A stretch of DNA of 62,690 nt, counting the filler, from Nitrospinae bacterium RIFCSPLOWO2_12_FULL_45_22 (GTDB lineage Bacteria; 2-12-FULL-45-22), in NCBI GenBank assembly GCA_001803565.1. It is 5 parts of 5 records of this genome, joined end to end, with 100 filler letters (N's around TTAATTAATTAA, not from the genome) between each part and the next. Parts side by side here need not be neighbours in the genome. Positions count along the whole stretch, not along the records: positions 1 to 12,506 come from MHDQ01000005.1; positions 12,607 to 31,564 come from MHDQ01000006.1; positions 31,665 to 44,137 come from MHDQ01000007.1; positions 44,238 to 57,328 come from MHDQ01000008.1; positions 57,429 to 62,690 come from MHDQ01000033.1. One strand, given 5' to 3'. The notes under the pieces were generated by a model. It was not told the DNA's origin. It searched no databases and was given only the letters and a program-made list of their open reading frames with translations. This document shows positions 1 through 62,690 of this stretch, in pieces (within the stretch, counting starts at the first letter, position 1; the number at the start of each line of letters is the position of its first letter). The position numbers and the translations under genes are program-made.

Positions 1-512
1 ATTCTGACCCCCCCGGCCTCGGTCACATAATACTGGCCGGTTTCTTTCTTTGTCCCTTCCAGCCTGTTTTTAGATAGATAATATGAGGTATTAGGGAGCA
101 CCCGGATCTGCTTGAGGGGGAACCATTGTTTATCTGCCAGGCGGTCAATGACCGACTGGGGCAGAACCTTGGGGAGCCAGGCAAAGTTTTTATAATTGTC
201 CTGGGTGATTACCAGCCCTGGCTTCAGCTCCTCTGGAATCTCACCCTTTTTTCGCGCCTCCTCCAGAAGTGAAAAGACATCATACCCCCGCCACTCCTTC
301 CATCCCTTCTGTAAGGCCCATACATCCGGGTGATTGAGCAGCTCCGCCCACTTCTGGTCCGCTGCATTACCCGATGTCTTAGCAAATTCTATCCAGTCTT
401 TGACGTACTGAGGCGGTTCTTGCGCAGAGGTGATGCCAGGGATAAAGAACAGAGCAACCGCTATACTTATAGTCACTTTGCATAAAAAAGCCCTCTTTGT
501 GCTGTGATTCAT
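1..512 (-). CDS. Exported protein, probably DUF1329 family (partial, runs off window start)
   Basis: Read manually: ATG at 512 with AGGAGG RBS upstream; open frame MNHSTKRAFLCKVTISIAVALFFIPGITSAQE... with signal peptide and a PGLVITQDNY segment; lies directly downstream of the DUF1302-like gene. Confidence 0.6.
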   Translation of the reverse strand, partial: MNHSTKRAFLCKVTISIAVALFFIPGITSAQEPPQYVKDWIEFAKTSGNAADQKWAELLNHPDVWALQKGWKEWRGYDVFSLLEEARKKGEIPEELKPGLVITQDNYKNFAWLPKVLPQSVIDRLADKQWFPLKQIRVLPNTSYYLSKNRLEGTKKETGQYYVTEAGGVR

Positions 513-539
513 AACTCATTCTCCTCCTTTCTCTATTCA

Positions 540-2402
540 TTAGAATTGATAAACAATCTCGAATTCAATGGAATCATTGTTGTCAAAGACCCCAAAAGAC
601 TTGTCTCCTTTTCCCTCCATATGGATCCACTCGATCCGGGGCCGCCAGTTGTCTCCAAAAGTCCTGAAGGTCACCCGGTGGCGCATGCCAAACCCACTAT
701 TGTTCTGATCAAAGATATATAATGCATCCAGATTGATAAGGTCTTTATATACCTCGGTATTCCAGGCGAAGGTAAACCAGAACTCGTTGTCAGGCCGTCT
801 CCAATCAATATATGGAGATTGCCATAGGACACGTCGTTCCCCCGCCTCATTATTTATAACCTTAAATAAAAAGACCTGGAAACTGGTAAAGATAGACCGG
901 GGACGGGTCAGGAGCCAGTTGCCATAGAAGGAGTCTGGTAACCAGAGGAAGTAGTCAATGCCGAACAGAGTGGACCAGAAATCCTTCTCCACCACCGAAA
1001 ACCGGTCTTCAGCAACTAGCCGGACAGTGTTAAAAGGCTTGTTAAACTCATAAGAAGTTTCCAGGCGGAAGACTGGGCTAACCTTTTTGGGTGGGAGCTT
1101 GATAAAGTGCATCTCCCGCGTAGCAGTAAAACCCACAAGTTTTTTATGTTCCCGAAAGTCCACATCCACATTGGCTACCACTGAAAGACCGCCAGGAATA
1201 CCTGAGCTGCCCAACGGGGGGAGGGGTAGTCCCAGGAATGGGGCAGCCGTGCCTGTAGCTAAATCAACCAAGCCGGCATTAACGAATCCAAAAGCCGCTT
1301 CACCTAATGATGGCGATACAGGCTGGTTAAAAGGAGGTGGGTTAATAGAGAGTGGTGCCCTGCCGTCAGGCCCCAGGTGCAGCTCAGCGTTTCTGACCCG
1401 GGTAATGGGCATATCCTGCCAGCCATAATAACCACTCAACGTGAAATCGGTGTCAAACATCCGCCAGGAGTAGCGGGTAGCAAAGGCCCCATTATTCCAA
1501 TTCCACCAGTCTGTGCTAGCGGGTGTAGTAATAAAGTGCGCAAACACCCGATCGGGAAGCGGTCCCCGGGGTGAGAAGTCGTGCCTGGGCAACGGGAATC
1601 CCCACCTCCCACCTGCCTCCTTGTCAAAAGGGTTATTGATAATGAGCTCACTGTGCCGCACATTGGGAATCCAAATAAACTCCAGACTCTGGGCCCTGAT
1701 GCCCAGGCGATCAAGGGGGATATAATCATCTAAAAAGAAAGTCAGGTCTGCCATCCATTGGTCAATTCGCAACTCCTCATAGTCCCGAAAGAGGAAGCGC
1801 TTGCGAAAATCAAGGGGATTGATCACATCCATTAGGCGCAGACCATCCGCCTGCCCCCATCCCCGCTGAAACTTTCCCAGGGTAAGGGCAAACCCTTTCT
1901 CCCGGTTGGTGAAGGTAACCGAGGCCTCGCGAATCAGGTAATCCCGAAGGAAGTTATTACAGTCTCCATTCCTACAGGTATCTGCGAACGACAGGGCATC
2001 ATCAGCATCTCCATCCCCCGTAGCCCCGGTGTAGGAATGGACTTTCCCCTGGTATTTATAGCCAAAGTTACGGCTGTCATCCCGAAAAGAATGGATAAGA
2101 TCGCCCCAGAGATTTAGATCAAGCTTTACCCACATCCAGTCCTGGTAGCTGTAATTGGTGACAAAATCTAGCAGGTACTCATCTGTCTGATTCTGGAATA
2201 TGGGTCCGGTTGATCCCCGCCCCACATTCTGGTATCCCCAGACGAAACCCTGTCGAATCTTACCGTCCATCCGCAGGTTATGGTCTCCAAAAACGTTCTC
2301 GTATAGGGTTGCCTGGGCTTGCCCGGCGCCACAGCACCACAGCAGCATTACTGTTATAACTCCCAAACAAATGCTGTACATCCCCTTATACCATAACTTC
2401 AT
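540..2402 (-). CDS. DUF1302-like outer-membrane beta-barrel protein
   Basis: Signal peptide; LGKFQRGWGQADGLRLMDVINPLD motif; C-terminal aromatic barrel signal (EIVYQF); context with RND and YCF48 genes. Confidence 0.75.
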   Translation of the reverse strand: MKLWYKGMYSICLGVITVMLLWCCGAGQAQATLYENVFGDHNLRMDGKIRQGFVWGYQNVGRGSTGPIFQNQTDEYLLDFVTNYSYQDWMWVKLDLNLWGDLIHSFRDDSRNFGYKYQGKVHSYTGATGDGDADDALSFADTCRNGDCNNFLRDYLIREASVTFTNREKGFALTLGKFQRGWGQADGLRLMDVINPLDFRKRFLFRDYEELRIDQWMADLTFFLDDYIPLDRLGIRAQSLEFIWIPNVRHSELIINNPFDKEAGGRWGFPLPRHDFSPRGPLPDRVFAHFITTPASTDWWNWNNGAFATRYSWRMFDTDFTLSGYYGWQDMPITRVRNAELHLGPDGRAPLSINPPPFNQPVSPSLGEAAFGFVNAGLVDLATGTAAPFLGLPLPPLGSSGIPGGLSVVANVDVDFREHKKLVGFTATREMHFIKLPPKKVSPVFRLETSYEFNKPFNTVRLVAEDRFSVVEKDFWSTLFGIDYFLWLPDSFYGNWLLTRPRSIFTSFQVFLFKVINNEAGERRVLWQSPYIDWRRPDNEFWFTFAWNTEVYKDLINLDALYIFDQNNSGFGMRHRVTFRTFGDNWRPRIEWIHMEGKGDKSFGVFDNNDSIEFEIVYQF

Positions 2403-2501
2403 AACCCTCCCTCCTCTCTAATAAAATTATTTAGTCCTTGCCTGCCCTCCCCCTCTATCCGGCAAAGGGATCAACCTGGATCAGGGCCAGCCACCTTATG
2501 C

Positions 2502-4895
2502 TTACACTACCTCTTTTTCTTCGCCAGCGTGAATCTTGCCCAGAAGGGATTTGGGTTTAAACACCGTGACTGCCGCGGGGATAAAGACAATAGCCCCAAG
2601 CATGTTAAACAAAAGAACCACCGCTAAAAGGAATCCCATCTCTGCTTGAAACTTTAATCCCGAAAGGAAATACCATGGCATCAGGGGAATAATCATGGTA
2701 GAAGCGGTAAGGACAACAGCCGTACCAGCCGATTTCAACATTGTCGTTATAGCCAGGGGAAGACTTCCTAAACGATGGTACTCTTCCTTAATCCGATCCA
2801 TCACGTAGATCCCGTAATCCACCCCCCGGCCCATCCCCACGGCAGCTACCGGCAAAGTGCTCAGGTTCATACCGATCCCCATAAGGTACATGTAGGTTTG
2901 GGCAATCAACTGAGCCCCCAGGAGGACAATAGCAAGCATAAGGCAGGCAGCTACTGAACGGTAGCTAATATAAACGGTGATAAGGATCACCGCCAGGATA
3001 GCTGCAATAGTCAGGAATTGCGCTTTCTCAATAACCAGGTCAGTAGCCAGGGTAAGGCCCCCCAGGCCCCCGGGGAAGAGGTATAGGATAGTGTCTTTAG
3101 GCTCGCTCCGTTTGCGGGCAAAGAAGTTCTCGATATCGGCAGTGATCTTTCTAAGGGTAGCACTTTTGTGATCACTGAGAAAATAGACGATGTTCCCCTT
3201 AAGCCAGCTCCCGTCTGTAAATACATCAAAGTCTCCCGGATCAGAACGTGACCGAAAGAAGTATAGGTCCATAGCAATGGTCTCGTGCGAGGCCGGGATA
3301 AACTCATAGGAGGGGTCCCCCTCTAATACTACTGAATGGACTTTCTTTACCAGCGGGACCAAAGACTGTACCCCACTCACCTCCTCATGTCTCTGGTACA
3401 AAATACGCGACAGGTCCTCAATGGCCTGGTATACCCGCGACTCTGCCATGGTCCCTTCTGGGCCATCCACAAAGAGCTGGATGGTATCGGTCCCCAAACG
3501 GCCAAATCGCTGATTGATCTCCGTGTTATCCTGGTTATAACGGGCATCAGACCAGAGGATCGGGCTTCCAGGATAGGGATCGCCAATAATAACTTTAGAA
3601 GCGAAAATCGCTCCCACTACAAAGACCACTACCACAACCGCAATAATCGGCTTGCCCCACCGTTGGTAGTCCAAATCGGCCAGCAGGCTGAGTTTGTGGA
3701 GCCACTTCTGTCCCCTTGCCTCCAGCTTCTCGGGTATTGGCACGTAAAAGAAAGTGGCGGCACTAAAGGTCACTGCCAGCGTGATGCTCAAGAGCCAGGC
3801 AGTACAGAGGATAGAGAGGATACGGAGGGTAGGTATCTCTGCCAGGTAAAGCACGGTAAAGCCCATGGCATCAGTAAAGATGGCTGAGAAGCTCGGCTTC
3901 AGCAGCGCCACAATGGTCTCTTCTAAAGCCAGTTTGAAATCTTTAAGGCGGGCGTATTCTTCATAGAAACGATTGGTGATCTGGATGGAGTGGCTCAGGA
4001 TGGTGGCAAAGACAAAGAAGGGCAGGATAAGCATCAAGGGGTTGACATTGTAGCCGGTTATGCTGATGAAACCAAATCCCCAGATGGTGGTCATCACTGC
4101 CTTGATAATGGGGATCATTACCCCCAGGAACGAGGCATAATAAACGTAAACTACCCCCAGAATGATCACAAAGGTCAAAATAAAGATGCCGATCATCTGA
4201 GGTACATAGGCATAGATGGTACCAAGAAGGAGGGGGCGTCCCACACCATGGACTGTTACTGGGCCGTTGGCCTCCTCACGCGCCCGTAGCTCCTCAAAGA
4301 AGTTATAAAACTTCTCAAAGTCCATATCGGGTTTGAAGTCCAGGATGACCATAGCAGCCGTGTCATCCTCCGAGACGAGTTGACCCCCGTAGAGTTCCTT
4401 GGCGTTTATTTTTAGTTGCCTAAGCCCTTCGGCATCCTGGGGTATATCAGGCCACATCAGGCCCTCGATACGAATTGTCCCGGCCTCTCCGGTGATAGCC
4501 TTAATCTTTTTGCTGGCAATAGATTGGACAGAGAAGCGGCTGGTATCGGGATAATAGTAGAGCTCCTCTGCGATTTTACGGAAACGCTGGAGGAATTCCG
4601 GATTGTAGATGTCTCCCTGGGTAGTTTTCACCTCCACCAAGGTGGTATTAGCCCCACCAAAGATCGGGGCATAGGTATTATATCTTTCGACATAGGGATG
4701 CCCTTGCGGAATCATCTCTTCCAGGATGATCTTTAGCTTGAGCCCGGTCACCAAGAAATAACCAAACACACCGGTAAAGATGATCATTACCACGAGCACA
4801 ATCCCTGTGTGCTCCACAAGCAATCGGGCCAATCGTCTCTTCCAATCCATGGTAGTTTTACCCACTCTAAGCCCCTCCTTTCCCAGGATAGACAT
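2502..4895 (-). CDS. RND/MMPL-family transporter permease
   Basis: Two halves, each TM + periplasmic loop + TM bundle; GMGRGVDYGIY motif; true start may be GTG 4865 or ATG 4850. Confidence 0.85.
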   Translation of the reverse strand: MSILGKEGLRVGKTTMDWKRRLARLLVEHTGIVLVVMIIFTGVFGYFLVTGLKLKIILEEMIPQGHPYVERYNTYAPIFGGANTTLVEVKTTQGDIYNPEFLQRFRKIAEELYYYPDTSRFSVQSIASKKIKAITGEAGTIRIEGLMWPDIPQDAEGLRQLKINAKELYGGQLVSEDDTAAMVILDFKPDMDFEKFYNFFEELRAREEANGPVTVHGVGRPLLLGTIYAYVPQMIGIFILTFVIILGVVYVYYASFLGVMIPIIKAVMTTIWGFGFISITGYNVNPLMLILPFFVFATILSHSIQITNRFYEEYARLKDFKLALEETIVALLKPSFSAIFTDAMGFTVLYLAEIPTLRILSILCTAWLLSITLAVTFSAATFFYVPIPEKLEARGQKWLHKLSLLADLDYQRWGKPIIAVVVVVFVVGAIFASKVIIGDPYPGSPILWSDARYNQDNTEINQRFGRLGTDTIQLFVDGPEGTMAESRVYQAIEDLSRILYQRHEEVSGVQSLVPLVKKVHSVVLEGDPSYEFIPASHETIAMDLYFFRSRSDPGDFDVFTDGSWLKGNIVYFLSDHKSATLRKITADIENFFARKRSEPKDTILYLFPGGLGGLTLATDLVIEKAQFLTIAAILAVILITVYISYRSVAACLMLAIVLLGAQLIAQTYMYLMGIGMNLSTLPVAAVGMGRGVDYGIYVMDRIKEEYHRLGSLPLAITTMLKSAGTAVVLTASTMIIPLMPWYFLSGLKFQAEMGFLLAVVLLFNMLGAIVFIPAAVTVFKPKSLLGKIHAGEEKEVV

Positions 4896-5988
4896 TCTTG
4901 CCCCAATTCAGCATCGTCCGGCAGCTTTCTTTGCCGCTTGAGCAATGCAGGACAATTCCTTTTTGGCCGACAACCCACACCCCGGCATCAGGATTAGCTT
5001 GAGACGAATAGAACCATGTTTCTAAAAGATTAACACCTGGGGGAAGTATAATCTCGTGCCAGTGCAGATTATCGCCGTTGCGTCCTTCAAACCAATGGAG
5101 AAAGCGGGTGCCCAGAACCAGTATTCGTCCCGATCCATTATCTATACAGAGGTCAAAAAAATTTTCTTTCCTGCCAGTTGAAATCGTCTCCCATCTCTCT
5201 CCCCCATCGCGGGTGCGCAGGATAGTACCGCTCAAACCAGCCACATAGCCTACCTGGGGGTTAAGAAAGGCGATGCTCATCAAGGTCACGCTCGTTCCAG
5301 TTTCTCTGGCTTGCCAGGATCGCCCTCCATCGCGGGTAACGAAGAGGGAGCCAAACTCTCCCACAATCCATCCTATCTGTTGAGTGAAAAACCGAACCCG
5401 ATTGAGGTGGGCTTCTTTTCCCTCCAAAACCTGTTCTCGCCAGTTTTTTCCTCCATCCCGGGTAACAAATATGGAGCCAGTTCGGGCAATAATCCACCCT
5501 CTGGAGGTATCAATAAAGTCCACATCCCGAAGGTAGATATCGGGATCAAGAGAACGAAGACGCATGGTATCAATCGTTTGCTTAACCCAGCTTTGTCCTC
5601 CATCCTCGGTATGGAGCACGGTTCCTCTCAGCCCGACCGCCCATCCCCGCTTTTCGTCAACAAAGTCTACACCGCGTAAAAGGGCTTTCGTACCAGTCTC
5701 CTGACGGGTCCAACTTTTTCCGCCATCATGGGTGGTAAGAATTGTCCCATAATCACCTACCACCCACCCCTTATCCTCAGTGACAAACTGGAGGTCATAA
5801 AGATGATCTGGTACCCAGCGGATGGTTCCTGTGCTGTGAACTGAAACTGATGAGTGTGCCGTAGAGAAGAGGCCCAGGTAGTATGCAGTAACAGCAACAA
5901 CACTACAGACGATGACCCCCAACAGAGTTCTCGTCACAGGCAATCGTTTATAACTATTGTTTGTCGGTATGCTTCGTGTCTCTCTCAT
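4867..5988 (-). CDS. YCF48-like BNR/Asp-box beta-propeller protein
   Basis: Repeated TxDGGxxW Asp-boxes and GW-V-G blades; likely start ATG 5988 (MRETRS) ahead of a hydrophobic anchor, rather than 6141. Confidence 0.85.
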   Translation of the reverse strand: MRETRSIPTNNSYKRLPVTRTLLGVIVCSVVAVTAYYLGLFSTAHSSVSVHSTGTIRWVPDHLYDLQFVTEDKGWVVGDYGTILTTHDGGKSWTRQETGTKALLRGVDFVDEKRGWAVGLRGTVLHTEDGGQSWVKQTIDTMRLRSLDPDIYLRDVDFIDTSRGWIIARTGSIFVTRDGGKNWREQVLEGKEAHLNRVRFFTQQIGWIVGEFGSLFVTRDGGRSWQARETGTSVTLMSIAFLNPQVGYVAGLSGTILRTRDGGERWETISTGRKENFFDLCIDNGSGRILVLGTRFLHWFEGRNGDNLHWHEIILPPGVNLLETWFYSSQANPDAGVWVVGQKGIVLHCSSGKESCRTMLNWGKNVYPGKGGA

Positions 5989-6234
5989 AAGATAAATTTC
6001 TCCCCAGATGAGATAAAAGTTGTTAATCAGTATCTTATTAAACAAAACGAGAGAGGGGACCAAGGTAAGTAGGTTAAAAAAGGGCATCTTAAAGAGAACA
6101 GTACGTTGAGGAGTAACAGCACCGGTCGTTAGCTTCAGCAAACTATTATCCTGCAGAGCTTAAGCTAATGGTCACTAGCAAAGGAATATCTCACTCAGAG
6201 AGAAAAACCCCTCCCCTTTTGTCAGGTGCACGAT

Positions 6235-6262
6235 ATTATACATTAGTTTAATTATACGTCAA
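6235..6262 (-). promoter_or_regulatory. sigma70-type promoter for the YCF48-RND-DUF1302-DUF1329 operon
   Basis: Minus strand reads TTGACG-N16-TATAAT. Confidence 0.6.
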
Positions 6263-6377
6263 CACTTTTTTCCCTATTGGAGCCCCTTATCTTTTCTGTT
6301 GACACGTTGCAGTAAAATGAAGGAAGTTTTTTTGCCTGAAATCACCAGCAATTCTTGGTCACATTATGTGCTTATAG

Positions 6378-7283
6378 CTATATGATCTTTTCAATAATGG
6401 AATGGAAGGTCTTGGCGCTTACCGAATCAGGGTATTGTAGGATAAAGGGGGTTCCATTATCCGCGGTCTGAGATATCCTTTCATCCAACGGTATGCAACC
6501 CAGGAAAGGTACCCCCATAGCTTGCGCCAGGTTCTCACCACCACCGGTCTGAAAGATATTTGCCTTCTTGCCACAGTCGGGGCAGACAAACCCACTCATA
6601 TTCTCAATAATGCCAATTATCGGTACTTTAGCCTTTTGGCAGATAGTGACCCCTCGCCGGGCTACTCCCTGGGACAGTTCTGAGGGGATAGTCACTACTA
6701 TTACACCGGTCAGGTCCGGGATATACTTCATCATATTAAGGGTCTCTGCCCCAGTACCAGGTGGCAGGTCCAAAACCAGGTAGTCTAATGGCCCGAATTG
6801 GACCGAAGCCAGAAATTCTTCTAAGGCACCGCGCTTGAATTCATCAAACCAGGTCAATGATTCATTATCGTCCATGAGAAAGCCCGTAGAAACCACCTTG
6901 ATTCCTAAAGGGCCTGGTACGGGCAAGATCCCTTCTTTCCCTATCATCAACTTTTTACCCTGGAGGCCAAGGATTTTTGGTATGCTGGGCCCATGGAAAT
7001 CAGAGTCTATGATCCCGGTCTTCTGCCCTCTTTGGACAAGGGCCATGGCCAGGTTAGCTGAGACGGTAGATTTTCCTACCCCACCCTTGCCACTGAGCAC
7101 TGCTAGCTTATACCTTATACCCTTCATCTTTCCCTTTATAATATCCATCCGGCCTTGCTGATAGATGCTATATTTATATGGATCAGGGCAATCAAAATAT
7201 TTATAGCAACTCTGGCATTGGTGGAGGCAGTTTTGATCTACATTAATCCGTAAGAGCTCGGTAAACTTTTCTTCCCTTTCCAC
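6378..7283 (-). CDS. Mrp/NBP35 (ApbC-like) P-loop ATPase with N-terminal Cys cluster
   Basis: GKGGVGKS P-loop, DLPPGTG, ENMSGFVCPDC; N-terminal CxxxCxxCxxxxxC. Confidence 0.9.
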   Translation of the reverse strand: MEREEKFTELLRINVDQNCLHQCQSCYKYFDCPDPYKYSIYQQGRMDIIKGKMKGIRYKLAVLSGKGGVGKSTVSANLAMALVQRGQKTGIIDSDFHGPSIPKILGLQGKKLMIGKEGILPVPGPLGIKVVSTGFLMDDNESLTWFDEFKRGALEEFLASVQFGPLDYLVLDLPPGTGAETLNMMKYIPDLTGVIVVTIPSELSQGVARRGVTICQKAKVPIIGIIENMSGFVCPDCGKKANIFQTGGGENLAQAMGVPFLGCIPLDERISQTADNGTPFILQYPDSVSAKTFHSIIEKII

Positions 7284-7294
7284 AACATCACTCC

Positions 7295-7570
7295 CTAGGT
7301 ATCATAGACCTTTTCTTTAAGCAACAACCCTTCCCTCTCATCAATAATCTTTATGCGCCAGGGCTCGGGCCGCAAGCTACCCCGTTGATATCTAAGCCAG
7401 AGGATATCTCCTTCAGGCAACTTATTCGCCGAGCTGGCCAGTATGGCCTTTACTACCCTGGTATCATATTTCCGATTACCGGGAGCGAGGTCCCGGATAG
7501 CCAGTATTAACTCCTTTCCTTCTGGCAGAGTAGATAGATCATCTACAAAGGTATCGTATTCTTTTGGCAT
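7295..7570 (-). CDS. Phenylphosphate carboxylase gamma-subunit-like protein
   Basis: 91 aa; YDTFVDDL..LPEGKEL.LAIRDL.PG.RKY...VKA...L.LR..RG.L...W.IKII pattern of the ~10 kDa Ppc gamma subunit; directly after a UbiD gene. Confidence 0.8.
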   Translation of the reverse strand: MPKEYDTFVDDLSTLPEGKELILAIRDLAPGNRKYDTRVVKAILASSANKLPEGDILWLRYQRGSLRPEPWRIKIIDEREGLLLKEKVYDT

Positions 7571-7590
7571 CTCTCTCCCCCCTTATTTTT

Positions 7591-7676
7591 TAAGCACTCA
7601 GCTATCAGCATTCAGCTTTTAGTTAAAAAGTGCTAATGTCTTGCTGACCGCTGATAGCTGACGGCTGAACACTTAC
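7591..7676. repeat. Intergenic palindromic element (heptamer CAGCTAT/GCTGATA family)
   Basis: TAAGCACTCAGCTATCAGC...GCTGATAGCTGACGGCTGAACACTTA inverted arms; same family at 17249 and 42761. Confidence 0.8.
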
Positions 7677-7679
7677 AGT

Positions 7680-9110
7680 TTATTTATAGCCGTAGTTTTT
7701 CCAGTTATTCAATACTTTTTCCTGGATTTCTTTAGGATAGATTTCTTTGAAAGAGGCCTTCCTGGGTATAGCAATCTCTTTAGGCCAGTCTAAAGGCCAG
7801 GTACAATCCAGCAGCACTGCGGCCCCTTTTCCCCACATCCTCTCTTCCAGGCTCAAGAATGGTAGCAGAGGATGGCCCACAGCAAATTCTTGTGCCCGGA
7901 TTCCTCTGACCGGGTGGCATTTGGTCACAATAGCATGTAATACCTCGGTAATATTATATGGGTCTACATCGGAATCTACTACTACTATGTAGGGATAAGG
8001 GAGTTTAGTGCCCCAGATGGCATTAGCTATATGGGAGGCAATATTGGTATATTTGGCTTGTACTGCCACCACAATCATATGACCAGAGCATTCGGGTGGT
8101 AGATGGATACCGGTAATAGGGAACCCATAATTATCTAAGATGGTCTTAATATCTGTCCGACCACAAACCGATAGGCAGATATCTGCATCATCCAGTGGTA
8201 CTCCCATATTGGCTACAGTAAGGATAGGGTCGTTCCTGAAGGTTATGGCCTTGACCCGATACACTGGCCGGGGCATCCGAGGGGAAGAGCGATAGCCGGT
8301 ATATTCTCCAAAAGGACCTTCATCTACCCGCTTATAAGGTAAGACTTCGCCTTCAATAATTATCTCCGCATGGGCCGGGACCAGGATATCGCTGGTTTCA
8401 CACTTGATCAATTCTACTGGAGCCCGTCTTATGCCACCAGCCAGGTCCGCCTCATTTCTGCCTACCCCATAAGAGGCGCAACTAGCCAGGGCCGAGATAG
8501 GGTCTGGCCCAATAGCCGTAGCAAAGGGCATAGGTATATTGTTGGCTTCATATTTGCGATAATACATAACGCCAATGTCCTGGGTAGGCAAAAATAATCC
8601 GCCCATATCCCGGCTGTTATGGATCATCTGGCGGTACATCCCCCAATTTACCCAGTCACTATCCATATCCTTGGTGAGAACGAAATGCCAGGTACTTATA
8701 TAGCGGCCACCATCACCATCATGCACCATGGGGGCGGGCAGCTCATAAAGGTCTACCTGATCCCCTATCCGGACATTCTCTTTACAAGGGCCATCTTTGA
8801 CTATTACCGGTTTTATGGGGTGCTGGGCCCGCTTGTGGTATTCATCCAGGATCGCGCCCGGATGGGAATCCGCCGGCATATCCATAGCAATAGCTAAGCG
8901 GCGAAAGTTAGCCAGCGGGCCACCAAACATCCGGAACCCCTTGGGATAGCCCTTGATCTTCTGGAAGAAAGGGGCTGGGAGCTTTAGTTCGTAAGACCGC
9001 CTGATTATTGCCCCGGCCTCTAAATCCCAATCCACTTCCTGCGCTACTCGTACCACTTCGCCGGCTTTTTCTAGTGCCTCTATATATTCCCGATTATCTC
9101 TAAATGGCAT
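7680..9110 (-). CDS. UbiD-family prFMN (de)carboxylase, phenylphosphate carboxylase alpha / AbcA-like
   Basis: EVDWDLEAGAI, VHDGDGGRY, NWGMYRQM, DEGPFGEYTGYRSSPR, NMGVPLDD and C-terminal SFKEIYPKEIQEKVLNNW resemble PpcA. Confidence 0.9.
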   Translation of the reverse strand: MPFRDNREYIEALEKAGEVVRVAQEVDWDLEAGAIIRRSYELKLPAPFFQKIKGYPKGFRMFGGPLANFRRLAIAMDMPADSHPGAILDEYHKRAQHPIKPVIVKDGPCKENVRIGDQVDLYELPAPMVHDGDGGRYISTWHFVLTKDMDSDWVNWGMYRQMIHNSRDMGGLFLPTQDIGVMYYRKYEANNIPMPFATAIGPDPISALASCASYGVGRNEADLAGGIRRAPVELIKCETSDILVPAHAEIIIEGEVLPYKRVDEGPFGEYTGYRSSPRMPRPVYRVKAITFRNDPILTVANMGVPLDDADICLSVCGRTDIKTILDNYGFPITGIHLPPECSGHMIVVAVQAKYTNIASHIANAIWGTKLPYPYIVVVDSDVDPYNITEVLHAIVTKCHPVRGIRAQEFAVGHPLLPFLSLEERMWGKGAAVLLDCTWPLDWPKEIAIPRKASFKEIYPKEIQEKVLNNWKNYGYK

Positions 9111-9134
9111 CTTACATCCCTCCTCTCTTTAGGG

Positions 9135-9428
9135 TTACCTGATCATCTCTTCCCGGGTAGGAGCTTTCTTAGGATGGAAGGCATCATCGGGAAGTTCTTC
9201 CAAGACCTGGATTCCCCAATACTGATCGGTGATATCATCTTTCAGGTTTCGAATCCAGAGTTTTGCTGCGCCCGGTAAGGCATTAAAATCCTCTTTGACC
9301 TTAGCCTTTACTACCTTTCTGGCCAAATCTGATAAGTCTCTTACCTCCAGTAATATATCTTTATCCTGTCTTATCTCTTCCAAAAGGTCTTCTAGATATA
9401 ACCAGTACACTTCATAACCCTCTCTCAT
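9135..9428 (-). CDS. Second gamma-subunit-like small protein
   Basis: LEVRDL...KVVKAKV...LP...LWIR...W.IQVLEE aligns by eye with the 7295-7570 protein; follows a UbiD gene. Confidence 0.65.
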   Translation of the reverse strand: MREGYEVYWLYLEDLLEEIRQDKDILLEVRDLSDLARKVVKAKVKEDFNALPGAAKLWIRNLKDDITDQYWGIQVLEELPDDAFHPKKAPTREEMIR

Positions 9429-9444
9429 CTTTTGACCCCTTATT

Positions 9445-9513
9445 CGTTAGGCGTTAGGCGTTAGGTGTAAGTGGTAAGGCTAACCCCTAACGACTCACCA
9501 CTTACGCCTAATG
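9445..9513. repeat. Intergenic palindromic element (GTTAGGC heptamer family)
   Basis: CGTTAGG x3, then TGTAAGTGGT...ACCACTTACGCCTAA inverted arm. Confidence 0.75.
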
Positions 9514-9533
9514 AGCTATCAGCTTCTGCTCTC

Positions 9534-11030
9534 TTAATCAACCATGGACTTGAACACGGGCCTCATGACATATTCTCCCCTCTTTTCCTGGGTTATAGAA
9601 ACCGGTTTTTCAAATCCAAGCCCCTGCCAGTTCCGCTCTACCCAGTCTTGTACCTCCCTGGGGAATGCCCGCTCAAAGTCTACCCTCTTATTCGGGAGCT
9701 TGCTGGTACAATCGAAATAGACGGTCTTCTTGAGAGCCTCTTTCTTTTCTGCAATACTCAAAAAAGGCTCGTACTTAATGGCATGGGCAGCGGGAGCATT
9801 TATCTTCCTGATATCTCTACCAGGATGAACGTTTAATGAGAATTCCTCCATACCATCTTCGGTATTAGAAGGATTAACCGTGGCATCAACAATAAATGAC
9901 CTGAACAAGCCAGGTATGGAACCCTGAAAAGCCAGGGCTGCCCTACCTACCACATCAGGGCTATTTTTTAGGATAGATATCCAGAGATTAGCCCAGGTAG
10001 AAGACCCAAGGGGGCTTCCCCAGGCCGTTACTACGGGCAGATCATGATAAACTCTGAGTCGTCTCCACATCTCTACCCCGAAGGCAAAACCTAATGCCTT
10101 GCTGGAATTGGCAAACATACCCTCGACACAGAAGGGTATGATAGGGTCTTTCCGGTGGGTAATGGCTGTTACACGAACCACAGGTCGGGGCATCCGGGGT
10201 CCCTGGATAAAACCTGGATACTCACCAAAAGGCCCCTCATCCCAAAGCTCACCGGGACGTATAACACCCTCAATCACTATATCGGCATCGGCCGGTACAT
10301 ATAGATTATTGGTCTCACACTTAACCAATTCCAGGGGCTCCTGCCGCAGTCCACCGATCAACTCTGCCTCCCAAATACCCCACGGGGCCCGAAATGCCGC
10401 ACCTACAAAGGTCAATACATCGGCCCCTACATAATAGGCTACCGGCATCGGCTCGCCCCGGGCATGCCATTTCTTCATAATAATATCCCCTTGCTGGCCA
10501 TAGGTAGGGTCATAACCGATGCCATTACGGGTATGGATCATACCGCGGTAGTTGGCCCAGTTATTCCAGCGCTCCTCTGGGTCCTCCATGCACCAGCAGC
10601 CGGTGGTAGTATACCGACCCCCATCGCCATGATGCAGATAAGGCCAGGGAAACTTCAGGAGATTCGCCTCCTTACCCATCTGGATATGTTCTTTGCAGAG
10701 ACCGTTAGAGACTATGGTAGGAGGAATACCGGTATATAGTCGCCTCAAGAGTTCTGCCCCCAGGTCAAAAGGGTTGGCCTCAGGTGGTGCGCCAGCGGCT
10801 ATCGCCAGCCGGCGCCATATCTGATGCACAGGCCCAGCCCAGGGCTCTCCTAATAAGGTGTAACCTTCTGGATAACCCTTTATCTTCTTGAACCAGAGGA
10901 TCGGACCGCCTACCCGGCAAGACATGGTAGAGAAGGCCGCTGCCTCCAGATTCCAATCCACCTCCTCTTCTATCTCTACCAACTCACCCATTTCTCTCAG
11001 ACGCTTTATAAATTCTCTTACTGATGGCAT
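9534..11030 (-). CDS. Divergent UbiD-family prFMN (de)carboxylase
   Basis: EEVDWNLE, HHGDGGRY, NWANYRGM, DEGPFGEYPGF; catalytic R/E/E retained. Confidence 0.9.
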   Translation of the reverse strand: MPSVREFIKRLREMGELVEIEEEVDWNLEAAAFSTMSCRVGGPILWFKKIKGYPEGYTLLGEPWAGPVHQIWRRLAIAAGAPPEANPFDLGAELLRRLYTGIPPTIVSNGLCKEHIQMGKEANLLKFPWPYLHHGDGGRYTTTGCWCMEDPEERWNNWANYRGMIHTRNGIGYDPTYGQQGDIIMKKWHARGEPMPVAYYVGADVLTFVGAAFRAPWGIWEAELIGGLRQEPLELVKCETNNLYVPADADIVIEGVIRPGELWDEGPFGEYPGFIQGPRMPRPVVRVTAITHRKDPIIPFCVEGMFANSSKALGFAFGVEMWRRLRVYHDLPVVTAWGSPLGSSTWANLWISILKNSPDVVGRAALAFQGSIPGLFRSFIVDATVNPSNTEDGMEEFSLNVHPGRDIRKINAPAAHAIKYEPFLSIAEKKEALKKTVYFDCTSKLPNKRVDFERAFPREVQDWVERNWQGLGFEKPVSITQEKRGEYVMRPVFKSMVD

Positions 11031-11050
11031 TCTCGCCTCCTTCCCCTTAT

Positions 11051-11287
11051 TTAGGTAAGTTCTTCTATGGCTATAACCTTAACATAAACCTCCCCGGCTT
11101 CAAGACCAAAGCGGCCAAAGACCTTCAGCTTCTCTGCCTCGGGAAACTCCTTGCGGCAGATAAGGGTATTGGCATAGAGCCAGGTCTTATCCGTATCGTC
11201 TAATAGCTTAACCCTCATTTCTCTGGGCGATGCTTCCAAAGCACCCCAGGTCTCTTCTAGTGATCTATAATCCACTTGATAAGCCAT
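11051..11287 (-). CDS. Small protein, possible third highly diverged gamma-like subunit
   Basis: 78 aa with GGAGG RBS, between two UbiD genes; FP...KLKV.GR.G.....YVKVIAIEE loosely echoes the gamma C-terminal half. Confidence 0.5.
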   Translation of the reverse strand: MAYQVDYRSLEETWGALEASPREMRVKLLDDTDKTWLYANTLICRKEFPEAEKLKVFGRFGLEAGEVYVKVIAIEELT

Positions 11288-11334
11288 AATTCTTTCCTCC
11301 CCCTATAATTAATACCATAGGAATTTCCCCTTCA

Positions 11335-11510
11335 GACACGGATGAAGACACAAAATCCTAAATCCTAATATCTAAATCCTAAAACAAATTCAAAATTAAA
11401 ATGACCTAATTTCAAAATAGTTTTGAGCATTTGGGCTTTGGATTTTGATATTGTTTAGAATTTAGGATTTCAAATTTAGAGTCTGTCTTAATTACTATCT
11501 GTGTGTATTT
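11335..11510. repeat. Nested intergenic palindrome (AAATCCT heptamer hairpin inside ACACGGATG/ATCTGTGT arms)
   Basis: AAATCCTAAATCCTAATATCTAAATCCTAAAAC...GTTTAGAATTTAGGATTT inner arms at about 11352-11480. Confidence 0.75.
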
Positions 11511-11533
11511 CGAAAATCTATATCCTAACTAAT

Positions 11534-12506
11534 TTAATCTACCATAGATTTAAACATTGGCCTCATAATATATTCTCCCCTCTTCCCTTTAAAAATAGAG
11601 GCCGGTTTTTCAAACCCCAACCTTTGCCAGTTCTGTGCTACCCAATCCTGTAACTCTCGGGGAAAGGCCCGCTCGAAGTCCACCCATTCATTATCCTGCT
11701 TAGCCGTACAATCGAAATAGACCCCTTTCTTAAGCCCCTCTTTTTTCTCTTCAATGCTCAAAAATGGCTCATACTTTATTCCAGTACATGCCGGGGCATT
11801 CACCTTCCTTATGTCCTTACTGGGATGGACATTTAGTGCGAAGGCTTCCATAGCGTCTTCGTTATTAGAGGGGTCTACTGAGGCATCTATAATGAAAGAT
11901 TTAGTGGTTATTGGTAGAAATCCATGCTGTCCAAGGGCAGCCCTATTGACAACATCGGGGCTGGTCTTTTCTAGCGCTATCCAGAAGCTGGCATACCCAG
12001 AGGGCATAGGGGCGGGCCAGACGCCTATTACAGGTAAATCATAATATACCCTGAGACGACGCCATACTTCGGCTGCAAAGCCAATTCCCAATGCCTTACT
12101 GGATGTAGCATACATACCTTCTACACAATAAGGTATAATCGGGTCTTTTCTGTGAGTGATGGCTGTTACGCGAACCACAGGCCGGGGCATCCTGGGCCCC
12201 TGGATAAAACCCGGGTATTCACCAAAGGGCCCCTCATCCCAAAGCTCACCAGGTCGAATGACACCCTCAATCACAATATCGGCATCGGCCGGTACATAGA
12301 GATGATTGGTCTCACACTTGACCAGCTCCAGGGGCTCCTGCCGCAGTCCACCGATCAACTCCGCCTCCCAAATACCCCACGGGGCACGAAACGCCGCACC
12401 TACAAAGGTCAAAACATCTGAGCCTACATAATAGGCCACCGGCATCGGCTCACCCCGGGCATGCCACTTCTTCATAATAAGATCCCCTTGCTGGCCATAG
12501 GTAGGG
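11534..12506 (-). CDS. UbiD-family paralog of 9534-11030 (5' part lost at contig end)
   Basis: Frame stays open to the spacer; only 2 substitutions in the 115 aa MKKW...DPIIP shared with the 498-aa paralog. Confidence 0.9.
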
Positions 12507-12606
12507 NNNNNNNNNNNNNNNNNNNNNNNNNNNNNNNNNNNNNNNNNNNNTTAATTAATTAANNNNNNNNNNNNNNNNNNNNNNNNNNNNNNNNNNNNNN
12601 NNNNNN
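12507..12606. other. Artificial contig-joining spacer
   Basis: N44-TTAATTAATTAA-N44 (stops in all frames). Confidence 0.97.
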
Positions 12607-12724
12607 CTTTGAGTTGGCTAAAAAAATCTATCCCTTCTCTCTCCATATGTCGGGCTATCCTATAAGCCTCCAGGGTATTAAAGTCATAAATCTTGATCTC
12701 ATCATCTTTAATCTCAAATTTCAT
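12607..12724 (-). CDS. Ferritin/rubrerythrin-like protein (N-terminal fragment)
   Basis: Read manually: MKFEIKDDEIKIYDFNTLEAYRIARHMEREGIDFFSQLK, a typical first helix (A..ME.EG..F); cut by contig end. Confidence 0.6.
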
Positions 12725-12751
12725 AGCCTTTCATTACTTCCTTACTATTTT

Positions 12752-13597
12752 TTATGGGATCTTGTCTACATCTTTGAAAATCCCCAAGGGATATTCCTCT
12801 AGCATATGGCTCATGATCCACTTAATTGACTCTAACGGTGTCTTTTTGAAGGTGGGGGGACAGGCAGATAATATTTCTACAAAGCTATAGCCTACACCAT
12901 CTATCTGTTTCTGGAAGGCCGTTTTTACTGTTTTTAGGGCCTGATTGAATTGGGCTGGGCTAGTCAGGGCACAGCGGGCGGAAAAGGCCATACCTGTCAT
13001 AGTGGCCAGCAGCTCTGCTACATGGATGGGATACCCAAATCCCTGAGGTTGTCTACCTTCCGGGGTAGTAGTAGTGACCTGGTCTAAAAGGGTAGTGGGG
13101 GCCATCTGGCCACCAGTAGTGCCATAGCCAGCATTATTACAAAAGATAGTAGTGAGTTTCTCTCCCCGGTTAACCGCATTTATCATATCACCCATGCCGA
13201 TAGCTGCCAGGTCCCCATCGCCCTGGACAGTAAAAACAATGGGTTTGCCGTGGAGGGATCGTTTTATACCGGTGGCTACCTCAGGGGCCCGGCCGTGCAG
13301 GGCCATAATAGCATCTATCTTTAGCATACCCATCCCCATAGCATGGCAGCCTACACCACCTACACCAATACAATGTCCCCGGATCTTTAACTCATCAATG
13401 GCTTCACCAATAAGGCGATAGATCAGGCCATGCTGGCAGCCAGGACACAGAATAGTGGGGAGGTCATGCATACATTCTGGCCGGGAATAGACTATCTCTC
13501 GCTCTACTTTTTCATCTATATTTTCTTTAATTGTTGAACTTATAATTCTGCCAGAAAAGGGCTCTCGCTTAACATTTTCGTCTACCTTTCTTTTCAT
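12752..13597 (-). CDS. 2-oxoacid:ferredoxin oxidoreductase beta subunit (TPP-binding, VOR-like)
   Basis: CPGCQHG, VGC, HGRA, QGDGDLAAIG...NNAGYGTTGGQMAPTT, LSACP. Confidence 0.92.
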   Translation of the reverse strand: MKRKVDENVKREPFSGRIISSTIKENIDEKVEREIVYSRPECMHDLPTILCPGCQHGLIYRLIGEAIDELKIRGHCIGVGGVGCHAMGMGMLKIDAIMALHGRAPEVATGIKRSLHGKPIVFTVQGDGDLAAIGMGDMINAVNRGEKLTTIFCNNAGYGTTGGQMAPTTLLDQVTTTTPEGRQPQGFGYPIHVAELLATMTGMAFSARCALTSPAQFNQALKTVKTAFQKQIDGVGYSFVEILSACPPTFKKTPLESIKWIMSHMLEEYPLGIFKDVDKIP

Positions 13598-13640
13598 GGT
13601 AATTCCTTTCCTTCTTGCATAACAGCAGTATCTGCGGCTA

Positions 13641-13664
13641 GGCAGGGTAAGACCCTGCAGCTAC
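13641..13664 (-). repeat. GTAG-type REP
   Basis: Minus strand GTAGCT-GCAGGGT-CTT-ACCCTGC-C hairpin. Confidence 0.6.
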
Positions 13665-13666
13665 TG

Positions 13667-14770
13667 TTAGATTAATCTCTTTACCTCTTGCAAAACGGTC
13701 TTAGGGAAGATCATACCGCTGGACGTAACCAGGTGGCGATGGGCAATGCCAACCAGGTGTACTTCTGCCTTATCTTGCACTGCGGCTTGCACATCCCGCA
13801 GCATCTGTCCCAGGTTGTCTTCTACTACCACGAATTTTTTGGTATGCTGGGCCGCAGCCCTTATTATCTGGGTGGGGAAAGGCCAGAGGGTGATAGGTCT
13901 AATAAAGCCAACTCTTAACCCTTCTTTCCGGGCCTGGTGATAAGCCCATAAAGAACTACGGGCACTGGAGCCAAAGGATACCACTATTAGGTCTGCATCT
14001 TCGGTATGGCCGGCCTGATAGCGGACCTCTTTTTCGGTCATCTCCTGGTATTTTTTGGTTATACGTATCATATAATCTCTGTAACTACCAAGGATTCCTG
14101 GGGCATTCTGGATAAACCTACCTGGATCATCATGATCACCAACAGTAGTTAGAGCCCAACTCTTTTTATCGGGGAGCGGCCCAAAGTCTAATCTGTGCAA
14201 CTCTAAGCCTTCCTGCATCTGCCCAATGATAGCATCAGTCAGGATAATGACCGGATGGCGGTACTTATCTGCCAGACAAAAGGCTAATTGGACCAGCTCA
14301 AAGGTCTCTTGCACTGAAGCGGGGGATAAGACAATGTTGTGATAGCCGCCATTGCCTCCACCCCGGGTAACCTGCATATAGTCCATCTGAGAAGTCTGGG
14401 TATTGCCACCACCAGGGCCACCACGCTGGACATCTGCGATGACACAGGGGAGTTCTGATGCTGCAAGGGTAGAGATCCCTTCCTGCATGAGACTAAAACC
14501 GGTACTGGAAGAAGAGGTCATGGCCCTTACACCGGTAGCGGCCGCACCATAGAGCATATTTATAGAAGATACCTCACTCTCGGTCTGGACAAATACTCCA
14601 CCCACCTTGGGTAGTTCGCGGGCAAAGAATTCTACTACCTCATTCTGCGGGGTTATAGGATAACCGAAATAACAGCGACAATCGGCATATAGGGCACCAT
14701 AACCCAGGGCTTCATTACCATTAATCAACCTTTTCTCTAGCATAATAGCTCCATTCTTCTCTTGCGTCAT
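13667..14770 (-). CDS. 2-oxoacid:ferredoxin oxidoreductase alpha subunit (VorB-like)
   Basis: GNEA, YFGYPITPQ, QTESEV, TSSSSTGFSLMQE, QRGGPG, RPITLWPFP. Confidence 0.92.
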   Translation of the reverse strand: MTQEKNGAIMLEKRLINGNEALGYGALYADCRCYFGYPITPQNEVVEFFARELPKVGGVFVQTESEVSSINMLYGAAATGVRAMTSSSSTGFSLMQEGISTLAASELPCVIADVQRGGPGGGNTQTSQMDYMQVTRGGGNGGYHNIVLSPASVQETFELVQLAFCLADKYRHPVIILTDAIIGQMQEGLELHRLDFGPLPDKKSWALTTVGDHDDPGRFIQNAPGILGSYRDYMIRITKKYQEMTEKEVRYQAGHTEDADLIVVSFGSSARSSLWAYHQARKEGLRVGFIRPITLWPFPTQIIRAAAQHTKKFVVVEDNLGQMLRDVQAAVQDKAEVHLVGIAHRHLVTSSGMIFPKTVLQEVKRLI

Positions 14771-14843
14771 TAGGTTAGTGCGGCATTGTGTTATCAGGTC
14801 ATTGGGCGATAGCGTTAATGGGTTATTAGGTCACCTAATGACC
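14766..14843. repeat. Intergenic palindromic element (ATTAGGTC family)
   Basis: GTCATTAGGT...ACCTAATGAC arms with internal 8-nt periodic units; same family at ~39281 and 61601. Confidence 0.65.
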
Positions 14844-15617
14844 TCATAAAATCTCTTTTACGTTTTTAAACTCTCCTAAAGGATACTCGGCTATCATATA
14901 TTCTTCTACCCACTTCAGGGCCTTATTGGGCGGCATATGAAGGGTAGAAGGGCAGGCAGATAGTATCTCTACAAACCCATAGCCTATACCATCCATCTGT
15001 TTCTGGAAGGCCAGGTTAAGGAATTTTTTGGTCTGATTATAATTTTTGCGAGACGTTAACGCACCCCGGGCAGAATAGGCTGTCCCTCGCAGCATAGCCA
15101 GCATCTCTGCTACATGGATAGGATAGCCTGCTACCTGGGGGTCTCGTCCAGTAGGGGTAGTAGTGGTGACTTGCTCTAATAAGGTAGTGGGGGCCATCTG
15201 GCCACCAGTGGTGCCATAGCCAGCGTTGTTGCAAAAGATAGTAGTCAATTTTTCCCCCCGGCCTATGGCATTAATGATATCGCCCATGCCAATAGCCGCC
15301 AGGTCACCATCGCCCTGGATAGTAAATACAATGGGTTTGCCACCCTGGGAGCGCTTTATCCCGGTAGCGACGCCCGGACCCCGGCCATGCAAGGCAAAGA
15401 CAAAGTCGGTAGCAATGGTCCCTATCATAAACCCATGACAGCCCACACCGGCTACACCAATAGCCTGTTTCTTGATGCCCAGTTCATCTATGGCCTCACA
15501 GATAACCCGGGCCACGGTGCCATAATGACAGCCCGGGCAATACATAGTTGGCAATCCGGTATAGGATTCCGGGCCCCCACAGAGCAATTCTCTTTCAGGA
15601 TGATCTATTTGTGGCAT
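14844..15617 (-). CDS. 2-oxoacid:ferredoxin oxidoreductase beta subunit (second copy)
   Basis: CPGCHYG, GDGDLAAIG, GGQMAPTT. Confidence 0.92.
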   Translation of the reverse strand: MPQIDHPERELLCGGPESYTGLPTMYCPGCHYGTVARVICEAIDELGIKKQAIGVAGVGCHGFMIGTIATDFVFALHGRGPGVATGIKRSQGGKPIVFTIQGDGDLAAIGMGDIINAIGRGEKLTTIFCNNAGYGTTGGQMAPTTLLEQVTTTTPTGRDPQVAGYPIHVAEMLAMLRGTAYSARGALTSRKNYNQTKKFLNLAFQKQMDGIGYGFVEILSACPSTLHMPPNKALKWVEEYMIAEYPLGEFKNVKEIL

Positions 15618-16684
15618 AAGATGTTTTTCACCTCCTCGGAGACAGTCTTGGGAAAGATCATACCACTGGATGTAGGTAAGTGACGGGCTAGAGAGCCTAA
15701 CAAATGTACCCCTGCCCTTCCTTCCACCGCAAATTCAACGTCTTCAACGAGTTGGCCTAAACTGTCTTCTACTACCAGGAAATTTCTTACCCTATGAGAG
15801 GTCTCCCGGATGATTTTTGTCGGGAAAGGCCATAGGGTAATGGGTCTGATTAGGCCCACTTTGTACCCTTCTGGTCGAAGACGGCGTAATGTTTCTAAAG
15901 ATATCCTGGCGCTAGACCCATAAGCTACTATCACCATCTCGGCATCTTCGATCTCGTAAGTTTTAAAGCGCACTTCATTATCAGTGATCTCCTGGTATTT
16001 CTTCCCCAGATTAACAATTATATCGCGATAGTTATTGAAAAAGGTCCAGATATTGGGTACCGTATTTCTGTATTTACGCTCTCCCTGGCCGGTAGCGGCC
16101 CAATCTTTGGCGGGCAAGGGGCCGAAGTTGATGGAATAGAGCTCCAGATTCTCCATCATCTGCCCTAAGATAGCATCAGAGAGGACAATGACCGGGTGGT
16201 GGTATTTATCTGCCAGATAAAAGGCCCGCTGGATTAATTCAAAGATCTCCTGGACGGAAAATGGTGCCAGGACAAGGGGGTAGTAATCACCATTGCCACC
16301 ACCTTTAGTCACTTGGGCATAATCCATCTGGGCGGTTTGGGTAGAACCAGCCCCCGGCCCTCCTCGTTGGACATCAACAATAACTGCCGGTAAGCTACAA
16401 TAGGCCATATGGGCTATACATTCCTGCATCAGGCTGAACCCAGTACTGGATGAAGAAGTCATGGCCCGTACCCCAGTAGCTACCGCACCATAAAGCATAT
16501 TTATAGAGGTAAGTTCACTCTCGGTTTGGACAAAATTACCGCCTATTTTAGGCAGCTCCCGGGCAAAGAATTCTACTACTTCATTCTGGGGGGTTATGGG
16601 GTAGCCAAAATAGTTCCTACAGCCAGCATAAATAGCGCCATAACCCACGGCCTCATTTCCTGTGATCAAGAGCTTTTTTCCCAT
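15605..16684 (-). CDS. 2-oxoacid:ferredoxin oxidoreductase alpha subunit (second copy)
   Basis: YFGYPITPQ, QRGGPG, RPITLWPFP. Confidence 0.92.
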   Translation of the reverse strand: MGKKLLITGNEAVGYGAIYAGCRNYFGYPITPQNEVVEFFARELPKIGGNFVQTESELTSINMLYGAVATGVRAMTSSSSTGFSLMQECIAHMAYCSLPAVIVDVQRGGPGAGSTQTAQMDYAQVTKGGGNGDYYPLVLAPFSVQEIFELIQRAFYLADKYHHPVIVLSDAILGQMMENLELYSINFGPLPAKDWAATGQGERKYRNTVPNIWTFFNNYRDIIVNLGKKYQEITDNEVRFKTYEIEDAEMVIVAYGSSARISLETLRRLRPEGYKVGLIRPITLWPFPTKIIRETSHRVRNFLVVEDSLGQLVEDVEFAVEGRAGVHLLGSLARHLPTSSGMIFPKTVSEEVKNILCHK

Positions 16685-16708
16685 CTCCTCTTCCTTCCTT
16701 CACTTTCT

Positions 16709-16787
16709 TGCAAAACAAGCTTTGCCACTACATATTCCTGTAACAACGCTGGTTTCATGAGGTATGCAGTGATCGAGCTTGCTTGAC
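16709..16787. repeat. Divergent pair of GTAG-type REPs
   Basis: Minus-strand GTAGTGGCAAAGCTTGTTTTGCA plus degenerate plus-strand GCAGTGATCGAGCTTGCTTGAC; the same pair recurs at 61562-61680. Confidence 0.65.
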
Positions 16788-16797
16788 AACACATTTT

Positions 16798-17235
16798 TTA
16801 GTGATGACTAATTACCACTACCGTTATTTCATCACCATCCTGAACCTTTAAGCGTTCTTTTAGATTATAAGGGGCTATAATCTCCAGCTTATCGGCCGGA
16901 TATTCTGGTACCAACGGGATAACAATAGCCCCTGGTATGCTTCCCTGGATCATTATTTTATAACATATCCCCTGGCAGAATGCCGGATTATCCGGGGCAA
17001 TGACTATACCCGGACGGCTTTTTAACTTCTGAAGACCCTCTAATGCTAGAGGGTTTTCTAATTTTAAATTAAGGGTCCCCGGATAGGGATTGATACCCAC
17101 CTTATTAAGGAACTGTTCTTTGGCCCAAGGCAATTCAGTAAATACCTTTCCCTCTCCTAGGCCAGAGACTATCTTCCCATACAGGGTAAGACCAGTTAAG
17201 ATATCTTTATCTTCTGAATATTGCAAACCAGTCAT
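16798..17235 (-). CDS. ribK: CTP-dependent (archaeal-type) riboflavin kinase
   Basis: GKIVSGLGEG, PYPGTLN, LEIIAPYNLKERLKVQDGD signature. Confidence 0.88.
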   Translation of the reverse strand: MTGLQYSEDKDILTGLTLYGKIVSGLGEGKVFTELPWAKEQFLNKVGINPYPGTLNLKLENPLALEGLQKLKSRPGIVIAPDNPAFCQGICYKIMIQGSIPGAIVIPLVPEYPADKLEIIAPYNLKERLKVQDGDEITVVVISHH

Positions 17236-17248
17236 TTCTCCTTAGTAC

Positions 17249-17378
17249 GTAAGCGTTCAGCCGTCAGCTATCAGCAAGACTTAGCGTAAGGCGTTAGGGG
17301 TAAGGCGTGAGGAGAAATTTTTCTTACCCCTAACGATTGTTTTTAACTGAAAACTGACTGCTGATAGCTGAAGGCTTA
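17249..17378. repeat. Nested palindromic element (GTAAGCGTTCAGC family enclosing GTTAGGG family)
   Basis: Outer GTAAGCGTTCAGCCGTCAGCTATCAGC...GCTGATAGCTGAAGGCTTA; inner CGTTAGGGGTAAG...CTTACCCCTAACG. Confidence 0.8.
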
Positions 17379-17379
17379 T

Positions 17380-17943
17380 CTAAGAATTGCCCCAACGGTG
17401 ATAGAGATTATGCTCAATATTAAAAAGGTCCAGGACTTTCCCTACCGTCTGATCAACTATATCGGTTATGGTCTTAGGGCCATTATAAAACGCCGGTGTC
17501 GGCGGCAAGATTATAGCCCCCATCTCCGTTGCCCGCTCTAGATTCCGGATATGACCGAGGTGCAGAGGTGTTTCCCGGAAGAGGAGGACTAATCTTCTCC
17601 TCTCCTTAAGCACCACATCGCAAGCCCTTACCAATAAATTATCATTATAGGAATGGGCGATAGCCGATAAGGTTTTTGCACTACAAGGGGCCACTATCAT
17701 CCCATCGGTACGGAAAGAGCCACTGGAAATCGGCGCTGCAATATCGTCAACCGCATGGCAATAATTGGCCAATTTTTCTATTCTTGCTATTTCTTTATAG
17801 GCTGTTTCCAGGGCTATAGTCTTTTTACCGGGGTCGGTGATTACCAGGTGGGTTTCTATCTCGGGGTGAGTATTCAATACTTCTAACAGCCTTATGCCGT
17901 AGATAGCGCCACTAGCGCCAGATATGCCAATGATCAGCTTCAA
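17380..17943 (-). CDS. ubiX: Flavin prenyltransferase UbiX
   Basis: GISGASGAIYG, APISSGS, APCS.KTL, LKERRRLVL..RETP, PAFY. Confidence 0.95.
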   Translation of the reverse strand: MKLIIGISGASGAIYGIRLLEVLNTHPEIETHLVITDPGKKTIALETAYKEIARIEKLANYCHAVDDIAAPISSGSFRTDGMIVAPCSAKTLSAIAHSYNDNLLVRACDVVLKERRRLVLLFRETPLHLGHIRNLERATEMGAIILPPTPAFYNGPKTITDIVDQTVGKVLDLFNIEHNLYHRWGNS

Positions 17944-17956
17944 GGTTCTCTCTCTC

Positions 17957-19180
17957 TCACAGATTAACTATCTTATCTTCCTTATATTCCAGAAGGTGTC
18001 CCAGCTTCTCTTTTTTAGTCCTAAGATATTGTATGTTTTCTGGCGTGTAGATGGTTTCAATCGGCACTCTTTCGGTGACTCGTAAGCCGAAGCCTTCAAT
18101 GCCAACCACTTTCTTAGGGTTATTGGTTAAGAGACGGATAGTAGAGAGGCCAAGATCGGCCAGTATTTGTGCCCCAATACCATAATCCCGGAGGTCGGCT
18201 GGGAAGCCCAATTCCAGATTAGCTTCTACGGTATCTTTACCTTCATCCTGGAGCTTATAAGCCTTTATCTTATTAAGCAGGCCAATGCCCCGACCTTCCT
18301 GGGACATATAGAGAAATACACCCTGGCCCTCGGCCTGGATTCTCCTCAAGGCATCTTCCATCTGGTGGCCACAATCACAGCGTAAGGAGCGAAATACATC
18401 ACCGGTCAAGCACTGGGAGTGGACCCTTACCAGGACATCTTCCTTCCCTTGTACATCTCCTGTAACCAGAGCTACATGGGCCTTTTCGTCCAGGATGCAG
18501 ATATAGCCAACGGCCATGAATTCACCAAATCTGGTAGGCAATTTTGCCTCAGCTATTTTTTCGATAAGGCGCTCTGTCCGGCGGCGATATTGGATCAGAT
18601 CAGCTACTGAAGCAATTTTCAACTGGAACTGTCTGGCTACTCCGATGAGCTGGGGTAATCGAGCCATAGTCCCATCATCGTTCATTATTTCACAAAGGAC
18701 CCCGGCCGGGAAAAGGCCAGCTAGCCGGGCCAGGTCTACTGCGGCTTCTGTATGGCCAGCCCTCTGCAACACCCCACCTTTCTTGGCTGCTAAAGGGAAT
18801 ATATGGCCTGGTTTACTGATATCCTGCGGGCCAGTAGCAGGGTTAACTACAGCCAGGATAGTAACAGCCCGATCATAGGCAGAGATGCCAGTCGTAATTT
18901 TGCCTTTAGCACCAATAGATACCGTGAAGGCCGTGCCATGAGTAGAGGTATTATTTTCTACCATTAGCGGTATTTCCAGCTCCCGCAGTCTCTCTTCGCA
19001 GCAAGGCATACAGATCAAACCCCGGCCATACCTGGATATAAAGTTGATGGCCTCGGGAGTGACTTTTTCGGCAGCCATCAAAAAATCACCTTCATTTTCC
19101 CGGTCTTCATCATCAACCATGATGATCATCTTACCTGCCCTGATATCTTCTATCACTTCTTCAATCTTATTGAATGGCAA
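17957..19180 (-). CDS. ribBA: Bifunctional DHBP synthase / GTP cyclohydrolase II
   Basis: [50 protein letters not shown]. Confidence 0.96.
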
Positions 19181-19210
19181 CCTTCATCCCCCCTCTTTTG
19201 GGTCATTGAA

Positions 19211-19648
19211 TTATTGGGTTTTGATCTGCCTTAAAAATTCTTCTACGGCCAGGTTAGTATTATCAATAATCCTTTCTATGTCTGTCTGGTTAGCCTGGTG
19301 GATATGCACGCCAGCGATAACCACAATAATAGAATTCAGCTCCCGCACTAAACGGTCTGCTATAGGCCGGGCTAACTCATCGTCTTTATGACCCAGGATG
19401 CTGATTACCGATACATTAGCTGTTACCCGCGAAGGGTCTTGGGTACTGGGTCTAGGAAGCCCCACGGCTACACCGCCTATATGCGGCTCATCGCCCCCAG
19501 TGATATGGACAATGATACCATTGGTCAGGGCAAAGGCCCTTAAGCTAACACGGCAAGAGCCATTACCCTCATCAATCTGGTAAATGCCCTCAGATCTAAT
19601 ATTATTTATTACTTCCTGTGAATTAAGATCTATCTCTGTTCCGAGCAT
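19211..19648 (-). CDS. lpdD: LpdD-like prenylated-flavin chaperone (PAC-fold)
   Basis: GGDEPHIGGVAVGLPR, GHKDDELA, VVIAGVHI motifs; in an operon with ubiX. Confidence 0.7.
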   Translation of the reverse strand: MLGTEIDLNSQEVINNIRSEGIYQIDEGNGSCRVSLRAFALTNGIIVHITGGDEPHIGGVAVGLPRPSTQDPSRVTANVSVISILGHKDDELARPIADRLVRELNSIIVVIAGVHIHQANQTDIERIIDNTNLAVEEFLRQIKTQ

Positions 19649-19815
19649 TTTTTATAAATCAGATAAGAGTGCCTCTTTAGTTAGTAAGAAGCCCCTTGGC
19701 AGTTTTGACCCATTAGCCCCGAATATATCACAGAATTCTTCCCCTGACAACGCAATATTTCATTGGAGTTTCTCCAAAAATTATTAAAGCTAGTATCATC
19801 CTTTTCAAACCTTTC

Positions 19816-19946
19816 AACGCAGAGACCGCAGAGAACACAAAGATACGTACATCGTAAGGAGTGAGAAGTGAGGTGTAAGGGGGTGAGGAGTTATCGCTTT
19901 ACGCCTTACTACTAATGCCTTACGGCTTTTTGCGTACTCTGCGGTT
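19816..19946. repeat. Nested palindromic element (ACCGCAGAG 9-mer arms enclosing CGTAAGG heptamer hairpin)
   Basis: Outer ACCGCAGAG...CTCTGCGGT; inner CGTAAGG...CCTTACG (19853-19924). Confidence 0.75.
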
Positions 19947-20173
19947 CATTTCCACTTCTCCATTTCCCAAAACCCTCTATAGACCTGCAATTATCTCCTC
20001 TAGGGACAAAATTTTGGGTATAATCGTACGATTGACCTGCCAAGTAGGGACAGGTTATAATTACTGAAATATTTGTTTTGGCTACAAAGAAATTATAAGA
20101 GGGGAGGTAAAATATTAGGGGCCTCTCGACGACCCTAATCGGGTTCATCTATGTACGAGGAAAGGAGGAAACC

Positions 20174-21877
20174 ATGCTACACAGGGACAAGCAGAAGGGA
20201 GGGGCTAAGAACACGATAGGCCGGAAAGAGAAGAATAATGCTGGCCGCCAAAACTTGAGGTTCTTAGGAGGGCTATTAGGCCTGATCGGGGCATTCTTGC
20301 TTCTCTGGACAGGGATAGTACCAGCGCAGGGGATACCGGAAAACGGGATCCTGTATTACTCGGTGACGGACAATACGGTCCGCGGCATCGATGTGGTAAC
20401 TCAGGCGGAGGTCGCGTCGCTCCCGACGACAGCCTTCGTTGGAGCAGTGGTGGGCGGTGCCCGGGAGATTGCGTTCGATCCCGTAACGCGTCTGATATGG
20501 TACTCTGCAACCGACAACACCATCCGTTCCCTGAATAGAGATACGCTTGCAGAGGGCCCCCAAATCAGCGGGATCCCTGGTGCTGTCATTGGCGCAGCCC
20601 GCCATGTTTTTATTGACTACGCGCGTCGCAGGCTGTTGGTACCTATCACTGACGGTTCTGTCCAGATATATAACCTCTCAAACCAGCAGCCATCGGGCCA
20701 GATCCCTATCAGTTTTTTCACAGACGGGAATGTGGGCGGATATCGGCACTTTGTTTCTGACGTCCGGACGGGGAACCTTTGGTACGCAGCGACCGATGGA
20801 TCTTTCCGAGAGATGGACCCCGACACAATGACGCTTACAGGGAAAGTGATTTCCTTCGGTGTCCAGATTGGCGCCAATCCCGGTGCCTACCGCCACTTCG
20901 TTGTGGACCCTGCACGATACTTACTTCTCTATGCTGTCACAGACGGGAGTATTGCCTCGATCAATCTCACAACGCTCCAGGCTGCCCAGTTCAACATCTC
21001 GGCCGCTGCCTTCGTTGGTGCCAACCCTGGTGCGGGGCGGGTAATCACCTACGAGCCTTCCCTCCGCGGATTGACAGTGATCCTGGACGACGGTGGTGAG
21101 AATTTCGGCCCAGGCGATCGTCTTAAACTCTCGGTCGGGGTCGCCAATCCCGATAGCTCGGTGACTGTGGATGCGTATCTGGTACTCATTTTCCCAGATG
21201 GGAGCCGCGTGTTCTTCGAACGCGGGGAAGGTGGCAGTTTGATCCCCGCGGCAGCCACGGCCGATCCTACTACTTGGAAAAAGCTTCTTTCAAGGGTTAC
21301 ACTTACTACGGGGCTGGATACCGGTTCAGTTCCTATACTGGATTATACCTTTACAGGCAGCGAGCCGACTGGTACTTATCAGTGGATGCTGGCATTTATG
21401 AATGCCGGGACGTTGGATGTGCTCACTTACAAGAGTGAGCCTTTCCTGGTAGGTACCTATGCGCTGTCCAAGTTCGTGGGGAAATGGGTGGGGAGCTGGA
21501 CCAACCAGACATTTGGCTCGACCGGATCGGCGGTCTTTGAGGTTGCTGATAGCTCTCCTGGTGTCGTGACGATCACGATTGATTTAGGCGGAAATGTCTT
21601 TGGTGGTGTAGATCCACCGGCCTTTACGGTGACAGCTAAGCTGAATTCAGATGGAAGCATCACATTAGGCGGGGGGTCGTCGGATTTCGGCACGCTAAAG
21701 GCCACGGCTAAGGTCGACGGGACGCTCAATGGCACCATTGACTCAATCCCCTCGACGGGCATTAAGTCAGCGGACTTCTCCGGGAGGCTTTCGGACGGCT
21801 TACTCAATTTGAATTACACTGTGAACTTCACCGACACGACAAAGGCTGTGGGGATTCTGAAGGCGACACGCCAGTAA
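20174..21877 (+). CDS. Secreted repeat protein (putative beta-propeller plus beta-sandwich domains)
   Basis: AGGAGG RBS; signal peptide; five ~45-aa repeats (YxxTDG/NS ... GA.xG..R....D). Confidence 0.75.
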   Translation: MLHRDKQKGGAKNTIGRKEKNNAGRQNLRFLGGLLGLIGAFLLLWTGIVPAQGIPENGILYYSVTDNTVRGIDVVTQAEVASLPTTAFVGAVVGGAREIAFDPVTRLIWYSATDNTIRSLNRDTLAEGPQISGIPGAVIGAARHVFIDYARRRLLVPITDGSVQIYNLSNQQPSGQIPISFFTDGNVGGYRHFVSDVRTGNLWYAATDGSFREMDPDTMTLTGKVISFGVQIGANPGAYRHFVVDPARYLLLYAVTDGSIASINLTTLQAAQFNISAAAFVGANPGAGRVITYEPSLRGLTVILDDGGENFGPGDRLKLSVGVANPDSSVTVDAYLVLIFPDGSRVFFERGEGGSLIPAAATADPTTWKKLLSRVTLTTGLDTGSVPILDYTFTGSEPTGTYQWMLAFMNAGTLDVLTYKSEPFLVGTYALSKFVGKWVGSWTNQTFGSTGSAVFEVADSSPGVVTITIDLGGNVFGGVDPPAFTVTAKLNSDGSITLGGGSSDFGTLKATAKVDGTLNGTIDSIPSTGIKSADFSGRLSDGLLNLNYTVNFTDTTKAVGILKATRQ

Positions 21878-21956
21878 CCTCAATCGGGCTGGTCCCTCGT
21901 CATCTCACCTCGGTGACCTGGTTCGGAGCCTTTCCAAAGTGAGGTCAGGGGAATGG
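21862..21956 (+). repeat. Imperfect direct repeat, copy A
   Basis: GGCGACACG..AGTAACCTC....GGG.TG.TCCCTCGTCATCT...CTTTCC.AAGT.AGGTCAGGGGAATGG, shared with 29053-29146. Confidence 0.8.
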
Positions 21957-22009
21957 CAGTCTGGGAAGAGCCACACCCACGTCAATAAAAATTAATACCA
22001 ATTCTGTTA

Positions 22010-22678
22010 TTAGCCGTGGGATTCATATTCTTGCTGAATCTCTTCTTCTTTGGGTATTATTTTTAGCTCTACCCGGCGGTTCATTTGCTGGCCTTCCGGG
22101 GTATCATTACTAGCTACGGGTATGGTTTCTCCATACCCTCTAGCCTTGATCCGGGTGGAGTTAATCCCTTCGGCTACCAAAAAGGTCTTTACGGATTCGG
22201 CCCGCCTCTCTGACAACCTCTGGTTATGCTCTGCCCTACCCTGGCTGTCCGTATGACCGGCTACTTCCAGGTAGGAATGGGGATATCTTTGTAAGACATC
22301 GGCTACTTCTCTCAATTTACTCTGGCTGCCAGGCTTCAGCTCAGTAGAGTTAACATCGAATAGGAGCTCACCGGGCATGTTAATTACTAGGGTATTTTCT
22401 TTGCGTTGCGTAGCAAGACCCGCTATGCGCTGCATCTCTTTCTCTTGTTGATCCAGATACCAACCGATCAATCCTCCAGCAACTGCCCCAGCCGCTGCCC
22501 CAATGATAGCACCACGGGTCTGTCTTTTAGCACCGGCTGCTCCTATAGCCGCTCCCGTAGCTGCTCCTACAACGGCACCGGTTTCCCGTTTACCCCACTT
22601 CCATTCTGAGCAACCAGTGAAGGCAAAAGAGCTAATAAGCACCCAGGTAAATCCCTTGTATATAATGGATCTTTGCAT
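22010..22678 (-). CDS. OmpA-family lipoprotein with glycine zipper (YiaD-like)
   Basis: FTGC lipobox; GAxxGA zipper; GHTDSQG...NQRLSERRA...NRRVE. Confidence 0.92.
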   Translation of the reverse strand: MQRSIIYKGFTWVLISSFAFTGCSEWKWGKRETGAVVGAATGAAIGAAGAKRQTRGAIIGAAAGAVAGGLIGWYLDQQEKEMQRIAGLATQRKENTLVINMPGELLFDVNSTELKPGSQSKLREVADVLQRYPHSYLEVAGHTDSQGRAEHNQRLSERRAESVKTFLVAEGINSTRIKARGYGETIPVASNDTPEGQQMNRRVELKIIPKEEEIQQEYESHG

Positions 22679-22795
22679 AAATCTGACTCCCTCCTTTCTA
22701 ACTAACTATCATAAATTAGTTTGGGTGGATCATTGGATAACTCTTCTTATCCTAAGTCTGCTTATCCCCTAACAGGGTCCTCGAAAGGACCAACT

Positions 22796-23392
22796 CTATT
22801 GCAAATTTGTCTCTACTAGGAGGATTTCGGCTTGTCTATTTATGGATCTTCCCTCATAGGTTTCATTAGGGCTCTTCGGTAGGAATTCGCCAAGACTCTC
22901 TACGTAGACCCTATAAGGCAAAATTTCTGGTTTACCAAGCAGGTATGCCGCTACCATTTGAGCCCTTCTCTGCCCCAGTTCTAAATTGTATGCCTCTGGT
23001 CCCACATTATCCGTATGGCCCACTACGAATACCGCCAGATTCTCCTTAGCAATTAGCTCTTGGGCAATTTGATCCAGGGTATCCTTGGCCTGTTCCGGTA
23101 ATTGCCATTTATCGAAACCAAACATAATGGAGTGGGTTGCAAGCAATTTCTTGACAATACCTTTTTTGTCTAAGCGGGCAAGCTCTTCCCTAATATGGGT
23201 GTCCTCCGCCTTCAATTCCTCAACCTGGGAAGAGAGGTCAGTAATTTTGGTTTCTAAGGGCCGTACCTTTTGTTCCACAAAGCCTTTAGTGGCACAGCCT
23301 TGAGCACCTATCAAAAGGAAGCTCACTAAAGCTAATGAAAAAAACAACGATAAAACCTTTATCTGCTTCATGATTTTCTTCACCTCCGTCAT
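22796..23392 (-). CDS. OmpA-family lipoprotein
   Basis: QGCATK lipobox; coiled coil; FGFDK, GHTDNVG...YNLELGQRRA. Confidence 0.9.
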   Translation of the reverse strand: MTEVKKIMKQIKVLSLFFSLALVSFLLIGAQGCATKGFVEQKVRPLETKITDLSSQVEELKAEDTHIREELARLDKKGIVKKLLATHSIMFGFDKWQLPEQAKDTLDQIAQELIAKENLAVFVVGHTDNVGPEAYNLELGQRRAQMVAAYLLGKPEILPYRVYVESLGEFLPKSPNETYEGRSINRQAEILLVETNLQ

Positions 23393-23423
23393 GAGTTTTT
23401 ATTCCTCAGATCTACAGTAATGG

Positions 23424-24026
23424 TCAGTCCTTTTTTCTCCTTAGTTCGATGATAATTTGATCAAAGCCCTTTCCAGCGCTACGCCATTGAATAACTCTGA
23501 AGGGCTCTAAGCCAAAGTAGTCAGAAACTACCCGCAAGAGTACCAAGTTAATTATATCTTCATTGCTTAAGGTTATATACCGAGCTTTTGGTACCCTTTT
23601 CCTATAATATCCATAGGCATTACCAAACGGGGGGCCAACCCTTGCCTGACGGGGTATAGGGACATAGTAGATATCGGGACTTAGTCCTAACCGGAGACTA
23701 ATATCGAGCCAATTAGCGCCTCCTAATCTCCAATTCAACAAAATATCAGGGTTGGTTTTTGTGCGTTGGGAAATAAATAGCACAACCGGAATTTCTTCAT
23801 AGATAATTCGTTCAGCTAAGGTTTCTATCAGGGAAGGCTTCACCCGGAAATAATCGATATAGACCTCAGTGAGGCAGAAATGGGGGTTCTTATGTTGTTT
23901 AAATTTTTTTCTTGCCTTTGCTTCGCTAGCTGGGGGGTAAATCAATATCACCAAAGATATTGCCAGCAGCAATCCCGTCACCGTCAATACTTTTGACAAC
24001 CTTCTTCGTTCATTGATGCCTAGCAT
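23424..24026 (-). CDS. Exported hypothetical protein
   Basis: Signal peptide; GPPFGNAYGYY motif; same strand as its neighbours. Confidence 0.7.
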   Translation of the reverse strand: MLGINERRRLSKVLTVTGLLLAISLVILIYPPASEAKARKKFKQHKNPHFCLTEVYIDYFRVKPSLIETLAERIIYEEIPVVLFISQRTKTNPDILLNWRLGGANWLDISLRLGLSPDIYYVPIPRQARVGPPFGNAYGYYRKRVPKARYITLSNEDIINLVLLRVVSDYFGLEPFRVIQWRSAGKGFDQIIIELRRKKD

Positions 24027-24102
24027 GGTACGAATACTCCTTGTTTGCTATCAACGGGTGGGGTATCATCACTTCGGAGACTACCCCACCCGTAGAAAAC
24101 CA

Positions 24103-24603
24103 CTATCTTTCGGTTAATATATCTAACACCGATTTTACCAGGGTCTGATGGGGACCCAGGTCAAAATGGGCACTGGTCAAAAGATTACCCCTCGTATCAT
24201 AAAAATCAGCATCGATAGAGATGTTATTTCCTGAGGTATTGGTCAGGAAAAGGAAACTGTCTAAGTGTCGGTTAAAGATGGCACGGGTCTTATCTTTATC
24301 TAGGCTGGGTCGCTCTCGATCGTCCCCCTTGTCTCCCTCTTCTTCAGCTATTGCAGCATATATAGCACTGAAGATAAAAGGAGGTTCACCTGACAAAGAA
24401 GGGATCTGATAATTGATAATCTTCTCCATACCAGGGTTCATGGTAGTGACCATACCAATAAGCTGGTCACTAGTGGAGCGGAAATTTACAGAACCCATAA
24501 AGGTTTTTTTGCCATTGGCCAGAACAGGGGTCGAACCCACAAGGGTCAAGGCCAAAGCCACAAATACTACCTTCTTGATTAACCCCTTTTTAAATTGCCT
24601 CAT
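24103..24603 (-). CDS. Exported hypothetical protein
   Basis: Signal peptide ending VLA; beta-rich C-terminus. Confidence 0.65.
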   Translation of the reverse strand: MRQFKKGLIKKVVFVALALTLVGSTPVLANGKKTFMGSVNFRSTSDQLIGMVTTMNPGMEKIINYQIPSLSGEPPFIFSAIYAAIAEEEGDKGDDRERPSLDKDKTRAIFNRHLDSFLFLTNTSGNNISIDADFYDTRGNLLTSAHFDLGPHQTLVKSVLDILTER

Positions 24604-24674
24604 GATGGACCCTCTTTTCTTTTATTTAGGATAATGTTGCCTCCCATGATTTGTTATGGGAGCAAAACCACGGT

Positions 24675-25256
24675 TCACAGATCTTTGTAACCTGAAGTTT
24701 TAACCTGACTCAACCTAGCCCGGGTAATGGGACCTGCTATACCATCCACAGTGAGGTCCTGATTCCTTTGGAAGTTCATTATCGCCCGGCGCGTCCGGGC
24801 TCCCATAATGCCATCTATGGGGCCGCAATCATAACCCATGCTCCCAAGGGACTTTTGCAATTCTGCTACTGCTGGATCATACCGGGCATAGGATCTGCTG
24901 GAGTAGTTAGCCGAAGGAGAGGATGAAGAATACCTTCTTGGTGTTCCCCGGTCTTCTACTGCACTGCCAATAAGCCCGCCGGCTGCACCTCCTAACCCAC
25001 TCCCGATCAGGAGACCAGTAGCGGTTTCCCCTACTGCACTGCCGATTAGTCCACCGGCTAGGCCACCAGTAGCTACCCCAGCACCGATGCCTAAGGCGGT
25101 CTTGGGGTTATCTTGCACCCACCTCTGCATCCCTGTACATCCAGAAAGCAGGGTCATAAGCAACCCAGCCACTAGGGTTATGACTAATCCGGCTACAAAA
25201 ATAAAGGAGAGAGCAGTCATTAGGTCTTTCCGCGCATAATTAATCATCTTTCTCAC
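24675..25256 (-). CDS. Glycine-zipper lipoprotein with peptidoglycan-binding domain
   Basis: LSGC lipobox; glycine zipper; LQ..L..GYD.GPIDG.MG..T..AI..FQ....L.VDGIAGP.T. Confidence 0.88.
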   Translation of the reverse strand: MRKMINYARKDLMTALSFIFVAGLVITLVAGLLMTLLSGCTGMQRWVQDNPKTALGIGAGVATGGLAGGLIGSAVGETATGLLIGSGLGGAAGGLIGSAVEDRGTPRRYSSSSPSANYSSRSYARYDPAVAELQKSLGSMGYDCGPIDGIMGARTRRAIMNFQRNQDLTVDGIAGPITRARLSQVKTSGYKDL

Positions 25257-25296
25257 CTCCTCTCGTTTCTTTGTTAAATATCTATTTCTTTAGTAT

Positions 25297-25313
25297 AGCA
25301 AAAAGTATACCAA
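25297..25313 (-). promoter_or_regulatory. sigma54 (-24/-12) promoter
   Basis: Minus strand TTGGTATACTTTTTGCT = GG-N10-GC, about 40 nt upstream of the lipoprotein gene. Confidence 0.7.
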
Positions 25314-25425
25314 GCAATAAATGGGTAGATATCACTTACCATAAGAACCCCATCCTTACTGCTTAGTTTTATTATTATGGGTTGCGATAAATGGTTCTGC
25401 GGGGGAAAATAAAAAAGGGGATATA

Positions 25426-25507
25426 TGTAGGATTATATATACACTTTTTATGATGTAGCTGAATACCTCAAATTTTTGTATGGGTATGCTATAGGATAAT
25501 ACCTACA
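25426..25507. promoter_or_regulatory. Three candidate enhancer (UAS) sites, TGTA-N10-TACA
   Basis: TGTAGGATTATATATACA (25426), TGTAGCTGAATACCTCAA (25454), TATAGGATAATACCTACA (25490). Confidence 0.6.
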
Positions 25508-25557
25508 TTTTATCCCACAGAATTGGTAGAGATGGATTTTGGGTAGGGGGGTTACTC

Positions 25558-26928
25558 TTACGGTTTTCTATAGTCCTTGATCCTCAACTCATATTTTCTT
25601 ATCAGGTGATAGAGGTCTGCCCGGAATATCCCTAGCAGTTGAGCAGCTTTGCTCATATTACCTGTAGTGATGGCCAACGCTTGCTTCAAATAACCTTTCT
25701 CGAAATCTTTTTTTGCCTCTTTAAGGATTTGGAAATCCATTGGTTGGGAGATAGTCTTTGATCCCAGGGCAAGAAAACAATCATTAGTAATAATATCATG
25801 GGTGGTCATGGCTAACGCATATTCTATTGCGTTTTCTAACTCCCGGATATTCCCCGGCCAGTCATATAGCATAAGTCTTTGCATAACTTCGGGCAATATC
25901 CCCTTAACTTCTTTTCCTAGTTTCTGGCTATATTTCTTTAGGAAGTGGGCCGTCAACAAGGGGATATCCTCTCTCCTTTCTCGCAAAGGTGGTATATGGA
26001 GGGGTATGACATGAATGCGATAATAGAGGTCTTCCCTAAAGGTTTTATTAGCTACCTCTTTTTCTAAATCTTTGTTAGTGGCTACTATAATTCGTATATC
26101 TACTTTTATAGGCTTTGCTCCACCTACTGGGTAGAAGTCCTTTTCTTGTAGTACCCGCAATAGTTTACCTTGCAAAGGTAATGGCATTTCGCCAATCTCA
26201 TCCAAAAATAAGGTGCCTCCATCGGCTTGGGCGAATAGGCCTTTAGTGGTCTCGTGGGCGCCGGTATAGGCCCCTTTTACATGGCCAAACAATTCATTTT
26301 CCAGGAGGTTCTCTGGTATGGCCGCACAATTGATGACCACAAAGGGTTTATCATCCCGCTTGCTGCTTGCATGGATAGCGCGGGCTACGAGTTCTTTACC
26401 AGTACCACTCTCTCCAGAGATATAGACTGTAGAATCGGTTTGGGCAATACGCCGAATTGGTTGTAAAACCTGCTGGATAGCCGGGCTATTGCCTATAATT
26501 TCCTGAAATTCGCTTTTTTCTTTAACCAGATGCTCTAACCGCTTGATTTCATGGGTAAGCCTGTGCTTCTCTAAGGCTTTGCTGACATGCAGGATTAATT
26601 CCCTAGGGTTATAGGGTTTGGTTAAATAACTATAGGCCCCTTTCTGCATGGCTTCTACAGCATTCTCGATGGTTCCGTAAGCAGTTAGGATTATTATGGG
26701 GAGGTCAGGATCAAACTGATGTAGTTCTTCCATCAACTCTAGCCCGTCTTTAGTGAGCAATCGCAGGTCAGTAATTGCCAGATCGAAGGTGATGTTTTGG
26801 GCCATCTTTAGGGCCTCTTCTGCCATAGAAGCAGTATGAGTTTCATACCCTTCGGTATCGAGTCTCTTTTTTATGGTCTTCAAGATATTTTTATCATCAT
26901 CTATCACTAAAATCCTATGTTGCTTCAT
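25558..26928 (-). CDS. sigma54-dependent response regulator (NtrC/GlrR-like)
   Basis: REC domain (ILVIDDD...DL..TAYG...KP), [22 protein letters not shown]-terminal HTH; probable start ATG 26928. Confidence 0.95.
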
Positions 26929-26944
26929 CGGACTACCCCCTGGC

Positions 26945-27487
26945 CTATTTTTTCCAAACCCGTTCCTTTTCTTCCAACTCAATATCTATCTGCTTATATT
27001 GTTCTATCTTCTTTTCTATCCTATTAATCAGTCTATCTCTCTCCTGGATAATCTTCTTTAGTCGGTATACCTGGCTCTCAAAATTATAGATAGTTTTTCT
27101 TAACCTATCCAGTTCTATCTCTTGTGCCTGGAGTATCACCAAGATAGCCAGCCAGTTTTTACTCTCTTGGGCTAAAGGGCTCTTAGAGTTGTTATTATAA
27201 ATCATTCCAAAATATTCCAGGGCCTTAGTGTAATTTTTAGCAGGATTTTCTGGGTTGGTATAGATAAGGCCCAGATTATATAAGGCTTTTTCTGCCTCAG
27301 GGCTTTGGGGAAATCTTTCTATTATATTTAAGTTTTCTTGTACTGCTAAACTAAATTGTTTTTGTTGGTATAGTTGGTTTGCATACAAAAGCTGACGTTT
27401 AGCCTCCATAGAAATTGTCATGGTTCTTATTCCGCTACAGGAAGCTAGCAGAGCCAGAATAGTGAGATAAAATATAATCAGTCTCAT
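26945..27487 (-). CDS. TPR/coiled-coil lipoprotein between kinase and regulator (QseG-like position)
   Basis: LASC lipobox; TPR segment (ALYNLGLIY); C-terminal coiled coil. Confidence 0.75.
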   Translation of the reverse strand: MRLIIFYLTILALLASCSGIRTMTISMEAKRQLLYANQLYQQKQFSLAVQENLNIIERFPQSPEAEKALYNLGLIYTNPENPAKNYTKALEYFGMIYNNNSKSPLAQESKNWLAILVILQAQEIELDRLRKTIYNFESQVYRLKKIIQERDRLINRIEKKIEQYKQIDIELEEKERVWKK

Positions 27488-28992
27488 CTTAGTGGTAAGA
27501 AGAAGGTAAAAATGCTACCTTTATCAAGCTCGCTTTCTACCCAAATTCTCCCTACATGATCCTCTACTATACGCTGGGCAATAGCTAACCCCAGTCCGCT
27601 TCCCGGGTAAGAAGCAGCCACGCCTCGGCCTATTTGATAAAATTTATCAAAGACCCTTTCCCAATCTTCTTTAGGTATTCCTGGCCCCATATCAGATACA
27701 GAGACCTTTATCCCTTCCTGGTTATCAAAGCCTGTCCCTGGCTTTAGCGGCTGGGAACTGGCAACTGCGCTACCTAAAGCCGTGGATGCGGATATAGTGA
27801 TTTTGCCCTCTGGCGGGGTGAATTTCAAGGCATTGCTAAGGAGATTTGTTATTACCTGTTGTAGTTTCCTGCTATCCGCTATAACCAGCGGAAGGACTTC
27901 TTGAATAGCGATATCCAGTTGAATATCCTTTTTTTGTGCTACGGGTCTTAGACCTTGGGCAATATGGTTTATGATCTGAGTTAAATCACAGCTTTGCCAG
28001 CTATAGCTCATCATACCTGCTTCCATCTTGGAAAGGTCTAATAGATTATTAATATACTGATCTAACTTTTCTCCTTCTTCTAAAATGACCTCTAGGAACT
28101 CTTTCTGTTCCGAACTGATTTCTCCTATTGCACCTTCTCTGAGTAAATGGCTAGCTTCTTTTATAGAGGTAAGGGGGGTACGTAATTCATGAGAAATATT
28201 GGAGATAAAATCCTTTTTTAGATTATCTAGTTCTTGCAGGCGATTACACATAAAAGTAAATGCCTTCGCTAGTCTCTCTATTTCGGGCGGGGAAGAGATA
28301 TCCACCTTCTGATTAAAGTCACCTTGGGCAATAGATTTAGTGGCTTGCTCCAAAGTCTTTAAAGGCTTATTAATGCCTCGGGTGATAAGGATAGATATGG
28401 TTATACTTATTAAGAGCGATAAAATGGCAATAGAGCCAATCAGCTTGCCGGCTTGGTTGCTGGCCTCTTCTGAATGCCCTATCTTGGCACTTATACTTAG
28501 CTTGTTTAAGTTTATCAATTCATCCAGAGTCTGGTTTATTACGGTTATGACCTTTTCCTTATTCTGCTGATAAAGAAAAAGGGGATACTTCTTTTTTGAT
28601 CGGACAAGAACCACTTCTGCTTTAACCATATCGAGATATTCTAGATAACGTTTATGGGCCTTTTCTACCAAGGCTTTTGCATTAGGGGTTTCTGCTAGCT
28701 GCAAGAGCTTATTAAAGTGGGCCAGGTTCTCCTCCTCTTTAGCGTTAAAACTCTGATAAAATTTAAGGTCTTCCAAAATCAAGTACTTCCTTTCAAAGCC
28801 TACTTGGGATAAGATGGAATCGATCAGTTTCTTTTCCAGGTCTGATGAAGGGTAATCATAGGTTATGATAGATTTAGTGAGATTCTTTAGCTGATTAAAC
28901 TTTAGCAGGGCTAATGAACTGATAAGAGCCAATAGAATAATTATGCAGGCATAACCAATATTTATCCTCCAAAAGATCCTCAAATTCCTCAT
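27484..28992 (-). CDS. Membrane sensor histidine kinase (HAMP-HisKA-HATPase)
   Basis: Two TMs, HAMP, SHELRTPL, NLLSNALKF, DMGPGI, GSGLGL. Confidence 0.95.
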   Translation of the reverse strand: MRNLRIFWRINIGYACIIILLALISSLALLKFNQLKNLTKSIITYDYPSSDLEKKLIDSILSQVGFERKYLILEDLKFYQSFNAKEEENLAHFNKLLQLAETPNAKALVEKAHKRYLEYLDMVKAEVVLVRSKKKYPLFLYQQNKEKVITVINQTLDELINLNKLSISAKIGHSEEASNQAGKLIGSIAILSLLISITISILITRGINKPLKTLEQATKSIAQGDFNQKVDISSPPEIERLAKAFTFMCNRLQELDNLKKDFISNISHELRTPLTSIKEASHLLREGAIGEISSEQKEFLEVILEEGEKLDQYINNLLDLSKMEAGMMSYSWQSCDLTQIINHIAQGLRPVAQKKDIQLDIAIQEVLPLVIADSRKLQQVITNLLSNALKFTPPEGKITISASTALGSAVASSQPLKPGTGFDNQEGIKVSVSDMGPGIPKEDWERVFDKFYQIGRGVAASYPGSGLGLAIAQRIVEDHVGRIWVESELDKGSIFTFFLPLR

Positions 28993-29052
28993 AAGTCCTA
29001 TAACAAAGCCAAATTTTTATAAAACTTTCTAACTCTTATTTTATCACAAAAG

Positions 29053-29146
29053 GGCGACACGTTAGTAACCTCGCTTGGGATGATCCCTCGTCATCTAACA
29101 TCGGTCCTCCGCTCAAAATCTTTCCCAAGTAAGGTCAGGGGAATGG
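29053..29146 (+). repeat. Imperfect direct repeat, copy B
   Basis: Aligns with 21862-21956. Confidence 0.8.
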
Positions 29147-29238
29147 AGTCACGTCTTATCTTGGTTTTATATTCCTTGGGGAGTATGGCTCGGCCACTGC
29201 GAGGGGTGAAGGGTCTGAAGAAAACCTAAAAACTCTCC

Positions 29239-31564
29239 TCAGAAAAGTCTGCCTTGATTTGCATTAACTTTTTTATTCTCTCTTTGCTCGGCCTTTTGGT
29301 TTGTGATTTGATAGATATCAACCCTGGTTTTCTCTTTCACATAGGCATTGCGTAATCGGTCAAAGAAGATCAGGCTCCAGTTCCCCTTTTCAAAATGCTC
29401 TTTAAAAAGGGGCGAGGTGAGCTTGTTTTTGAATTGAGCCTCCCTTTCCTCGGGCAAGACCATAAATTTATCTACCTGCTCCGCGACATTTGATCCGCGC
29501 ATCAAGGCACTGGTCATACCGGTTGTTGCTTCTACTTCAAAGCAGGCATTAATCTTATCCTCAGTTACCCAGAGTAGGTCTATATTTTCCACCGCATCAA
29601 GGTTAGTAGCATTGGTAACCTTTAGCTCCTTAAGGGTCATATATTCAGACAAGGTTTTACCCTGGGCAACCAGTCCACCATCTCTTTCGTGCTGCTCTCT
29701 CTTTCCGATCCAGATATCATAGCCTTGCTTCTTTCCTATTAACGCCAGGATAGCAAGGACCTCGTTATGCTGATGGACCCGCCGCTGTATCTCGGGCTTT
29801 AATAGCCAGTATCCACCAGCTACCTGGCGGGCATAGATTTTCAGGGCATCCATGATGCTGGTACTATCAGAGGTAAGAGAATTGGGAAACTCGGTGCTCA
29901 CAGCATCCCATACCTCGGTAAAGGTCACTCTGGCCTGCTGGTGGAGCTTTCGATAGACGGTCTGTTCAACCCTTTCAGTCAGGGGTATCTCGTTTAGATG
30001 GGGGACAATGGAGGTATCCTTGAACCACCACAGCCTACCCTCAGCCCCACCTACCCTTGCCGTAAGGAGGCTAAATTCCTTATTAAGATGCTTCTTCAGC
30101 ACTGTATTTATATCCAGTCCGGTGTGGAGGCTGGAGAAGAAACCGTGTTTGGCCAGGACCGGGTCTATATAGTTGATGATGACAGTATAAGGCGTTGGTT
30201 CGGCCCTTTCAGCCAGGAGGGCAATAGTGGTCTCCACTACTATCTTTTCAAACCTGACTTCATCTATCTCTTCTGGCCGTGTAGCAGTGACCTTCGCCGG
30301 TGGCTTATGAAACCGGAGATAAAAATCTCCCTGGGCAGAGCCAAAGGGCTGTAACATTGCCTTTGCTGAAAATTGCCCAAGCGGTTGATGATGGATTTTT
30401 TGAAGCTCATAACCTGCAAACACACCTGCCCTTATAGTTGCGTTGCGGACCTTGAAGGTAGGGTTATGGAAGGTAACAGTGAGATATTGGTCAGGCTTCA
30501 GGACCTTAAACATCTTCTGAAAGCTTGATGACAGGAGGGAGTAATAGACCTCAAAATCCTTATGCTGTCTCTCGTTCCTTATGATCTCATGGGTTGTTAT
30601 TTTTTTCAGGTATCCTTGATCCAGCTTTAGCCATGCTACCCACATATAAGCAAGCTCGCCATATTGGATAGAGGCATCATAGGGAGGATCAGTAAAGATA
30701 TAGTCAATTTCACCGTCTGGTATTTTATCCATCAACTCTAAGGCATCTCCCTGGTAAATAAAGATATCTGCCTTCCCTGAGAGCAGTTGGTCTATAGATT
30801 TAGCAAACCTTTTATCCTTGAAAAGGGCGTTTGATTCGGTCTTGGCCTTGATAAGCCCCTGATGACCATTTATGGCACTCTCAAACTTGTTCCAGACATT
30901 TTGCTCCATAAAATTTGATGCATACCAATAACTATGCTGCGTCCATCCTGTTGATGAAAATGCAGTGTGATGACTTGTTAATGACCGGTTGCTAATTGCT
31001 ATCATACGGCTACATAGATGCACCATGGAAGAAAACCCAATCTTCAAAAAATCCCTGAGATCCTTTTTGGGCTCTTTTTCTATAGCGGCCATTAGCCAGG
31101 CCAGGGCCTGAAGATTTCTCCTGGTGAAAAGCTGGTTGATGGACTCATATTGCTGCTTTTCCTTAAAGGGCATGCCATCGGGATAGTAGAGGCGATTAGT
31201 GGGGTACCACTCCCTTATCTTTTTGGATTCAATACTCTTGAGGAGGTCTCGGTCATATTTGGTGAGCTTACAGTTAGCTTCTCGCCGATCACCGCAGTAC
31301 GGGCAGGATTGGTAGCGGACCTCCTGGCAGTCCCCCTCCTGCCAAACCGCACAATCAAAGACAATATCTTTTTTGCAGTTGCGGCAATGGGTAGTATACA
31401 GCCCTTCGCTCTTTTTCCTCACCCTTTTCTCTACCCGCTTAAAGGCATCATATAACTCTATTTCATTAATTGGCTGGATGGTAAGCCGGATGATCTCGGT
31501 AGCGATAGGGTTTAAGTCACAGGCGATGACCCGCCGATTATTTTTTAGGGCCTCCATAGCGGTT
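29239..31564 (-). CDS. Amino-DNA methyltransferase with C-terminal PD-(D/E)XK-like domain (5' truncated)
   Basis: EAL...RR.IACDLNP (end of motif I), CxxC pairs, FTDPPY motif IV, C-terminal IDLLW...FEVE; frame open to the spacer. Confidence 0.82.
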
Positions 31565-31664
31565 NNNNNNNNNNNNNNNNNNNNNNNNNNNNNNNNNNNN
31601 NNNNNNNNTTAATTAATTAANNNNNNNNNNNNNNNNNNNNNNNNNNNNNNNNNNNNNNNNNNNN
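31565..31664. other. Artificial contig-joining spacer
   Basis: N44-TTAATTAATTAA-N44. Confidence 0.97.
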
Positions 31665-31826
31665 ATGATGCTTTTGCAAAACATCCGGAGCGGTTCAAGG
31701 GGAAGATGCCAAAACCGGTGGCCTTGCCCGAGGCGGCCTGGATCAATAAACCGGCGCCAGAAAATAGTGATCAATTGTGACACTAAATTCTTAATGGAGG
31801 TGTCTCATTTCCATTGACAAGTTCCG
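31665..31826 (+). mobile_element. Right end of an IS3-like element
   Basis: Transposase C-terminus ..AFAKHPERFKGKMPKPVALPEAAWINKP..* (stop 31780), then TGTCTCA..TTGACAAGTTCCG terminus. Confidence 0.75.
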
Positions 31827-31830
31827 CCAA

Positions 31831-32022
31831 ATGAGAATATCGTCGTTCCCAAAACGGATTATTATTGATATTCGTACTTGTGAGATATCAGAAGGCAAGT
31901 TGCCTTCGAAGCAAACCAAGCTCGTTTTGGCCTGGGCTGAAATTCACAAAGAAGAGCTGTTGGCAGATTGGGAATTAGCCTCAAACGGTGAACTTCCTTT
32001 TCCAATCGAACCTTTAAAATAA
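31831..32022 (+). pseudogene. 5'-truncated DUF4160-type toxin
   Basis: Only the C-terminal half remains (EGKLPSKQTKLVLAWAEIHKEELLADW...IEPLK); the N-terminal H.P.H segment seen in the 59574 homolog is missing. Confidence 0.75.
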
Positions 32023-32040
32023 AGAAGTAGGAGGAAAACC

Positions 32041-32319
32041 ATGTATTTATCAGTAAAGAGTGTAAAACCATTAGATGGATATAAGCTGCTAATTAGATTT
32101 GAAAATGGTGAGGAAAAAATTTTTGCTGTTTCTCCATATCTAAGTATTGGTAAGTTTGCGGAATTAAAAAATTTGTCTTTGTTTAACTCTATAGTAGTCA
32201 GGTTTGATACCATAGAATGGGCAAATCACTTAGACATAGATCCAGAGTTTTTATATGAAAAAAGCGTAAAGATAGAAGATGAACACCTAACGTATAAAGC
32301 GTTAAATTCGAGTGAGTGA
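32041..32319 (+). CDS. DUF2442-family antitoxin-like protein
   Basis: VKPLDGYKLLIRFENGE...TIEWANHLDIDPEFLY. Confidence 0.85.
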   Translation: MYLSVKSVKPLDGYKLLIRFENGEEKIFAVSPYLSIGKFAELKNLSLFNSIVVRFDTIEWANHLDIDPEFLYEKSVKIEDEHLTYKALNSSE

Positions 32320-32357
32320 GCGAAGCTTACGAACCTCGATTTCAACGGGGGTTGAAC
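32285..32357 (+). mobile_element. attC-like site
   Basis: R'' ACCTAAC; inner arms CGTTAAATTCGAG/CTCGATTTCAACG; R' GTTGAAC. Confidence 0.55.
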
Positions 32358-32406
32358 TAAGCCGTGCAACAACACAGGGGCGAGGGAATTAAAATCTATT
32401 TGCGCA

Positions 32407-32718
32407 TTGAATCAAGAAAAAAATAATCACGAGGCACCGGTACAATTAAATTACATCCATAAGCCTCTGGATACAACTGCTTTCTATCCTAACCAGCTCG
32501 TCCCGGTAGAGATTAAGCTCAAGGGCCTCGGAGGTGTCTTTGATTTAAATGTCCAGAGTAGGGCAATAACCTCAGAGCAAGACATAGAAAAGGACATTCA
32601 CGATATACTAAAAGCCATAGAGTCGTTGCCTTTTATAACAAGGGCTGATATGTCAGATATCAGGTTGATGATGGATAAACTCCTCGAATTCTGGGAAGGA
32701 AGGTGGTATTATGATTAA
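32407..32718 (+). CDS. Hypothetical protein
   Basis: 103-aa ORF with no recognised motif; TTG start uncertain. Confidence 0.45.
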   Translation: MNQEKNNHEAPVQLNYIHKPLDTTAFYPNQLVPVEIKLKGLGGVFDLNVQSRAITSEQDIEKDIHDILKAIESLPFITRADMSDIRLMMDKLLEFWEGRWYYD

Positions 32719-32908
32719 CCTGAAGTTACACGGAAGGTAAAGTAAGGTAACTGAGCAAGTTGTATCCCTGTCTGTGGCAACACGGCAGACAGGTATTATC
32801 GGATCTATGTATGGAGCCGGGAATAGGTTGACCTTAGGAGAAGGGAGACTGTTTTCTAGAGATACCGACTAAAAAGGAGATGGGTTTGATTCGCTCTGGA
32901 GGGAGAGT

Positions 32909-35224
32909 ATGGTAATAAAAAAATTGGCTCGAGGTATCCTGACTTTAATGCTTATGTTTCAGGCCAGCGATGGCTTCTCTGGGACTAGAGCCCCGGCTTC
33001 GCCCACTGATCCCGTTATCGAAAGTTATCAACCCTTTGCTGGTGAGCAGCCCGGGGTTAAATATTTCCCTGACGAAGTAGAAAGGCGGATAGGGGAGGCC
33101 TTGATAGAAGGTTATTTGGGCAACGGAGACGCTATCCTGAGCCACTATAGTTTTCTTTTGGATAAAGACAAGACTTTAAAAAAGGCTAAGCAGCCCATTA
33201 CTGGTTTGGCCGATAATGTGTTGGATTTAGCCAATAGCCAGATCAGGCCGCGGGATCAGTATCTGAAAGCCCAGGAAGAGGCCTTAGGAGCCTCACCGGA
33301 GCCTGAACTGGAAAAGTTGATAAGATATCGGATTAAAGATGATGAGTTTAATAAGGCCCAGTCTATTGGGAAAGGGGATAAGATTGATAAGAGCGCAAAG
33401 GTAATAAACAATTTTCTACGGCCCATGAACCTGGCTAGTTGGGGGATGGGCTTTTTTGTACCCGCTGCTATTGATACGGCTGTTAACACCGCCTTTTATC
33501 TTAACGATCTCAGTGAGATCAGTTTACGGGAAAAGATGGCCCTGGCCGAGTACCGGATATTTTTGGAAAAATACCCGGATAGCAAACTACGGGCTGAGGC
33601 AAGAAACAAGCTGGTGGAATTGAGCGAGAAGAGTAAGGATTATCAATACAAACGAGCCATAGCTCTTGGTGAGAAGGAGTTGAAAGATGGCTCTTATAAT
33701 AGGGCCCTTTTTTATTTTACCCAGGCTATAAATATTAAGCCAGACTCAAAAGAGGCAGCCGCAAAACTGGCAGATGTTAACCAGCAAACAAAAGAAAACC
33801 AGGAAGAGTTAGCCCTCTCGCTAGAAGTCAAACCGGGCTCTATCCCTAAAGATGGCGCTTACCAGGAGTTATTGGAGGCCCTCTTCCTGGAACAGCCTCA
33901 GGCCTTACTGGCCCGGACCAATAGCATCTTGCGCCAAAATCCCTCTATGCCTTCAAAAGATCAGATTAAGTATCTCCAGGCTAAGCTCCAGGAAGGTTTA
34001 GGAGAATATGGTGGAGCCAGAAAGACCCTGGAAGAAGTAGAAGATAGATACCCGAATCGGGTTTCGGGCGAGCGGGCCCGGCTGGCCCTGTCCTCCCCCC
34101 CCTATAATCTTAAAAAAGAGATAAATAAGGCCCAGAGAAAGCATAGACAAAAGTCCTTAAAATATGCCCTTTTTGGTGAGCGCTTTGCCGAGGATAACCT
34201 CACACTAGGGGCCTCAGACCTGGTCTTAGAAGGGACAGAGGCATTAACCACCTTAGGTATATTTAACCTGGCTGCGGTGGGCTTTCGTATGGGTAATCTC
34301 GCCTTCTCTAATCCTATCTCTAACCAGGATATTATTGAGAGAGGAGAGGCCCTATTGGCTCAATACCCTTCTAATGCTTCCCCACCTAAACAGGTACATA
34401 AAATATTGGCAGAGGCTTATGAAGAAGAAGGTAATTTTACTAAGGCACTGGAGCATTATGCCCTGGCGGGTGAGATGACAAAGAAAGAAAGAGCCGAATA
34501 CCGAGAGAAGATTGCAAAAAGGGTTTTTGCGCGGGCCCAGGAAGAAAAAGACCCTGCCAGCAAACGGTCTTATCTAATTTCGTTGATGCGGGATTATCCA
34601 GAGACAAAAATAGCCTCCAATGCCTCCCAGGATCTGGCTAAACTCATCAAAGAAGAAGGGATACTGAATATCCCTAAGGCCCAGTTAAAAGATAACCCCA
34701 CCTTTTTTGGTGCTAATGGGATAAGTATTAAAACAGAATTGTTGGATGGTAATATAGCCAATAAGGAGTTAGGGGATAAGGGTATAACCTTTTTAGCTGA
34801 GGATAGAATAAGGCTGTCTTTTATCAGCCCCGATGGTGAAGAGGAAAAGGCTTATACGGTGGATAAGAAGGTTTATCAGCGGCTAGAGATGCTGCTACAA
34901 CAGGCCCAATACCAGGAGGCATTAACCAAAGAAGGTGATCGCAAGAAAGAAAAAGGTAAACAATGGGCATATGGTGTTGGTGGTGATCTGTCGGTAAAAG
35001 CCTTGAATCTAGAGGGGAGGCTGGATATGCCCCAAAATACCGCGCTATTTTTGGGCGGCACCTCCCGTAACCCCTATGCTGGCTTGCAGTTCCCTTTACC
35101 TTTAGTGGACCACCTCCTCCCCCTGGATTTTGCTATCAATATCAAACCGAGTGGTGTAACATTAGACCCGGCTATAAGGGCTCCTGGCCTGGATAAAGAA
35201 GATCGTTACCTTTATCAGGAATAG
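32909..35224 (+). CDS. Large exported TPR-containing protein
   Basis: GGAG RBS; signal peptide; several TPR-like helical pairs. Confidence 0.75.
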   Translation: MVIKKLARGILTLMLMFQASDGFSGTRAPASPTDPVIESYQPFAGEQPGVKYFPDEVERRIGEALIEGYLGNGDAILSHYSFLLDKDKTLKKAKQPITGLADNVLDLANSQIRPRDQYLKAQEEALGASPEPELEKLIRYRIKDDEFNKAQSIGKGDKIDKSAKVINNFLRPMNLASWGMGFFVPAAIDTAVNTAFYLNDLSEISLREKMALAEYRIFLEKYPDSKLRAEARNKLVELSEKSKDYQYKRAIALGEKELKDGSYNRALFYFTQAINIKPDSKEAAAKLADVNQQTKENQEELALSLEVKPGSIPKDGAYQELLEALFLEQPQALLARTNSILRQNPSMPSKDQIKYLQAKLQEGLGEYGGARKTLEEVEDRYPNRVSGERARLALSSPPYNLKKEINKAQRKHRQKSLKYALFGERFAEDNLTLGASDLVLEGTEALTTLGIFNLAAVGFRMGNLAFSNPISNQDIIERGEALLAQYPSNASPPKQVHKILAEAYEEEGNFTKALEHYALAGEMTKKERAEYREKIAKRVFARAQEEKDPASKRSYLISLMRDYPETKIASNASQDLAKLIKEEGILNIPKAQLKDNPTFFGANGISIKTELLDGNIANKELGDKGITFLAEDRIRLSFISPDGEEEKAYTVDKKVYQRLEMLLQQAQYQEALTKEGDRKKEKGKQWAYGVGGDLSVKALNLEGRLDMPQNTALFLGGTSRNPYAGLQFPLPLVDHLLPLDFAINIKPSGVTLDPAIRAPGLDKEDRYLYQE

Positions 35225-35407
35225 AGGGGAATGAGAGAGTTTTGACTTTTCGTTAGAAAGTCTGTATCTCTTTCTTGGAGCTAAAGGAGAAAGAGGTAGA
35301 TAGAAATGGCGGTTATAGAGAAACTTATTGCTTTAATTGTGGGTGCACCCCATATAAAAGGCATCTACCCCTTTATCATATTCCATTTTCATTTTAACCG
35401 CTTTAAA

Positions 35408-36622
35408 TCAGGAGCCGGGTTTGAGCTTAGCTAGAGCGGATTCCATCCTATCCATAGCTGCCGTAATATTTTCTAGGGAGGTAGCAAAAGATAACCGGAC
35501 AAACTCATCAGCGCCAAAGGCTATCCCTGGTACTACCGCAACCTTGGCCTCTTCTAATAGATACCCTGTCATAGTGGTAGAGTTGTTGATCAACTGGGGT
35601 GTTGTCCCCGGGGTATAATATCCATAATAGCGGGAGAGATTAGGGAAGACATAGAAGGCCCCTTGGGGATTGTAACAGGATATCCCTTCCATAGCATTGA
35701 GCCGTTTCACAACATAATCCCGTCTCTTCTGGAACTCGACTACCATCCTGGCTAGTTCGCTCTGCGGGCCATTAAGGGCTTCTATGGTGGCTTTTTGGGC
35801 AATAGAAGTGGGGTTAGAAGTAGCCTGTCCCTGAATAGTTGACATAGCGCTGATGATATCGGCTGGGCCGGCAGCATAGCCTATACGCCAGCCGGTCATA
35901 GAATAGGCCTTAGAGACACCATTCACCACAATGGTTTGCTTCTTGATCTCATTACCTAGCGCGGCAATACTGGTGTGGCAGAAACCATCATAAGCTATCT
36001 TTTCATATATTTCATCAGAGACTATATAGATCCCTTTTTCTAGGGCAATATCTGCCAGGGCCGCCAGCTCTTCCTTGCTATAAGCCGATCCCGTGGGGTT
36101 AGAAGGGCTATTGAGGATAAGGGCTTTAGTTTTAAGCGTGATACTCTTTTTAAAAAGTTCTGGGGTTAACTTGAAGCCATCTTCTTCCCTGGTCATAACC
36201 GTCACCGGGGTAGCATCTGCCAACTCTACCTGTTCGGGATAAGATACCCAGTAGGGGGCCGGGATGATGACCTCGTCGCCCCGATCAAAGAGTACCTGGG
36301 AGAGGTTATATAAAGAATGCTTGGCCCCGCAAGAGACCAATATTTCCTTCTTTTCGTAGGAGAGGTTATTATCCCCTTTCAATTTGCCAATAATAGCCTC
36401 TTTTAGCTCATCTATACCACCTACTGGTGTATATTTGGTAAACCCGGCTTTTAGGGCCTCTATAGCAGCCAGTTTAATATTTTCCGGGGTATCAAAATCG
36501 GGCTCACCGGCGCTCAAGCTAATAACATTTATCCCGCTGGCCTTCAAGGCAGCCGCCTTGGCTGTAATCTCTAAGGTGGCCGATGGTTTAATCCTCGCTA
36601 TCCTTTGCGCTAGTCGTGTCAA
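35408..36622 (-). CDS. aspC: Class I PLP aminotransferase (aspartate aminotransferase)
   Basis: GEPDFDTP, NSPSNPTG, SDEIYE, SKAYSMTGWRIGY. Confidence 0.92.
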   Translation of the reverse strand: MTRLAQRIARIKPSATLEITAKAAALKASGINVISLSAGEPDFDTPENIKLAAIEALKAGFTKYTPVGGIDELKEAIIGKLKGDNNLSYEKKEILVSCGAKHSLYNLSQVLFDRGDEVIIPAPYWVSYPEQVELADATPVTVMTREEDGFKLTPELFKKSITLKTKALILNSPSNPTGSAYSKEELAALADIALEKGIYIVSDEIYEKIAYDGFCHTSIAALGNEIKKQTIVVNGVSKAYSMTGWRIGYAAGPADIISAMSTIQGQATSNPTSIAQKATIEALNGPQSELARMVVEFQKRRDYVVKRLNAMEGISCYNPQGAFYVFPNLSRYYGYYTPGTTPQLINNSTTMTGYLLEEAKVAVVPGIAFGADEFVRLSFATSLENITAAMDRMESALAKLKPGS

Positions 36623-36681
36623 GTACTACCCCTCCCTTCTTATCTTTGGCTAAAATTATTCTTCAATGTTTATTCCACACC

Positions 36682-37200
36682 CTATCGAATTACCTTAACT
36701 CCTACCTGCTGCGGTTTAGGTTTGCTAAATTTATTCTTTAATGCCTCTTCTACGACCGGTGGAACCAAACCTTTCACTCTCCCGCCAAAAGATGCAACCT
36801 CTTTTATCAGGCGGGAGCTAATAAAGGAATACTGTTCGCTAGGCATCATAAATACTGTCTCAATAGAATTATCCATATTGCGGTTCATTAAGGCCATCTG
36901 GTATTCATATTCAAAATCAGATACTGCCCTGAGACCCCTGATTATGACCTTTACCTTGTTTTCCCGGGCATATTGGATTAATAAATTATCAAAGAAATCA
37001 ATTTTTATATTCCCCAAATCCTTGGTTACTTCGTAGATCAAGCTCTTCCTTTCTTCTAAAGAAAAAAGGGGCTGTTTCTCCGGATTATTGGATACTGCCA
37101 CAATAAGATTATCAAAGATTTCCAGCCCGCGTTTGATAAGGTCAATATGGCCATTGGTTATAGGATCAAACGTACCTGGATAAAGCGCTGTATGTGCCAT
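36682..37200 (-). CDS. coaD: Pantetheine-phosphate adenylyltransferase
   Basis: YPGTFDPITNGH, RGLRAVSDFEYE, ISS. Confidence 0.97.
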   Translation of the reverse strand: MAHTALYPGTFDPITNGHIDLIKRGLEIFDNLIVAVSNNPEKQPLFSLEERKSLIYEVTKDLGNIKIDFFDNLLIQYARENKVKVIIRGLRAVSDFEYEYQMALMNRNMDNSIETVFMMPSEQYSFISSRLIKEVASFGGRVKGLVPPVVEEALKNKFSKPKPQQVGVKVIR

Positions 37201-37325
37201 TCCCTCTCCCCCTTATCTGAAAATATCCCCACAACTATCACCGCCTGATCTATACTATTGAATGTTTCTTTTTAAAAACAGCTTTTAGATAGCATAAAAA
37301 CATAATAAAATCAACACAAAAACTT

Positions 37326-37551
37326 GTAACCCTTCACCCCTCTAATCTTTATCCGCCACAAAGACACAAGGGCGCCAAGGAAACGTAAAACGCAAAGCTA
37401 AAAGTGCAAAGCTGGCGAAAAGAATACGGGATACAGGATACCAGGAAGAGAGAGTAACTCCAACCCCGGTATTCTAAATTCTGTATCCTTGATTTTAGAC
37501 TTTGCCTTTTAAGCTTTGAGCTTCTTAGCGCCTTGGTGGCTGAACGGTTAC
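37326..37551. mobile_element. MITE-like nested palindromic element with 7-bp target duplication
   Basis: Ends GTAACCCTTCA / TGAACGGTTAC, flanked by AAAACTT on both sides; three inner hairpin layers. Confidence 0.75.
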
Positions 37552-37638
37552 AAAACTTTTTCTTGCTGAAGAGAGTAAGATATGGTATATAATCACCACT
37601 TTGTTGCTCAGGATGACAAAATTTCTCCAGAGGTGGCG

Positions 37639-38019
37639 ATGAAAAAGATTCGAATACTCCTAACCAAGATCGGTTTGGATGGCCATGATAGAGGGGTAAA
37701 GGTAGTGGCGGCCGCCTTGCGCGAGGCGGGGATGGAAGTAATTTATACCGGGCCCTGGCAAACCATAGATAATGTGGTAGAGACGGCCTTGCAAGAGGAT
37801 GTGGATGTTATTGGTATAAGCAGTTTGGCTTATGACCATCTATTGGTGCCTAAATTAATGGAATGCCTCAAACAGAAAAGGTCAGACGGCCCTAAAGTAA
37901 TAGTTGGTGGTGTCATTCCCGATCAGGATATGTCTCTCTTAAAAAACAGTGGGGTGGCGGCTGTATTCCCGGCTGGTACAGCCCTGGAGCAAATCGTTCA
38001 CTTCGTAAAATCTCAGTAA
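37639..38019 (+). CDS. Stand-alone B12-binding domain (acyl-CoA mutase small subunit type)
   Basis: GLDGHDRG..., GISSL, VGGVIP; start ATG 37639 with GAGG RBS. Confidence 0.9.
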   Translation: MKKIRILLTKIGLDGHDRGVKVVAAALREAGMEVIYTGPWQTIDNVVETALQEDVDVIGISSLAYDHLLVPKLMECLKQKRSDGPKVIVGGVIPDQDMSLLKNSGVAAVFPAGTALEQIVHFVKSQ

Positions 38020-38114
38020 TCCTTCCCCAATCAGCATGACAGTTCAGGCAACTAGGGCCTTCCAAAGATTTGCCACGAATGCCTACCGGAAGTGTAAAGC
38101 GTAGGATGTAACGC

Positions 38115-39224
38115 TTAAAGCTTGAAGCTTTCTAAGAAGGCCTGAACCCGCGTCTTCATCTGCCCCAGGCTGGCCATGCTATATTCTCGCTCTAGCTTCA
38201 ATATAGGTAGGCCCAGTGGCTCCAGCCCTTTCTTGATCACCGGGTAGGCGCTGCCATGTAAATCACAAAACTTAATGGTCTCATATATTACTCCCTCTAC
38301 CTTAAAAAGCTCAATTAATTGGGTCAGGTGTTCTATCCGGTATTGGGCAGGGTGCATACGGGGGCAAGGGGTGCGAGTCAAGTAGCGCTTAGCTAACCCT
38401 TCTATAGGTTCGAGGCTCGTATCTACCAGGTCCCAAAAATAGCGGCTCCCGTTACACAAGTCATCAGTGACTACTACTGCGCCTAACTCTTCAATGAGGT
38501 GTAAGTACTCAGGATCATCCAGCTCACTACCCAGCACTAAGAGCCGCACGCTATCTTGCGTCAGGCGAGGAGGATTAGCCTCTAGCTCATCCAGGTATTC
38601 CTGTAATATCAGGTTAAATTCATCCTTGGGCATAACCATCCCGGCTAGTACAATCTCCAGGGTTTCTGCACCAGTTATTAGGGGTGGATGAGAACGTCTC
38701 AACTGGTAGAGCCGCCTCAGAAGCTGTCGGCTCTGATTATATACATTAATAGCCTCCCTTATAGCCTCGGGAGGTATCTCCTGACCCAAGTATTCCTCCA
38801 GCCTCTCCTTGAGCCGCTTTATCTCCATCTGGAAAAATGCCAGGGTAGATGGTGTGGCTTTGCATGGGAGGCTGAGGATATGGGTAAAGGGAGTGGCCAT
38901 ATAATTTTCCCAGACATCATATAAGCGGCGGATATGGTCGCAACTATTACAGGCTAACAAGCCATCAAGCTGGCTATATCCATCTCGGAAGCCTTGCTCG
39001 AAGCAACTACGTACAAATGAGCAGATATTGCTATATAGGTGAGCATCGGCTGCCGGGGTCTCGCCCGGTTTCCCGAAGACCTTTACCGGTAATATCCCTG
39101 CGGCATAGACCAATTCCTCTGGAGCATAGGTGCAGATGTAACCAAAGGTCTTTAGCCCTTTGCTACGTCGCTCCTGGATTGACTCCATTCGTCTCTCAAA
39201 TATTTGGTTAAAATTCTCCCTCAT
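38115..39224 (-). CDS. 2-hydroxyacyl-CoA dehydratase / benzoyl-CoA reductase family subunit (HgdB/BcrC-like)
   Basis: CTYAPEEL, NICSF, NSCD, DDLCNGSRYF, KFCD, TRVQAFLE. Confidence 0.88.
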   Translation of the reverse strand: MRENFNQIFERRMESIQERRSKGLKTFGYICTYAPEELVYAAGILPVKVFGKPGETPAADAHLYSNICSFVRSCFEQGFRDGYSQLDGLLACNSCDHIRRLYDVWENYMATPFTHILSLPCKATPSTLAFFQMEIKRLKERLEEYLGQEIPPEAIREAINVYNQSRQLLRRLYQLRRSHPPLITGAETLEIVLAGMVMPKDEFNLILQEYLDELEANPPRLTQDSVRLLVLGSELDDPEYLHLIEELGAVVVTDDLCNGSRYFWDLVDTSLEPIEGLAKRYLTRTPCPRMHPAQYRIEHLTQLIELFKVEGVIYETIKFCDLHGSAYPVIKKGLEPLGLPILKLEREYSMASLGQMKTRVQAFLESFKL

Positions 39225-39249
39225 AATTTATTCTCCTACTGTCTTGATC

Positions 39250-39422
39250 CTGAATTATACACCGCAAAAACGCAAAGAGGATAATGGGTTATTGGGTCAT
39301 TAGGTGACTCTGTTATTGCGCCATTATTTAATAACCTAATAACCTATTGAGGTTCTTTGCGTCCTTTGTGTTTCTGCAGTTATGAATAACGATTGACAAA
39401 ACTTAAGCCGGCATAATTCGGT
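39250..39422. repeat. Three-layer nested palindrome between the dehydratase genes
   Basis: GAATTAT/ATAATTC outer, ACGCAAAGA/TCTTTGCGT middle, ATGGGTTATTGGGTCATTA/TAATAACCTAATAACCTAT inner. Confidence 0.7.
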
Positions 39423-39425
39423 TCA

Positions 39426-40670
39426 TTAGTTAGTAATTACCGTGGCGAAATATTCGTTTATCTTCTCCTTCATTTCGTTACCAGAGGTTATACGGGCATC
39501 GCAAATGTCTCCTCCTATTAACAGTGGAGCGATCCCAAGCTCCTTTTTCAAGGCATCCACTACAATACGGTTAATACCACACATCTGCTTGCAGCCGAAA
39601 TGGCAGAAATAGATAGCCCCATCAATCTGGCAGTCTTGCCACAGTTTAACCAGCCGGTTGAGAGACTGGTTAAAGGACCCATAGATAAGATCGATCCCGC
39701 CAAAGCTCAGCATGCGTCTGGCCACATTTTCAAAAGGATCATTGGTAGATTTATATACCCCATCCCAGGGTTTGAGCCCTAAACCATCAGCTACTATTAC
39801 GGCACCATGTTTCTTCTCTAGCCAATCGAGCAAATTCATCTCAGAGAAAGGAAACCCACCCATCCAGGCTAAGCGATGCCGCTCTTCGACCAGGGGCCCT
39901 TGACCCTTAGTTGCCCGCTCCTGGCCTTCCTCGTAGAGGGCCTTCAAGGCTTTCAGCGTATTAGGCTGTCCTTCGCAGCAGATACGCAGGGCCATCGTAG
40001 ATGAGGCCTCACGGCTCCTTAATGGTGAAGGGGTTATTTTTCGCAAATCTTGAATCTTTTCTACCAGCTCTTGCGATTGCCTGGATATAGCAAGGCTTTG
40101 TTCCAGGGTACTTAGGTCTAATTTTTGTCCGGTATGCTCTTCCAGGAACCTTACCAGCCCTTCAACCTCCGCCTTCAAGTAGGCTACCGCTTCTTCTCCT
40201 ACGCTGTAGGGATAATCAAAAAAATAGGTCGGGCAGCCAAAGAGGTCACTAATTACTTCAAACATCATCACATTAGAGTCACAAGGGGTAGCTACCCCTA
40301 CAATAATGTCGGGGGGCGGTAGTATCCCGGCCTTGACCATGCCTACCACTGCCCGGTTAGGCGAGCACCCCTCGGTAGAAAAGCCCACCCCAGCCCCTAA
40401 ATCCAGATACTCGTAACCGGTCTTCTGGGCTAAGACTTGAATAGCATATTGATCCGGGCCAAAGTGGACAATATCCATTGCCCGGAAGATCTCTAACGGG
40501 GCAATAGGGCTTATCCAGGCCAGGGGTTTCCCACGTTCTTTGGCATGCAGAACCTCGCTTAGATAATCCGTCATGGTTTCTATATAATATTCCTCGCTTA
40601 AGTTAGTGGGGTGGGTACGGCGAAAGGCTAACCTCTTCTCAAACCAAGCTACCATCTGCTCTAATCTCAT
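39426..40670 (-). CDS. 2-hydroxyacyl-CoA dehydratase family subunit (HgdA/BcrB-like)
   Basis: PLEIFRAMD, EGCS, TPCD, HFGCKQ, GDICD; start ATG 40670 with AGGAGG RBS. Confidence 0.85.
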   Translation of the reverse strand: MRLEQMVAWFEKRLAFRRTHPTNLSEEYYIETMTDYLSEVLHAKERGKPLAWISPIAPLEIFRAMDIVHFGPDQYAIQVLAQKTGYEYLDLGAGVGFSTEGCSPNRAVVGMVKAGILPPPDIIVGVATPCDSNVMMFEVISDLFGCPTYFFDYPYSVGEEAVAYLKAEVEGLVRFLEEHTGQKLDLSTLEQSLAISRQSQELVEKIQDLRKITPSPLRSREASSTMALRICCEGQPNTLKALKALYEEGQERATKGQGPLVEERHRLAWMGGFPFSEMNLLDWLEKKHGAVIVADGLGLKPWDGVYKSTNDPFENVARRMLSFGGIDLIYGSFNQSLNRLVKLWQDCQIDGAIYFCHFGCKQMCGINRIVVDALKKELGIAPLLIGGDICDARITSGNEMKEKINEYFATVITN

Positions 40671-40957
40671 AGCTGTTCCTCCTGGTACGGGAAAAATGTC
40701 AGTATAGCATACTTTGCTCAGAGAGATTTGAAACTGGCAAAGGGACAAATAAAAAGCAAAATTTAACTAAAAATAACGTGATAAAACCGATCTGTCAATT
40801 ATCCTTTTCCTATCTTCCTCTGAAGAGGATGCCAATTAGCTATAGTAAATAGTAAAAAGTAGCAGTTGGACAGCCAGTAAAATTATGCTAGGCTATAATG
40901 CAGGTTTAAGTAGTTTTTCATAGATATGTTAGGAATATATAAAGAGGAGACTTAGAG

Positions 40958-41755
40958 ATGGCAGATATACTACGAAGATTATTGAACAGACTTTCAAACT
41001 ATATTATAGAGTATAAAGTCCTCTCTGGTGATGAACTTATGGGCAAAATATCAGAAGAGATAGGCATCCTGGATGAGCAAGAACAAAGAGAGCTGCAAGA
41101 TTTATTAGAGAGTGATGCTAAGCATAAGATATTTCATGGGATAATAGGAGAAGAAACCGGCCTTTCTGTCTTCTGTCCAGACCTGCATGTCAAGATCAAC
41201 TATCTGGGGGAGATATTCTTCTGTCCTCCAACTCATAAGTATATGCAGGCAGAACTCCATAAAGGGTTTCTACGCATTGCCGAGCAGAGAGGCCAAAGCC
41301 TATTGGGCGAGGTGGAGGAGGTTCTTTCTCATTTCTTGAGGCAATTAGAGTACCGCATTTCTCCTCAAGAGGGGCAGTTAGCTGGTTCGTACAAAGAATT
41401 AATCGCCCATAAGGATCAATACCGCTTGAGACTTTATCTATTCTTTTCTATAGTCACGGCTCAAGAGTTCCTGGATAATATTCCCAAGAAAGACGAGGAG
41501 CAGGTTATCATAGTCCCTTCAGAAAGGACACCCGCACCATTTATAAAATTCCTTAGGGAGTCAGAGGATAAGGCCAGGGATAAAGGTCTTTCTGTTTGGG
41601 TAGTAGATATAGAAAATAGAGCTATTAATCCCTTTCTAGGGGTTCCTGTGGACAGAGAAATATGGGCCCATTTTACTGACCCAGAAGCCTCCCTTAGGGC
41701 CATTCAAATGTGGCGCAGTTCTGGGCCATTTAGCCCTTCAGATGGGGATTTCTAA
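40958..41755 (+). CDS. Hypothetical protein
   Basis: 265-aa ORF with GAGGAG RBS; its 3' end overlaps the cooC 3' end. Confidence 0.7.
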   Translation: MADILRRLLNRLSNYIIEYKVLSGDELMGKISEEIGILDEQEQRELQDLLESDAKHKIFHGIIGEETGLSVFCPDLHVKINYLGEIFFCPPTHKYMQAELHKGFLRIAEQRGQSLLGEVEEVLSHFLRQLEYRISPQEGQLAGSYKELIAHKDQYRLRLYLFFSIVTAQEFLDNIPKKDEEQVIIVPSERTPAPFIKFLRESEDKARDKGLSVWVVDIENRAINPFLGVPVDREIWAHFTDPEASLRAIQMWRSSGPFSPSDGDF

Positions 41756-42529
41756 TTTAGTAAGTATTTTCTGGGTGGCCCGAATTGCTGGCGAATCTTC
41801 TGGGAGCCCTATTAATGGCTTGCCTGCCCGATCGTACTGAGTGATATTGTTATCTTCGGGGATAATGCCCAGCAGTTCTATCCCGATTTCCTGGGCCTTT
41901 TGCTGGAATTCCTCTTCTATATTACCAGTAGCCCTATTGAGTACTAAGCAGATACGCTTGAAATGTATCTCTAACTTCTCCGCCAGACCCTTAATCAACC
42001 TGGCAGTTTCCAATCCCCGGTGAGTAGGGTCGGTAACAATTACCATAATATCCACACTCCGCGTCGTCCTTCGGCTCAGGTGCTCTAAGCCGGCCTCACA
42101 ATCAATGATAGTCAAATCAAAGTTATTAGAAATTGTCTCTATAGCGTGTCGGAGAATATCATTTACCAGGCAATAGCATCCTGGTCCTTCGGGTCTTCCT
42201 ATAGCTAATAGAGATATTGTAGGGGCCTTAACTAACATATCCTTTATCTGATAATCTATTATCATATCCGGGGGTATGTCATAACTTGGGGCACTACTTG
42301 GACCCTGGACCAATTCTTCCCTGAGATCCCCAATAGTCTTCCTCGCCCTTAAACCTAACGCTGGTGGGAGGCTGGTAGCAGGATCAGCATCTATAGCCAA
42401 TATATGTCGGCTGTTTTTGCTCAGTAATTTAATCATCATAGCGGAAAAGACGGTCTTGCCGGTTCCTCCCTTACCAGAAACAGCTATAATTGTTCCTTTT
42501 TCACTTTTATTCCCTTTATCAAAGGCCAT
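41738..42529 (-). CDS. cooC: CooC/AcsF-type nickel-insertion ATPase
   Basis: GKGGTGKT, IDADP, EGPGCYC, DCEAGLEHLSRRTT. Confidence 0.9.
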   Translation of the reverse strand: MAFDKGNKSEKGTIIAVSGKGGTGKTVFSAMMIKLLSKNSRHILAIDADPATSLPPALGLRARKTIGDLREELVQGPSSAPSYDIPPDMIIDYQIKDMLVKAPTISLLAIGRPEGPGCYCLVNDILRHAIETISNNFDLTIIDCEAGLEHLSRRTTRSVDIMVIVTDPTHRGLETARLIKGLAEKLEIHFKRICLVLNRATGNIEEEFQQKAQEIGIELLGIIPEDNNITQYDRAGKPLIGLPEDSPAIRATQKILTKLEIPI

Positions 42530-42636
42530 AATAACCTCCCCATTTTATAGTTTATAATCCAAATATTAACCCTATCCGATAACTTGTCAACAAAAAAGCC
42601 CAAAAAGCTGTCGTGGTCACATTTATGAAAGCTGTG

Positions 42637-42715
42637 ACCACCAAAGCACGAAAGAGACCCCAGGACACGAAAAATGACCACCACACCTTGTGTCTTTTTG
42701 TGGTTAAACTGTTAC
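42637..42715. repeat. Palindromic element (ACCAC.AAG.CAC family)
   Basis: ACCACCAAAGCACGAAAG...CTTGTGTCTTTTTGTGGT; related arms at ~37356, ~48568 and 53976. Confidence 0.55.
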
Positions 42716-42760
42716 CTGGTTTTTGAGTTGACATAGGCATTAGTTTGGTATAAAAAATAC

Positions 42761-42906
42761 GTAAGCGTTCAGCTACCAGCCGTCAGCTTTCAGTAAAAAC
42801 AAGGAGATACTAAAACCAGCCTTCCGCTCCTAAGACCGGGACTTGTTCATAACCCGTTGCTTTGTTTGTTTTGCTGACCACTGATAGCTGACGGCTGAAC
42901 GCTTAC
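42761..42906. mobile_element. MITE-like element with 13-bp terminal inverted repeats and 8-bp target duplication
   Basis: GTAAGCGTTCAGC...GCTGAACGCTTAC flanked by AAAAATAC (42753-42760 and 42907-42914). Confidence 0.85.
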
Positions 42907-43085
42907 AAAAATACAATTGACCGAATAAGACCAATTTCTACCAGAAAAGATCTCCGAGACGGTAAAAGCCGGGGATAGCTCCCATAGTTAATATGCAATT
43001 TAGTAGAGGGGAGTCTATGGGTGTAGAGTCTAATCTTTCCCCTGGTCCTTTATTTAGATTCTTTTCCTAGGCCTGTGGGCTTATC

Positions 43086-43781
43086 GTGGTGGGGATAGGA
43101 ATGATTGCCCTGGCCGGATTAACAACCTTTATTGGTTTGGCTTTCTCTTTAGGTTACCTCTATGGTGCGCCATTACTTTATGGTGGGACAACAATACCGA
43201 TGGCGCTCAATACCGCAATTGCATTTTTTGTTCTGGGCCTGGGACTTGTTATCAACAACGTGAGTCATGACATAGCGGAACGGAAGCAAGCCGCAGAAGC
43301 GCTGAGAAAGGCGCATGATGAGTTAGAAATACGAGTTGCAGAGCGGACCGTGGAACTGTCTAAAGCTAATGAAGCATTGCGGGCCGAAATCATTGAACGC
43401 GGGCGTGCAGAAGAGTCGCTGCGCCTGCAAAGCACTGCCCTTGAATCCGCTGCCAACGCCATTGTAATCACCAATCGTGAAGGGACTATCCTCTGGGTCA
43501 ATCCGGCCTTTACCTCCCTGACCGGCTATACGGCTGAGGAGGCCATTGGCCAGAATCCGAGGGTTCTCAAGTCAGGCAAACACGATGCTTCATTCTACAA
43601 GAATCTCTGGGATACCGTCCTCTCCGGGCAGGTCTGGCGCAGCGAGATTATTAACCTCCGTAAGGACGGCAGGCTTTATACAGAGGAGATGACCATTACT
43701 CCAGTCCGGGACGAGCGAGGGGAGATATCACATTTTATTGCCATCAAGCAGAACATCACCCCTCCGGGCCTTCTCATCTAA
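43086..43781 (+). pseudogene. Fragment of a membrane PAS sensor (no output domain)
   Basis: TM segments, coiled coil, one PAS-PAC ending IKQNIT, then an abrupt stop; no clear start or RBS. Confidence 0.65.
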
Positions 43782-43830
43782 ATAAACAACATGTTATCTT
43801 GGTCCGCCCCAAGGGTCAGATCCATTGACC

Positions 43831-44137
43831 TTACTTTTGTATGGCATCCAATGGACTTACAATCTTGGAAATATCCTTTTCCATCACATGGGTGTATATT
43901 TCCGTCGTCTTGACATCAGCATGCCCCATGAGTTCCTGAAGAACCCGGATATTAACCCCATTTTCAAGCATATGAGTTGCAAATGAATGGCGAAACGTAT
44001 GACAACTGACGCGTTTAGTAATCTCAGCACGGTCAACCGCTACCTTGACGGCTTTCTGTAGACCGGACTCCAGGGTGTGATGCCGTCTCTTCACTCCTGA
44101 ACGGGGGTCGATACTCAAATTTTTGGCAGGAAAGACA
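43831..44137 (-). CDS. intI: Integron integrase, C-terminal part (5' lost at contig end)
   Basis: [20 protein letters not shown] (integron-specific insertion), [28 protein letters not shown]. Confidence 0.92.
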
Positions 44138-44237
44138 NNNNNNNNNNNNNNNNNNNNNNNNNNNNNNNNNNNNNNNNNNNNTTAATTAATTAANNNNNNN
44201 NNNNNNNNNNNNNNNNNNNNNNNNNNNNNNNNNNNNN
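44138..44237. other. Artificial contig-joining spacer
   Basis: N44-TTAATTAATTAA-N44. Confidence 0.97.
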
Positions 44238-44276
44238 AAACTATTGGCAGATTTTTTTATTTGTGAACGGTTACTT

Positions 44277-46871
44277 TTATTTTATAATGTTTACCAGCAC
44301 GCTGTCATAATACAACCGGTCAAAATCCGGGGTGCCGTTCATAGTCATATCAACTCCGAAATAGAAGGTATATGTACCTTGAGGTAGTCCTGTCAGCAAG
44401 AGTTCAACAGGAGTAGTCAGATCAATTAAAGGGCCCTGATATGTGACAGAAAAGCCAGGTAGCCAGCCTCCCTGTATCTCGTAGTATTTCAGTCCCGACG
44501 GTGTATCCATTACTAACCACCAATCAGCATTTTCACCTGCATTGCCCCGGGCATCAAGGCTAACCTTAACTGAAAGGACATCATTTGTGCCTATGGTACT
44601 TGGATCATCTGAGCCATTTGCACTTATAGCAGGAACAGGATTATCAATGCCTGTGCCTCCTCCGTATCTAAAGACTCCGCCTCCTTGGGTAGCAACATAG
44701 ATTACCCGATCGTTTATGGCAATGTCTTTGACTGCACGTACCATCAATCCCGACATCTTCGAATCTGGAAATGGTGACCAGGTATTCCCCTTATTCAGGG
44801 ATTGATAAACACCAGAATATAGATCTCCCGCATAGATAATATCAGTATTTTTAGGATCAATGACCAGGGCAGAAATATATGGATTACTAGAATTGAAACC
44901 GCTGTTGTGCGGACCTGTCCAGGATGTACCACCGTCCTTACTTATCCATATCCCCCCAAACAATTCACCGGCAATCAGATAATCTGGTTGTTGTGGCTGA
45001 ATAACCAGGGCTTCGATATGCCTGGTACCAAGGCTATCCAGATGTACCCAGCTTATTGCCCCATTTGTGGTTTTATAGACACCATTTGTCGTAGCTGCAT
45101 AAACGATGGTGGAATTATTAGGATCAACCACTAATCCGTTCACATTGTGGCCATCAATAATAGAGGCCATCGGGGAAAATGTAGCACCAGCATCATTAGA
45201 TTTATAGATGACTGTTCCGATAGAAGGAGAAGAAATAAAGGTAGAGCGATCCTTGGCCAGGCCCGCATAAGCCACATCAGGGGCGGAAGGAGCAAATATC
45301 ATGGTTTTAAATCCCTGGCGCCTATTTGGATCGCTGGGGTTAGTTTCTGGATGCCTGAATACCGTAATAAAATCTTTTCCCCCATTAGCACTGCGTAAAA
45401 TAACGCCTTGATGCTCATCAGCTATCAAAACCAGGTTGGAGTTCGTGGGCTTAACAGCAACCGAATACCATTCGGCGAAATTTGCATCGCCGTTACCAAT
45501 GCCGATCCAATCTCCTCCATAATTAGAGCTTACAAAGGGACCGCTCCTCCCGATTGCATAAACGGTGGAGGAATTACTGGCAGGGATACAGAGGTCGTGA
45601 ATTTCCGCTCCAGAGTAACCCTTACTCCAATCTTTCCAGGTTTCCGACCCATCTGTGGAACGGAAAACACCGCCACCATAATTATTGGCATATAAGACGT
45701 CAGAGTTGACAGGATCAACAATTATATCAATTGGGACCCCGGCTCTAACCCCTGGCGGCCCCCAGTCAGCATCTCCAGGCTTAGAAAAACTGCTCCAGGT
45801 TAACCCTCCATTGTTACTTCGATAGAATGCCCTTGCGCTTCCAGCGTAAACGATATTTGGATTCGAGGGGCTGAAATTCACCGTTGTCATGATATCGTTT
45901 GTGATTACCTTGGTCCAGAAGGCACCTCCATCGGCTGTTTTAAATAATCCACTAACAGGGTTACCCGTGTACTGTCCCGAGCATGCATTATTCCCTGTGG
46001 CGGCAAAGAGAATCTGCGGGTTAGTCGGATGCATTCTCAGGCTTCCAACATACAGATCAGTAAATCCATTATTAATCGGGGTCCAGGTTCCCCCCCCATC
46101 AGTGCTTTTTAAAACACCTACACCACCAGGGAGACTATTTGTACAGTCAGAGTTATATGCCTCTCGATCAAAGATACCGGTGGATAGGTATAGAATATCG
46201 GGGTTGGTGGGGTTGATTATTAGATATCTGGCCAGGTTGTCTCCTTGCCAGATCAGGCTCCAGGATTCTCCACCATCTGTCGTTTTATATACCCGTCCTT
46301 TTACCCGGTTGAATTCCCATCCATTTACATCCGTTGGTATTTCGGCCTGAGCATAAACTACATTTGAGTTATCTTGCTGGATAGTAAATCCCCGGAAAAC
46401 TATCCCGATGTCGTCACCTAGTGTAATACCATTGGTTTTTAATGTCCATGTGGTCCCACCGTCTGTACTTTTGAAAACCCCAAAAGCTGATCCCTCTCCA
46501 TTCGTTCCTGCCCAAATAACATCATGATTATTAGGGTCTATGGTCAAGCTGAAAATATTGACAGCATCTCCTGAGGGGCCACCCTTTATAGAGATACCAG
46601 AATTGGCTTGATACCAGGTCTGTCCGGCGTTGATGCTCTTGGCTACCCCTGCATAATTGTCTGTAACATACATGATACTTTTGTTAGCAGGGTTTATACG
46701 AACATCATATCCCAACCCTCCTAATGGTCCACCAGTACTCACCCATGAAGTCTGGGAAGCAGTTTCATCTGTACATAAAAATAGTAATAGAGCAATAAAG
46801 GACAAAAGAAGTAGTAACCTTCTCAGCTTTAATATATTCTTTTTATGCCTTAAGCCCCTTGTCTGATTCAT
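44277..46871 (-). CDS. Secreted VPS10/BNR (Asp-box) double beta-propeller protein with C-terminal beta-sandwich
   Basis: Signal peptide; many S/TxDGGxTW boxes; C-terminal ADWW...LPQGTYTFYFGVD domain. Confidence 0.85.
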   Translation of the reverse strand: MNQTRGLRHKKNILKLRRLLLLLSFIALLLFLCTDETASQTSWVSTGGPLGGLGYDVRINPANKSIMYVTDNYAGVAKSINAGQTWYQANSGISIKGGPSGDAVNIFSLTIDPNNHDVIWAGTNGEGSAFGVFKSTDGGTTWTLKTNGITLGDDIGIVFRGFTIQQDNSNVVYAQAEIPTDVNGWEFNRVKGRVYKTTDGGESWSLIWQGDNLARYLIINPTNPDILYLSTGIFDREAYNSDCTNSLPGGVGVLKSTDGGGTWTPINNGFTDLYVGSLRMHPTNPQILFAATGNNACSGQYTGNPVSGLFKTADGGAFWTKVITNDIMTTVNFSPSNPNIVYAGSARAFYRSNNGGLTWSSFSKPGDADWGPPGVRAGVPIDIIVDPVNSDVLYANNYGGGVFRSTDGSETWKDWSKGYSGAEIHDLCIPASNSSTVYAIGRSGPFVSSNYGGDWIGIGNGDANFAEWYSVAVKPTNSNLVLIADEHQGVILRSANGGKDFITVFRHPETNPSDPNRRQGFKTMIFAPSAPDVAYAGLAKDRSTFISSPSIGTVIYKSNDAGATFSPMASIIDGHNVNGLVVDPNNSTIVYAATTNGVYKTTNGAISWVHLDSLGTRHIEALVIQPQQPDYLIAGELFGGIWISKDGGTSWTGPHNSGFNSSNPYISALVIDPKNTDIIYAGDLYSGVYQSLNKGNTWSPFPDSKMSGLMVRAVKDIAINDRVIYVATQGGGVFRYGGGTGIDNPVPAISANGSDDPSTIGTNDVLSVKVSLDARGNAGENADWWLVMDTPSGLKYYEIQGGWLPGFSVTYQGPLIDLTTPVELLLTGLPQGTYTFYFGVDMTMNGTPDFDRLYYDSVLVNIIK

Positions 46872-46876
46872 CCTGA

Positions 46877-48541
46877 TTACCTCTTGATTATTAAGTTTTT
46901 TCGAGCAATTTCTATATCGGGTATTTTTAAGCCCTTAGCGTCTAACAAATTTTTATACACCCTGCGATAGAGCAATCTGGTAGTTATGTGGAGTGATCTA
47001 GATAGGGTTTTGGGAACATGAAACTGATAGTTTGAAACATCAGACTGATTGGCAGGAATCCTATCATCAGATTCTACAAGCGTGGGACGCCAATGGGGGG
47101 CTGGATATTCATTTTGAAAGTGCCGCTTCCTTCGCCCATCAGGATAGGGCAATAGATCTTTCAACACCTTAGCAAATCCTTTGCCAGGCAAGCCTGCATA
47201 GTTCCCCTCTTCTACCGTTCCAACTCCACCCCATACCGGCACCCGTTCACCTTTGTTCATCAATAAACTGCTCCCATCTCCATCAACAACATCCACCAGC
47301 AGCAACATATTACGCATGGGATTCCCTGTGGGGTAATGATGGCCTGCTTTAACATTTTTAACCGTTACACATACCTTCAATGTATCCCCTGCCAAATTGG
47401 CCTGGGTGATAAGGTCAATCGCCTCCATCATAAAGACCCTATCTCTGACACCAAAAAACAGATGAGAAGGAATTGTCACCGGATCACGCAAAACCCCGCC
47501 TTCTTTTTCTAAAGCAAAGCGGGTCATTTTGCCATCGGGTTTCATATGGCAATCCTGGCAATGAATATTCTCTTTGGCATAAGAACTTTCAGCCCACTCC
47601 TGAAACTCTGAATAAGTCAAGACATTCCAAAATTTCCCGTTGTGACAAGGTGCGCAGTACTGGCTATTTTTATATAAAGGGTGGTAACTATCATCACCCG
47701 GAAAGACATCATCATACGGCCCATAAAAAGTCTGATGTCCATCGGCTGGCCGTTGTAATTTAATGGATAGAATTCCAGGATATCCGCCCGTCTGGTCAAT
47801 ATTAACACCGTTAATCTTATGACAAATATCGCAAAAAATCCCTTCTTTTACAACTCCTTGGGCCTCATTGGGATCAGCACTAAATGGGTTATCTAGAGCT
47901 AAGGCCGGCACATGACAGGTAGTACAATTCCCATTGGAATTTGGAAAGTCCAGCTTATAGCCTAGCCCAATACCTTTTCCCCCGTAAGCATCAGTTCCAT
48001 TAAAAAAGGCCAAAAATAGGGGATTTATTGCAGAACCGGCGTGAGCGCTGTTTCTCCATTGCTCCGTAAGCACCGGGTGGCATACCTGGCAGGGTTTAAC
48101 TTCTACTGTGCTGTCAATTGGCCTAGGCATTTGATCATGTGAGGGTGGAAGCCATTTATATTTCTGGTTATCACTCAACGGGATAGATATTAATATTATA
48201 CGATACTCTTTGTTTTCCCTGGAAACAGGTTGCCCGCCATTATAAAAGCCAGACTTCCAGGCAGTGATATATTTTGAACTGATAACCTCATCAATAACTA
48301 TGTTAAAATGACCTTTTTGATCAGTTAAAGTTAAAAATGAAGTTCCCTGAAGGCGAACAACTGCGTTGCTAATCGGCTGCCCTTTCACATCAACCACAAT
48401 ACCTGAAAACTGGCTTGCAAAAACTACACTTTGTAAAAAGAATAGCTGGAAAAGAGATAAAGGCAAGTAAGCTTTTCTACTATACTTTCCCACTTCTCCA
48501 TAAAGGAACATGTAGCAAAAGCCTTTGTAAGGACATAGCAA
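46877..48541 (-). CDS. Pentaheme c-type cytochrome with N-terminal carboxypeptidase-regulatory-like domain
   Basis: Five CxxCH motifs (CQVCH, CTTCH, CDICH, CAPCH, CQDCH); GHHYPTG motif; start uncertain. Confidence 0.85.
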   Translation of the reverse strand: MLCPYKGFCYMFLYGEVGKYSRKAYLPLSLFQLFFLQSVVFASQFSGIVVDVKGQPISNAVVRLQGTSFLTLTDQKGHFNIVIDEVISSKYITAWKSGFYNGGQPVSRENKEYRIILISIPLSDNQKYKWLPPSHDQMPRPIDSTVEVKPCQVCHPVLTEQWRNSAHAGSAINPLFLAFFNGTDAYGGKGIGLGYKLDFPNSNGNCTTCHVPALALDNPFSADPNEAQGVVKEGIFCDICHKINGVNIDQTGGYPGILSIKLQRPADGHQTFYGPYDDVFPGDDSYHPLYKNSQYCAPCHNGKFWNVLTYSEFQEWAESSYAKENIHCQDCHMKPDGKMTRFALEKEGGVLRDPVTIPSHLFFGVRDRVFMMEAIDLITQANLAGDTLKVCVTVKNVKAGHHYPTGNPMRNMLLLVDVVDGDGSSLLMNKGERVPVWGGVGTVEEGNYAGLPGKGFAKVLKDLLPYPDGRRKRHFQNEYPAPHWRPTLVESDDRIPANQSDVSNYQFHVPKTLSRSLHITTRLLYRRVYKNLLDAKGLKIPDIEIARKNLIIKR

Positions 48542-48629
48542 TACTCCGTCCCTACTTTTGGGATTCCTTCGTGTCTTTTCGTGACTAAAGAGTTACCAAG
48601 GATTTTATTTTCTGAACCTTCTACTAGAT

Positions 48630-51071
48630 TTATGCCAGGGCCTGTTCAGTGCGGGCAATGATCTGGTCTTGGACCTCTCTTTCCATATCCACGTAGTAAG
48701 CGCTAAAGCCTGCTACCCGCACTATTAGATCAGCATAGTTTTCTGGATGTTGCTGGGCGTCCAAAAAGATCTGGCGATCGAGGATATTGAACTGGATATG
48801 ATGAATACCCATATTTACCCAGGTACGCAGATAGCTAAGAAAGGTATCCTGGTGCTCCGGGCTAAGGTACTGGGGTAGAATCTTCTGATTCAGCAGATGA
48901 GTAAAGGTATGGGTATGGTCTATCCTGGCCACTGACTGCAGTACCGCGGTAGGCCCCCGCTTATCGGTACCTATAGCCGGTGATACCGTGCCATCATTAA
49001 ACAGACTGCGATCTTTGCGGCCATCTGGTGTAGCTCCAGTAAGACCACTGTAGGAATAGTAACTAGCACCACCCGTCCCATCCTCGAGGAACGGGCCGCC
49101 CCAAATATTCTTAAAGCCCCTGATGACCCCGGTAGTCCGCAGGTAGAGATCAGCGGCAAAGCGATCCACATAATCGTCATCATTACCAAATTTTGGGGCA
49201 TTGAGGCACATCTGGCGCAAGGCATCTTTACCTTCCCAATTGGTTTTCATGGCCTCCAGCAGCTCTGCCATCGCGACCTTCTTGTCTTCAAATACCAGCT
49301 TCTTGAGCGCTACCAGCGAATTAACCACTGTAACCTGCCCTACGGGCTGGATAATGGTATTGGGGAAGTATTTGTAATGCCGACAGTCCTGCCCCCGCTC
49401 CAGGCAGCCATCCAACAGGGATGATAAGAATGGTTGCGGTAGATACTCTCCATCCAACACATCTACCAGGTTATAGATGGCAACCAATTTCTCGGTAAAG
49501 AACCGCACCTGGTTAAGATGGGCCCCGATGACATCTTCGATAGAAGAAAAGCTCCTTGGGTCTGGGGTAGGATAGCCGATCTGTTTGCCACTAAACTTAT
49601 CAATGCCCTGGTTCAAGGCATATTCCAGACACTTGGGCAAGGCAAACATGCCGCCCAGGGCCCGCATACCCATGGCCTTACCCGGTATTATCCAGCGCAT
49701 ACATCCCTCCGTGGAATAGTCCCGGGCATCCTCCAGGGGTATACCCAGGTTCATCAGGTAAGGGATCATCATCTCATCATTGAAGAAGGAAAAGAGCCCC
49801 GCCATCTTTCTCAAGGTATCGGTAATGGCCACCAGAAATTCCTTCGGAGAATTGCGATGGAGGCGGATAGCAACGGCGGGTTGGGTGAGCCTTACGGACT
49901 TGCTGGCATCCAGGGCAATATAAGTCATTTCATTAGTAGCATCCTCGCCCGTAAGGGTCTGGCCACCAATAGTCAATACCCGGGCGGTTATCAACCCGCC
50001 ACCACCAGCCCCCTGCACCGGGGGGATCAACTGCCCCTCTTCATTCATCTTGAGCCAGAGGTGTTCGACTAACTCCTGGGCCTCTTCACGACTCGACCGG
50101 CCAGCTTCTCTATCTTTCCGATAGAAGGGAAACATGATCTGGTCAAAGCGGTCCCCTAAGCCCGGGGTTTGTAAGTCCAGGATCCGGGTAATAAGGGTGA
50201 TAAACCAATAGCATTGCAGGGCCTCATATAATCCCCTGGGCGGATTAGCTGGCACCCAGCTACATACCTTAGCTATTTCTTCTAATTCCTTTTTCCTATC
50301 TTCATCCTCTTCTTGCTTAGCCAGCTCCAGGGCCTTTTCGGCAAACCTCTGACCAAAGCGGATAGCCGCTTCACACGCTATTATGGTGGCTTCCAGGAAT
50401 CGCTTCCGGGAGAGATATTCTTTGGCATTGAGATAGCTAGCCGGGTCAGTTCCAAGCTCTGCCAGCCGTTCTTTTGCCTCGGCTATTATCCCATTCAACC
50501 CCACCTGGAAGAGCTTATGATAATTAGGCACACCAGTACGCCCCCCATGGATCCAGAGAAATACCCCTTGATTATTATAAAACCAATAGGGCTTGATCTG
50601 GTCAGGCAGCAGCTCCCGCTCCATGCCATGTACAGCCTTATTTTGCCAATACTTATGGATGGTGTGCAGTTCCCTCCGCTCATCTTCGCTCAGCAGCTCC
50701 TTATAGTCAGCATCTATGGCCTTATCTAACCAACGCCAGAATAGTTCTGGGTAAGTAATGAGGGAGCTGGGTTTACTGGCGATATTACCGACAATCCGTT
50801 CATGGGGTAAGATATATATAGTCATGTTATCTAAGAGCTTGGCTATGGCCCTGGCCCGGCGTAAGACCATAGGCTCCCCTTCGGTCTCCTGATAACTCTG
50901 AGTAATCAATCGGGCCCGCTCAATACAGAGCTTGATACCAGCCCGATAAGGCATGCGACTCTCCTTTTTTTCCTGGGCCAGTATACGGCCCAGGCCCCGC
51001 ATGCCCTTGCTCTGATAAATGGGTTCCTGCCGTAATTCTTTTATGGACTTCTTTTCTGCTACTACTGCCAT
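48630..51071 (-). CDS. Glycyl-radical enzyme of unknown specificity
   Basis: CIERARL...RRA N-terminus; C-terminal HIQFN...LIVRVAGFSAYY glycyl loop; Cys loop EGCMRW. Confidence 0.92.
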   Translation of the reverse strand: MAVVAEKKSIKELRQEPIYQSKGMRGLGRILAQEKKESRMPYRAGIKLCIERARLITQSYQETEGEPMVLRRARAIAKLLDNMTIYILPHERIVGNIASKPSSLITYPELFWRWLDKAIDADYKELLSEDERRELHTIHKYWQNKAVHGMERELLPDQIKPYWFYNNQGVFLWIHGGRTGVPNYHKLFQVGLNGIIAEAKERLAELGTDPASYLNAKEYLSRKRFLEATIIACEAAIRFGQRFAEKALELAKQEEDEDRKKELEEIAKVCSWVPANPPRGLYEALQCYWFITLITRILDLQTPGLGDRFDQIMFPFYRKDREAGRSSREEAQELVEHLWLKMNEEGQLIPPVQGAGGGGLITARVLTIGGQTLTGEDATNEMTYIALDASKSVRLTQPAVAIRLHRNSPKEFLVAITDTLRKMAGLFSFFNDEMMIPYLMNLGIPLEDARDYSTEGCMRWIIPGKAMGMRALGGMFALPKCLEYALNQGIDKFSGKQIGYPTPDPRSFSSIEDVIGAHLNQVRFFTEKLVAIYNLVDVLDGEYLPQPFLSSLLDGCLERGQDCRHYKYFPNTIIQPVGQVTVVNSLVALKKLVFEDKKVAMAELLEAMKTNWEGKDALRQMCLNAPKFGNDDDYVDRFAADLYLRTTGVIRGFKNIWGGPFLEDGTGGASYYSYSGLTGATPDGRKDRSLFNDGTVSPAIGTDKRGPTAVLQSVARIDHTHTFTHLLNQKILPQYLSPEHQDTFLSYLRTWVNMGIHHIQFNILDRQIFLDAQQHPENYADLIVRVAGFSAYYVDMEREVQDQIIARTEQALA

Positions 51072-51213
51072 CTCTCTCCCCTCCCTATAAAAATATTATC
51101 GGCCCTAGCTTCCCGCTAAATTTCCCACATCCTTCATTTCGCACAAAAAGTAGCTACCACTTTTACTCAATAAGATTAGTTCACTAATTCACCGAAGAGC
51201 ACGCAGAAATTCT

Positions 51214-51352
51214 GGACGCAGATGAACGCAGATTATGCTATTTCGGGAATACAGAAGTCAGCATGGAAGGAACGATCGAGTTCTATTCTGAATTCTGACT
51301 ACTGACTCCTGTATTCTAAGTTATCCGCGTGAATCTGGGGAAATCTGCGTCC
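51214..51352. repeat. Nested palindrome (GGACGCAGAT arms enclosing GAATACAG/CTGTATTC hairpin)
   Basis: GGACGCAGAT...ATCTGCGTCC outer; inner arms at about 51248-51316. Confidence 0.75.
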
Positions 51353-51393
51353 TCTTATTCAACTTAACAGTTTATAGACAGGAGTATGGGCTG

Positions 51394-51615
51394 TCAATTT
51401 TTTATTTTCTTTTCCAGGGCTTCCCAGCACTCCCAGCGGCAATCATCTGATCCAAACCAACATATCCTGGGCCGATGACAATAAATATGACTGAGTTTGC
51501 TTATCTCCTTACCTGTCGCTGGCTGATGGGTCACCCAACCACAAAGAATCTCCGTTTCTCCTACTTCTTCCGGGCAAATATGGGTTTCTAATTTAAATTG
51601 CAGTATCTGCTCCAT
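51394..51615 (-). CDS. Small Cys/His-rich protein
   Basis: 73 aa from ATG 51615 (AGGGG RBS) with six Cys; upstream of and on the same strand as the glycyl-radical gene. Confidence 0.55.
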   Translation of the reverse strand: MEQILQFKLETHICPEEVGETEILCGWVTHQPATGKEISKLSHIYCHRPRICWFGSDDCRWECWEALEKKIKN

Positions 51616-51718
51616 ATCTTTACCCCTTTGCTTTTTTAGCATTAAATAAAATGGAAATTCCTATGCAATCAAGTTAAGTTTATCACCTTGACGCAGTTAG
51701 GGCTATCTTTATTCTCAC

Positions 51719-52903
51719 TTATATTATTCTTAGACACTGGCCGACATTTTTCAGGGCTAGCAGGGCCCTTTCGAGCTGCGCAGAGGTATGGGTAGCCATG
51801 AGGCTTATCCGCAGGCGGCATTTGCCTTCTGGCACTGTAGGGGGTCGGATAGCGGGGGTATATACCCCTTGTTCCAGCAAGCCCTGGGCAAAGGCGCTAG
51901 TCTTCTCTAGCTCGCCTACTAAGATAGGGATGATATGGCCCTGGCTATCCATCAGATCAAAGCCTAGCTCTAGTAATGCCTGGCGGAAATAATTTACCCG
52001 CGCCCATAGTTGTTGTCGGAGCTGGGGTTGGCTTTCTATCAATGCTAAAGCAGCTAAAGAGCCGGCCAGGATACTGGGTGGTGGCGCGGTAGAATAGATA
52101 AAACTGCGGGCCTTGTGCCGCAAATAATCCACCAACCTTTCTGTCCCCACCACGTACCCACCTAAGTTCCCCAGGGTCTTGCTCAGGGTTCCTATCTGGA
52201 GGGGTATTTTATCCTCCAGACCAAAATGCTCCACCGTACCCCGGCCTTCCTTGCCTAACACGCCAAAACCATGGGCATCATCAATAAGGACCAGGGCCCC
52301 ATACTCTTCAGCTAATTTACAGATTCCAGGTAATGGCGCCAGGTCTCCATCCATACTGAAGACCCCTTCAGTAATGATCCAGTGCCGGGCGTATTGCTGG
52401 CTTTGGGAGAGGATCTGTTTGAGGTGCTCTAAGTCTTTGTGACGATAGATGGCCCGGGCCGCACTACTGAGGCGGCAGGCATCAATAATACTGGCATGGT
52501 TCAACTGGTCACTGATGATTAAGTCCTGGGGGCCTTGGGCCAGGGAAGTAATAAGGCCCAGGTTAGCCATATAGCCGGTAGAGAATAGGATAGCTGCAGG
52601 GTATCCCTTGAACCGGGCCAGCTTCCTCTCTAGCTCTTCATGTAGGGCCAGGTTACCCGAGATTAAACGAGAAGCCCCAGTACCAGTACCATAGTGGGCC
52701 AGGGCCTCCTGCGCTGCCTTGATAACATGGGAATGGGCATGGAGCCCCAGGTAGCTATTGGAAGAAAGGAGGACTATTTCCTGGCCATGCCAGAAGGCTG
52801 TAGGACCCGGTATGCCGTCCAGACTTTTTAAAGAACGGGACAGGCCCTTTTGCGCTATCTCTTCCAAAGCCTGTCCCAGGTAATCCTCCAGCCAGAAGCT
52901 CAT
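51719..52903 (-). CDS. bioF: 8-amino-7-oxononanoate synthase
   Basis: SSNSYLGL, GTGASRLISG, NHASIIDA, FSMDGD, DDAHG, GTLSK; start ATG 52903 overlaps the bioU stop. Confidence 0.95.
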   Translation of the reverse strand: MSFWLEDYLGQALEEIAQKGLSRSLKSLDGIPGPTAFWHGQEIVLLSSNSYLGLHAHSHVIKAAQEALAHYGTGTGASRLISGNLALHEELERKLARFKGYPAAILFSTGYMANLGLITSLAQGPQDLIISDQLNHASIIDACRLSSAARAIYRHKDLEHLKQILSQSQQYARHWIITEGVFSMDGDLAPLPGICKLAEEYGALVLIDDAHGFGVLGKEGRGTVEHFGLEDKIPLQIGTLSKTLGNLGGYVVGTERLVDYLRHKARSFIYSTAPPPSILAGSLAALALIESQPQLRQQLWARVNYFRQALLELGFDLMDSQGHIIPILVGELEKTSAFAQGLLEQGVYTPAIRPPTVPEGKCRLRISLMATHTSAQLERALLALKNVGQCLRII

Positions 52904-53892
52904 CGTACTATCATCGGCATAAATTCGGTAGAACCATAGACACCATAGATAGCCTTGTCTCGCAGCCACCAGGCCCGCTTGAGATAACCCAGGGCGGGGC
53001 CTACCACATTATCGGCCATAGTGGTCTCATCACCTAAAACGAAGCGATGCGTGCTCTTCTGGCCACTCAAGGTTATACCGGTTAGGGTCATCGTGGTAGT
53101 GACCGGTTTCTTACTAGATCGGGTATCCATGATACCACCCACTATGACCTTATTCCGGCTATCTACGACCCCTACTCTCTCCAGGAGTAAATCATCGGCG
53201 TGCTCCATCTCCTGAAATTCTAGCCTCCCCTCCCGGGCATCCAGTAATGCCTCTACTTCTTGATCGGTCAGGGCTTTAGCTGTTTCTACAGTATAACCGG
53301 GCAGATGGGCAATATCTTCCCGAATAGTAGCTTTATAATCCTGCCAGCTAGAGACCCCTACCCCCCACCATATCTTTACCTCCTCTACTTGCTGGAAGGA
53401 CTGGGCAGCTAATACCGCCGCGGCTGTTAATAGGCCCGGCGTCGCACCAGCACCAGTAATGTAGGTACTCCTGACTTCTTTCAGTCCTCGGTCTAGTTGG
53501 AACATCTGCTCCATAGCCCTGGTCCTTTTCAAGGCATCAGTAAACACCCCGCTATAGCCGGCATCAATAAAGCGCTCTATTATTTTGGCGATAAAGTCAT
53601 TAGGTAGATTAGGGAGGGCCACAAAGATCCCATCAATAGACTTTCCCAGGGCAATAATCTCACCAATAGAGTCCGGGCAATGCACCCCACCCGAAAACAG
53701 ATCAGCTACTGAACCCTGCGGTTTTATCTGGTAAATCTCCTGGCCATCCAACCCTTTTTCGCTATAGGCATAGCCCCCTTGATCACAGATAGCGACTAAC
53801 CTCATCTCCCTTTTTAAGCTGATAAAACGGGCGGCTGCCTTACCCAGCCCGCCTGCCCCCAGGATAGCTATCCGGCATGGTCTTTTTTCCAT
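52900..53892 (-). CDS. bioU: BioU (BioA-replacing suicide enzyme)
   Basis: GAGGLG Rossmann motif, ALPNLPN, DALKRT, GATPGLLTAAA, ATIREDIAHLPG, GDETTMADNV; located between bioB and bioF. Confidence 0.88.
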   Translation of the reverse strand: MEKRPCRIAILGAGGLGKAAARFISLKREMRLVAICDQGGYAYSEKGLDGQEIYQIKPQGSVADLFSGGVHCPDSIGEIIALGKSIDGIFVALPNLPNDFIAKIIERFIDAGYSGVFTDALKRTRAMEQMFQLDRGLKEVRSTYITGAGATPGLLTAAAVLAAQSFQQVEEVKIWWGVGVSSWQDYKATIREDIAHLPGYTVETAKALTDQEVEALLDAREGRLEFQEMEHADDLLLERVGVVDSRNKVIVGGIMDTRSSKKPVTTTMTLTGITLSGQKSTHRFVLGDETTMADNVVGPALGYLKRAWWLRDKAIYGVYGSTEFMPMIVR

Positions 53893-53916
53893 CTCTTCCT
53901 CCTTTCTATAGCCGAC

Positions 53917-54169
53917 GTCATTGGTCACTAGTGTAACGTTACATTAAAATGTTTCCAATGCGTAACCAAGTCTTTGCCACGAAGTCACAAAGACACAAAA
54001 TTTCTAATTCATTGTTTTTAAAGGAAAAAATAACTCTTTGTGCCTTAGTGCCTTTGTGGCTAATACAAGTTTTTAATGTATATATTTTAATGAAACGTTC
54101 TACTAGTCATTGGTCAATAGCAAATGCAGAGCAACAAGGATTTAACCTAATGACTAATGACCAGTGACT
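53917..54169. mobile_element. Triple-nested element: heptamer hairpin, CTAG-bounded MITE, inner hairpin
   Basis: GTCATTGGTCA arm interrupted at CTAG by CTAGTGTAACGTTACATTAAAAT...ATTTTAATGAAACGTTCTACTAG (53928-54106), which contains GCCACGAAG...CTTTGTGGC (53976-54060). Confidence 0.75.
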
Positions 54170-55157
54170 AATAACGGCCACTATAAGTTTCTAAGCCTAA
54201 ATCTTTTATCATCTGCAAATCTTCGGCTGCATCCCTCCCGGGTGTAGTAAGATACCCACCGATAATTAAGCCATTGGCACCAGCTAAAATACCCAGGGAT
54301 TGCAAATCCCGCAGATTTCTCTCCCTTCCACCAGCCAGCTTAATAATGCTATTTGGTAAAATCAGGCGAAAGATAGCAATAGTCTTTATTATCTCCCAGG
54401 GTGGTAGGGGGGGGGTATGCTCAAGGGGTGTGCCGGGTCTAGGGTTAAGGATATTAATAGTAGCACAATCTACTTCCAGCTCCTTCAAGGCAAAGGCTAG
54501 TTCCAGCCGCTGTTCCCATGTTTCACCCAGGCCTATTATCCCCCCACAGCAAGCCTCTAAGCCCGCTTCCTGTACCGACCTTATTGTGTCCCAGCGTTCC
54601 TGATAAGTATGGGTAGAGCAAATATTAGGAAAGAAGCTTTCTGCGGTCTCCAGGTTGTGGTTATAGCGGCTAATCCCTACCCGGTGCAGCTCTATCATAT
54701 ATTCCCTGGGGAGGTGTCCTAAAGAGCAGTCCAGCCTTAGCCCGGTAGTTCTCTTTAACTCTTCCAGGGTCTCTAATATCATCCCAAATTCTGTCTTGCT
54801 TACCCTTTTGCCACTGGTGACGAGGCAGAAATGGTCTGCCCCGCGCTGCTCCGCTTCCCTGGCTGCCTGTATTATTATCGAAGGGTCTAATAGAGGATAG
54901 GAAGGAGCCGAGGAATTATAGTGGATAGACTGGGCACAAAAGGCACAGTCTTCCTGACATTGCCCTGACCTGGCATTGATCAAAGAACAAAAATCCACCT
55001 TATCGCCTCTTTGCCTCTCCCGCACTTCACAAGCCACAGCCACCAAAGCCAGGATATCATTCTTTCGGTTTAGGTCGGTTAAAACTCGGACCTCAGACAG
55101 GCTTATACCCTTACCTTCCAGAACCTTCTCTCCCAATGTCTTAATCGCAGCTAGCAT
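54168..55157 (-). CDS. bioB: Biotin synthase
   Basis: CQEDCAFCAQS radical SAM motif, YNHNLET, CCGGIIGLGE, AGGRE, GGYLTT. Confidence 0.97.
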   Translation of the reverse strand: MLAAIKTLGEKVLEGKGISLSEVRVLTDLNRKNDILALVAVACEVRERQRGDKVDFCSLINARSGQCQEDCAFCAQSIHYNSSAPSYPLLDPSIIIQAAREAEQRGADHFCLVTSGKRVSKTEFGMILETLEELKRTTGLRLDCSLGHLPREYMIELHRVGISRYNHNLETAESFFPNICSTHTYQERWDTIRSVQEAGLEACCGGIIGLGETWEQRLELAFALKELEVDCATINILNPRPGTPLEHTPPLPPWEIIKTIAIFRLILPNSIIKLAGGRERNLRDLQSLGILAGANGLIIGGYLTTPGRDAAEDLQMIKDLGLETYSGRY

Positions 55158-55189
55158 AAGCTATACCCATTCACTATGAAATTTATCAA

Positions 55190-55822
55190 TGTAAAGCTTA
55201 AAACGAAAAGCGCAAAACTAAGGATAAATTACCTTAATACTCTAATTCATAAGTTCGGTGACGTATTTAAAAACTATTTACTTGTGTAAAAAGAGGAGAT
55301 TTTGAGATTATGGAGATGTGGAGATAATCCATCTATTCAGCCTCAATCCTTCGGAAGTCTGCCATCTCTTTTGCAAAATTGACAAGGATGGCCAATTTAA
55401 GTCCGGTGGCTTTCAGGTAGGAACGAACCTGAGCATAATGTGCTTTGCTCAATTCTTCCACGGTTTTCAGCTCTACGATTACCCTATCTTCCACCACAAG
55501 ATCAAGTCTGTGCCGACCTACTTCCTCATCTCTGTAATAAATGATTACTTCCTTCTCCGTCTCCACTCTTAGAGACTGACTTCTTAATTCGATTAGTAAC
55601 GTTTTGCGGTAAATGCTTTCTAAAAAGCCTGGACCAAGAGTTTGGTGAACTTTGATGATCGCTTGTATTATTGTCTCGGTAAGCTTATCTTGTTGATATT
55701 CCATAACTTTATCTCCAGCATCTCCTTATCGCCTTATTTTACACCCGCTGCGAGATTTAGCTGGGAGGTTTATAATATGTCAGCGTATTTGTGAATTCGT
55801 GTACTTAGTTTTAAGCTTTACA
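55190..55822. mobile_element. Long nested inverted-repeat element carrying the GxxExxY gene
   Basis: Perfect 15-bp outer arms TGTAAAGCTTAAAAC (55190) / GTTTTAAGCTTTACA (55808), plus inner arms 55284-55327 / 55709-55744. Confidence 0.7.
55333..55704 (-). CDS. GxxExxY family protein (PD-(D/E)XK nuclease fold)
   Basis: LGPGFLESIY; RLDLVVEDRVIVELK; QVRSYLK. Confidence 0.92.
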   Translation of the reverse strand: MEYQQDKLTETIIQAIIKVHQTLGPGFLESIYRKTLLIELRSQSLRVETEKEVIIYYRDEEVGRHRLDLVVEDRVIVELKTVEELSKAHYAQVRSYLKATGLKLAILVNFAKEMADFRRIEAE

Positions 55823-55831
55823 CTCTACGCT

Positions 55832-56815
55832 TTACGCTTTGTTCATCTGCAGAGAGACATCCCCAGTATAGATTTTTATCTGTTGGCCGGAGGCTAACCG
55901 AAGGATCAGAGCCCCATGCTCATCTACATCTTCAGCCATGCCTTCTAAGGTTCCCTGTTCAGAGACGACTCGTACCTCTTTATTCAGGGTCATCAATGAA
56001 TTACGCCACTCTTTTACGATAAGAAGCCCCTTACCCGCTTGTAGCTCCTTATACTCCTTCTCCATCTCTTGTAGGAGACCCACCAGGAATTTTAGCCGGG
56101 AGATTTCCTGCCCTAGCTCTAAATAAATACTGGTGGCACTATAGGCAATTTCAGGATATATAGTAGGATCGAAATTCATATTAACCCCTATACCTACGAC
56201 TACATAGACCACCTGATCTTGCTCGGCCGAAAATTCTGTAAGTATACCACCAACCTTATTCCCGCGGATCATTATGTCATTAGGCCATTTTATTGAAGAT
56301 TCCAACGGGGTTAGGGCCTCGATGGTTTTCACTACAGATAGAGAGGCTATCATAGTAATATAGGACACCTGGATAGGCGAGAGATGGGGGCGGAGGATAA
56401 GGGATATCAATATGTTCTTATTGGCAGGCGAGAGCCACTCCCGGCCCATCCTACCCCGGCCCTGGGTCTGCTCTTCTGCAATGACCAACGTACCTTCTCT
56501 GGCCCCTTGACTGGCCAACTCCTTGGCCAGCACATTAGTGGAAGTAGTAACCGGATAATAATAGACCTCCTGGCCAATGAAATCTGTCTTTAATTCCCTC
56601 TTGATAAAGACGGGGAGTAATTTATCCGGGCAACTGATCAGGCAATAACCCAGGTTGGGCTGCGACTCTATATGAAAACCCTGCCCCCGTAATGTCTTTA
56701 TCTTCTTCCAGACGGCTGTGCGGGAAACTTTTAACCTCTCGGCTATAGCCTCTCCTGAGATAAACCCTTTTTCTCTGATAAGCATATCTAACAAAACCAT
56801 ATCATCCCCCACCAT
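55832..56815 (-). CDS. birA: Bifunctional biotin ligase/repressor
   Basis: N-terminal HTH (SGE.IA..L.VSRTAVWK), QTQGRGRMGR, KWPND, KVGGIL. Confidence 0.96.
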   Translation of the reverse strand: MVGDDMVLLDMLIREKGFISGEAIAERLKVSRTAVWKKIKTLRGQGFHIESQPNLGYCLISCPDKLLPVFIKRELKTDFIGQEVYYYPVTTSTNVLAKELASQGAREGTLVIAEEQTQGRGRMGREWLSPANKNILISLILRPHLSPIQVSYITMIASLSVVKTIEALTPLESSIKWPNDIMIRGNKVGGILTEFSAEQDQVVYVVVGIGVNMNFDPTIYPEIAYSATSIYLELGQEISRLKFLVGLLQEMEKEYKELQAGKGLLIVKEWRNSLMTLNKEVRVVSEQGTLEGMAEDVDEHGALILRLASGQQIKIYTGDVSLQMNKA

Positions 56816-56850
56816 AGCACTCCTTCTCTCCAGGGAAAATATTATGGCCT

Positions 56851-56878
56851 ATTTTAATCCCAGATGCCCCATTGTCAA
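56851..56878 (-). promoter_or_regulatory. Probable birA/bio promoter, possibly overlapped by a BirA operator
   Basis: Minus strand TTGACA-N16-TAAAAT; plus strand TGTCAAC-N17-GTTAACG (56873-56903) loosely resembles a BirA box. Confidence 0.45.
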
Positions 56879-57011
56879 CCATTTTTTATTATCCCCGTTA
56901 ACGACCCTAGGCCTTAGTAACAGTTCACCAGGGTCAGGGATCAGTTGTCAGGCAGGTCTTTTTAGCGAGCAGTGAGAGGAGGTGTGGAAAAAAACTCCAC
57001 TCGTTTTTGGG

Positions 57012-57040
57012 TTGACTACACTAGAATAAAGCACTATCCT
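57012..57040 (+). promoter_or_regulatory. sigma70-type promoter upstream of the NusG paralog
   Basis: TTGACT-N17-TATCCT. Confidence 0.5.
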
Positions 57041-57179
57041 ATTTGAACCTGATTTGTTCCGGGGATTTAATTTTAAATTATGGAGACGCACCCCAGGCAG
57101 GGTGCCATAGCCTGCTGCTTCCTCCCTTCCTTTGTCAGCTCCCTCTCAGGGCTTGACATTTTCCCAGGAGGATAGAACA

Positions 57180-57328
57180 ATGGAGTGTTGGTATGCCATT
57201 AATACCAAGCCCCATAAGGAATCTTTTTGTGAAAATAATTTTCAGCGCATCTCTCTGGAGACCTTTTACCCCAGGTTGAAAGAGAAGAGGGTTATACGGC
57301 GAAAATATATCTGGACCACCGGCCCGCT
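57180..57328 (+). CDS. RfaH/UpxY-like NusG paralog, N-terminal fragment
   Basis: AGGAGG RBS; MECWYAINTKPHKE...ETFYP...GP matches the start of an NGN domain; cut by spacer. Confidence 0.75.
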
Positions 57329-57428
57329 NNNNNNNNNNNNNNNNNNNNNNNNNNNNNNNNNNNNNNNNNNNNTTAATTAATTAANNNNNNNNNNNNNNNN
57401 NNNNNNNNNNNNNNNNNNNNNNNNNNNN
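57329..57428. other. Artificial contig-joining spacer
   Basis: N44-TTAATTAATTAA-N44. Confidence 0.97.
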
Positions 57429-57652
57429 TAATAGTTATATATTGGGCCTCAAGGCCGCATTATCCCTTGTAGGACTTCAATCTTAACTTGAGAATATAGG
57501 AATTTTCATTTTAACAATGCGGTAGGATTAACCGCAACCAGGTGATGATTGTAGCTTTATTAAGTTGATAGTTTTAGAGTGAGATCTGTAATTTCAAAGA
57601 GTTGCCTTTAAAACGTCAGTTTTCTGTAAAAGGCAATATATATTGCTAAACA

Positions 57653-57699
57653 CAGAATTTTTTTCTACATTTCCAGGTAAAATGTAGAAAAAAATTCTG
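57653..57699. repeat. Perfect 20-bp inverted repeat abutting the attI-like site
   Basis: CAGAATTTTTTTCTACATTT - 7 nt - AAATGTAGAAAAAAATTCTG. Confidence 0.9.
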
Positions 57700-57717
57700 C
57701 CTAATTAGTAGTTAGCA
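57699..57717 (+). mobile_element. attI-like site
   Basis: GCCTAAT-TAGTA-GTTAGCA has the same L-box / 5-nt spacer / GTT geometry as attI1 (CCCTAAA-ACAAA-GTT); directly precedes the first cassette, with no attC upstream. Confidence 0.6.
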
Positions 57718-57730
57718 CTCAGGAAAAGCC

Positions 57731-58408
57731 ATGTCACGCATCTTTGTCCCCTCCTCCGGTCCCGGCGACTGGCGCTGCCTGCTTGCAGACCCAGAAAAGC
57801 ACTGGGTGCGTAGGCGCTCCGCACGAACGCTGGCGCATTGCTGGGAAGACACAGATGGCTTTCCTCCCGAAGTGCAGGCTGTTCTGAAGCAACACCCCGC
57901 GCTTGCTGAGGCTGAGCCCCTGTTGATCTTTCCCGAGTGGAAAGTTGCTCTGCCCGGTGGTTCAACTTCCTCTCAGAATGACGCTTGGGTTCTCGCCAAG
58001 AACCAAACAGGCCTGATTTCCATAGCGGTCGAGGGGAAGGTCGAGGAGCCATTCGATAAGACACTTGCTGAATGGAAGGCAGATTCCTCACTTGGCAAAG
58101 AGAAACGTCTTTCCTTTCTTACTGAAATCCTTGGGTTCTCCTCGCCCATCCCAGACTCAGTGCGGTATCAGCTCGTGCATCGCACAGCCTCGGCCGTCAT
58201 TGAGGCGCAGCGGTTTGGCGCACAACACGCCGTGATGCTCGTCCATTCATTCAGCCACAACGACGAGTGGCATAGTGACTTCGCTGCCTTCGTTTCGCTG
58301 TTCGGTCACACGGCGCAGGTTGGTCGGCTGGTTTCGGCTACTGCAGCAACTGGTCTACCACTCCATCTGGCGTGGGTTCATGGCGATGAGCGGTTCTTGG
58401 ATGCGTAG
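57731..58408 (+). CDS. Integron cassette 1: PD-(D/E)XK-like protein (DUF6946-like)
   Basis: PEWKVALPGG...SQND...IAVEGKVEEPF, RYQL.HR; cassette bounded by GTTAGCACTCAGG / CCTGAGTGCTAAC. Confidence 0.75.
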   Translation: MSRIFVPSSGPGDWRCLLADPEKHWVRRRSARTLAHCWEDTDGFPPEVQAVLKQHPALAEAEPLLIFPEWKVALPGGSTSSQNDAWVLAKNQTGLISIAVEGKVEEPFDKTLAEWKADSSLGKEKRLSFLTEILGFSSPIPDSVRYQLVHRTASAVIEAQRFGAQHAVMLVHSFSHNDEWHSDFAAFVSLFGHTAQVGRLVSATAATGLPLHLAWVHGDERFLDA

Positions 58409-58414
58409 CCTGAG

Positions 58415-58445
58415 TGCTAACCACGCGTTCCAGCGGGCGTTAGCC
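58415..58445 (+). mobile_element. Internally deleted attC
   Basis: R'' TGCTAAC, spacer, L'' TTCCAGCG, then almost directly R' GTTAGCC; only 31 bp long. Confidence 0.65.
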
Positions 58446-58511
58446 GCACCACATGATTAAGAAGATGAAAAGCTCAGGTTTGATTCCTTAACCAGCCACT
58501 TGGTAGGACCA

Positions 58512-59390
58512 ATGAAAGAGAGATTATTTAGCGAGCGACATGAAAAGGCTCTCCGTAGCAAACGCATCAAGGTCAGCCTGCGACAGGAACTTCGACGGAG
58601 TCTACAGCGTTTGTTCAACCGGTACTCTGTTTGGGGTGGATGGGACAATGAAGAGAATTTCACTTGCCAAGCAGTTGCGAGTGCGCTCTTAGACCGACGT
58701 GGATGGCAGACACTTCTCTGGTGGGATGGTAAGGAGATGCAGCCGGCTTCCAACTTCGACGACTTCATCGAGAAGGCCACACCTCACCACATCCTTGATG
58801 CTATTGAGTTGTTTCGGCAAGAATTGGACTACAAGAAAGTTCCGAGTTTCGTCTCCGAGCTGAATACGCTATTTGAGATCCATCATTCCAACTTGCGGTA
58901 CTTTCGAGGGGAGTTTTACCTCATCGACTCAGCCTTCTTGGAATCAGAGGTCTTGTCTCAGGCGCAGAAGCTACTAGCTACTAGCAATTTCGAGGGAGCA
59001 CTTGAGGAATTCCTCGATGCGCGGTCTGCTTTTCTTGAAAAAGATTTCAAACGGTCTGTCCTGTTGGCCAACCACGCCTTCGAGAGTACAATGAAAGCCA
59101 TCCTGGGAACGCAGAAGAAGACTGGAGAATTAATTAAAAAAGTATGTCGGGACGGTCATGTTCCGCCTTACTATGAGGGGTTCCTCGAACACTTTCAGGA
59201 GTTTCTCAACATTGTTCCTACGACGCGAAGCAACGAAGCCGGACATGGCCAAGGGAAGGATATTACAACAGTCCCCGCCCCTCTTGCTGAACTTGTATTA
59301 CACCTATCAGGATCACTAATCGTCTTTCTGATTAAGCGATACATGGAAAGGAATCCAGAGGAAAGTAGCGACGAGGATGTCCCCTTTTAG
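58512..59390 (+). CDS. Integron cassette 2: AbiJ-like abortive-infection protein with HEPN-like C-terminus
   Basis: N-terminal LFSERH; C-terminal A..AFES.MK and RSNEAGHG (R...H) motif. Confidence 0.7.
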   Translation: MKERLFSERHEKALRSKRIKVSLRQELRRSLQRLFNRYSVWGGWDNEENFTCQAVASALLDRRGWQTLLWWDGKEMQPASNFDDFIEKATPHHILDAIELFRQELDYKKVPSFVSELNTLFEIHHSNLRYFRGEFYLIDSAFLESEVLSQAQKLLATSNFEGALEEFLDARSAFLEKDFKRSVLLANHAFESTMKAILGTQKKTGELIKKVCRDGHVPPYYEGFLEHFQEFLNIVPTTRSNEAGHGQGKDITTVPAPLAELVLHLSGSLIVFLIKRYMERNPEESSDEDVPF

Positions 59391-59415
59391 GACGGATGAA
59401 GAACAAAAGAATACC

Positions 59416-59479
59416 GCCGAACAACCGGCTCCACCGGATCGCCGATAAATTCGGCTCCCGGTGAGCCGCAGCGTTGGGC
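59416..59479 (+). mobile_element. attC site
   Basis: GCCGAAC-AACCGG-CTCCACCG...GCCGA/TCGGC...CGGTGAG-CCGCAGC-GTTGGGC. Confidence 0.88.
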
Positions 59480-59573
59480 AGCTTAGAAATTTTCCGTTTG
59501 ACTGGAATGATGGCTTTTTACCCTTTAGCCACTTGTACGATGTTTAGGAACAACAACTTTGGGATCGAGATGT

Positions 59574-59816
59574 ATGCCAGTATTAAAAGAGTTATCCCAA
59601 AAATATAGTTTCAAAATCATTATACCGACCAATGACCATGAGCCCAAGCATGTCCATATCTTCAAAGGAGACGATAATTATGCTAAGATCGAAATTGAGA
59701 CTCTCAAAGTAGTTCGCTCCTATCTGAAGAAAAAGGAGCTGAAACAAGCTATTGAAATTATCAAAGGAAATCAGGAATACTTAATTCAAAAATGGAATGA
59801 GATTATCGGAGGGTAA
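59574..59816 (+). CDS. DUF4160-family toxin-like protein (cassette 3)
   Basis: NDHEPKHVHI...KWNE; ATG at 59574. Confidence 0.82.
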   Translation: MPVLKELSQKYSFKIIIPTNDHEPKHVHIFKGDDNYAKIEIETLKVVRSYLKKKELKQAIEIIKGNQEYLIQKWNEIIGG

Positions 59817-59818
59817 TT

Positions 59819-60055
59819 ATGTTTAAATGCAAAGAGGTCAGAATAGATCATGAATACTTGCATGTGGAACTGGAAGACGGACGTATCATATCTACCCCAT
59901 TGAATTGGTATAAGCCACTATTGTCAGCCAATGAGGAACAAAAAAGAAATTACAAATTGATTGGTAGAAAGACTATGATCGAGTGGCCTAATCTAGACTT
60001 GCATCTTGATATAGAAGAAATGTTTAGAGTCGATCGGAAGGAAGAAGCTGCTTAA
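59819..60055 (+). CDS. DUF2442-family antitoxin-like protein (cassette 3)
   Basis: LHVELEDGRIISTPLNWY..L..A..EQ..NY......IEWP.LD. Confidence 0.88.
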   Translation: MFKCKEVRIDHEYLHVELEDGRIISTPLNWYKPLLSANEEQKRNYKLIGRKTMIEWPNLDLHLDIEEMFRVDRKEEAA

Positions 60056-60092
60056 CAATTCGTTGAACCTCCAGCTCAGCTCGGCATTATGA
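60050..60092 (+). mobile_element. Degenerate attC
   Basis: R'' GCTTAAC, AATTCG, TTGAACCT, short centre; R' reads ATTATGA; AAGCTGCTTAAC pairs with the cassette start GTTGGGCAGCTT. Confidence 0.6.
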
Positions 60093-60137
60093 GGGAGCGA
60101 TTTTCATTAATGCTTACTATTATTTGTCTGTGACCAA

Positions 60138-60414
60138 ATGGCCAAAAAGAAGAAACCTAAAATTCAGAAAATAGGGATAAAATTATGGGATCATTTTTAC
60201 AATATTGGGTGCTGTCGCAGCATATAGGTTATGGGGAGATCATACTGCTCTATCAATTATTGCTATCATAACTACTTTATATCAGGCTTCATCGTTGAAT
60301 GAAATGTTTAAAGAAAAAGACGGTTTACAACCAGAAGACAGATGGCAAACGACAATAAACATTATATCGTCTTTAGTGATCATTGGATTACTAATTGCAT
60401 CATTTATTGTTTAA
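60138..60414 (+). pseudogene. Small membrane protein with +1 frameshift (cassette 4)
   Basis: MAKKKKPKIQKIGIKLW joins IIFTILGAVAAYRLW... if one G is removed from the GGG at 60187-60189. Confidence 0.6.
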
Positions 60415-60448
60415 GTTATAAGAATGGAGTCAGTCTCGATTAATGAAG

Positions 60449-60582
60449 GTCTAACAACCAGATGGACGTGAACGAGTGCCACAGGACGCTTTTGGGGCTG
60501 AGCAGCGACTTAAGATTTGCAAATCGTCTTTTTGCTTTTTAACATCTTACAGTGGCACTCGTCAGTCATCAGGGCGTTAGGC
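60449..60582 (+). mobile_element. attC site (long)
   Basis: GTCTAAC...GATGGAC..ACGAGTGCCAC...GTGGCACTCGT..GTCATC...GTTAGGC. Confidence 0.88.
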
Positions 60583-60629
60583 AGGAGTAGCCAGCCTCGT
60601 GTACACTGAGAACGGAGAGGAGGGAAACG

Positions 60630-60851
60630 ATGATCCGAACGGTCGAAGCTGTAATTGATGAGTACGGTAATGTACGACTGCTAGAATCCGTCCATCTTCC
60701 TGCAGCCCGCCGAGCACTGGTCATGATTTTGGAGGAACGTCCAGTGGCCGGGGCACCCGAAAGTGCCCTGCTCAGTGAACCAGCACTTGCCGAAGACTGG
60801 AACCGGGCGGAGGAGGACGAAGCATGGTCGCACCTACAGCAGGTTCGGTAG
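60630..60851 (+). CDS. Antitoxin-like protein (cassette 5)
   Basis: Ends LLSE.ALAEDW...EEDEAW.HL; overlaps the PemK/MazF toxin gene. Confidence 0.75.
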   Translation: MIRTVEAVIDEYGNVRLLESVHLPAARRALVMILEERPVAGAPESALLSEPALAEDWNRAEEDEAWSHLQQVR

Positions 60852-61153
60852 TCCTTGTTCGCTTTCCCTTTTCTGACTTGTCGCAAACAAAACTGCGACC
60901 GGCTGTGGTGCTTGCTGACGCTGGCCGGGGCGACTGGATTCTGTGCCAGGTGACAAGCAAGCCTTACGGCGACACCCGGGCAACCAAGCTGGAGGACACC
61001 GACTTTGCCACTGGGTCGCTGCAAGTCCTGAGCCATGCCCGTCCTGGCAAACTCTTTACCGCCAATCGAGACCTGATAGTGGCGCAGGTTGGTACGCTGA
61101 AGTCGGAAGCGTTAAGCGAGATCGTTGATAATGGAGGTATTACTTCGGAATAG
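60824..61153 (+). CDS. PemK/MazF-family toxin (C-terminus probably disrupted)
   Basis: GSVVLVRFPFSDLSQTKLRPAVVL...ILCQVTS; last codons run into ybeY. Confidence 0.85.
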   Translation: MVAPTAGSVVLVRFPFSDLSQTKLRPAVVLADAGRGDWILCQVTSKPYGDTRATKLEDTDFATGSLQVLSHARPGKLFTANRDLIVAQVGTLKSEALSEIVDNGGITSE

Positions 61154-61553
61154 GCAGCGTAAGATAAAGGCAGACCTGGCAGCAATAAGGCTAGTGGCTG
61201 AGAAGATACTGAAGGCCCTAAACCTCCCCCAGGCAGAACTAAGCATTACCCTGGTTAATGATAAGCAGATCAGGGCATTGAACCGCCAATATCGAAAGCT
61301 AGACCGGCCAACCGATGTGCTGGCTTTCTCTATGCGAGAAGGCAGCTTTAAAGAGCTGAATCCTTTTCTCCTGGGAGATGTAATTATTTCTTTAGAAACC
61401 GCATTAAGACAGGCCAATACGTTGAGCCATAGCTTCCAGCAAGAATTTAATCAGCTCCTGGTTCATGGCATGCTCCATTTGTTAGGTTATGATCATGGCC
61501 GGACCATGAGCGGTAAAGAGCAAGCCCTTTTAAGATTAATTAGTTGCCAATGA
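61131..61553 (+). CDS. ybeY: rRNA maturation endoribonuclease YbeY
   Basis: LNRQYR..DRPTDVLAF, LGDVII, HGMLHLLGYDH. Confidence 0.95.
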   Translation: MEVLLRNRQRKIKADLAAIRLVAEKILKALNLPQAELSITLVNDKQIRALNRQYRKLDRPTDVLAFSMREGSFKELNPFLLGDVIISLETALRQANTLSHSFQQEFNQLLVHGMLHLLGYDHGRTMSGKEQALLRLISCQ

Positions 61554-61561
61554 AAAATCCC

Positions 61562-61680
61562 TGCAAAGCAAGCTTTGCCACGACATTTTGTAGAAGACTC
61601 GTTATTAGGTCATTAAGTAATTAGGTTATTAATTACGCAATGACTTAATAACCTAATAACGAAATGGTGTAGTGGTCGAG
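61562..61680. repeat. Divergent GTAG-REP pair with inserted ATTAGGT palindrome
   Basis: TGCAAAGCAAGCTTTGCCACGAC ... GTTATTAGGTCATTAAGT/ACTTAATAACCTAATAAC (61601-61660) ... GTAGTGGTCGAG; followed by an N gap at 61681-61709. Confidence 0.7.
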
Positions 61681-61738
61681 NNNNNNNNNNNNNNNNNNNN
61701 NNNNNNNNNCAGTGGCAACTAATTGCTGAGGAAAACGA

Positions 61739-62215
61739 TTGGAGCAGCTCTGGACACCCTGGAGGATGGCTTACATAGAGGGCAATAAAGAAAAAGGATG
61801 TATCTTCTGCCAAAAGCCCCAGGCGGATAAAGATACAGAAAATTATATCCTTTACCGCTCCACCTGGGTCTATGTGCTGATGAACAAGTATCCCTATAAT
61901 AACGGTCATCTAATGATCGCCCCTTACCGCCATGTGCCTTCTTTAAGGGATTTACGGGAAGATGAGTTGGCCGAATTAGCCAGGGTACTGAGGAAATGCG
62001 AGATAGTATTAGAAGAGGTCTTCCACCCGGCTGGATTTAATATAGGCATAAACCTGGGCAAGGCGGCTGGCGCTGGCTTTGCGGAACATATCCATGTCCA
62101 TATCGTACCCCGCTACCAGGGTGATACCAATTTTATGGCGGTAATAGGAGAGACCAAGACCATCCCCGAATTGCTCACCAGCACCTATCAGAAGCTCCTG
62201 TCCTATTTCAAATAA
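61739..62215 (+). CDS. HIT-family nucleotide hydrolase (Ap4A phosphorylase-like)
   Basis: LWTPWRMAYI, CIFC, NKYPYNNGH, GFNIGIN.G..AGAG, HIHVHIVPR. Confidence 0.92.
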   Translation: MEQLWTPWRMAYIEGNKEKGCIFCQKPQADKDTENYILYRSTWVYVLMNKYPYNNGHLMIAPYRHVPSLRDLREDELAELARVLRKCEIVLEEVFHPAGFNIGINLGKAAGAGFAEHIHVHIVPRYQGDTNFMAVIGETKTIPELLTSTYQKLLSYFK

Positions 62216-62386
62216 CATTAACCTATTTACTCAAACAGGCCGCCTCGATCCCCTCTACCTAAACCATCTTTACTATTGTATGCCGGTGAAGGATGCCTCA
62301 TTGTCCTACCCTTTCATCTCTGCTATACTTTTGCTGATGCTTATCCCGATGGTAAATGATGTATAACTGATGTCTATAGGAATGAG

Positions 62387-62690
62387 ATGGGCAAGCGGCT
62401 TGAATTGATATGGCCCAACAAGGACAAGGTATTACTGGGGCTAGAGGAAGACAGCAAGCCCATCTGGGGTACAAAGGCTGATCTAGGGCCCCGGCCCTTG
62501 GTGCAGTTGGAGGCCGTTGGTCAAGTCAACCATGACAACCCCAATGAACTCTATGAGCAAGGAGATAACTTGCTCATCAAGGGCGACAACCTCCTTGCCC
62601 TGAAGGCCCTGGAGCAACACTTTGCCGGTAAGATCAAGTGCATCTATATTGACCCACCCTTCAACACCGGCAATGCCTTTGAGCATTACG
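62387..62690 (+). CDS. Type III restriction-modification Mod-type methyltransferase (partial)
   Basis: Read manually: MGKRLELIWPNKD...DNLLIKGDNLLALKALE...KIKCIYIDPPFNTG; runs off window end. Confidence 0.88.
   Translation, partial: MGKRLELIWPNKDKVLLGLEEDSKPIWGTKADLGPRPLVQLEAVGQVNHDNPNELYEQGDNLLIKGDNLLALKALEQHFAGKIKCIYIDPPFNTGNAFEHY

Follow-up and report, generated by a model that had tools for sequence, protein, structure and literature searches.

Hairpins between the genes of the window

The window, the whole stretch of 62,690 nt that was analysed, consists of five contigs (C5, C6, C7, C8, and C33) of one MAG, G000, joined by N44-TTAATTAATTAA-N44 linkers at 12507-12606, 31565-31664, 44138-44237, and 57329-57428; what the initial annotation called genome-wide therefore referred to five separate pieces. 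The gene gaps of this uncultured bacterium are filled with several kinds of small hairpin-forming mobile DNA, inserted into each other (Table 1).

Table 1. Hairpin elements of the window and the gene that one of them encloses (depth, paralogue depth)
Position	Strand	Feature	Context and details
7591..7674		Hairpin, A-type heptamer (TCAGCNN) arms, degenerate GTAA-type ends	Gap between UbiD-family gene and next small gene; arms 7590-7616 / 7643-7669, 81% complementary; 10-39 paralogous matches
9444..9514		B-type hairpin, wholly GTTAGGC-like heptamers	Near-singleton, depth <=1; arms 9444-9478 / 9480-9514, 71% complementary; TRF period 7 x 3.0 copies
11346..11484		C-type hairpin, AAATCCT heptamer arms, within weaker CACGGATGAAGACAC outer layer	Depth 10-39; TRF period 7 on both arms
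14766..14849		D-type hairpin, ATTAGGTN octamer arms	Between two 2-oxoacid:ferredoxin oxidoreductase genes; depth 3-19; 0 gaps against independent contig of run X5, where present
17249..17380		A-type element, GTAAGCGTTCAGCC end, outer shell of two-layer nest	Between ubiX and ribK; outer-arm depth 20-39
17276..17340		Inner B-type heptamer hairpin (GTAAGGC/GTTAGGG units)	In loop of A-type element; 13-bp perfect inner stem; own depth block
19816..19945		E-type outer hairpin, octamer arms CGCAGAGA/CACAAAGA, B-type heptamer hairpin inside	Arms 19825-19865 / 19905-19945
37326..37551		MITE, IS66-type terminal repeats GTAACCCTTCA...TGAACGGTTAC	z -5.3 (mononucleotide shuffles); interior E-type octamer layer and further layer AACGCAAAGCTAAAAGTGCAAAG; flanks AAAACTT (last 7 before) and AAACTTT (first 7 after), longest common stretch AAACTT; depth 10-39 outside core; inner-layer motif in 28 copies genome-wide, most in same composite
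37416..37486		Innermost F-type (GATACAG) hairpin, in place of composite MITE's usual loop	Depth 1; core common to only one other copy (C182) among 28
39260..39375		E-type outer arms CGCAAAGA, D-type octamer hairpin inside (39283-39350)	Between two dehydratase subunit genes; depth 1-6 outer arms, 10-39 inner hairpin
42761..42906		A-type IS66-type MITE, 146 nt	Perfect 8-bp target-site duplication AAAAATAC at 42753-42760 and 42907-42914, 8/8; contig position C7 11097-11242
51199..51352		Outer arms of GACGCAGAT words, inner CAGAAGT/GAATACAG heptamer hairpin	z -4.2 (mononucleotide shuffles); TRF period 7 x 4.7 copies; depth 10-19; GACGCAGATGAACGCAGAT arms also bracket GxxExxY gene remnant on C219
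53917..54175		Multi-layer nest	Between bioU and bioB; z -8.1 (mononucleotide shuffles); outside in, D-type words, arms 53927-53957 / 54077-54107, E-type octamer arms ~53975-54000 / 54036-54062 (TRF period 8 on both); extra D-type array 54140-54175; identical outer shell with different inner layer on C273
55191..55835		Nested inverted repeat around gene, 645 nt	Between bioB and birA; outer arms 55191-55222 / 55804-55835; inward, ends of 120-nt MITE family, then GGAGAT-word arms 55284-55317 / 55711-55744
55333..55704	-	Small GxxExxY / PD-(D/E)XK-fold gene, 123 aa	Core of 55191 nest; TIGR04256 at 136.8 bits, PF13366 at 135.3 bits
61599..61662		D-type octamer hairpin ATTAGGTN	Depth 10-39; arms 61599-61630 / 61631-61662, 84% complementary

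The initial annotation had placed long imperfect hairpins in at least a dozen gaps, and 12 of its 14 listed places fold far better than mononucleotide shuffles (RNAfold, 30 shuffles per place, z -2.6 to -8.1). The other two, 42637 and 55190, fold no better than these shuffles (z -0.5 each). The latter forms the left side of a nested inverted repeat, and its partner arms lie ~600 nt off, across a gene. The former, 42637, shows no significant fold and no genomic paralogue (depth 0) and was rejected as an element. Against 200 dinucleotide shuffles, run for 10 places, z was -4.42 at 7585-7680, -4.94 at 11346-11484, -3.77 at 14760-14850, -6.60 at 17236-17385, -4.00 at 19816-19945, -5.57 at 39255-39380, -6.26 at 42761-42906, and -5.02 at 61590-61680. 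At 9440-9520, z was -2.68, with equal folding in 3 of 200 shuffles, and at 42620-42760 it was -0.41, with equal folding in 58 of 200.

Across the whole genome, 412 inverted-repeat matches form 316 clusters, 261 of them intergenic by a crude call, versus 3 clusters in a block-shuffled genome, so the hairpins do occur genome-wide as had been claimed. By this crude measure the density in G000 is 86 per Mb (316 clusters in 3.67 Mb), not far above the 61 per Mb counted in 0.607 Mb of unrelated metagenome sequence (80 loci, 37 clusters), which is a caveat against uniqueness.

Arm families, nesting, and empty sites

Arms periodic at 60% identity or more were found in 183 of the 344 inverted-repeat matches with arms of at least 20 nt, versus 250 of 2991 random intergenic 25-mers. 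The period was mostly 7 (80) or 8 (79), otherwise 9 (17), 10 (6), or 6 (1), in line with the short-period arms first described from the window. TRF arrays number 97 for period 6 (23 intergenic), 453 for period 7 (324), 314 for period 8 (218), and 265 for period 9 (89). The claim that distinct families recur is likewise borne out, since paralogues exist for 11 of the 13 accepted places. The order of unit variants is specific to families and common within them, and polarity is fixed: among 122 classified clusters (194 of 316 were unclassified), 120 have the canonical polarity, 1 only the opposite one, and 1 both.

Folds and paralogues show one family in the loop of another at seven places (17249, 19816, 37326, 39250, 51214, 53917, and 55191-55835), as the initial annotation had proposed. 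An identical inner layer can occur in different shells, and an identical shell around different cores. A-type arms joined without the B-type insert of 17249 are found on contigs of three runs, which are probably paralogous copies. The four layers reported at 37326 stand as structural layers but not as four separate insertions; in paralogues, a single ~170-nt element usually carries the terminal repeats together with the octamer layer and the layer that follows it, so fewer than four insertion events can be documented there.

Comparison with paralogous "empty" copies gave 161 insertion-like events, including whole elements within other repeats. Among 44 adjacent gene pairs conserved between G000 and G001, the only same-order relative compared (68%-complete assembly), 28 have a hairpin in neither genome, 9 in G001 only, 5 in G000 only, and 2 in both. 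Orthologous gaps are thus not always filled: 14 of the 16 hairpin-bearing junctions are filled in one genome only, the empty side often being a 1-12-nt or overlapping junction, and at the two filled in both the hairpin families differ. The ubiX-ribK gap of G001 is one without a hairpin. Another sample holds one possible insertion polymorphism. Together with the 8-bp duplications described below, these observations agree with the proposal that the hairpins are miniature mobile elements.

The elements sit within operons, directly behind a stop codon and ahead of the following ribosome-binding site, leaving genes unbroken as first described. New insertions would land in such positions or within older elements because insertions survive there in a compact genome, and this survival would produce the Russian-doll look. 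The initial annotation had suggested that the elements target each other's hairpins. Nesting is above chance only modestly: both flanks lie in repeat DNA for 15 of 35 intergenic copies of a 19-33-nt mini-hairpin found elsewhere in G000, outside the window, against a repeat share of 19.5% in intergenic DNA (binomial P 0.0013). Insertions also occur outside loops, and hairpin targeting is therefore not separable from survival in tolerant DNA. Neither a duplicated target nor a target consensus was seen with the mini-hairpin or with periodic hairpins that lack terminal repeats; the mini-hairpin would insert without target duplication into any other kind of element.

IS66-type MITEs and arm-gene-arm cassettes

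G000 has 103 forward and 97 reverse occurrences of the terminal motif GTAA[C/G]NGTTCA, versus 13 and 9 after shuffling. Among 42 elements (60-300 nt) with GTAA-type ends, the 8-nt flanks match at 8/8 positions in 23, 7/8 in 5, and 6/8 in 4, whereas displaced flanks match at no more than 5/8 in all 126 control comparisons. IS66 terminal repeats are described in passages of PMC11946415 as beginning GTAAGCG, with 8-bp direct repeats, and ISDge4 as having the end GTAACTGCTCAGCA and an 8-bp repeat (passage in PMC12898284). The sole IS66-family transposase ORF in G000 (zf-IS66 and DDE_Tnp_IS66) has a GTAACCGTTCACCC end 133 nt away; no intact IS66 transposase was found in the G000 assembly, this ORF ending at profile position 165 of 284 and running into an HD domain. 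The outermost shells at 37326 and 42761 are probably MITEs of the IS66 transposon family, and those at 7591 and 17249 would be decayed forms of this kind. A DDE transposase acting in trans would mobilise such MITEs, with an 8-bp target duplication.

Like ISs of the IS66 family, among them the single-ORF ISBst12 group with ISDge4, and like MITEs derived from these, the elements have terminal inverted repeats beginning GTAA(G/C) and an 8-bp target-site duplication and are short, protein-less, and multi-copy; an IS66-family transposase remnant has the same end sequence beside it. Unlike such derivatives, their interior is a long hairpin of periodic heptamer/octamer arrays and not a deleted transposase gene, further elements often lie inside, and the partner transposase is not intact in the G000 assembly. 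IS66-type ends combined with octamer arms were found in 2 of 150 unrelated genomes, in 43 and 3 copies.

Three nested arm pairs enclose the gene at the core of the 55191 nest, which would be one complete cassette of a type with CACRRAGR-type octamer arms around a GxxExxY gene (PF13366, PD-(D/E)XK fold). In the other of these two widespread arm-gene-arm types, heptamer arms surround a PF05635 ("23S rRNA intervening-sequence protein") gene. G000 has 5 full GxxExxY genes, 7 C-terminal remnants, and 9 PF05635 genes. Flanking inverted repeats score at least 18 at 6 of 8 testable PF05635 genes and at least 15.5 at 3 of 5 GxxExxY genes; a score of at least 20 is reached by 1 of 131 control genes. The arms abut the ORFs and consist of the D-, E-, and AATTAGC-type words of the gene-less hairpins. 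Such arms flank 16 of 29 GxxExxY loci (control 1 of 52) and 20 of 28 PF05635 loci (control 1 of 55) in other genomes, where 18 of 22 periodic PF05635 arms have period 7 and a strong flanking repeat is absent at 13 and 8 of these loci, respectively.

Since the same arms bracket both gene families here and in unrelated genomes, the hairpins with 7-/8-nt periodic arms look like gene-less derivatives of nuclease/IVS-protein cassettes, a derivation that we infer from sequence comparison. Cassette proteins or some host function would move the gene-less hairpins. Heptamer hairpins are dense in G001 (52 clusters, 323 kb), yet no PF05635, GxxExxY, or Y1-transposase genes were found in the assembly, which is 68% complete. 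Hairpins can therefore persist, and perhaps also spread, without cassette genes.

An arm-ORF-arm arrangement with a PF05635 (S23p) gene in a long-stem loop is also described for the 23S rRNA IVS of Coxiella and Leptospira, elements that are regarded as selfish and horizontally transferred and whose stem is cut by RNase III (parts of PMC4990558). The cassettes and gene-less forms here differ in lying at protein-coding operon junctions and not in rRNA helices, in having arms of tandem 7-8-nt arrays, and in including a second type with a PD-(D/E)XK-fold gene. The initial annotation had suggested that the elements may fold out of the mRNA or be processed from it; by analogy with rRNA IVS, long stems would form in operon mRNA and be cut by RNase III.

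Competing explanations and known repeat systems

We consider it probable (about 0.78) that the hairpins are a mechanistically mixed community of small non-coding palindromic mobile elements stacked in each other; families, target duplications, empty sites in paralogues and orthologues, and the association of arms with genes are direct observations. It is unlikely that each hairpin instead grew in place by slippage of 7-8-nt units and palindromic duplication and never moved. Such an origin would suit the singleton at 9445, the variable array length (median 3.7 copies, up to 17), and the hairpins of G001, where no candidate mobility gene was found, and replication slippage has been proposed for heptameric simple-sequence repeats, which vary in length between Xanthomonas species (Rehm et al., in passages of PMC4692102). 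It also draws on arm complementarity, which is 0.857 in register, a value inflated by the selection of matches, versus 0.750 after a one-unit slip, equal to the within-arm unit identity of 0.752. With in-register pairing only ~10 points above slipped pairing, local slippage clearly shapes the arms. Local growth is nevertheless hard to reconcile with families of specific unit-variant order and fixed polarity, perfect target duplications, whole elements inserted within other repeats, and the recurrence of the same arms beside cassette genes of unrelated genomes. Slippage is better regarded as a secondary process that alters elements once they are in place.

Still less probable are host-selected cis elements, whether sites for nucleoid or regulatory proteins or mRNA stabilisers or processing sites for operon regulation. 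Position relative to stop codons and ribosome-binding sites, stem stabilities of -27 to -56 kcal/mol, the presence of an RNase III gene in the genome, and paired repeat sites of Geobacter metallireducens read as IHF/HU sites (in part of PMC2700814) would fit them, but the counterpart of a filled junction is mostly empty in the other genome or else holds a different family, orientation is unbiased relative to transcription (sense/antisense 10/10, 9/12, 5/10, and 5/3), and no Rfam family matched. Covariation, which the initial annotation had proposed as a check, was not seen in seven aligned full copies of the 42761-type A-type MITE (compensatory change in 1 of 36 pairs, covariation term +1.37). 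Intrinsic terminators or attenuators, which are likewise stable stem-loops between genes, are very improbable: the stems lack a T-run, no hairpin element falls on any of the 15 terminator-like sites of 7000-20500, a number not above that in shuffles (12.9 +/- 3.8), and hairpin gaps are rarer between convergent (18/202) than co-directional genes (180/1159).

The literature searched gave only partial descriptions of the element classes that make up this community of mobile hairpins. Only some of the arms match described REP/MITE families: those of the IS66-type MITEs fall into a described kind whose transposase family is known, and the heptamer/octamer hairpins and the mini-hairpin do not. GTAG-type REPs adjoin RAYT genes elsewhere in G000. 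Like REP/BIME/REPIN systems with RAYTs, the window hairpins are short intergenic palindromes that form mosaics, non-autonomous repeats with a single-copy gene as presumed mover. Unlike these, they are longer, with periodic arms and no GTAG/CGTC tag, are associated with the PF05635, PF13366, and IS66 families, and occur in G001 although no Y1 transposase was found there.

Intergenic tandem 7-9-nt units, often as two nearby opposite-strand arrays and also within operons, are described in parts of papers on Xanthomonas (heptameric long simple-sequence repeats, including convergent pairs, with polymerase slippage cited; Rehm et al., PMC4692102), G. metallireducens (paired opposite-strand sites of 3-5 tandem repeats, e.g., at proB/proA; PMC2700814), and Beggiatoaceae (TAACTGA repeats; PMC4679880). 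Those passages interpret them as repeats that form quadruplexes, as regulator sites, or as signals for translation, and do not include the nesting, target duplications, empty and filled sites, or cassette-gene link seen here. A cassette origin of many hairpins would help explain these puzzling 7-/8-base repeats of many bacteria.

The mini-hairpin is identical letter for letter in MAGs labelled Zetaproteobacteria, Anaerolineae, Deltaproteobacteria, and Nitrospirota. The SDRs of Nostoc are reportedly 21-27 nt long and are said to insert into hairpins, heptamer repeats, and one another, a habit that a passage of PMC3116915 also cites. Compared by description only, the mini-hairpin resembles the Nostoc SDR of Elhai et al. 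2008 in size and insertion habit, and differs in being shared by exact sequence across phyla and not only within one clade.

Periodic-arm hairpins in the window and the source genome

The initial annotation had described intergenic hairpins with short-period arms at 14 places in the window, and this observation is confirmed. The genes it named (UbiD-family genes, ubiX, ribK, bioB, bioU, and 2-hydroxyacyl-CoA dehydratase-like subunits) were found, and at 12 of the 14 places the sequence folds much more stably than shuffled sequence, with z from -2.68 to -6.60 at the nine places tested with dinucleotide shuffles. The sequence at 55190 gives no fold alone, as a gene separates it from its partner arms, some 600 nt distant. 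The candidate at 42637 was ruled out as an element (z -0.41, with no paralogue in the genome), and the hairpin at 9445 is a singleton. In the UbiD-family operon at 7295-12475, the hairpins at 11346, 9444, and 7591 each directly follow a UbiD-family gene and precede the ribosome-binding site of a small gene (78-97 aa).

A seed-and-extend scan of the source assembly (a metagenome-assembled genome of 321 contigs, 3.67 Mb, 45% G+C, 85% complete) recovered 412 inverted repeats in 316 clusters, with 261 in crude intergenic DNA, against 3 clusters in a control genome shuffled in 100-nt blocks. The 62,690 bases of the window comprise five of these contigs, and the N44-TTAATTAATTAA-N44 linkers between them (12507-12606, 31565-31664, 44138-44237, and 57329-57428) give spurious perfect palindromes in repeat scans, and 4 linker hits were excluded from this one. 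The short periods reported for the arms were borne out across 344 inverted-repeat hits with arms of at least 20 nt, where period 7 was scored in 80, period 8 in 79, period 9 in 17, period 10 in 6, and period 6 in 1. TRF likewise found 453 arrays of period 7 (324 intergenic, median 3.7 copies, mostly as inverted pairs) and 314 of period 8, versus 97 of period 6 and 265 of period 9. The intergenic share of these arrays was 72% and 69% for periods 7 and 8, versus 24% and 34% for periods 6 and 9. Being tandem, near-perfect 7-nt units in intergenic DNA, the arrays of this genome fit the definition of heptameric simple sequence repeats.

The polarity of an arm family is fixed wherever its motif is recognisable, with 120 clusters canonical, 1 in the opposite orientation only, and 1 in both, while 194 of the 316 are unclassified. 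Arms slipped by one unit still pair nearly as closely as their units match one another, which makes it plain that slippage reshapes the arms. In the crude scan described above, inverted repeats are present at 86 clusters/Mb here versus 61/Mb in 80 unrelated metagenome loci, and periodic-arm hairpins of the same kind occur in 5 of 80 such loci. The phenomenon is widespread and not special to this lineage.

Relative to co-directional flanking genes the elements are oriented either way (10/10, 9/12, 5/10, and 5/3), and none matches an Rfam family. Intrinsic terminators, defined by a GC-rich stem and a following T-run at gene ends, were considered and rejected: none of the terminator-like sites predicted in 7000-20500 coincides with an element, and convergent gene pairs have a hairpin in 18 of 202 gaps, no more often than co-directional pairs, with 180 of 1159. 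Taken together, this pattern fits elements selected at the DNA level. The stems have stabilities of -27 to -56 kcal/mol, and by analogy with the intervening sequences of 23S rRNA an effect of the hairpins on operon mRNA would be plausible.

MITEs with IS66-type ends

Part of the elements are of a known kind. The commonest 11-mers of the source genome are GTAACAGTTCA and GTAACCGTTCA, and the motif GTAA[CG]NGTTCA has 103 forward and 97 reverse occurrences, as opposed to 13 and 9 in a shuffle. Forty-three pairs of such ends are spaced 60-250 nt apart, and none is spaced 300-2000 nt. The motif is found in the window at 42761, 37326, and 17249 (left end). The literature describes IS66-family terminal repeats as starting with GTAAGCG and flanked by 8-bp direct repeats (PMC11946415), and gives ISDge4 the ends GTAACTGCTCAGCA with an 8-bp repeat (PMC12898284). 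The ends found here share the start expected of such MITEs (GTAAGCG or GTAA), and they are accompanied by 8-bp target site duplications: among 42 elements, the 8-nt outer flanks match at 8/8 positions in 23, at 7/8 in 5, and at 6/8 in 4, while flanks displaced by 10-30 nt reached at most 5/8 in 126 comparisons. In the window, AAAAATAC lies on either side of the element at 42761-42906, and the 7 bases that precede the element at 37326-37551 (AAAACTT) have AAACTT in common with the 7 that follow it (AAACTTT).

The assembly contains a single match to an IS66-family transposase (PF03050), at C275:12283-13971 (L017:1021-2709), which starts 133 nt after a GTAACCGTTCACCC end. This 562-aa ORF carries the N-terminal half of such a transposase, with DUF6444, zf-IS66, and a DDE_Tnp_IS66 domain that is truncated (profile 5-165 of 284) and runs into HD_5. 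It may be a truncated insertion sequence inserted in frame or a domesticated fusion. No intact IS66 transposase was found in the assembly, which is 85% complete and in 321 contigs.

Seven aligned copies of the A-type MITE are nearly invariant over approximately 40 nt at each end and unalignable in the centre, a pattern that selection by a transposase would give and selection for RNA structure would not. A compensatory change was seen in 1 of 36 predicted pairs in these copies, the near-invariant arms leaving little to compare. The combination of GTAAC-GTTCA ends with CGCAAAG-type octamer arms was found in 2 of 150 unrelated genomes, in 43 and 3 copies, with none for a reversed-pattern control, and was not found in G001, the one same-order relative compared. 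The 43 MITEs of the unrelated genome G071 (L213 and L216) have GTAAC-GTTCA ends around GACGCAAAG octamer arms, and GxxExxY genes are also present in that genome. The A-type MITE had no match in a plasmid collection, and a 22-mer from the inner layer of the composite MITE had none in a scan of genome contigs. The idea that all arms belong to described families holds for the IS66-type MITEs and fails for the rest, which are a variant of MITE/REPIN-like non-autonomous repeats and IVS-like cassettes.

Nesting, empty junctions, and a mini-hairpin

The elements had also been read as mobile and as nested within each other's hairpins. An all-against-all comparison of 2048 crude intergenic regions gave 161 cases of a copy that differs from another by 15-400 additional bases lying between two stretches of collinear match. 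The inner layer of the composite at 37326 is present in 28 copies, most within the same shell and others in quite different shells. Among these 28, a GATACAG hairpin replaces the loop in 2, a 120-nt MITE is present in 2, and a mini-hairpin sits at one point of the loop in 4. Of the crude intergenic DNA, 19.5% is repeat DNA, and 15 of 35 intergenic mini-hairpins are flanked by repeat DNA on both sides (P 0.0013), an approximately twofold enrichment. The further proposal that hairpins are targeted is unproven, as selection alone could give a twofold excess.

Since the best identity in a RibBA scan of metagenome contigs was 70%, leaving no close relatives for orthologous gaps, G001 was used, the single same-order genome among those compared, the others sharing only the domain (a 323-kb sample of G001, hairpin score at least 14). 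At 44 conserved adjacent gene pairs, a hairpin was found in neither genome in 28, in G001 only in 9, in the source genome only in 5, and in both in 2, the last two with different hairpin families in the two genomes. Fourteen junctions are thus filled in one genome only, and the empty partner is often a gap of 1-12 nt or a pair of overlapping genes. Heptamer hairpins are abundant in G001 too but belong to other families, with 52 clusters in the sample and 130 TRF arrays of period 7 versus 18 of period 6. Both outer ends of its heptamer hairpins (e.g., L133:11120-11470 and L141:2100-2450) are capped by small GC-rich mini-hairpins such as CTCGCTACGCGAG and CCCCCTACGGGGG, and the loops contain other repeats.

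The same organism was found in other samples at 99% identity or higher. Three of the hairpins coincide with the ends of contigs from run X2, and a contig of run X5 covers 14565-17754 without gaps. Joints from 17275 to 17340/17341 in three runs, which skip an inner hairpin, were considered as alleles and rejected in favour of paralogous copies, given sides of 27-28 nt and piled-up depth. In one X2 contig, a 32-nt mini-hairpin that is absent from the window lies at 14756, close to where the ORF at 13667-14770 has its 5' end (depth 6.2 versus 14.4); from this single weak observation, a live insertion polymorphism is possible. With target duplications, empty sites, and insertion-like cases, the earlier interpretation was largely right about mobility and nesting. 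Palindromes of this kind break short-read assemblies exactly at operon junctions and put spurious "regulatory" hairpins into annotations.

The mini-hairpin, CCTGTCTG-loop-CAGGCAGG (19-33 nt), has 49 copies in the source genome (e.g., C48:15483-15504) versus none in a shuffle. A strand-specific T.G mismatch is retained, the two perfect-stem versions occurring 2 and 9 times. Copies lie inside REPs, MITE loops, periodic arms, and other copies of itself, and neither a target duplication nor a target consensus was found for it. Small dispersed repeats as described by Elhai et al. in 2008 are reportedly units of 21-27 nt inserted in hairpins or heptamer repeats without target duplication, and the mini-hairpin, which shows such behaviour, may be of the same kind. 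Its commonest, 24-nt form is identical at 12 loci (L119-L130) of other MAGs with unrelated flanks. These MAGs are labelled Zetaproteobacteria/Mariprofundaceae, Anaerolineae/Anaerolineales, Deltaproteobacteria, Nitrospirota, and one unclassified bacterium; by label, the 24-nt form reaches at least four other phyla, always with the same T.G mismatch. It was absent from viral contigs and from the window, and a literature search for its words returned unrelated primer sequences only.

The REP/REPIN-RAYT kind is recognised by a GTAG or CGTC tag beside a short palindrome, with REPs on both sides of a RAYT gene, and the source genome contains such elements. Three GTAG-tagged REP 14-mers are present in approximately 41, 35, and 28 copies, and GTAG-type palindromes flank two RAYT genes (NF047646, 205.9 and 91.5 bits), located at C49:7463-7960 and C282:6122-6988. 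The periodic-arm hairpins themselves bear no GTAG/CGTC tag and fall outside the REP/REPIN-RAYT class. A GTAG-tagged REP-like element (TGTAGTGGTCGAG...) occurs in the window at 61665-61680, running into an N run at 61681-61709.

Arm-gene-arm cassettes and a candidate source of the arms

Some periodic arms enclose a small PF05635 or GxxExxY/PF13366 gene in an arm-gene-arm cassette, of which the window contains one nested example, between bioB and birA.

Features of the nested GxxExxY cassette at 55191-55835
Feature	Left	Right	Remark
Outer arms	55191-55222	55804-55835	
Ends of 120-nt MITE family			between outer and inner arms
Inner arms	55284-55317	55711-55744	
GxxExxY gene	55333	55704	TIGR04256, PF13366; core of the nest

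The source genome has 9 PF05635 genes and 12 GxxExxY matches, the latter comprising 5 full-length genes and 7 remnants of the C-terminal part. Flanking inverted repeats score at least 18 in 6 of 8 testable PF05635 genes and at least 15.5 in 3 of 5 full GxxExxY genes, while the scores of 131 similarly sized control genes have their median at 9 and their 90th percentile at 11, with a single value of at least 20. The arms adjoin the start and stop codons, and their words are those of the gene-less hairpins: ATTAGGT-type (D), AATTAGC-type, CACAAAGA-type (E), and GACGCAGAT. The series of full gene, remnant, and bare hairpin would fit an autonomous element decaying into non-autonomous forms.

The association of arms and genes is general. 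In a survey of one locus from each of 29 other genomes, flanking repeats of at least 15 were found for 16 of 29 GxxExxY genes (control, 1 of 52), with the arm words CACAGAGA/CGCAAAGG/CGCAGATT. For PF05635 genes of other genomes, flanking repeats were found in 20 of 28 (control, 1 of 55), and 18 of 22 periodic arms had period 7. Genes for PF05635, GxxExxY, and Y1 transposase were not found in the G001 assembly (68% complete), although hairpins are present there; a BioB orthologue was also not found. The presence of hairpins in G001 without these genes speaks against reading the hairpins as MITEs and cassette derivatives, as do the singleton at 9445, the slippage of the arms, and the lack of an intact IS66 transposase in the source assembly.

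The cassettes can be compared with the ORF-bearing intervening sequences (IVS) of 23S rRNA, which they resemble in that a long terminal stem encloses a PF05635 ORF as its loop (6 of 8 in the source genome, 20 of 28 elsewhere). In these IVS, RNase III cuts the terminal stem, and S23p has been reported as a homopentameric protein (PMC4990558); an RNase III gene is present in the source genome. Unlike these IVS, which lie at helix 25/45, all cassette copies examined lie between protein-coding genes, and the equivalent unit of the window carries a PF13366 gene. Rfam found no rRNA in the window. PF13366 has been classed as "unknown" with multiple transfers in another study (PMC3424549), and in the papers examined on GxxExxY/PF13366/TIGR04256 there was no description of such cassettes.

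At a probability of roughly 30%, we tentatively propose that the periodic arms are candidate iteron-like binding sites for the cassette proteins, PF05635 and the GxxExxY PD-(D/E)XK nuclease. The same proteins would mobilise the cassettes and also the gene-less hairpins, which far outnumber them, and excision of the long stems by RNase III would leave almost no trace in the transcript of insertions at operon junctions or within one another. Such a system would parallel REPIN/RAYT but be built on two other protein families. If true, this would account for how heptamer repeats arose in cyanobacteria, Xanthomonas, Geobacter, and many uncultured phyla, where they have been described since 1990.

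Intergenic heptamer repeats of bacteria have been in the literature for decades with no accepted origin or function. For Geobacter metallireducens, pairs of arrays on opposite strands, with 3-5 tandem units of 7-9 nt, have been listed and interpreted as IHF/HU sites, including a pair between proB and proA (PMC2700814). Convergent pairs of heptamer repeats were counted in Xanthomonas in 70 and 75 cases, in a paper remarking that heptameric repeats are without detailed literature (PMC4692102), and a translational signal function was assigned to the TAACTGA direct repeats of Beggiatoaceae (PMC4679880). Work by Elhai et al. (2008) on very small mobile repeats is cited in PMC3116915. A search of the literature did not find the hairpins linked to cassette genes, IS66-type ends, or nesting; what was found covers the cassette/periodic-hairpin variant only in fragments. 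The source genome shows heptamer repeats beside their probable sources, namely MITEs with clean target duplications, complete and truncated cassettes, and bare hairpins. Together with the empty orthologous junctions in its relative, this turns a descriptive puzzle into testable claims about the pairing of proteins with the arms they bind or cut, about removal of stems from operon mRNAs by RNase III, and about how 20-30-nt hairpins spread across phyla without a letter changed.

Two minor observations were made alongside. The window encodes at 19211-19648 a 145-aa ORF matching PF21758 (bacterial proteasome-assembly-chaperone-like protein, 115.7 bits), and a metagenome contig of 67% G+C carries at L053:1458-1715 a 290-nt hairpin composed almost entirely of CAACTCC / GGAGTTG heptamers, with an MFE of -168 kcal/mol.

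Follow-up and report, generated by a model that had tools for sequence, protein, structure and literature searches.

Gene Content and Assembly Support of the Locus

The window, i.e., the whole stretch of 62,690 nt that was analyzed, consists of five contigs joined by N spacers and belongs to a genome (labelled G000) that is 85% complete. Contig C6 (positions 12607–31564) carries four co-oriented genes encoding an LpdD-like protein, RibBA, UbiX, and RibK, a homolog of the archaeal-type riboflavin kinase (Table 1). The preliminary description had reported these four ORFs as co-oriented; all of them are present at the coordinates given, on the minus strand, with family scores far above the curated cut-offs. 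The intergenic gaps are 30, 13, and 144 nt for lpdD/ribBA, ribBA/ubiX, and ubiX/ribK, respectively.

Two independent public DNA runs, X1 and X2, yielded contigs that tile the locus. The junction between the OFOR gene and ribK is bridged by an X2 contig (14322–17409) and an X1 contig (15900–17331), and that between ribBA and lpdD by an X1 contig (17932–19864). The four-gene observation itself is confirmed. For comparison we used a single genome of the same taxonomic order (G001, 68% complete) with the corresponding locus L063; locus L005 was counted as the same relative.

Table 1. Positions in the window of the four genes, the long spacer, and the upstream region, with the family matches of the products (score versus cut-off).
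Feature	Position	Strand	Product length	Match or remark
Upstream intergenic region	19649..20173	-		Divergent from the + strand gene at 20174
LpdD-like gene	19648..19211	-	145 aa	PF21758 PAC_bac, E 1.2e-33, 115.7 bits vs 27
ribBA	19180..17957	-	407 aa	DHBP_synthase + GTP_cyclohydro2; NCBIfam NF006803, 636.6 vs 569
ubiX	17943..17380	-	187 aa	Flavoprotein; NCBIfam UbiX NF004685, 263.9 vs 188
ubiX–ribK spacer (144 nt)	17236..17379	-		Holds a short dispersed repeat
ribK (archaeal-type riboflavin kinase homolog)	17235..16798	-	145 aa	PF01982 CTP-dep_RFKase, 114.1 bits vs 25

The LpdD-like Protein

In a Pfam profile search, the LpdD-like protein covers positions 2–115 of the 115 positions of PF21758; no NCBIfam model matches it. 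A phmmer search aligned it with the LpdD entries 8p4w, 8pzh, and 8po5 of the PDB (E 2.3e-4), including the PHIG and HKD motifs. Its residues H56, H87, and D89 fall on the LpdD metal ligands H35, H61, and D63 and, together with K88, are invariant among 18 aligned homologs. According to the LpdD study, the metal ligands are His35, His61, and Asp63, the protein binds prFMNH2, and H35 is required for this binding (PMC10865409).

The AlphaFold model (pLDDT 82.6) has a PAC-like beta-sandwich fold. In a Foldseek comparison with the PDB, ranks 1–5 and 7 are occupied by Lactobacillus plantarum LpdD chains (E 1.1e-7 to 8.7e-6, target-normalized TM-score 0.74–0.84; for the top matches, E 1.1e-7 and 0.79–0.84). 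Proteasome chaperones rank after the LpdD chains, the fold being common to PAC3 and Pba3/4. Sequence identity to L. plantarum LpdD is 16–20%. A single PAC_bac copy was found in the 85% complete genome by tblastn and profile search.

By its Pfam match, PDB sequence match, predicted fold, and all three metal ligands, the product of 19211–19648 is an LpdD homolog, as had been proposed, and a putative prFMNH2-binding chaperone.

UbiX and the UbiD Genes

UbiX also passes the NCBIfam model TIGR00421 (233.4 vs 108.9), and residues 1–185 match PDB 1sbz with E 9e-54; other UbiX/Pad1 structures were matched as well. With family models passed over its full length and one match above the cut-off in the 85% complete genome, it is a genuine UbiX in the single copy found.

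The preliminary description had pointed to a cell making large amounts of UbiD enzymes. In support of this point, G000 contains 11 UbiD-domain matches, two of which are halves of one gene split between contigs C5 and C231, which gives about 10 UbiD genes. Contig C5 (positions 1–12506 of the window, the "contig 1" of the preliminary description) carries UbiD ORFs, as had been noted; there are three, of which one is truncated at the contig edge. The final 88 nt of C5 recur without change at the start of C231, which makes C231, not C6, the continuation of C5; a junction of C5 with C6 was rejected, and the earlier caution that the two contigs were not shown to be linked was right. The first 31 bases of C6 recur in no other contig. 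Two short ORFs located between UbiD genes on C5 (9135–9428 and 11051–11287) were considered as candidate gamma subunits of phenylphosphate carboxylase and rejected, neither having a Pfam match at E ≤ 0.1. The module itself contains no UbiD gene and no gene for the prenyl donor of UbiX.

The Archaeal-Type Riboflavin Kinase Homolog

RibK aligns with the riboflavin kinase MJ0056 of Methanocaldococcus jannaschii (PDB 2p3m, E 2.1e-17) through the stretches PY.GTLNL and LEIIAP, and PYPGTLN and E118 are invariant among 22 aligned relatives. The two proteins (for MJ0056, PDB 2p3m and 2vbu; PF01982) share the single-domain family, about the same length, and conserved stretches; RibK has no winged-helix domain. 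Unlike MJ0056, RibK resides in a bacterium that also carries RibF, its use of CTP is putative, and it scores below the NCBIfam equivalog cut-offs (77.8 vs 168 for ribK_Meth, NF040694; 106.7 vs 279 for wHTH-RibK, NF010762). By its sequence it is classed as a PF01982 homolog and not as an equivalog under the NCBI criterion, so that its substrate and nucleotide are those suggested by homology only.

It is the sole PF01982 gene in the 85% complete genome. An intact bifunctional RibF is encoded on contig C233 (273.2 bits vs 184.35), with both the FAD_syn and the Flavokinase domains. The kinase of the module is thus monofunctional, as proposed, in that it is a PF01982 protein without an FAD-synthetase domain, and it is additional to RibF. 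In the relative, too, ribBA is single and RibF is encoded separately. Among 14 control genomes, PF01982 matched the four archaea and no others; among the relatives of the window, 3 of 61 genomes had a match.

RibBA and the Scattered Riboflavin Genes

RibBA is a bifunctional 3,4-dihydroxy-2-butanone-4-phosphate synthase/GTP cyclohydrolase II above the equivalog cut-off, with complete domains (DHBP_synthase, residues 7–198, profile 1–191 of 191; GTP_cyclohydro2, residues 208–373, profile 2–165 of 165). PF00926 and PF00925 have one match each in G000 (85% complete) and in G001 (68% complete), and tblastn of G000 found this ribBA copy alone, the 85% completeness leaving some room for second copies. 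As previously noted, ribD, ribE, and ribH are absent from the locus; ribD lies alone on contig C115, and ribE, ribH, and nusB lie together on C17, where ribE and ribH are 12 nt apart with no ribBA in between. A sole copy, missing from between ribE and ribH, indicates a housekeeping gene moved beside ubiX rather than a duplicate. Its placement there may have been selected for co-expression or may be neutral.

These results change the preliminary description, which saw a flux-boosting module dedicated to prFMN. That view stands for the kinase, which is present in addition to RibF, and falls for ribBA, which is no booster copy; the proposed search for second housekeeping genes accordingly yielded RibF and no other ribBA in either incomplete genome. 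As ribBA is the sole copy found, the module cannot be dedicated to prFMN. The description had also named a combination of findings that would overturn it, namely a 19211–19648 product unrelated to LpdD together with sole ribBA and riboflavin kinase genes; this combination was not found, because the product is an LpdD homolog and the genome has RibF as a second kinase.

In the canonical bacterial riboflavin operon, ribD-ribE-ribBA-ribH(-nusB) stand under the control of an FMN riboswitch. RibBA of the window is of the usual kind, full-length and bifunctional, and ribE-ribH-nusB are still together. In contrast to the canonical arrangement, ribBA lies outside the ribE-ribH string, ribD stands alone, and neither ribD, ribE, or ribH beside ribBA nor an RFN element upstream was found: C6 gave no FMN riboswitch match at E ≤ 1, and neither of the two genomes yielded RF00050.

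Spacers and Upstream Region

The region 19649..20173 is likely the promoter region of the module. Promoter-like sites occur at 19808..19780 and 19750..19722, and their total of 6 shows no excess over chance (7.1 ± 2.8 expected). Terminator-like sites number 9 against 4.1 ± 2.6 expected, with none in a spacer that would mark the end of an operon. An Rfam search of the upstream region gave just two weak, irrelevant matches at E ≤ 1.

Neither this region nor the ubiX–ribK spacer could be aligned convincingly with its counterpart in the relative. A conserved regulatory sequence was rejected on the grounds of this poor alignment; what stands out are short dispersed repeats. In the genome, 14-mers of the ubiX–ribK spacer reach as many as 10 copies, and the upstream region carries dispersed repeats and a depth spike. 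One X1 contig skips 64 nt of the spacer (17275 to 17340), a strain variant seen in one run.

The four genes are operon-like and we infer that they are co-transcribed, the 144-nt gap between ubiX and ribK counting against this.

A look-up of RNA data sets covering the stretch listed none. It should be mentioned that a 1140-nt contig spans the ribBA/lpdD junction in two runs labelled metatranscriptomic; these are flagged "probably DNA", and the contig was not counted as transcription.

Gene Neighborhoods and Fusions in Other Microbes

Locus L063 of the relative has the order PAC_bac-RibBA-UbiX-RibK on one strand, the same as here, with protein identities of 60, 84, 75, and 61% for the LpdD-like protein, RibBA, UbiX, and RibK. 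The genes flanking the two loci are quite different, and the two genomes represent two families of one taxonomic order. Outside the window, the full module was found in 1 of 55 LpdD-like loci and in 0 of 80 RibK loci. The additions of ribBA and LpdD are therefore lineage-specific, as judged from two related, non-independent genomes.

The pairing of UbiX with RibK is much wider. RibK is immediately preceded by a same-strand UbiX gene in 27 of 80 metagenome loci, and UbiX lies downstream in one more; among the 63 RibK loci showing at least 700 nt of upstream sequence, it is upstream in 22 and missing in 35. On the RibK tree, the UbiX-linked rows stand in at least three separate places, and the label needs 5 changes compared with a shuffled mean of 22.8 (0 of 500 shuffles as low); RibK of the window forms a separate clade. 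As for LpdD-like loci, a same-strand UbiX neighbor occurs in 20 of 55, and 30 contain UbiX or UbiD, while 22 have neither nearby and lie in unrelated housekeeping contexts, e.g., after selB or a Methyltransf_28 gene.

All three pairwise fusions exist in nature. RibK and PAC_bac are joined in a single ORF at locus L042 and in four representative clusters (P0095, P0096, P0097, and P0099), with the invariant motifs kept in both halves; UbiX is fused to RibK in P0244 and P0245 and to PAC_bac in P0243 and P0310. Other fusions combine UbiX with an amino-acid-kinase-family domain (P0328), PAC_bac with a NUDIX domain (P0173), RibK with HAD (P0124, P0167, and P0212), and MFS with RibK. These fusions are known as predicted genes from metagenome contigs, some of them as single sequences. 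Overall, the neighborhood survey that had been suggested strongly backs the tie of the kinase to UbiX and LpdD, through recurrent adjacency and fusions elsewhere.

In addition, clusters P0008/P0030 and P0009/P0031 share the lengths of their longest contigs (99,485 and 8,433 bases), a hint of more co-location of LpdD and RibK.

Discussion

Among the closest known systems is lpdB (UbiX)/lpdD of L. plantarum, the partners of the gallate decarboxylase LpdC (PMC10865409; PDB 8po5, 8pzo, 8pzh, and 8p4w). In both organisms, UbiX and LpdD-family genes form one co-oriented unit apart from the UbiD genes that they serve, and the two LpdD proteins have the same fold and the same three metal ligands. Here, unlike in L. 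plantarum, ribBA separates lpdD from ubiX, the gene of an archaeal-type riboflavin kinase comes after, one lpdD/ubiX set stands for about 10 UbiD paralogs, and the protein, at the low identity given above, has 21 additional N-terminal residues of low model confidence. The PhdA/PhdB/PhdC system of Mycolicibacterium fortuitum (UbiD, UbiX, and prFMN maturase) is similar in having a UbiX gene and a small accessory protein that aids UbiD activation; PhdC, however, is a maturase with an HpaC-like flavin-reductase fold, unlike the PAC-like chaperone here, and in the accessible portion of its description there is no kinase or riboflavin-synthesis gene (PMC13040415).

Operons of the phenylphosphate-carboxylase type (ppc clusters; metagenome loci L086 and L106) end, as does the module, in ubiX with a PF01982 gene directly behind it in the same orientation, and their RibK proteins are 42–48% identical to RibK of the window. 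They carry genes for UbiD, Phenyl_P_gamma, and a HAD-like subunit and have neither LpdD nor ribBA, whereas the module has no UbiD gene. The names ppcX and ppcY stand for the UbiD-like and UbiX-like genes and not for the kinase (PMC5946492). A search of the openly accessible literature found no paper on the pairing of a CTP-dependent (DUF120) RibK with UbiX; the ORF that follows ubiX in phenol clusters of the Thauera type may have been mentioned earlier.

Gene identities, copy numbers, the order kept in the relative, the recurrent UbiX–RibK adjacency, and the natural fusions were all shown here; we infer every biochemical step, the nucleotide of RibK, and any physical hand-over. Our model is that the four genes are probably a conserved, operon-like unit feeding flavin into the prFMN branch for about 10 UbiD-family (de)carboxylases. 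RibBA, the sole copy found, would make both riboflavin precursors, with ribD, ribE-ribH, and ribF located elsewhere; RibK would phosphorylate riboflavin to FMN without forming FAD, so that UbiX would have an FMN source of its own in addition to the housekeeping RibF; UbiX, likewise the sole copy found, would prenylate reduced FMN to prFMNH2; and the LpdD-like protein would bind prFMNH2 and pass it to apo-UbiD enzymes.

The model has to be weighed against a neutral juxtaposition, in which ubiX and lpdD alone cooperate, as in L. plantarum, and ribBA and ribK are housekeeping genes placed here by an ancestral rearrangement in this small order. A sole ribBA must serve all flavin needs, the rib genes of G000 are scattered anyway, the four-gene order is known from two related genomes only, and no other lineage places ribBA next to an LpdD-like or a RibK gene (1 of 55 loci; 1 weak match among 80). 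For ribK, however, this explanation is contradicted by its adjacency to UbiX in unrelated clades and its fusions with UbiX and LpdD, as well as by the complete RibF, which already provides for housekeeping FMN and FAD; moreover, the four genes keep their arrangement in two families of this taxonomic order whose loci differ on both flanks. We consider a neutral origin unlikely. We judge it very unlikely that the PAC_bac protein, instead of carrying prFMNH2, serves as a general assembly chaperone of the proteasome-chaperone kind or in another role and lies beside ubiX incidentally. The fold shared with PAC3 and Pba3/4, the low identity to LpdD, and the 22 family members without UbiX or UbiD nearby would fit it, but all three metal ligands are invariant, including the equivalent of H35, the LpdD chains are better structural matches than the proteasome chaperones, and UbiX occurs both as a neighbor, in 20 of the 55 loci, and as a fusion partner.

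The RibK-like protein might also phosphorylate another small alcohol for UbiX, such as prenol, or a modified flavin. Dimethylallyl phosphate, which prenol would yield, is the prenyl donor of UbiX, and no gene for this donor lies in the module; the cell already has RibF, RibK scores under both equivalog cut-offs, and the fusions P0328 and P0173 show that precursor-supply enzymes do join these proteins. Against this, the stretches shared with the M. jannaschii riboflavin kinase are kept, PYPGTLN and E118 of RibK do not vary among the 22 relatives, and the RibK–HAD and MFS–RibK fusions fit a role in the riboflavin pathway, in whose synthesis steps HAD phosphatases act; such a change of substrate is quite unlikely.

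Returning to the model of a flavin-carrying module, a stronger version can be put forward tentatively, as a possibility that we rather doubt: RibK, UbiX, and LpdD may be coupled physically and pass the cofactor along as a chain (a "prFMN metabolon"), with the sole ribBA wired in and co-expressed with the prFMN branch for about 10 UbiD enzymes. Because UbiX consumes its own flavin, a dedicated kinase would reload it with fresh FMN after each turnover, and the chaperone would take the oxygen-sensitive prFMNH2 straight from UbiX. This lineage would have gone furthest, in that a sole ribBA within the unit would couple expression of the entry step of flavin synthesis to that of the prFMN branch.

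In heterologous hosts, many UbiD enzymes are difficult to activate. More than co-expression of UbiX will be needed, as stated in PMC10865409. The adjacency and the fusions described here point to a cheap and specific candidate addition, namely a monofunctional riboflavin kinase of the archaeal type, with or without LpdD. For riboflavin biology, the locus presents a bacterium whose single ribBA has been taken from the rib string into a probable operon of a cofactor branch, one that lacks an FMN riboswitch. The findings also raise the question of whether a UbiX that consumes its cofactor may need an FMN source of its own, separate from the FAD-directed RibF.

Organization of the four-gene locus

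The genome is a metagenome-assembled one (3.67 Mb, 321 contigs, 85% complete, 1.3% contamination), and five of its contigs are joined in the window by N spacers with the TTAATTAATTAA linker; since these are separate contigs, adjacency across positions 12507–12606, 31565–31664, 44138–44237, and 57329–57428 is artificial. Because the final 88 nt of contig C5 are the initial 88 nt of C231, C5 runs on into C231 and not into C6.

Positions in the window of the contigs, the four module genes, and the genes behind ribK
Feature	Position	Strand	Remarks
C5	1–12506		contig
C6	12607–31564		contig; carries the four-gene module
C7	31665–44137		contig
C8	44238–57328		contig
C33	57429–62690		contig
LpdD-like, 145 aa	19648..19211	-	PF21758 PAC_bac, E 1.2e-33
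RibBA, 407 aa	19180..17957	-	complete DHBP_synthase + GTP_cyclohydro2; NCBIfam equivalog NF006803, 636.6 bits (cut-off 569)
UbiX, 187 aa	17943..17380	-	NF004685, 263.9 (cut-off 188); TIGR00421 passed
RibK, 145 aa	17235..16798	-	PF01982 CTP-dep_RFKase, 114.1 bits (cut-off 25)
Two tandem VorB-like 2-oxoacid:ferredoxin oxidoreductase alpha/beta pairs	12752–16684	-	C6, behind ribK

The four open reading frames on C6 are arranged head to tail, and their boundaries in the preliminary description proved exact. The gaps from lpdD to ribK are 30, 13, and 144 nt, and the genes may be co-transcribed. Two independent public DNA runs supply contigs that tile the locus and span the oxidoreductase–ribK and ribBA–lpdD junctions. 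Behind ribK, the oxidoreductase genes continue in the same orientation to the start of the contig. Further such pairs are numerous in the genome, and on C58 one directly follows a UbiD gene; a UbiD–oxidoreductase partnership is conceivable. The spacers 17236–17379 and 19649–20173 contain short dispersed repeats, among them a unit able to form a hairpin; their 14-mers recur 3–13 times genome-wide. A variant without 64 nt (17275 to 17340) is present in one public run. Contig depth peaks at 19607–20166. A 567-aa ORF on the plus strand (20174–21877) diverges from the module; its N-terminus is signal-like, and it lies in a stretch with a G+C content of 0.537 versus about 0.46 in the surroundings.

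UbiX matched solved UbiX/Pad1 structures, with 1sbz at the top (E 9e-54), and RibK matched the crystal structure of riboflavin kinase MJ0056 from M. jannaschii (2p3m, E 2.1e-17) and reached neither of the two NCBIfam RibK equivalog cut-offs.

Identity of the LpdD-like protein

Four independent lines of evidence (Pfam, LpdD chains of the PDB, predicted fold, and metal ligands) bear out the assignment of the first gene product as an LpdD homologue. A 60%-identical member carries the UniRef title [quoted passage not shown], and the JGI title of another family member is "gallate decarboxylase subunit D". In a phmmer comparison, the protein matched L. plantarum LpdD chains 8p4w, 8pzh, and 8po5 with E 2.3e-4. 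The AlphaFold model built with 18 homologues as input (pLDDT 82.6, pTM 0.75) is poor only at residues 1–3 and 7–19, and Foldseek against the PDB placed the LpdD chains at the top (E 1.1e-7, target-normalised TM-scores 0.74–0.84), with proteasome-assembly chaperones ranking behind them; the authors of the LpdD crystal structure give the same ranking (PMC10865409). The metal ligands of LpdD are His35, His61, and Asp63, and the H35A substitution abolished prFMNH2 binding (PMC10865409). These ligands align with H56, H87, and D89 of the LpdD-like protein, three residues that do not vary across the alignment of 18 sequences.

Copy number of flavin and UbiD genes

Each of the four module proteins was found once by tblastn across the whole genome. 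In profile searches, too, DHBP synthase and GTP cyclohydrolase II each matched once, in the same ORF, and UbiX (above cut-off), PAC_bac, and PF01982 gave one match apiece. As had been proposed, ribD, ribE, and ribH are absent from the module locus: ribD stands by itself on C115 behind a pyruvate phosphate dikinase gene, and ribE-ribH-nusB are contiguous on C17 (L071:3551-5121), where ribE and ribH are a mere 12 nt apart. The usual gene string is ribE-ribBA-ribH, with ribBA in between. Because only one ribBA was found in this 85% complete genome while the other rib genes lie elsewhere, the view of ribBA as a second, flux-boosting copy has to be abandoned; it is the housekeeping gene, moved from this string to beside ubiX. 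For the kinase the check for a housekeeping counterpart turned out differently: C233 carries an intact bifunctional RibF (FAD_syn + Flavokinase; TIGR00083, 273.2 bits, cut-off 184.35), and RibK thus appears, by homology, to be a truly additional riboflavin kinase. No FMN riboswitch was found on C6 or in the rest of the genome.

There are 11 UbiD-domain matches in the genome, two of which are halves of one gene split by contig ends; since the C5/C231 overlap merges these two, about ten UbiD genes share one UbiX and one LpdD-like protein. Three UbiD genes are in tandem at 7680–12475 of C5, which is contig 1 of the preliminary description. The UbiD ORF at 11534–12506 is cut by the contig end, with its absent N-terminal part opening C231, and the assembly break is probably due to the near-identical tandem paralogues (79–92% identity). 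The 476-aa UbiD of C5 is nearest to phenylphosphate carboxylase alpha (TIGR02723, 489.7 bits, under the cut-off of 564.6), and the small ORFs (97 and 78 aa) between the C5 UbiD genes had no Pfam match.

Conservation and neighbourhoods

Sampling of the lineage is poor: of 60 comparison genomes, a single one belongs to the same order (G001, 68% complete), the others sharing the domain only. G001 contains the four genes co-oriented and in identical order (PAC_bac-RibBA-UbiX-RibK), with protein identities to those of the window of 60, 84, 75, and 61%, respectively. One flank there holds tRNA-Thr editing domain, SDR, and HAD genes and the other a CLP1-type P-loop gene, with no oxidoreductase genes behind the module. 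Because the order is the same while both flanks differ, the four genes are a unit retained through changing surroundings, and the oxidoreductase genes are outside it. G001 has a single ribBA, a separate RibF, and three UbiD genes.

In a survey of 55 LpdD-like loci from genome_contigs, 24 contained UbiX, in 20 of them as an adjacent, co-oriented gene; UbiD occurred in 16 and either of the two in 30. RibK was beside LpdD in two loci, and the complete module in one (L005, whose contig is as long as that of G001 and which is counted with it as one relative). The 22 loci without UbiX or UbiD had unrelated housekeeping neighbours (selB, Methyltransf_28, NOG1) and no consistent other partner. The LpdD-like gene follows selB in L008, L013, L027, and L028 and Methyltransf_28 in L009, L014, L021, L022, and L030; these are Desulforudis-, Desulfofundulus-, and Desulfovirgula-type genomes with a conserved context and no UbiX or UbiD within 8 kb.

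Among 80 metagenome loci anchored on RibK (35–48% identity), UbiX immediately preceded RibK in the same orientation in 27 (22 of the 63 showing at least 700 nt upstream), lay downstream in one, and was 4.5 kb off in one; there was no LpdD-like match and one weak RibBA-like match. Two fully read UbiX-RibK loci are of the phenylphosphate-carboxylase type (HAD-like, UbiD, Phenyl_P_gamma, UbiD, UbiX, RibK), with bacterial genes (OmpA, AcrB) after RibK. Of the "dedicated prFMN supply operon" proposed earlier, the UbiX-RibK and UbiX-LpdD pairings recur; the full module was seen in one of the 55 LpdD loci.

In a quick-method RibK tree (100 rows, 137 columns, forks often unresolved), UbiX-linked rows occur in at least three separate parts: one starred clade with 37 rows (27 linked, 5 not, 5 unknown), the window's clade (support 91; linked are L005 and the window itself, with six rows of unknown context), and a starred clade around L141. 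The label changes 5 times against a shuffled mean of 22.8, with 0 of 500 shuffles as low, a difference inflated by relatedness. The pairing extends beyond a single clade; winged-helix-fused, archaeal-type RibK forms are not UbiX-linked.

Natural fusions

A 298-aa ORF of a Bacillota metagenome-assembled genome (L042) combines CTP-dep_RFKase (residues 15–135) with PAC_bac (residues 181–262). Searching 1.84 billion representative proteins with it gave four full-length RibK-LpdD clusters (P0095, P0096, P0097, P0099; 285–297 aa; domains confirmed by hmmscan), more than 50% different from one another and with invariant PGTLN, PH.G, and HKDD motifs. Among 90 long UbiX-containing proteins returned by a second search, hmmscan confirmed UbiX-RibK (P0244, P0245) and UbiX-PAC_bac (P0243, P0310) fusions. 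Each pairwise fusion of RibK, UbiX, and LpdD is thus represented, in gene predictions from metagenome contigs of which some are single sequences and an occasional one may be a frameshift artefact. The three proteins may be in contact.

Other fusions were RibK-HAD (P0124, P0167, P0212), RibK-PNPOx_N (P0107), MFS transporter-RibK (P0231), PAC_bac-NUDIX (P0173), and UbiX-AA_kinase of the amino-acid-kinase family (P0328), and, among the 90 long UbiX proteins, UbiX-PNPOx_N (16) and UbiX-PF09523 (11). Some of these may signal prenyl-donor supply or maturase roles.

Discussion

As a rival reading, neutral placement plausibly accounts for the position of ribBA; in the case of ribK, this reading conflicts with the recurrent pairing with UbiX and with the fusions. 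The RibK-like protein may phosphorylate another substrate, e.g., prenol, as its scores under the equivalog cut-offs would allow, but its riboflavin-kinase motifs are intact. Three observations weaken the view that the PAC_bac protein is no prFMN carrier: its ligands are conserved, LpdD chains head the fold ranking, and fusions with UbiX exist.

All components belong to known families, and the pairing of UbiX with LpdD has been published before; for a link between PF01982 kinases and UbiX, no paper was found in a literature search without most subscription journals. What is new is LpdD and ribBA as members of the unit, ribBA as the sole copy, and the three kinds of fusion.

Taken as a prFMN supply unit, RibBA would feed riboflavin synthesis, RibK would form FMN without FAD, presumably with CTP, and UbiX would convert reduced FMN to prFMNH2 by the known prenylation reaction (PMC10865409). 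A dedicated kinase would be sensible because UbiX consumes its own flavin, and the LpdD-like protein would hold prFMNH2 and deliver it to the apo-UbiDs.

Follow-up and report, generated by a model that had tools for sequence, protein, structure and literature searches.

A glycyl radical enzyme of a Nitrospinae MAG belongs to an uncharacterised clade with a GCMRW cysteine loop and may act on a carboxylate

Glycyl radical enzymes (GREs) catalyse anaerobic reactions that are hard for ordinary chemistry, and to our knowledge the reaction is known for only a few dozen of them. Whole GRE clades are still without experimental validation (PMC13450708, section 7), and some sediment GREs fall in groups that contain no characterised enzyme (PMC6258724). 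The window analyzed here, i.e., the whole stretch of 62,690 nucleotides, consists of five contigs of the MAG of Nitrospinae bacterium RIFCSPLOWO2_12_FULL_45_22 joined by N spacers, and known linkage to the GRE gene is limited to positions 44238-57328. This gene raises the question of which reaction is served by a GRE whose catalytic Cys sits in a GCMRW loop, and whether that loop is an oddity of one gene or the mark of a family.

Coding frame, fold and radical loops

The GRE gene (48630..51071, minus strand; product of 813 aa, P0001) starts with ATG and, when translated, stays open for 813 codons with zero internal stops. Pfam recovered the PFL-like domain (E 7.3e-176, residues 41-661) and the Gly_radical domain (E 2.8e-25, residues 695-794), and the AF2 model reached a pLDDT of 84.6 and a pTM of 0.89. 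In the fold search this model matched every solved PFL-like GRE with TM-scores of 0.84-0.89, so that the GRE classes were not told apart. The Cys loop, G456-C457-M458-R459-W460, lies at 49692..49706 on the minus strand, and the codon of Cys457, the presumed thiyl radical site, at 49701-49703; Cys457 aligned with the catalytic Cys of glycerol dehydratase (GD; C433) and with that of TutD. The Gly loop, R785-V-A-G788-F-S (residues 785-790), lies at 48702..48719 on the same strand, with the codon of Gly788, the presumed radical storage site, at 48708-48710. The protein lacks the replacement typical of aminoacyl radical enzymes (AAREs; Ala, Ser or Thr for the radical Gly), since it has Gly788, a residue that does not vary within the clade. 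This oxygen-sensitive radical enzyme is thus intact in its fold and in its two radical loops, and the original prediction, which had read the RVAGFS glycyl motif and the catalytic Cys as complete, was borne out by the recovery of Gly788, Cys457 and both Pfam domains. It had also called the GCMRW loop non-canonical, as it proved to be: C-[V/I]-E is found in the five PDB entries that match the loop region best (HypD, glycerol dehydratase, PflD, HplG and the propanediol dehydratase 9rco), and CMSP in TutD. A further residue, Arg470 (Cys+13; 49662..49664, minus strand), is invariant in the clade and is a candidate counterpart of both the fumarate-binding Arg of the X-succinate synthases (XSS) and PFL Arg435.

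The CMRW clade and its distance from characterised GREs

The best NCBIfam match of the GRE was TIGR01774 (PFL2/glycerol dehydratase; 585 vs a cut-off of 678). The equivalogs scored far under their cut-offs, as seen with HpsG (545/1000), HypD (529/1100), CutC (468/1050) and HpfG (442/1000), with the decarboxylase models IAD (392 vs 1100) and HPAD (320 vs 1150), and with the PFL model TIGR01255 (77 bits vs 994). Among 37 PDB sequences the best was glycerol dehydratase (498 bits, ~35% identity, CVE loop), with TutD at 382 bits and MasD at 377 bits; PDB entry 7e7l (AAD) gave 354 bits. No solved structure with a CMRW loop was found. The expectation that the protein would cluster with no characterised GRE stood up to these comparisons. 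The June 2026 review of the field describes the loop classes Cys-Cys, C-x-E, PAD Gln484 and XSS (PMC13450708), and no paper on the CMRW clade was found in the GRE literature; supplements (GRE trees, SSN tables), which lay outside that search, might name the cluster. Judged from models and alignments, the GCMRW clade is set apart from every characterised GRE class.

The loop is, by its conservation, a family signature and not a one-off. Among the 120 best homologues, at least 109 had CMRW and 8 others conservative variants of it, and the radical Gly was kept in 120/120. In alignment A1 (32 members) C457, W460, R470 and G788 were invariant and M458 and R459 at least 90% conserved, with a mean column identity of 69%. 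In all, 1079 proteins fell at E<=1e-50 among the 7998 candidates scored. The hosts of the clade are mainly Chloroflexota/Dehalococcoidia and Desulfobacterota MAGs; among 40 relatives of our MAG, the search gave only more distant GREs (35-39% identity), in 4 genomes. The MAG itself holds three CMRW paralogues, the present one included, and a fourth GRE, on contig C318, that falls in the group of Glu-less relatives described below and not in the CMRW clade.

A tree of 153 sequences, in which leaves were identified by loop sequence, named reference sequences were absent and XSS were represented by proxies, gave the CMRW clade a support of 1.0 and nested it in a 40-leaf split also supported at 1.0. 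Glu at Cys+2 occurred in 0/40 leaves inside this superclade and in 78/113 outside it. The superclade also holds the XSS proxies P0187 (754 bits to TutD) and P0143 (522 bits), and the CMRW clade is separate from P0187, P0143 and P0205 (36-39% identity to the XSS proxies). At the level of 50%-identity representatives, the nearest relatives of the CMRW GRE were other Glu-less GREs (41-46% identity) with the loops CMWP, CVGW, CVTW, CVSW, CVRW and CMAP. These other clades belong to the same superclade and are also biochemically uncharacterised, but the CMRW clade differs from them in its loop, in its fully supported split and in its own set of invariant residues. The oddity of the loop is, by these counts, weakened, because many unstudied GREs likewise have a Cys loop without Glu.

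Gene neighbourhoods and the activase

The neighbours of the GRE gene on its own contig are a biotin cluster, a multihaem cytochrome gene and a gene for a BNR/sortilin-repeat protein, and neither a CoA-ester gene nor an activase was found on these 13 kb; in the MAG, carboxyltransferase genes occur in one place only, away from every GRE. The 5' intergenic region (51072..51393, minus strand) holds an AGGGAGG-type ribosome-binding stretch just 5' of the GRE start, a sigma-70-like match (51397-51369) that is a consensus match only, and short dispersed repeats common to more than 20 other contigs. No weight was given to the promoter/terminator scan, which returned 3 promoter-like matches vs 6.4 expected in shuffles. 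A riboswitch or other RNA in this region was rejected, as Rfam gave no match at E<=1 on the whole contig. Directly upstream lies a Cys-rich ORF of 82 aa (51394..51642, minus strand) whose status as a gene is uncertain; it matched no Pfam family and tblastn found no homologue in the other loci or in the MAG, and it was rejected as an XSS-like subunit or conserved partner. Among public metagenomes, 16 rows held at least half of the words sampled from the gene, from up to 15 studies, two of these rows being possible sources, and no RNA dataset was among the public holders listed. Two libraries tagged as metatranscriptomic (probably DNA, from one sample) yielded short contigs that match the GRE ORF and the region 5' of it; they say nothing on expression, because the holders were chosen by the GRE gene.

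The relatives provide a richer context. The neighbourhood set comprised 27 de-duplicated loci other than our own with at least 5 kb of flank, in which genes were counted within 8 kb. CMRW genes in relatives sit in CoA-ester operons: CoA-ester genes were found near the CMRW gene in 23/27 loci, compared with 1328/5000 (26.6%) random windows of the source MAG, a control drawn from one genome only that is itself rich in CoA-ester genes. Carboxyltransferases were present in 9 of the 27 loci, an activase in 12 and MFS/DctM transporters in 6. On the same strand, the genes lying up to 300 bp upstream (n=21) included CT (5), ACAD (2), ECH (1), thiolase (1) and 2-hydroxyacid DH (1), and those within 300 bp downstream (n=32) included AE (18), ECH (2), CoA-transferase (2) and ACAD (2). 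The partners resemble succinyl-CoA:mesaconate and succinate-glutarate CoA-transferases, PimC/PimD and mmdA, and the transporters beside CMRW genes are of the TRAP/MFS types. The contexts are heterogeneous, however: 4/27 long loci lack a CoA-ester gene, L013/L032 carry four tandem GREs amid housekeeping genes, and orphan placement is common in the clade, while orthologues such as those in L017/L091, L036 and L015 carry their own activase and pathway genes. When ORFs of 35-130 aa within 2.5 kb were clustered over 70 loci, no conserved small ORF was detected, and the clusters obtained were alternative-frame shadows of activase, carboxyltransferase or ACAD genes. The original prediction had taken the Arg at Cys+2 to suggest different chemistry or an anionic substrate. 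The anionic substrate fits the TRAP/MFS transporters, the dicarboxylate-type CoA-transferases and the mmdA-like carboxyltransferases of the relatives; the different chemistry is something that we infer.

It had been stated as well that no activase is adjacent to the gene, and this holds for the contig of 13,091 bp, which leaves 4.4 kb of sequence to one side of the gene and 6.3 kb to the other. A search of the genome, in which the original prediction required an activase, found a single clear one on a different contig (G000:C318:12556-13428; 360 bits on TIGR02494, cut-off 174), the putative partner of the GRE at 48630-51071. The C318 activase shares 43-52% identity with the AEs next to CMRW genes, whose identity among themselves is 39-100%, and in 19/40 loci the activase lies immediately 3' of the CMRW gene. 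The GRE:AE counts per genome were 4:1, 5:1, 4:1, 2:2, 1:1 and about 10:2, ratios that are soft because the MAG is only 85% complete. All four Gly loops of the MAG read RVAG[F/Y][S/A]A, and known cross-activation tracks Gly-loop likeness (PMC13450708, section 2.5). The lack of a neighbouring activase is explained by the fragmentation of the MAG and by the excess of GREs over activases in the clade.

Possible reactions and their weighing

From sequence and gene neighbours, we consider it somewhat probable (roughly 0.55) that the gene encodes a functional non-eliminase GRE, of a clade still to be studied at the bench, that would act on a carboxylate and whose product would undergo CoA-ester processing. 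The substrate is probably an organic acid, which would then be broken down as a CoA ester. Judged by its active-site residues, the enzyme is not a 1,2-eliminase. The top sequence and fold scores went to glycerol and propanediol dehydratases and IseG, the best NCBIfam subfamily was PFL2/glycerol dehydratase, and with glycerol dehydratase (C. butyricum, 1R8W) and the other eliminases the protein shares size, the ten-stranded barrel, Gly loop and TM-scores of 0.87-0.90. Nevertheless, a 1,2-eliminase or isomerase with Arg replacing the general-base Glu is very improbable: the TM-scores are non-discriminating between classes, a split with full support in the tree puts the clade among the Glu-less sequences, and the three GD catalytic positions checked in the phmmer alignment to 1r8w are all replaced (Glu435 by Arg459, His164 by Arg178, and Asp447, which we take to be a catalytic residue of glycerol dehydratase, by Ala471). 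His164 is named catalytic in PMC13450708, according to which the characterised eliminases and isomerases (GD, PD, HypD, CutC, IslA/IseG, HpsG, HplG, YbiW and PflD) all keep C-x-E, with a Glu at Cys+2 that forms a hydrogen bond to the hydroxyl of the substrate and is essential in CutC and IslA (sections 5.6-5.7). A further difference from the eliminases is that, in the loci examined, no genes for microcompartments or aldehyde handling lay beside the CMRW gene. The two conserved arginines near the catalytic Cys and the anion transporters in some loci would suit a radical decarboxylase of an organic acid, similar to HPAD, IAD, PAD or AAD, in which the arginines would bind the departing carboxylate, and the active sites of GRE decarboxylases do vary, with Glu505 in HPAD, Glu502 in IAD and Gln484 in PAD at Cys+2 (PMC13450708, section 5.4). 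We regard this as unlikely, since decarboxylation would leave a product with no need of CoA-transferases, ligases, ACADs and carboxyltransferases, whose genes are the ones most often found next to the CMRW gene on its strand; besides, the IAD and HPAD scores are low (see above) and the clade did not group with the C-x-E sequences in the tree.

A slightly less probable proposal is a C-C lyase that would convert a 2-oxo or 2-hydroxy acid to an acyl-CoA, PFL/TdcE-like with one cysteine. PFL holds pyruvate by Arg176 and Arg435 (Cys419+16; PMC13450708, section 5.3), and R470 occupies a similar place, so that both enzymes have an Arg ~13-16 residues past the catalytic Cys, well placed to bind a carboxylate; both are also tied to CoA thioesters, CoA-ester metabolism runs throughout the context, and in L018 and L037 the gene has genes for 2-oxoacid:ferredoxin oxidoreductase and 2-hydroxyacid dehydrogenase on its flanks. 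However, PFL and TdcE require two adjacent cysteines (PMC13450708), whereas Gly456 precedes Cys457 here, the sequence is very distant, as the TIGR01255 score attests, and the 2-oxoacid genes occur in only 2 distinct loci. The other conserved cysteines of the protein are C270, C481 and C556. Least probable of all is that the copy in the window is silent or in decay, a paralogue left with neither activase nor pathway genes around it: its contig carries neither, and two paralogues could cover the function, but the frame is open over its full length with every clade-invariant residue kept, near-identical copies occur in many public metagenome runs, and orphan placement is common in the clade. The XSS (BssA/TutD, 4PKC/5BWE; MasD, 9O8U) lie on the same side of the Glu-less split, their loop also begins with Cys-Met, as in CMSP, and is followed by a conserved Arg ~13-15 residues past the Cys, and their operons likewise encode CoA activation, beta-oxidation-like enzymes and mutases or carboxyltransferases downstream. 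The neighbours of the relatives recall the Bbs and Ass pathways in a CoA-transferase pair, ACAD, ECH and SDR, and further in thiolase plus DUF35, an MCM-like mutase and a carboxyltransferase. The fumarate-binding Arg of XSS is Arg508 in TutD/BSS and Arg492 in MASS, both at Cys+15 (PMC12358834); Arg470, a candidate counterpart, stands at Cys+13 and matches the XSS Arg only to within one column, as MAFFT sets the latter at M469 in a gapped loop. A genuine XSS, which would couple fumarate to an uncharged hydrocarbon (alkane, alkylbenzene or terpene), is, however, as doubtful as the decarboxylase. Via the proxy P0187, the pocket positions Gln707, Ile384 and Ile617 correspond to Thr666, Gly356 and Val577, and Trp613 and Asn615, presumably residues of the fumarate/hydrocarbon pocket of BSS, to Ile573 and Gln575, so that Ile, Thr and a Gly-rich loop stand where XSS have Trp613, Gln707 and Ile384/Phe385; the MASS counterpart of BSS Gln707 is Glu690. 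Benzylic and allylic XSS so far keep an alpha-beta-gamma architecture (PMC13450708), but no beta/gamma-type small subunit was present among the ORFs of 35-130 aa of the 70 loci, nor did any of the accessory FeS proteins (beta and gamma, plus delta in MASS) turn up near the gene, although they may be encoded elsewhere. The CMRW loop is not CMSP, the extra Arg459 at Cys+2 and the TRAP/MFS transporters beside the gene in 6/27 loci point to a charged substrate, the protein is ~50 residues shorter than TutD (813 vs 878 aa), and TutD and MasD score below the best eliminase.

Under the preferred reading, a functional non-eliminase GRE acting on a carboxylate, the C318 activase would install the radical on Gly788, from which it would be handed to Cys457. 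The product would be an organic (di)acid, which a family-III CoA-transferase pair or an AMP-ligase would convert to its CoA thioester, and the thioester would pass to mmdA-like carboxyltransferases, acyl-CoA dehydrogenases, hydratases and thiolases. As the likeliest specific chemistry we propose, tentatively and with the odds against it, an XSS-like C-C bond formation in which an activated C-H of a polar or carboxylated substrate is added to fumarate or a similar enoate. It is equally tentative that GCMRW marks a new GRE class, hydroalkylase-like or otherwise forming or rearranging C-C bonds, which would activate a C-H of an anionic substrate rather than of a hydrocarbon, feed an undescribed anaerobic route from acid to CoA ester, and be served by one activase for arrays of paralogues with different substrates.

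Metagenomes from groundwater, soil and sediment commonly contain the CMRW clade. Its signature, together with the recurring CoA-ester and carboxyltransferase context, provides a testable clue to a step, so far unassigned, in the anaerobic carbon turnover of abundant uncultured bacteria. Should the enzymes hydroalkylate functionalised substrates, a useful biocatalyst would be possible, and if they do form a new class, subsurface Dehalococcoidia and Desulfobacterota would feed recalcitrant organic acids into a CoA-dependent, carboxyltransferase-linked breakdown by an undescribed route.

Gene integrity and distance from characterised classes

The gene under study lies on contig C8 (44238-57328; 13,091 bp) of the Nitrospinae genome G000 (3.67 Mb in 321 contigs, 85% complete). 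Since C8 and contigs C5 (1-12506), C6 (12607-31564), C7 (31665-44137) and C33 (57429-62690) are joined by N spacers (12507-12606, 31565-31664, 44138-44237 and 57329-57428), gene order across the joins does not represent real linkage. The reading frame (48630-51071, minus strand) comprises 813 open codons from an ATG preceded by an AGGGAGG-like ribosome-binding stretch, and encodes a PFL-like domain (Pfam, E 7.3e-176) and a Gly_radical domain (E 2.8e-25). The Cys loop is GCMRW (49692-49706, minus strand), with Cys457, and the Gly loop is RVAGFS (48702-48719, minus strand), with Gly788. An AlphaFold2 model built from 32 relatives (mean pLDDT 84.6, pTM 0.89) matched all solved PFL-like glycyl radical enzymes (GREs) with TM 0.84-0.89. 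As frame, domains, loops and model agree, the original prediction of an intact GRE with these two motifs was correct.

All NCBIfam models scored the protein below their curated cut-offs: the PFL2/glycerol dehydratase subfamily (585, cut-off 678), HpsG (545, 1000), HypD (529, 1100), CutC (468, 1050), IAD (392, 1100), HPAD (320, 1150) and PFL (77, 994). The best of the 37 PDB sequences matched was glycerol dehydratase 1r8w (498 bits), with TutD and MasD at about 383 and 378 bits. In the Cys-loop region each of the five top solved relatives has C-[V/I]-E, and none of the solved structures shares the GCMRW loop. In the alignment, His164, Glu435 and Asp447 of glycerol dehydratase, the last of which we take to be catalytic, are replaced by Arg178, Arg459 and Ala471. 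In the sections of a June 2026 review that deal with the classes (PMC13450708), PFL and TdcE carry Cys-Cys, C-x-E is common to all GRE eliminases and isomerases, and Glu occupies the same loop place in HPAD (Cys503/Glu505) and IAD (Glu502), PAD having Gln484 instead; the further classes are the X-succinate synthases (XSS) and the aminoacyl radical enzymes. Arg at Cys+2 occurs in none of the classes in these sections, which bears out the earlier claim that the loop is unlike those of characterised classes. Judged by its sequence, the enzyme is thus placed outside every characterised GRE class.

A word-indexed search (7998 candidates scored) returned 1079 proteins with E<=1e-50. The best 120 of them, 57-100% identical to the query, come from Chloroflexota, Dehalococcoidia, Deltaproteobacteria/Desulfobacterota and Thermodesulfobacteriota metagenome-assembled genomes (MAGs) and are named only formate C-acetyltransferase, glycyl radical protein or hypothetical. 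CMRW was found in at least 109 of these 120 (CLRW in 4, CVRW and CMKW in 2 each, and 3 not captured by the search pattern), and the radical Gly is kept in all. Across 32 aligned members (mean column identity 69%), every sequence has C457, W460, R470 and G788, and M458 and R459 are conserved to 90% or more; the CMRW loop is a family signature. G000 encodes four GREs: the query, two CMRW paralogues on contigs C15 (62% identical) and C176 (53%), and a GCMAP enzyme on C318 (39%). No publication on the CMRW clade was found in the literature searched.

Kinship with the X-succinate synthases

Searched exhaustively, the 50%-identity representatives contained 8852 relatives (E<=0.001), and the closest other clusters (41-46% identical) have the loops CMWP, CVGW, CVTW, CVSW, CLQP and CVRW. 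A tree (FastTree, LG+gamma, midpoint root) was built from 153 sequences, namely the 140 listed representatives that reach 700 aa (10 shorter ones were omitted), 9 close homologues and the four G000 GREs, a sample biased to relatives of the query and free of named reference sequences. The CMRW clade (support 1.0) is nested in a 40-leaf split (support 1.0) in which Glu at Cys+2 is found in 0 of 40 leaves, against 78 of 113 outside. By these counts, loops that lack the Glu are common among uncharacterised GREs. The same 40 leaves hold the C318 GRE and two representatives that resemble TutD, P0187 (754 bits) and P0143 (522 bits). Although the raw scores of the query are higher to solved eliminases than to XSS, this shared Glu-less split indicates that the CMRW clade has its kin on the XSS side, not among the eliminases. 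Eight of the 50%-identity representatives among the relatives (P0157, P0185, P0188, P0190, P0191, P0217, P0239 and P0250) carry Ala, Ser or Thr at the radical-Gly place, in forms such as RVAAYS, RVSTWT and RVATYT; they resemble the aminoacyl radical enzymes reported in 2024 (PMC13450708, section 5.8).

In BSS and MASS, according to the active-site passages of the two reports (PMC12358834; PMC12583861), one fumarate carboxylate is held in the Cys-loop oxyanion hole and the other by an Arg at Cys+15 (Arg508 in BSS, Arg492 in MASS). We carried TutD numbering to the query through P0187 and the 153-sequence alignment. Arg508 falls, in a gapped loop, on Met469, one residue before the invariant Arg470, which is therefore a plausible candidate for the counterpart both of the XSS fumarate Arg and of PFL Arg435. 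Trp613 and Asn615, presumably fumarate contacts, correspond to Ile573 and Gln575, Ile617 to Val577, Gln707 to the invariant Thr666, and Ile384/Phe385 to a Gly-rich loop (354-361) that is poorly predicted in the model. The remaining pocket residues differ from those of XSS, and the Cys loop of the query contributes a second Arg.

Gene neighbourhoods and the activase

On C8, bioF, a 342-aa ORF, bioB, a PD-(D/E)XK protein and birA (51719-56815, minus strand) come before the gene, and genes for a multihaem cytochrome and a BNR/sortilin-repeat protein come after it. Neither an activase nor a CoA-ester gene was found on this contig, so the claim that no activase is adjacent holds for all its 13,091 bp. 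The 342-aa ORF has a weak ELFV-dehydrogenase match; biotin-dependent-type carboxyltransferases are the partners met most often in the rest of the clade, but only here was the biotin cluster seen beside a GRE. Immediately 5' of the GRE, in the same orientation, is an 82-aa ORF with seven cysteines (51394-51642, minus strand); it matches no Pfam family, and neither the examined loci nor G000 hold a homologue. Dispersed repeats occur between the 342-aa ORF and bioB (53929-54105; about 175 nt, with about 95% identical copies on at least 4 other contigs) and upstream of the GRE (51128-51353; three of 50-80 nt, with copies on more than 20 contigs), and at each of these two sites a public DNA run has spikes in depth as well as broken contigs.

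Seventy loci with clade members were compared: species-representative genomes supplied 6 (L013-L018) and metagenomes 64 (L030-L093). L019 was left out as a fragment, and L020-L029 as members of other clades (35-38% identity). Genes were called by a crude longest-ORF rule, grouped by BLASTP, and representatives were named by Pfam and NCBIfam; 62 loci remained after two own contigs and L032, L035, L047, L060, L071 and L091, whose gene order by eye duplicated another locus, were dropped. Downstream sequence of 1 kb or more was available for 40 loci, and in 19 of these an activase gene comes immediately after the GRE. The 27 loci with 5 kb of flank or more include 23 that carry one or more CoA-ester genes no further than 8 kb away, 9 with a carboxyltransferase (mostly as a pair), 12 with an activase and 6 with a permease of the MFS or TRAP type; in a control drawn from G000 alone, not from the relatives' genomes, 1328 of 5000 random windows (26.6%) had a CoA-ester gene. 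Same-strand upstream neighbours within 300 bp (n=21) were carboxyltransferase (5), acyl-CoA dehydrogenase (ACAD; 2), QueA (2), hydratase, thiolase, 2-hydroxyacid dehydrogenase, GRE, XhoI and an unnamed ORF (one each) and others (6); downstream (n=32) they were activase (18), hydratase, CoA-transferase and ACAD (2 each), OYE-type reductase, AMP-ligase, SDR and GRE (one each) and others (4). By NCBIfam, in each case below cut-off, the carboxyltransferases are mmdA-like, the CoA-transferases closest to succinyl-CoA:mesaconate and succinate-glutarate transferases, and the ACAD pair closest to PimC/PimD. Carboxyltransferase pairs adjoin the GRE in L036, L042 and L046/L047, and a CoA-transferase pair in L034/L035 (all 64-67% identical to the query). 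Four of the 27 long loci are exceptions, lacking a CoA-ester gene. In L013 (5054-14965) and L032, from a Dehalococcoidia MAG, four tandem GRE paralogues lie amid arginine-biosynthesis and other housekeeping genes (argJ/argB/argG and Mur-ligase genes in L013), with no activase within 10 kb in L013, the genome of which yielded 5 GRE matches and one activase. On C15 (L096/L093) the CMRW paralogue directly follows HGD-D (2-hydroxyacyl-CoA-dehydratase-like) genes and a BcrAD/BadFG-type ATPase, a pairing that recurs in two unrelated metagenome loci, L065 and L086.

In G000 as a whole a single activase exceeded the family cut-off (C318:12556-13428; 360 bits against 174), on another contig than the query GRE; the next-best match reached 47 bits. 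It directly follows the GCMAP GRE and is 43-52% identical to 25 activases beside CMRW genes elsewhere, themselves 39-100% identical (median 55.5%). GREs outnumber activases in most genomes with clade members (4:1 in G000, 5:1 in G041, 4:1 with one a fragment in G042, 2:2 in G043, 1:1 in G044 and about 10:2, fragments included, in G045), these being MAGs of partial or unstated completeness. The four G000 Gly loops are RVAGFSA, RVAGYSA, RVAGYAA and RVAGYSA, and known cross-activation, as section 2.5 of the review has it (PMC13450708), concerns GREs with the same Gly loop or differing only in the aromatic after Gly. The C318 enzyme could therefore plausibly activate the query in trans. On C318 (L094) the 847-aa GCMAP GRE is followed by the activase and a second radical-SAM protein, and the contig also encodes an MCM-like mutase and a B12-binding subunit for it, along with two HGD-D proteins, ferredoxin-domain proteins and hypA/hypB.

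Predicted function and wider meaning

The best-supported reading is a predicted functional GRE of an XSS-related, non-eliminase clade, which would act on a carboxylate or dicarboxylate to give a product that would enter CoA-dependent breakdown. The likeliest specific reaction, proposed tentatively and still with the odds against it, would be an XSS-like addition of a polar substrate to fumarate or another enoate. A true hydrocarbon XSS, whose pocket residues mostly differ here, is less likely, as is an eliminase using Arg in place of Glu, to which the raw scores lean and the tree does not. The same applies to a decarboxylase or a PFL-like lyase, the HPAD, IAD and PFL models all scoring below cut-off, and to a silent copy, with no activase on C8 and both radical motifs intact.

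With proteins of the GRE's neighbours as tblastn queries, G000 gave 25 family-III CoA-transferase places, 11 MCM-like mutase places, many HGD-D places and only one carboxyltransferase, and from these sequences the organism looks like a CoA-ester specialist. Among 40 related genomes compared, one was of the same order and 39 shared only the domain, and the lineage seems very sparsely sampled. One more orphan GRE clade would not surprise a specialist; the CMRW clade is notable for its size, its conservation, its clear signature and its recurrent operon partners.

Follow-up and report, generated by a model that had tools for sequence, protein, structure and literature searches.

A putative GxxExxY nuclease gene between birA and bioB lies within nested inverted repeat arrays and shares the anatomy of rRNA intervening sequences

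Among described elements, the closest in form to the one reported here are the intervening sequences (IVSs) of ribosomal RNA. According to one account (PMC4990558), the IVS in helix 45 of Coxiella is a selfish element of about 430 nt closed by a 28-bp terminal stem, with an S23p ORF in its loop; GACAGAT heptamers, three in tandem, stand between a Shine-Dalgarno (SD)-like sequence and the ATG, and RNase III cuts the element at the first repeat. The same account describes a sporadic distribution, with horizontal gain followed by vertical keeping, and treats the origin and spread of IVSs as questions open since 1990. A second related system is that of the RAYT genes, for which paralogue-specific repeats, gene-less copies and vertical persistence are the features given in PMC3337134. 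For the GxxExxY (PDDEXK_3) proteins, the only survey that we found enters the function as unknown (PMC3424549).

The window, by which we mean the whole stretch of DNA analysed (62,690 nt, filler included), consists of several metagenome contigs strung together via runs of N around TTAATTAATTAA (joins at 12507-12606, 31565-31664, 44138-44237, 57329-57428 and 61681-61709), so that features on different pieces need not be linked. The locus under study lies on the piece 44238-57328 and is identical to locus L082. Its genes, all on the minus strand, run birA, a 123-aa ORF, bioB, a BioU homologue and bioF, and the expression of bioB therefore requires transcription through the insert. The features of the locus are these:

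56851-56878, minus strand: promoter-like site TTGACA-16-TAAAAT upstream of birA (11/12, a consensus match only)
55832-56815, minus strand: birA (HTH and biotin ligase; profile matches), upstream gene of the operon
55807-55840, no strand assigned: outer right arm, an array of AAAGCGT-type 7-mers in the sense of the gene (TRF period 7, 4.4 copies)
55745-55806, no strand assigned: middle right arm (repeat I1 and the collinear flank alignment)
55705-55744, minus strand: inner arm upstream of the ORF in the sense of the gene, with the end motif GTGTAAAAT followed by GGRGAT-type units of about 8 nt
55333-55704, minus strand: GxxExxY/PDDEXK_3 ORF of 123 aa, the putative cargo at the hairpin apex (profile matches and an alignment of 45 sequences)
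55284-55331, minus strand: inner arm past the stop codon, ATCTCC-type units of period 8 terminating in TTTTTACAC in the sense of the gene (TRF period 8, 3.8 copies, 7 nt from the stop)
55232-55283, no strand assigned: middle left arm, partner of 55745-55806 (I1)
55188-55224, no strand assigned: outer left arm, an array of period 7 nt that includes the perfect 15-mer 55190-55204
54168-55157, minus strand: bioB (profile matches), downstream gene
52900-53928, minus strand: BioU homologue (NF047886, E 1.7e-121, yet under the cut-off of that model)
51719-52969, minus strand: bioF (profile match)

The operon carries the BioU homologue instead of bioA, and the end of this gene overlaps the start of bioF. 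Elsewhere in the window, 7295-12475 holds three UbiD-family paralogues and a phenylphosphate-carboxylase gamma-like gene, and genes for a glycyl-radical enzyme and HGD-D are also present; together these suggest an anaerobic degrader of aromatic compounds. The contig piece with 57731-60055 encodes DUF6946, an AbiJ-N-terminal/DUF7014 protein and a DUF4160-DUF2442 pair, and a second DUF2442 gene lies at 32041-32319.

The sequence-only reading of this DNA had placed a gene of PD-(D/E)XK fold, of the GxxExxY type, between birA and bioB, and the profile searches agree. The 123-aa product matches PF13366 (PDDEXK_3, its sole Pfam match; E 1.6e-39, 135.3 bits against a cut-off of 22) and TIGR04256 (GxxExxY; E 3.9e-40, 136.8 bits against a cut-off of 35), with the GxxExxY motif at G26-E29-Y32 and putative catalytic residues D68, E78, K80 and Q92. 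Nine residues are invariant across the 45 aligned family sequences (G24, G26, E29, Y32, D68, E78, K80, Q92 and N109), a pattern that matches an intact PD-(D/E)XK site and makes the protein a putative nuclease. Sequence and profile searches of the PDB returned no relative and the Atlas no match, and the best matches to other families were PADLOC Cas4b (E 3.5e-4) and PHROGs phrog_1706 (E 1.4e-3); sub-threshold similarity to Cas4 occurs in 25 of the 45 family members (best E 0.005). The protein is conserved at about 80% identity across phyla, as judged from source names, this one query matched 6,934 database clusters, and 1-12 copies are present in 51 of the 101 genomes that were sampled from a single phylum. 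The gene is chromosomal: it was found in 0 of 50,697 phage records and in 8 of 72,556 plasmids.

The two flanks of the ORF are collinear reverse complements of each other. Global alignment of the left flank (55158-55332, 175 nt) with the reverse complement of the right flank (55705-55831, 127 nt) scores 64, compared with 19.5 +/- 5.3 for shuffled flanks (0 of 500 reach 64) and 12 for the same two flanks in direct orientation; the shuffles preserve base composition only, and the control ORFs described below are the real yardstick. Reading outwards from the gene, a perfect 9-mer (I17) abuts both ends of the ORF, 55284-55317 pairs with 55711-55744 (I2, 34 nt, 76%), 55233-55275 pairs with 55766-55808 (I1, 43 nt, 72%), and 55190-55222 pairs with 55804-55835 (I3/I4), including a perfect 15-nt pair between 55190-55204 and 55808-55822. 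The outer right arm runs over the birA stop codon (55832-55834) and the final birA codons. The perfect outer pair and the repeat arms touching both ends of the ORF had been described from the sequence alone and are present as described; the further inner pairs named in that reading all fall inside longer imperfect arms, two of its 9-mers being complementary at 8 of 9 positions and not perfect. The observation of a gene enclosed in nested arms is confirmed.

In the predicted minimum free energy (MFE) fold of the sense RNA, the flanks pair as one long interrupted stem that closes the ORF. The inner upstream arm, which is covered by repeats I2, I6, I16 and I17, is paired in this fold and contains the SD sequence GGAG (55713-55716, 8 nt ahead of the ATG), as it should if pairing hides the ribosome-binding site, which had been the claim. 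The folding energy of the whole transcript is unremarkable (z -1.7 against 20 shuffles), and an Rfam scan of 54100-57300 gave no match. We set the bounds of the cassette proper at 55284-55744 (about 460 bp) on the basis of the arms and end motifs that are common to close relatives in unrelated contexts (see below). An IS element or MITE with terminal inverted repeats was rejected on the lack of a transposase and of a target-site duplication, no direct repeat being readable in the sequence outside 55284/55744 or 55190/55822.

The only strong promoter-like site is the one upstream of birA. Neither promoter-like nor terminator-like sites were found in the intergenic flanks (55158-55332 and 55705-55831), so that read-through from the birA site is the simplest form of transcription; a weak promoter-like match (9/12) lies inside the ORF at 55696-55667. 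A search for RNA sequencing runs that contain the locus found none. Across the family, the upstream neighbour is co-directional with the GxxExxY gene in 49 of 60 loci, with a median gap of 67 nt. Arm mismatches show no bias towards G:U on the sense strand (76 vs 74) and so give no sign of selection for a stem in the sense RNA; the absence of a G:U excess fits homogenisation at the DNA level at least as well as a role in RNA.

That inverted arrays might enclose GxxExxY genes in general had been proposed as a check on the locus, and it turned out well for the family. We aligned the 200 nt upstream of each gene to the reverse complement of the 200 nt downstream, with z>4 as the threshold. The metagenome scan supplied 80 loci with relatives, the window's own contig among them, and L081 brought the number to 81; four without ORF bounds, five with a flank under 80 nt and two failing a 150-nt flank rule were left out, and L088, L142 and L146 (short flanks) and L096 (broken ORF) were removed by hand. 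Inverted flanks were found at this threshold in 45 of the 66 genes tested, which include four near-duplicate pairs (median z 6.2), and in 13 of 20 genes in an independent set that took one gene from each of 20 genomes within a single phylum. Of 755 control ORFs, drawn from these loci and from the BirA loci, only 2.6% passed, and two of the five strongest controls are GxxExxY genes themselves. The threshold was not reached by 21 genes of the metagenomic set and 7 of the genome-derived set. Complementary arms are general to the GxxExxY family.

These arms repeat short units of 6-10 nt in tandem (period mostly 8-10, range 5-30). The arrays lie mostly 0-25 nt away from the start and stop codons and are mirrored across the ORF, with units that include CACGAAGG, CACAGAGG, CRCAGATAAA, ACAGGATTA and GGRGATAN. 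Of 43 non-redundant arms upstream of an ORF, 35 are rich in purines on the sense strand, and each GxxExxY paralogue within one genome has a different unit type. An Rfam scan of 20 short GxxExxY loci gave 0 matches and placed no GxxExxY gene inside rRNA. Many cassettes of one phylum (L239, L240, L241, L253 and others) have the ends (T)TAACCRC ... GYGGTTAA. The GTGTAAGAA end of the window's clade differs from the (T)TAACCRC common in other clades, so that speaking of one class rests on architecture. Two further loci have unusual layouts. In L203 (G013:C2:137900-140400) the GxxExxY gene stands amid about 14 tandem 107-nt units that bear ACAGGATG arrays on both sides, and in L204 (G012:C364:2300-3700) inverted GCGAAG-type arrays about 510 nt apart surround an ORF of 163 aa, which TIGR04256 does not match in that genome and which shows a hydrophobic stretch by eye; this ORF may be a third kind of cargo.

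Nine close relatives of the window's gene, at 64-80% amino acid identity, have mostly GGRGAT-type arms. Three of the nine (L084, L087 and L089) carry GTGTAAGAA/TTCTTACAC ends on both sides, and two others (L083 and L088) have TTCTTACAC on the downstream side alone. The neighbours of these genes are unrelated to one another and include a heptosyltransferase, a PIN gene, a Ser/Thr kinase, a cobalamin gene and a sigma factor. By this comparison the arms travel with the gene into unrelated contexts in this clade, and belong to the gene and not to the site. Stable synteny with biotin genes would have spoken for a resident of the operon; among BirA loci of other species, 0 of 80 hold a GxxExxY gene, and bioB adjoins birA in only 8 of the 80. 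The search for an insert-free birA-bioB junction was successful in part: L069, the only BirA locus ordered birA, bioB, bioF, belongs to another species and has a plain spacer of about 120 nt without an insert, whereas no contig joining birA to bioB without the cassette, that is, no allelic empty junction, was found in four public sequencing runs (X2, X12, X18 and X20).

Logan contigs from these four runs were compared to the region, and copies of the arms that lack the gene are present among them. Depth over 55149-55331 is 3-5 times that of neighbouring genes, and three of the four runs contain a contig of 162 nt that passes from 55289-55331 through about 3 nt into a sequence resembling the right inner arm, with only the ORF absent. 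Contigs of X2 and X18 join 55224 to 55807 over 12 other letters between foreign flanks, and so represent an outer hairpin that lies elsewhere and lacks the ORF. The runs also contain 55232-55299 as a copy whose left flank is a different one, and depth over the middle left arm rises to 36-72 vs 11-16. The ORF-less contigs may derive from the same organism, given their similar depths, or from community neighbours. In L085, an ORF-less copy of the arms stands beside a GxxExxY gene. That the same arms exist in ORF-less versions, as the sequence-only reading supposed, is thereby borne out. Within one genome, G013, 39 arrays of the type flanking one GxxExxY paralogue were counted vs 0 for a reversed control pattern. 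Fifteen of these surround the gene and 24 are spread over 14 other places, with inverted-array hairpins in 5 of the 12 regions fetched around those other places.

The window holds further ORF-less array hairpins, at 7590-7676, 17246-17380, 42760-42907, 39278-39352 and 61599-61662 (fold z -3.1 to -6.9), none of them of the GGAGAT type. The first three are built of CAGC-type units of about 7 nt and have a common GTAAGCG...CGCTTAC end, a motif also seen beside the GxxExxY cassette of the unrelated contig L084; at 17246-17380 a second hairpin is nested in the loop of the first. The other two hairpins are TTAGGT/AATAACC-type arrays, like the arms of a cassette in another genome (L209) that carries a gene of PF05635, the ORF family of the 23S-rRNA IVS.

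The element in the window has the same anatomy as the published IVS and a similar unit core, and we therefore tested PF05635 genes that lie outside rRNA. Inverted flanks were found at z>4 in 8 of 13 such genes and at z 3.2-3.9 in three more, and arrays are visible by eye at the remaining two (L215 and L218). The likeness to an IVS extends to the terminal inverted repeats, which would pair as a stem around a loop that holds an ORF of about 120 aa, to the short tandem repeats directly before the ORF (compare GACAGAT), to the SD-like sequence in the stem, and to the arm anatomy that PF05635 genes outside rRNA share with the window's element, one of them at a GxxExxY site. The differences are that the window's element lies in the spacer of an mRNA operon (birA-bioB) and not in a helix of 16S or 23S rRNA, that its cargo is a PF13366 PD-(D/E)XK nuclease and not S23p/PF05635, and that its arms are longer and nested, with excision by RNase III inferred. 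The sequence-only reading had suggested an undescribed class of elements. We found no description, in open-access papers and bioRxiv, of arrays flanking GxxExxY, PDDEXK_3, PF13366 or PF05635 genes; the anatomy is that of the 23S-rRNA IVS, and the class is not wholly undescribed. At least two kinds of cargo occur in it, the GxxExxY nucleases and the four-helix-bundle proteins of PF05635/S23p. Four of the five genomes searched in which no GxxExxY gene was found have PF05635 cassettes with the same arms, and the nuclease is therefore unlikely to be a general mobiliser, the role for which it had been put forward as a candidate.

Comparison of related genomes shows turnover at fixed sites. In G013 and G014, a PF05635 cassette lies between flanks that are 96-100% identical, which we take from their encoded peptides to be metK-like and ahcY-like; the cassettes themselves have a mean identity of about 60% (26-76% per 50-nt window), and their units differ in both arms. 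Relatives of G013 vary in what they carry downstream of an rfbB-like gene. A GxxExxY cassette at 80-85% amino acid identity is present in G022, G020 and G019, with a partial one in G029; in G021 the GxxExxY copy is split over two frames, the cassette of G028 and G014 is 67% identical, inverted and built of other units, and G030 has a PF05635-like ORF with its own arms. These variants imply that the arms change in concert and that cassettes can invert, decay and be replaced, and they indicate that the two cargos are interchangeable at one conserved site. No empty spacer was found at the rfbB-like site among the syntenic relatives whose spacer was examined, and no empty birA-bioB allele was found in the four runs, so that movement is read from replacement and context and not from presence and absence.

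We interpret the gene as the cargo of an IVS-type palindromic cassette of about 460 bp, nested in ORF-less hairpins and belonging to a widespread class with alternative cargos, with a nuclease that would serve its own cassette and would not mobilise the class in general; we give this reading a probability of roughly 0.65. The middle and outer arms would then be two further ORF-less hairpin modules that enclose 55284-55744 in their loop, both of them older than the cassette nested in them. The promoterless cassette would ride on the birA-bio transcript, in which its arms would form a long duplex that hides the SD sequence and the AUG. By analogy with the IVS, RNase III may cut this duplex, which would both make the insert tolerable and free the RNA of the ORF. 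In DNA, the arms would permit hairpin formation, inversion and replacement. The nuclease may serve its own cassette by cutting hairpins that are ORF-less or empty, either as a homing enzyme does or in a structure-specific manner; action on the hairpins of its own cassette seems to us the likeliest role of the protein, at about one chance in three.

Two other kinds of element share parts of this design. Homing endonuclease genes, which include PD-(D/E)XK ones such as I-Ssp6803I, are likewise small nuclease genes embedded in an element that renders the insertion harmless, and they too show turnover at one fixed site, with decayed and replaced versions; the cassette in the window differs in that it has no self-splicing intron or intein, and no empty allele was found. 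Integron gene cassettes resemble it in their promoterless ORFs, expressed via read-through, and in their bounds of imperfect inverted repeats conserved more in structure than in sequence, but the window's repeats lie on both sides of the ORF in place of a single attC, and there is neither an integrase nor a cassette array. An integrase fragment (43831-44118) lies on another contig than the nuclease cassette.

The gene-less copies could also be read in the manner of REPINs and RAYTs, with the GxxExxY protein as a single-copy, vertically kept enzyme that makes and disperses ORF-less array hairpins in trans and whose own gene is merely flanked by them. The GxxExxY gene is, like a RAYT gene, flanked by inverted repeats, which for one type in G013 and perhaps for the window's arms recur gene-less in the same genome, with a repeat type per paralogue and with single-copy, vertically persistent genes, and this view gains from the private unit type of each paralogue, the 39 arrays of G013 against none for the control, the ORF-less copies of the window's arms at similar depth in the same metagenomes, and the persistence of orthologous cassettes across several related genomes. 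We nevertheless consider it unlikely, since the tie between gene and repeat type is loose: GCGAAG arrays in G013 and G014 and GGATG arrays in G014 occur without that type at any inspected GxxExxY gene, and genomes in which no GxxExxY gene was found still have PF05635 cassettes with their arrays, Bacteroides thetaiotaomicron matching PF05635 and not TIGR04256. Copy numbers, moreover, are in the tens and not the hundreds, the arms are tandem arrays of 6-10-nt units where a REPIN has a single REP palindrome, and the enzyme is not an HUH/Y1 (IS200-like) transposase; we know of no case of strand transfer by a PD-(D/E)XK nuclease alone. A toxin-antitoxin or defence module, in which the arrays would encode a small RNA to control or guide the nuclease after the manner of type III toxin-antitoxin systems, would explain the tandem repeats directly upstream of the nuclease gene and could draw on the sub-threshold Cas4 similarity reported above. 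Type III antitoxin repeats, however, are about 35 nt long and one-sided, whereas the GxxExxY units measure 6-10 nt and are mirrored on both sides, no PADLOC family other than the weak Cas4 was matched, another protein family (PF05635) is flanked by the same arms, and the gene is missing from the phage records and rare in plasmids, all of which makes this account very improbable.

The position of the locus within a BirA-controlled operon raises the alternative of host regulation, in which the repeats would serve to control that operon, as a BirA operator, an attenuator or a terminator, and the gene would be there by chance, and the TGTAAAG/CTTTACA ends of the outer pair do bear what we assume to be a resemblance to BirA half-sites. 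We find this hardly credible, and the least probable of the alternatives. GGRGAT-type arms accompany the gene beside unrelated genes, copies of both the outer and the inner arms are found elsewhere in the community with no bio genes, and the flanks gave neither an Rfam match nor a terminator-like site. The 15-mer pair was itself rejected as a BirA operator, there being no TGTAAAG-N(8-30)-CTTTACA site in the window and a better operator-like palindrome overlapping the promoter-like site upstream of birA. That palindrome is imperfect (TGTCAAC-N17-GTTAACG, within 56851-56905) and may be the BirA operator.

The interpretation first given to the locus is partly supported, and the reading of an IVS-type cassette with alternative cargos can be carried further. 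IVSs might be the part so far visible of a large superfamily, made up of palindromic cassettes that insert into the loops of hairpins and reside in intergenic spacers of many bacterial phyla with GxxExxY or S23p cargo. The nuclease would be a structure-specific homing enzyme that cuts ORF-less array hairpins, after which repair would copy the ORF into the loops. We regard this extension as possible but doubtful; we found no description of such a superfamily in open-access papers and bioRxiv. If true, it would account both for the nested hairpins seen here and for the preference of IVSs for the loops of rRNA helices.

It appears from these comparisons that the usual place of a GxxExxY gene is the apex of an IVS-like hairpin composed of short tandem units, that S23p-type genes outside rRNA are placed likewise, and that the two cargos can share a site. 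The function of the GxxExxY proteins and the origin and spread of IVSs would thereby become one testable system, for which the arms and the ORF-less hairpins offer clear substrates for biochemistry. Genomes can be searched for such cassettes by a simple rule, the inverted-array layout, and the cassettes themselves would be a source of structured inserts inside operons.
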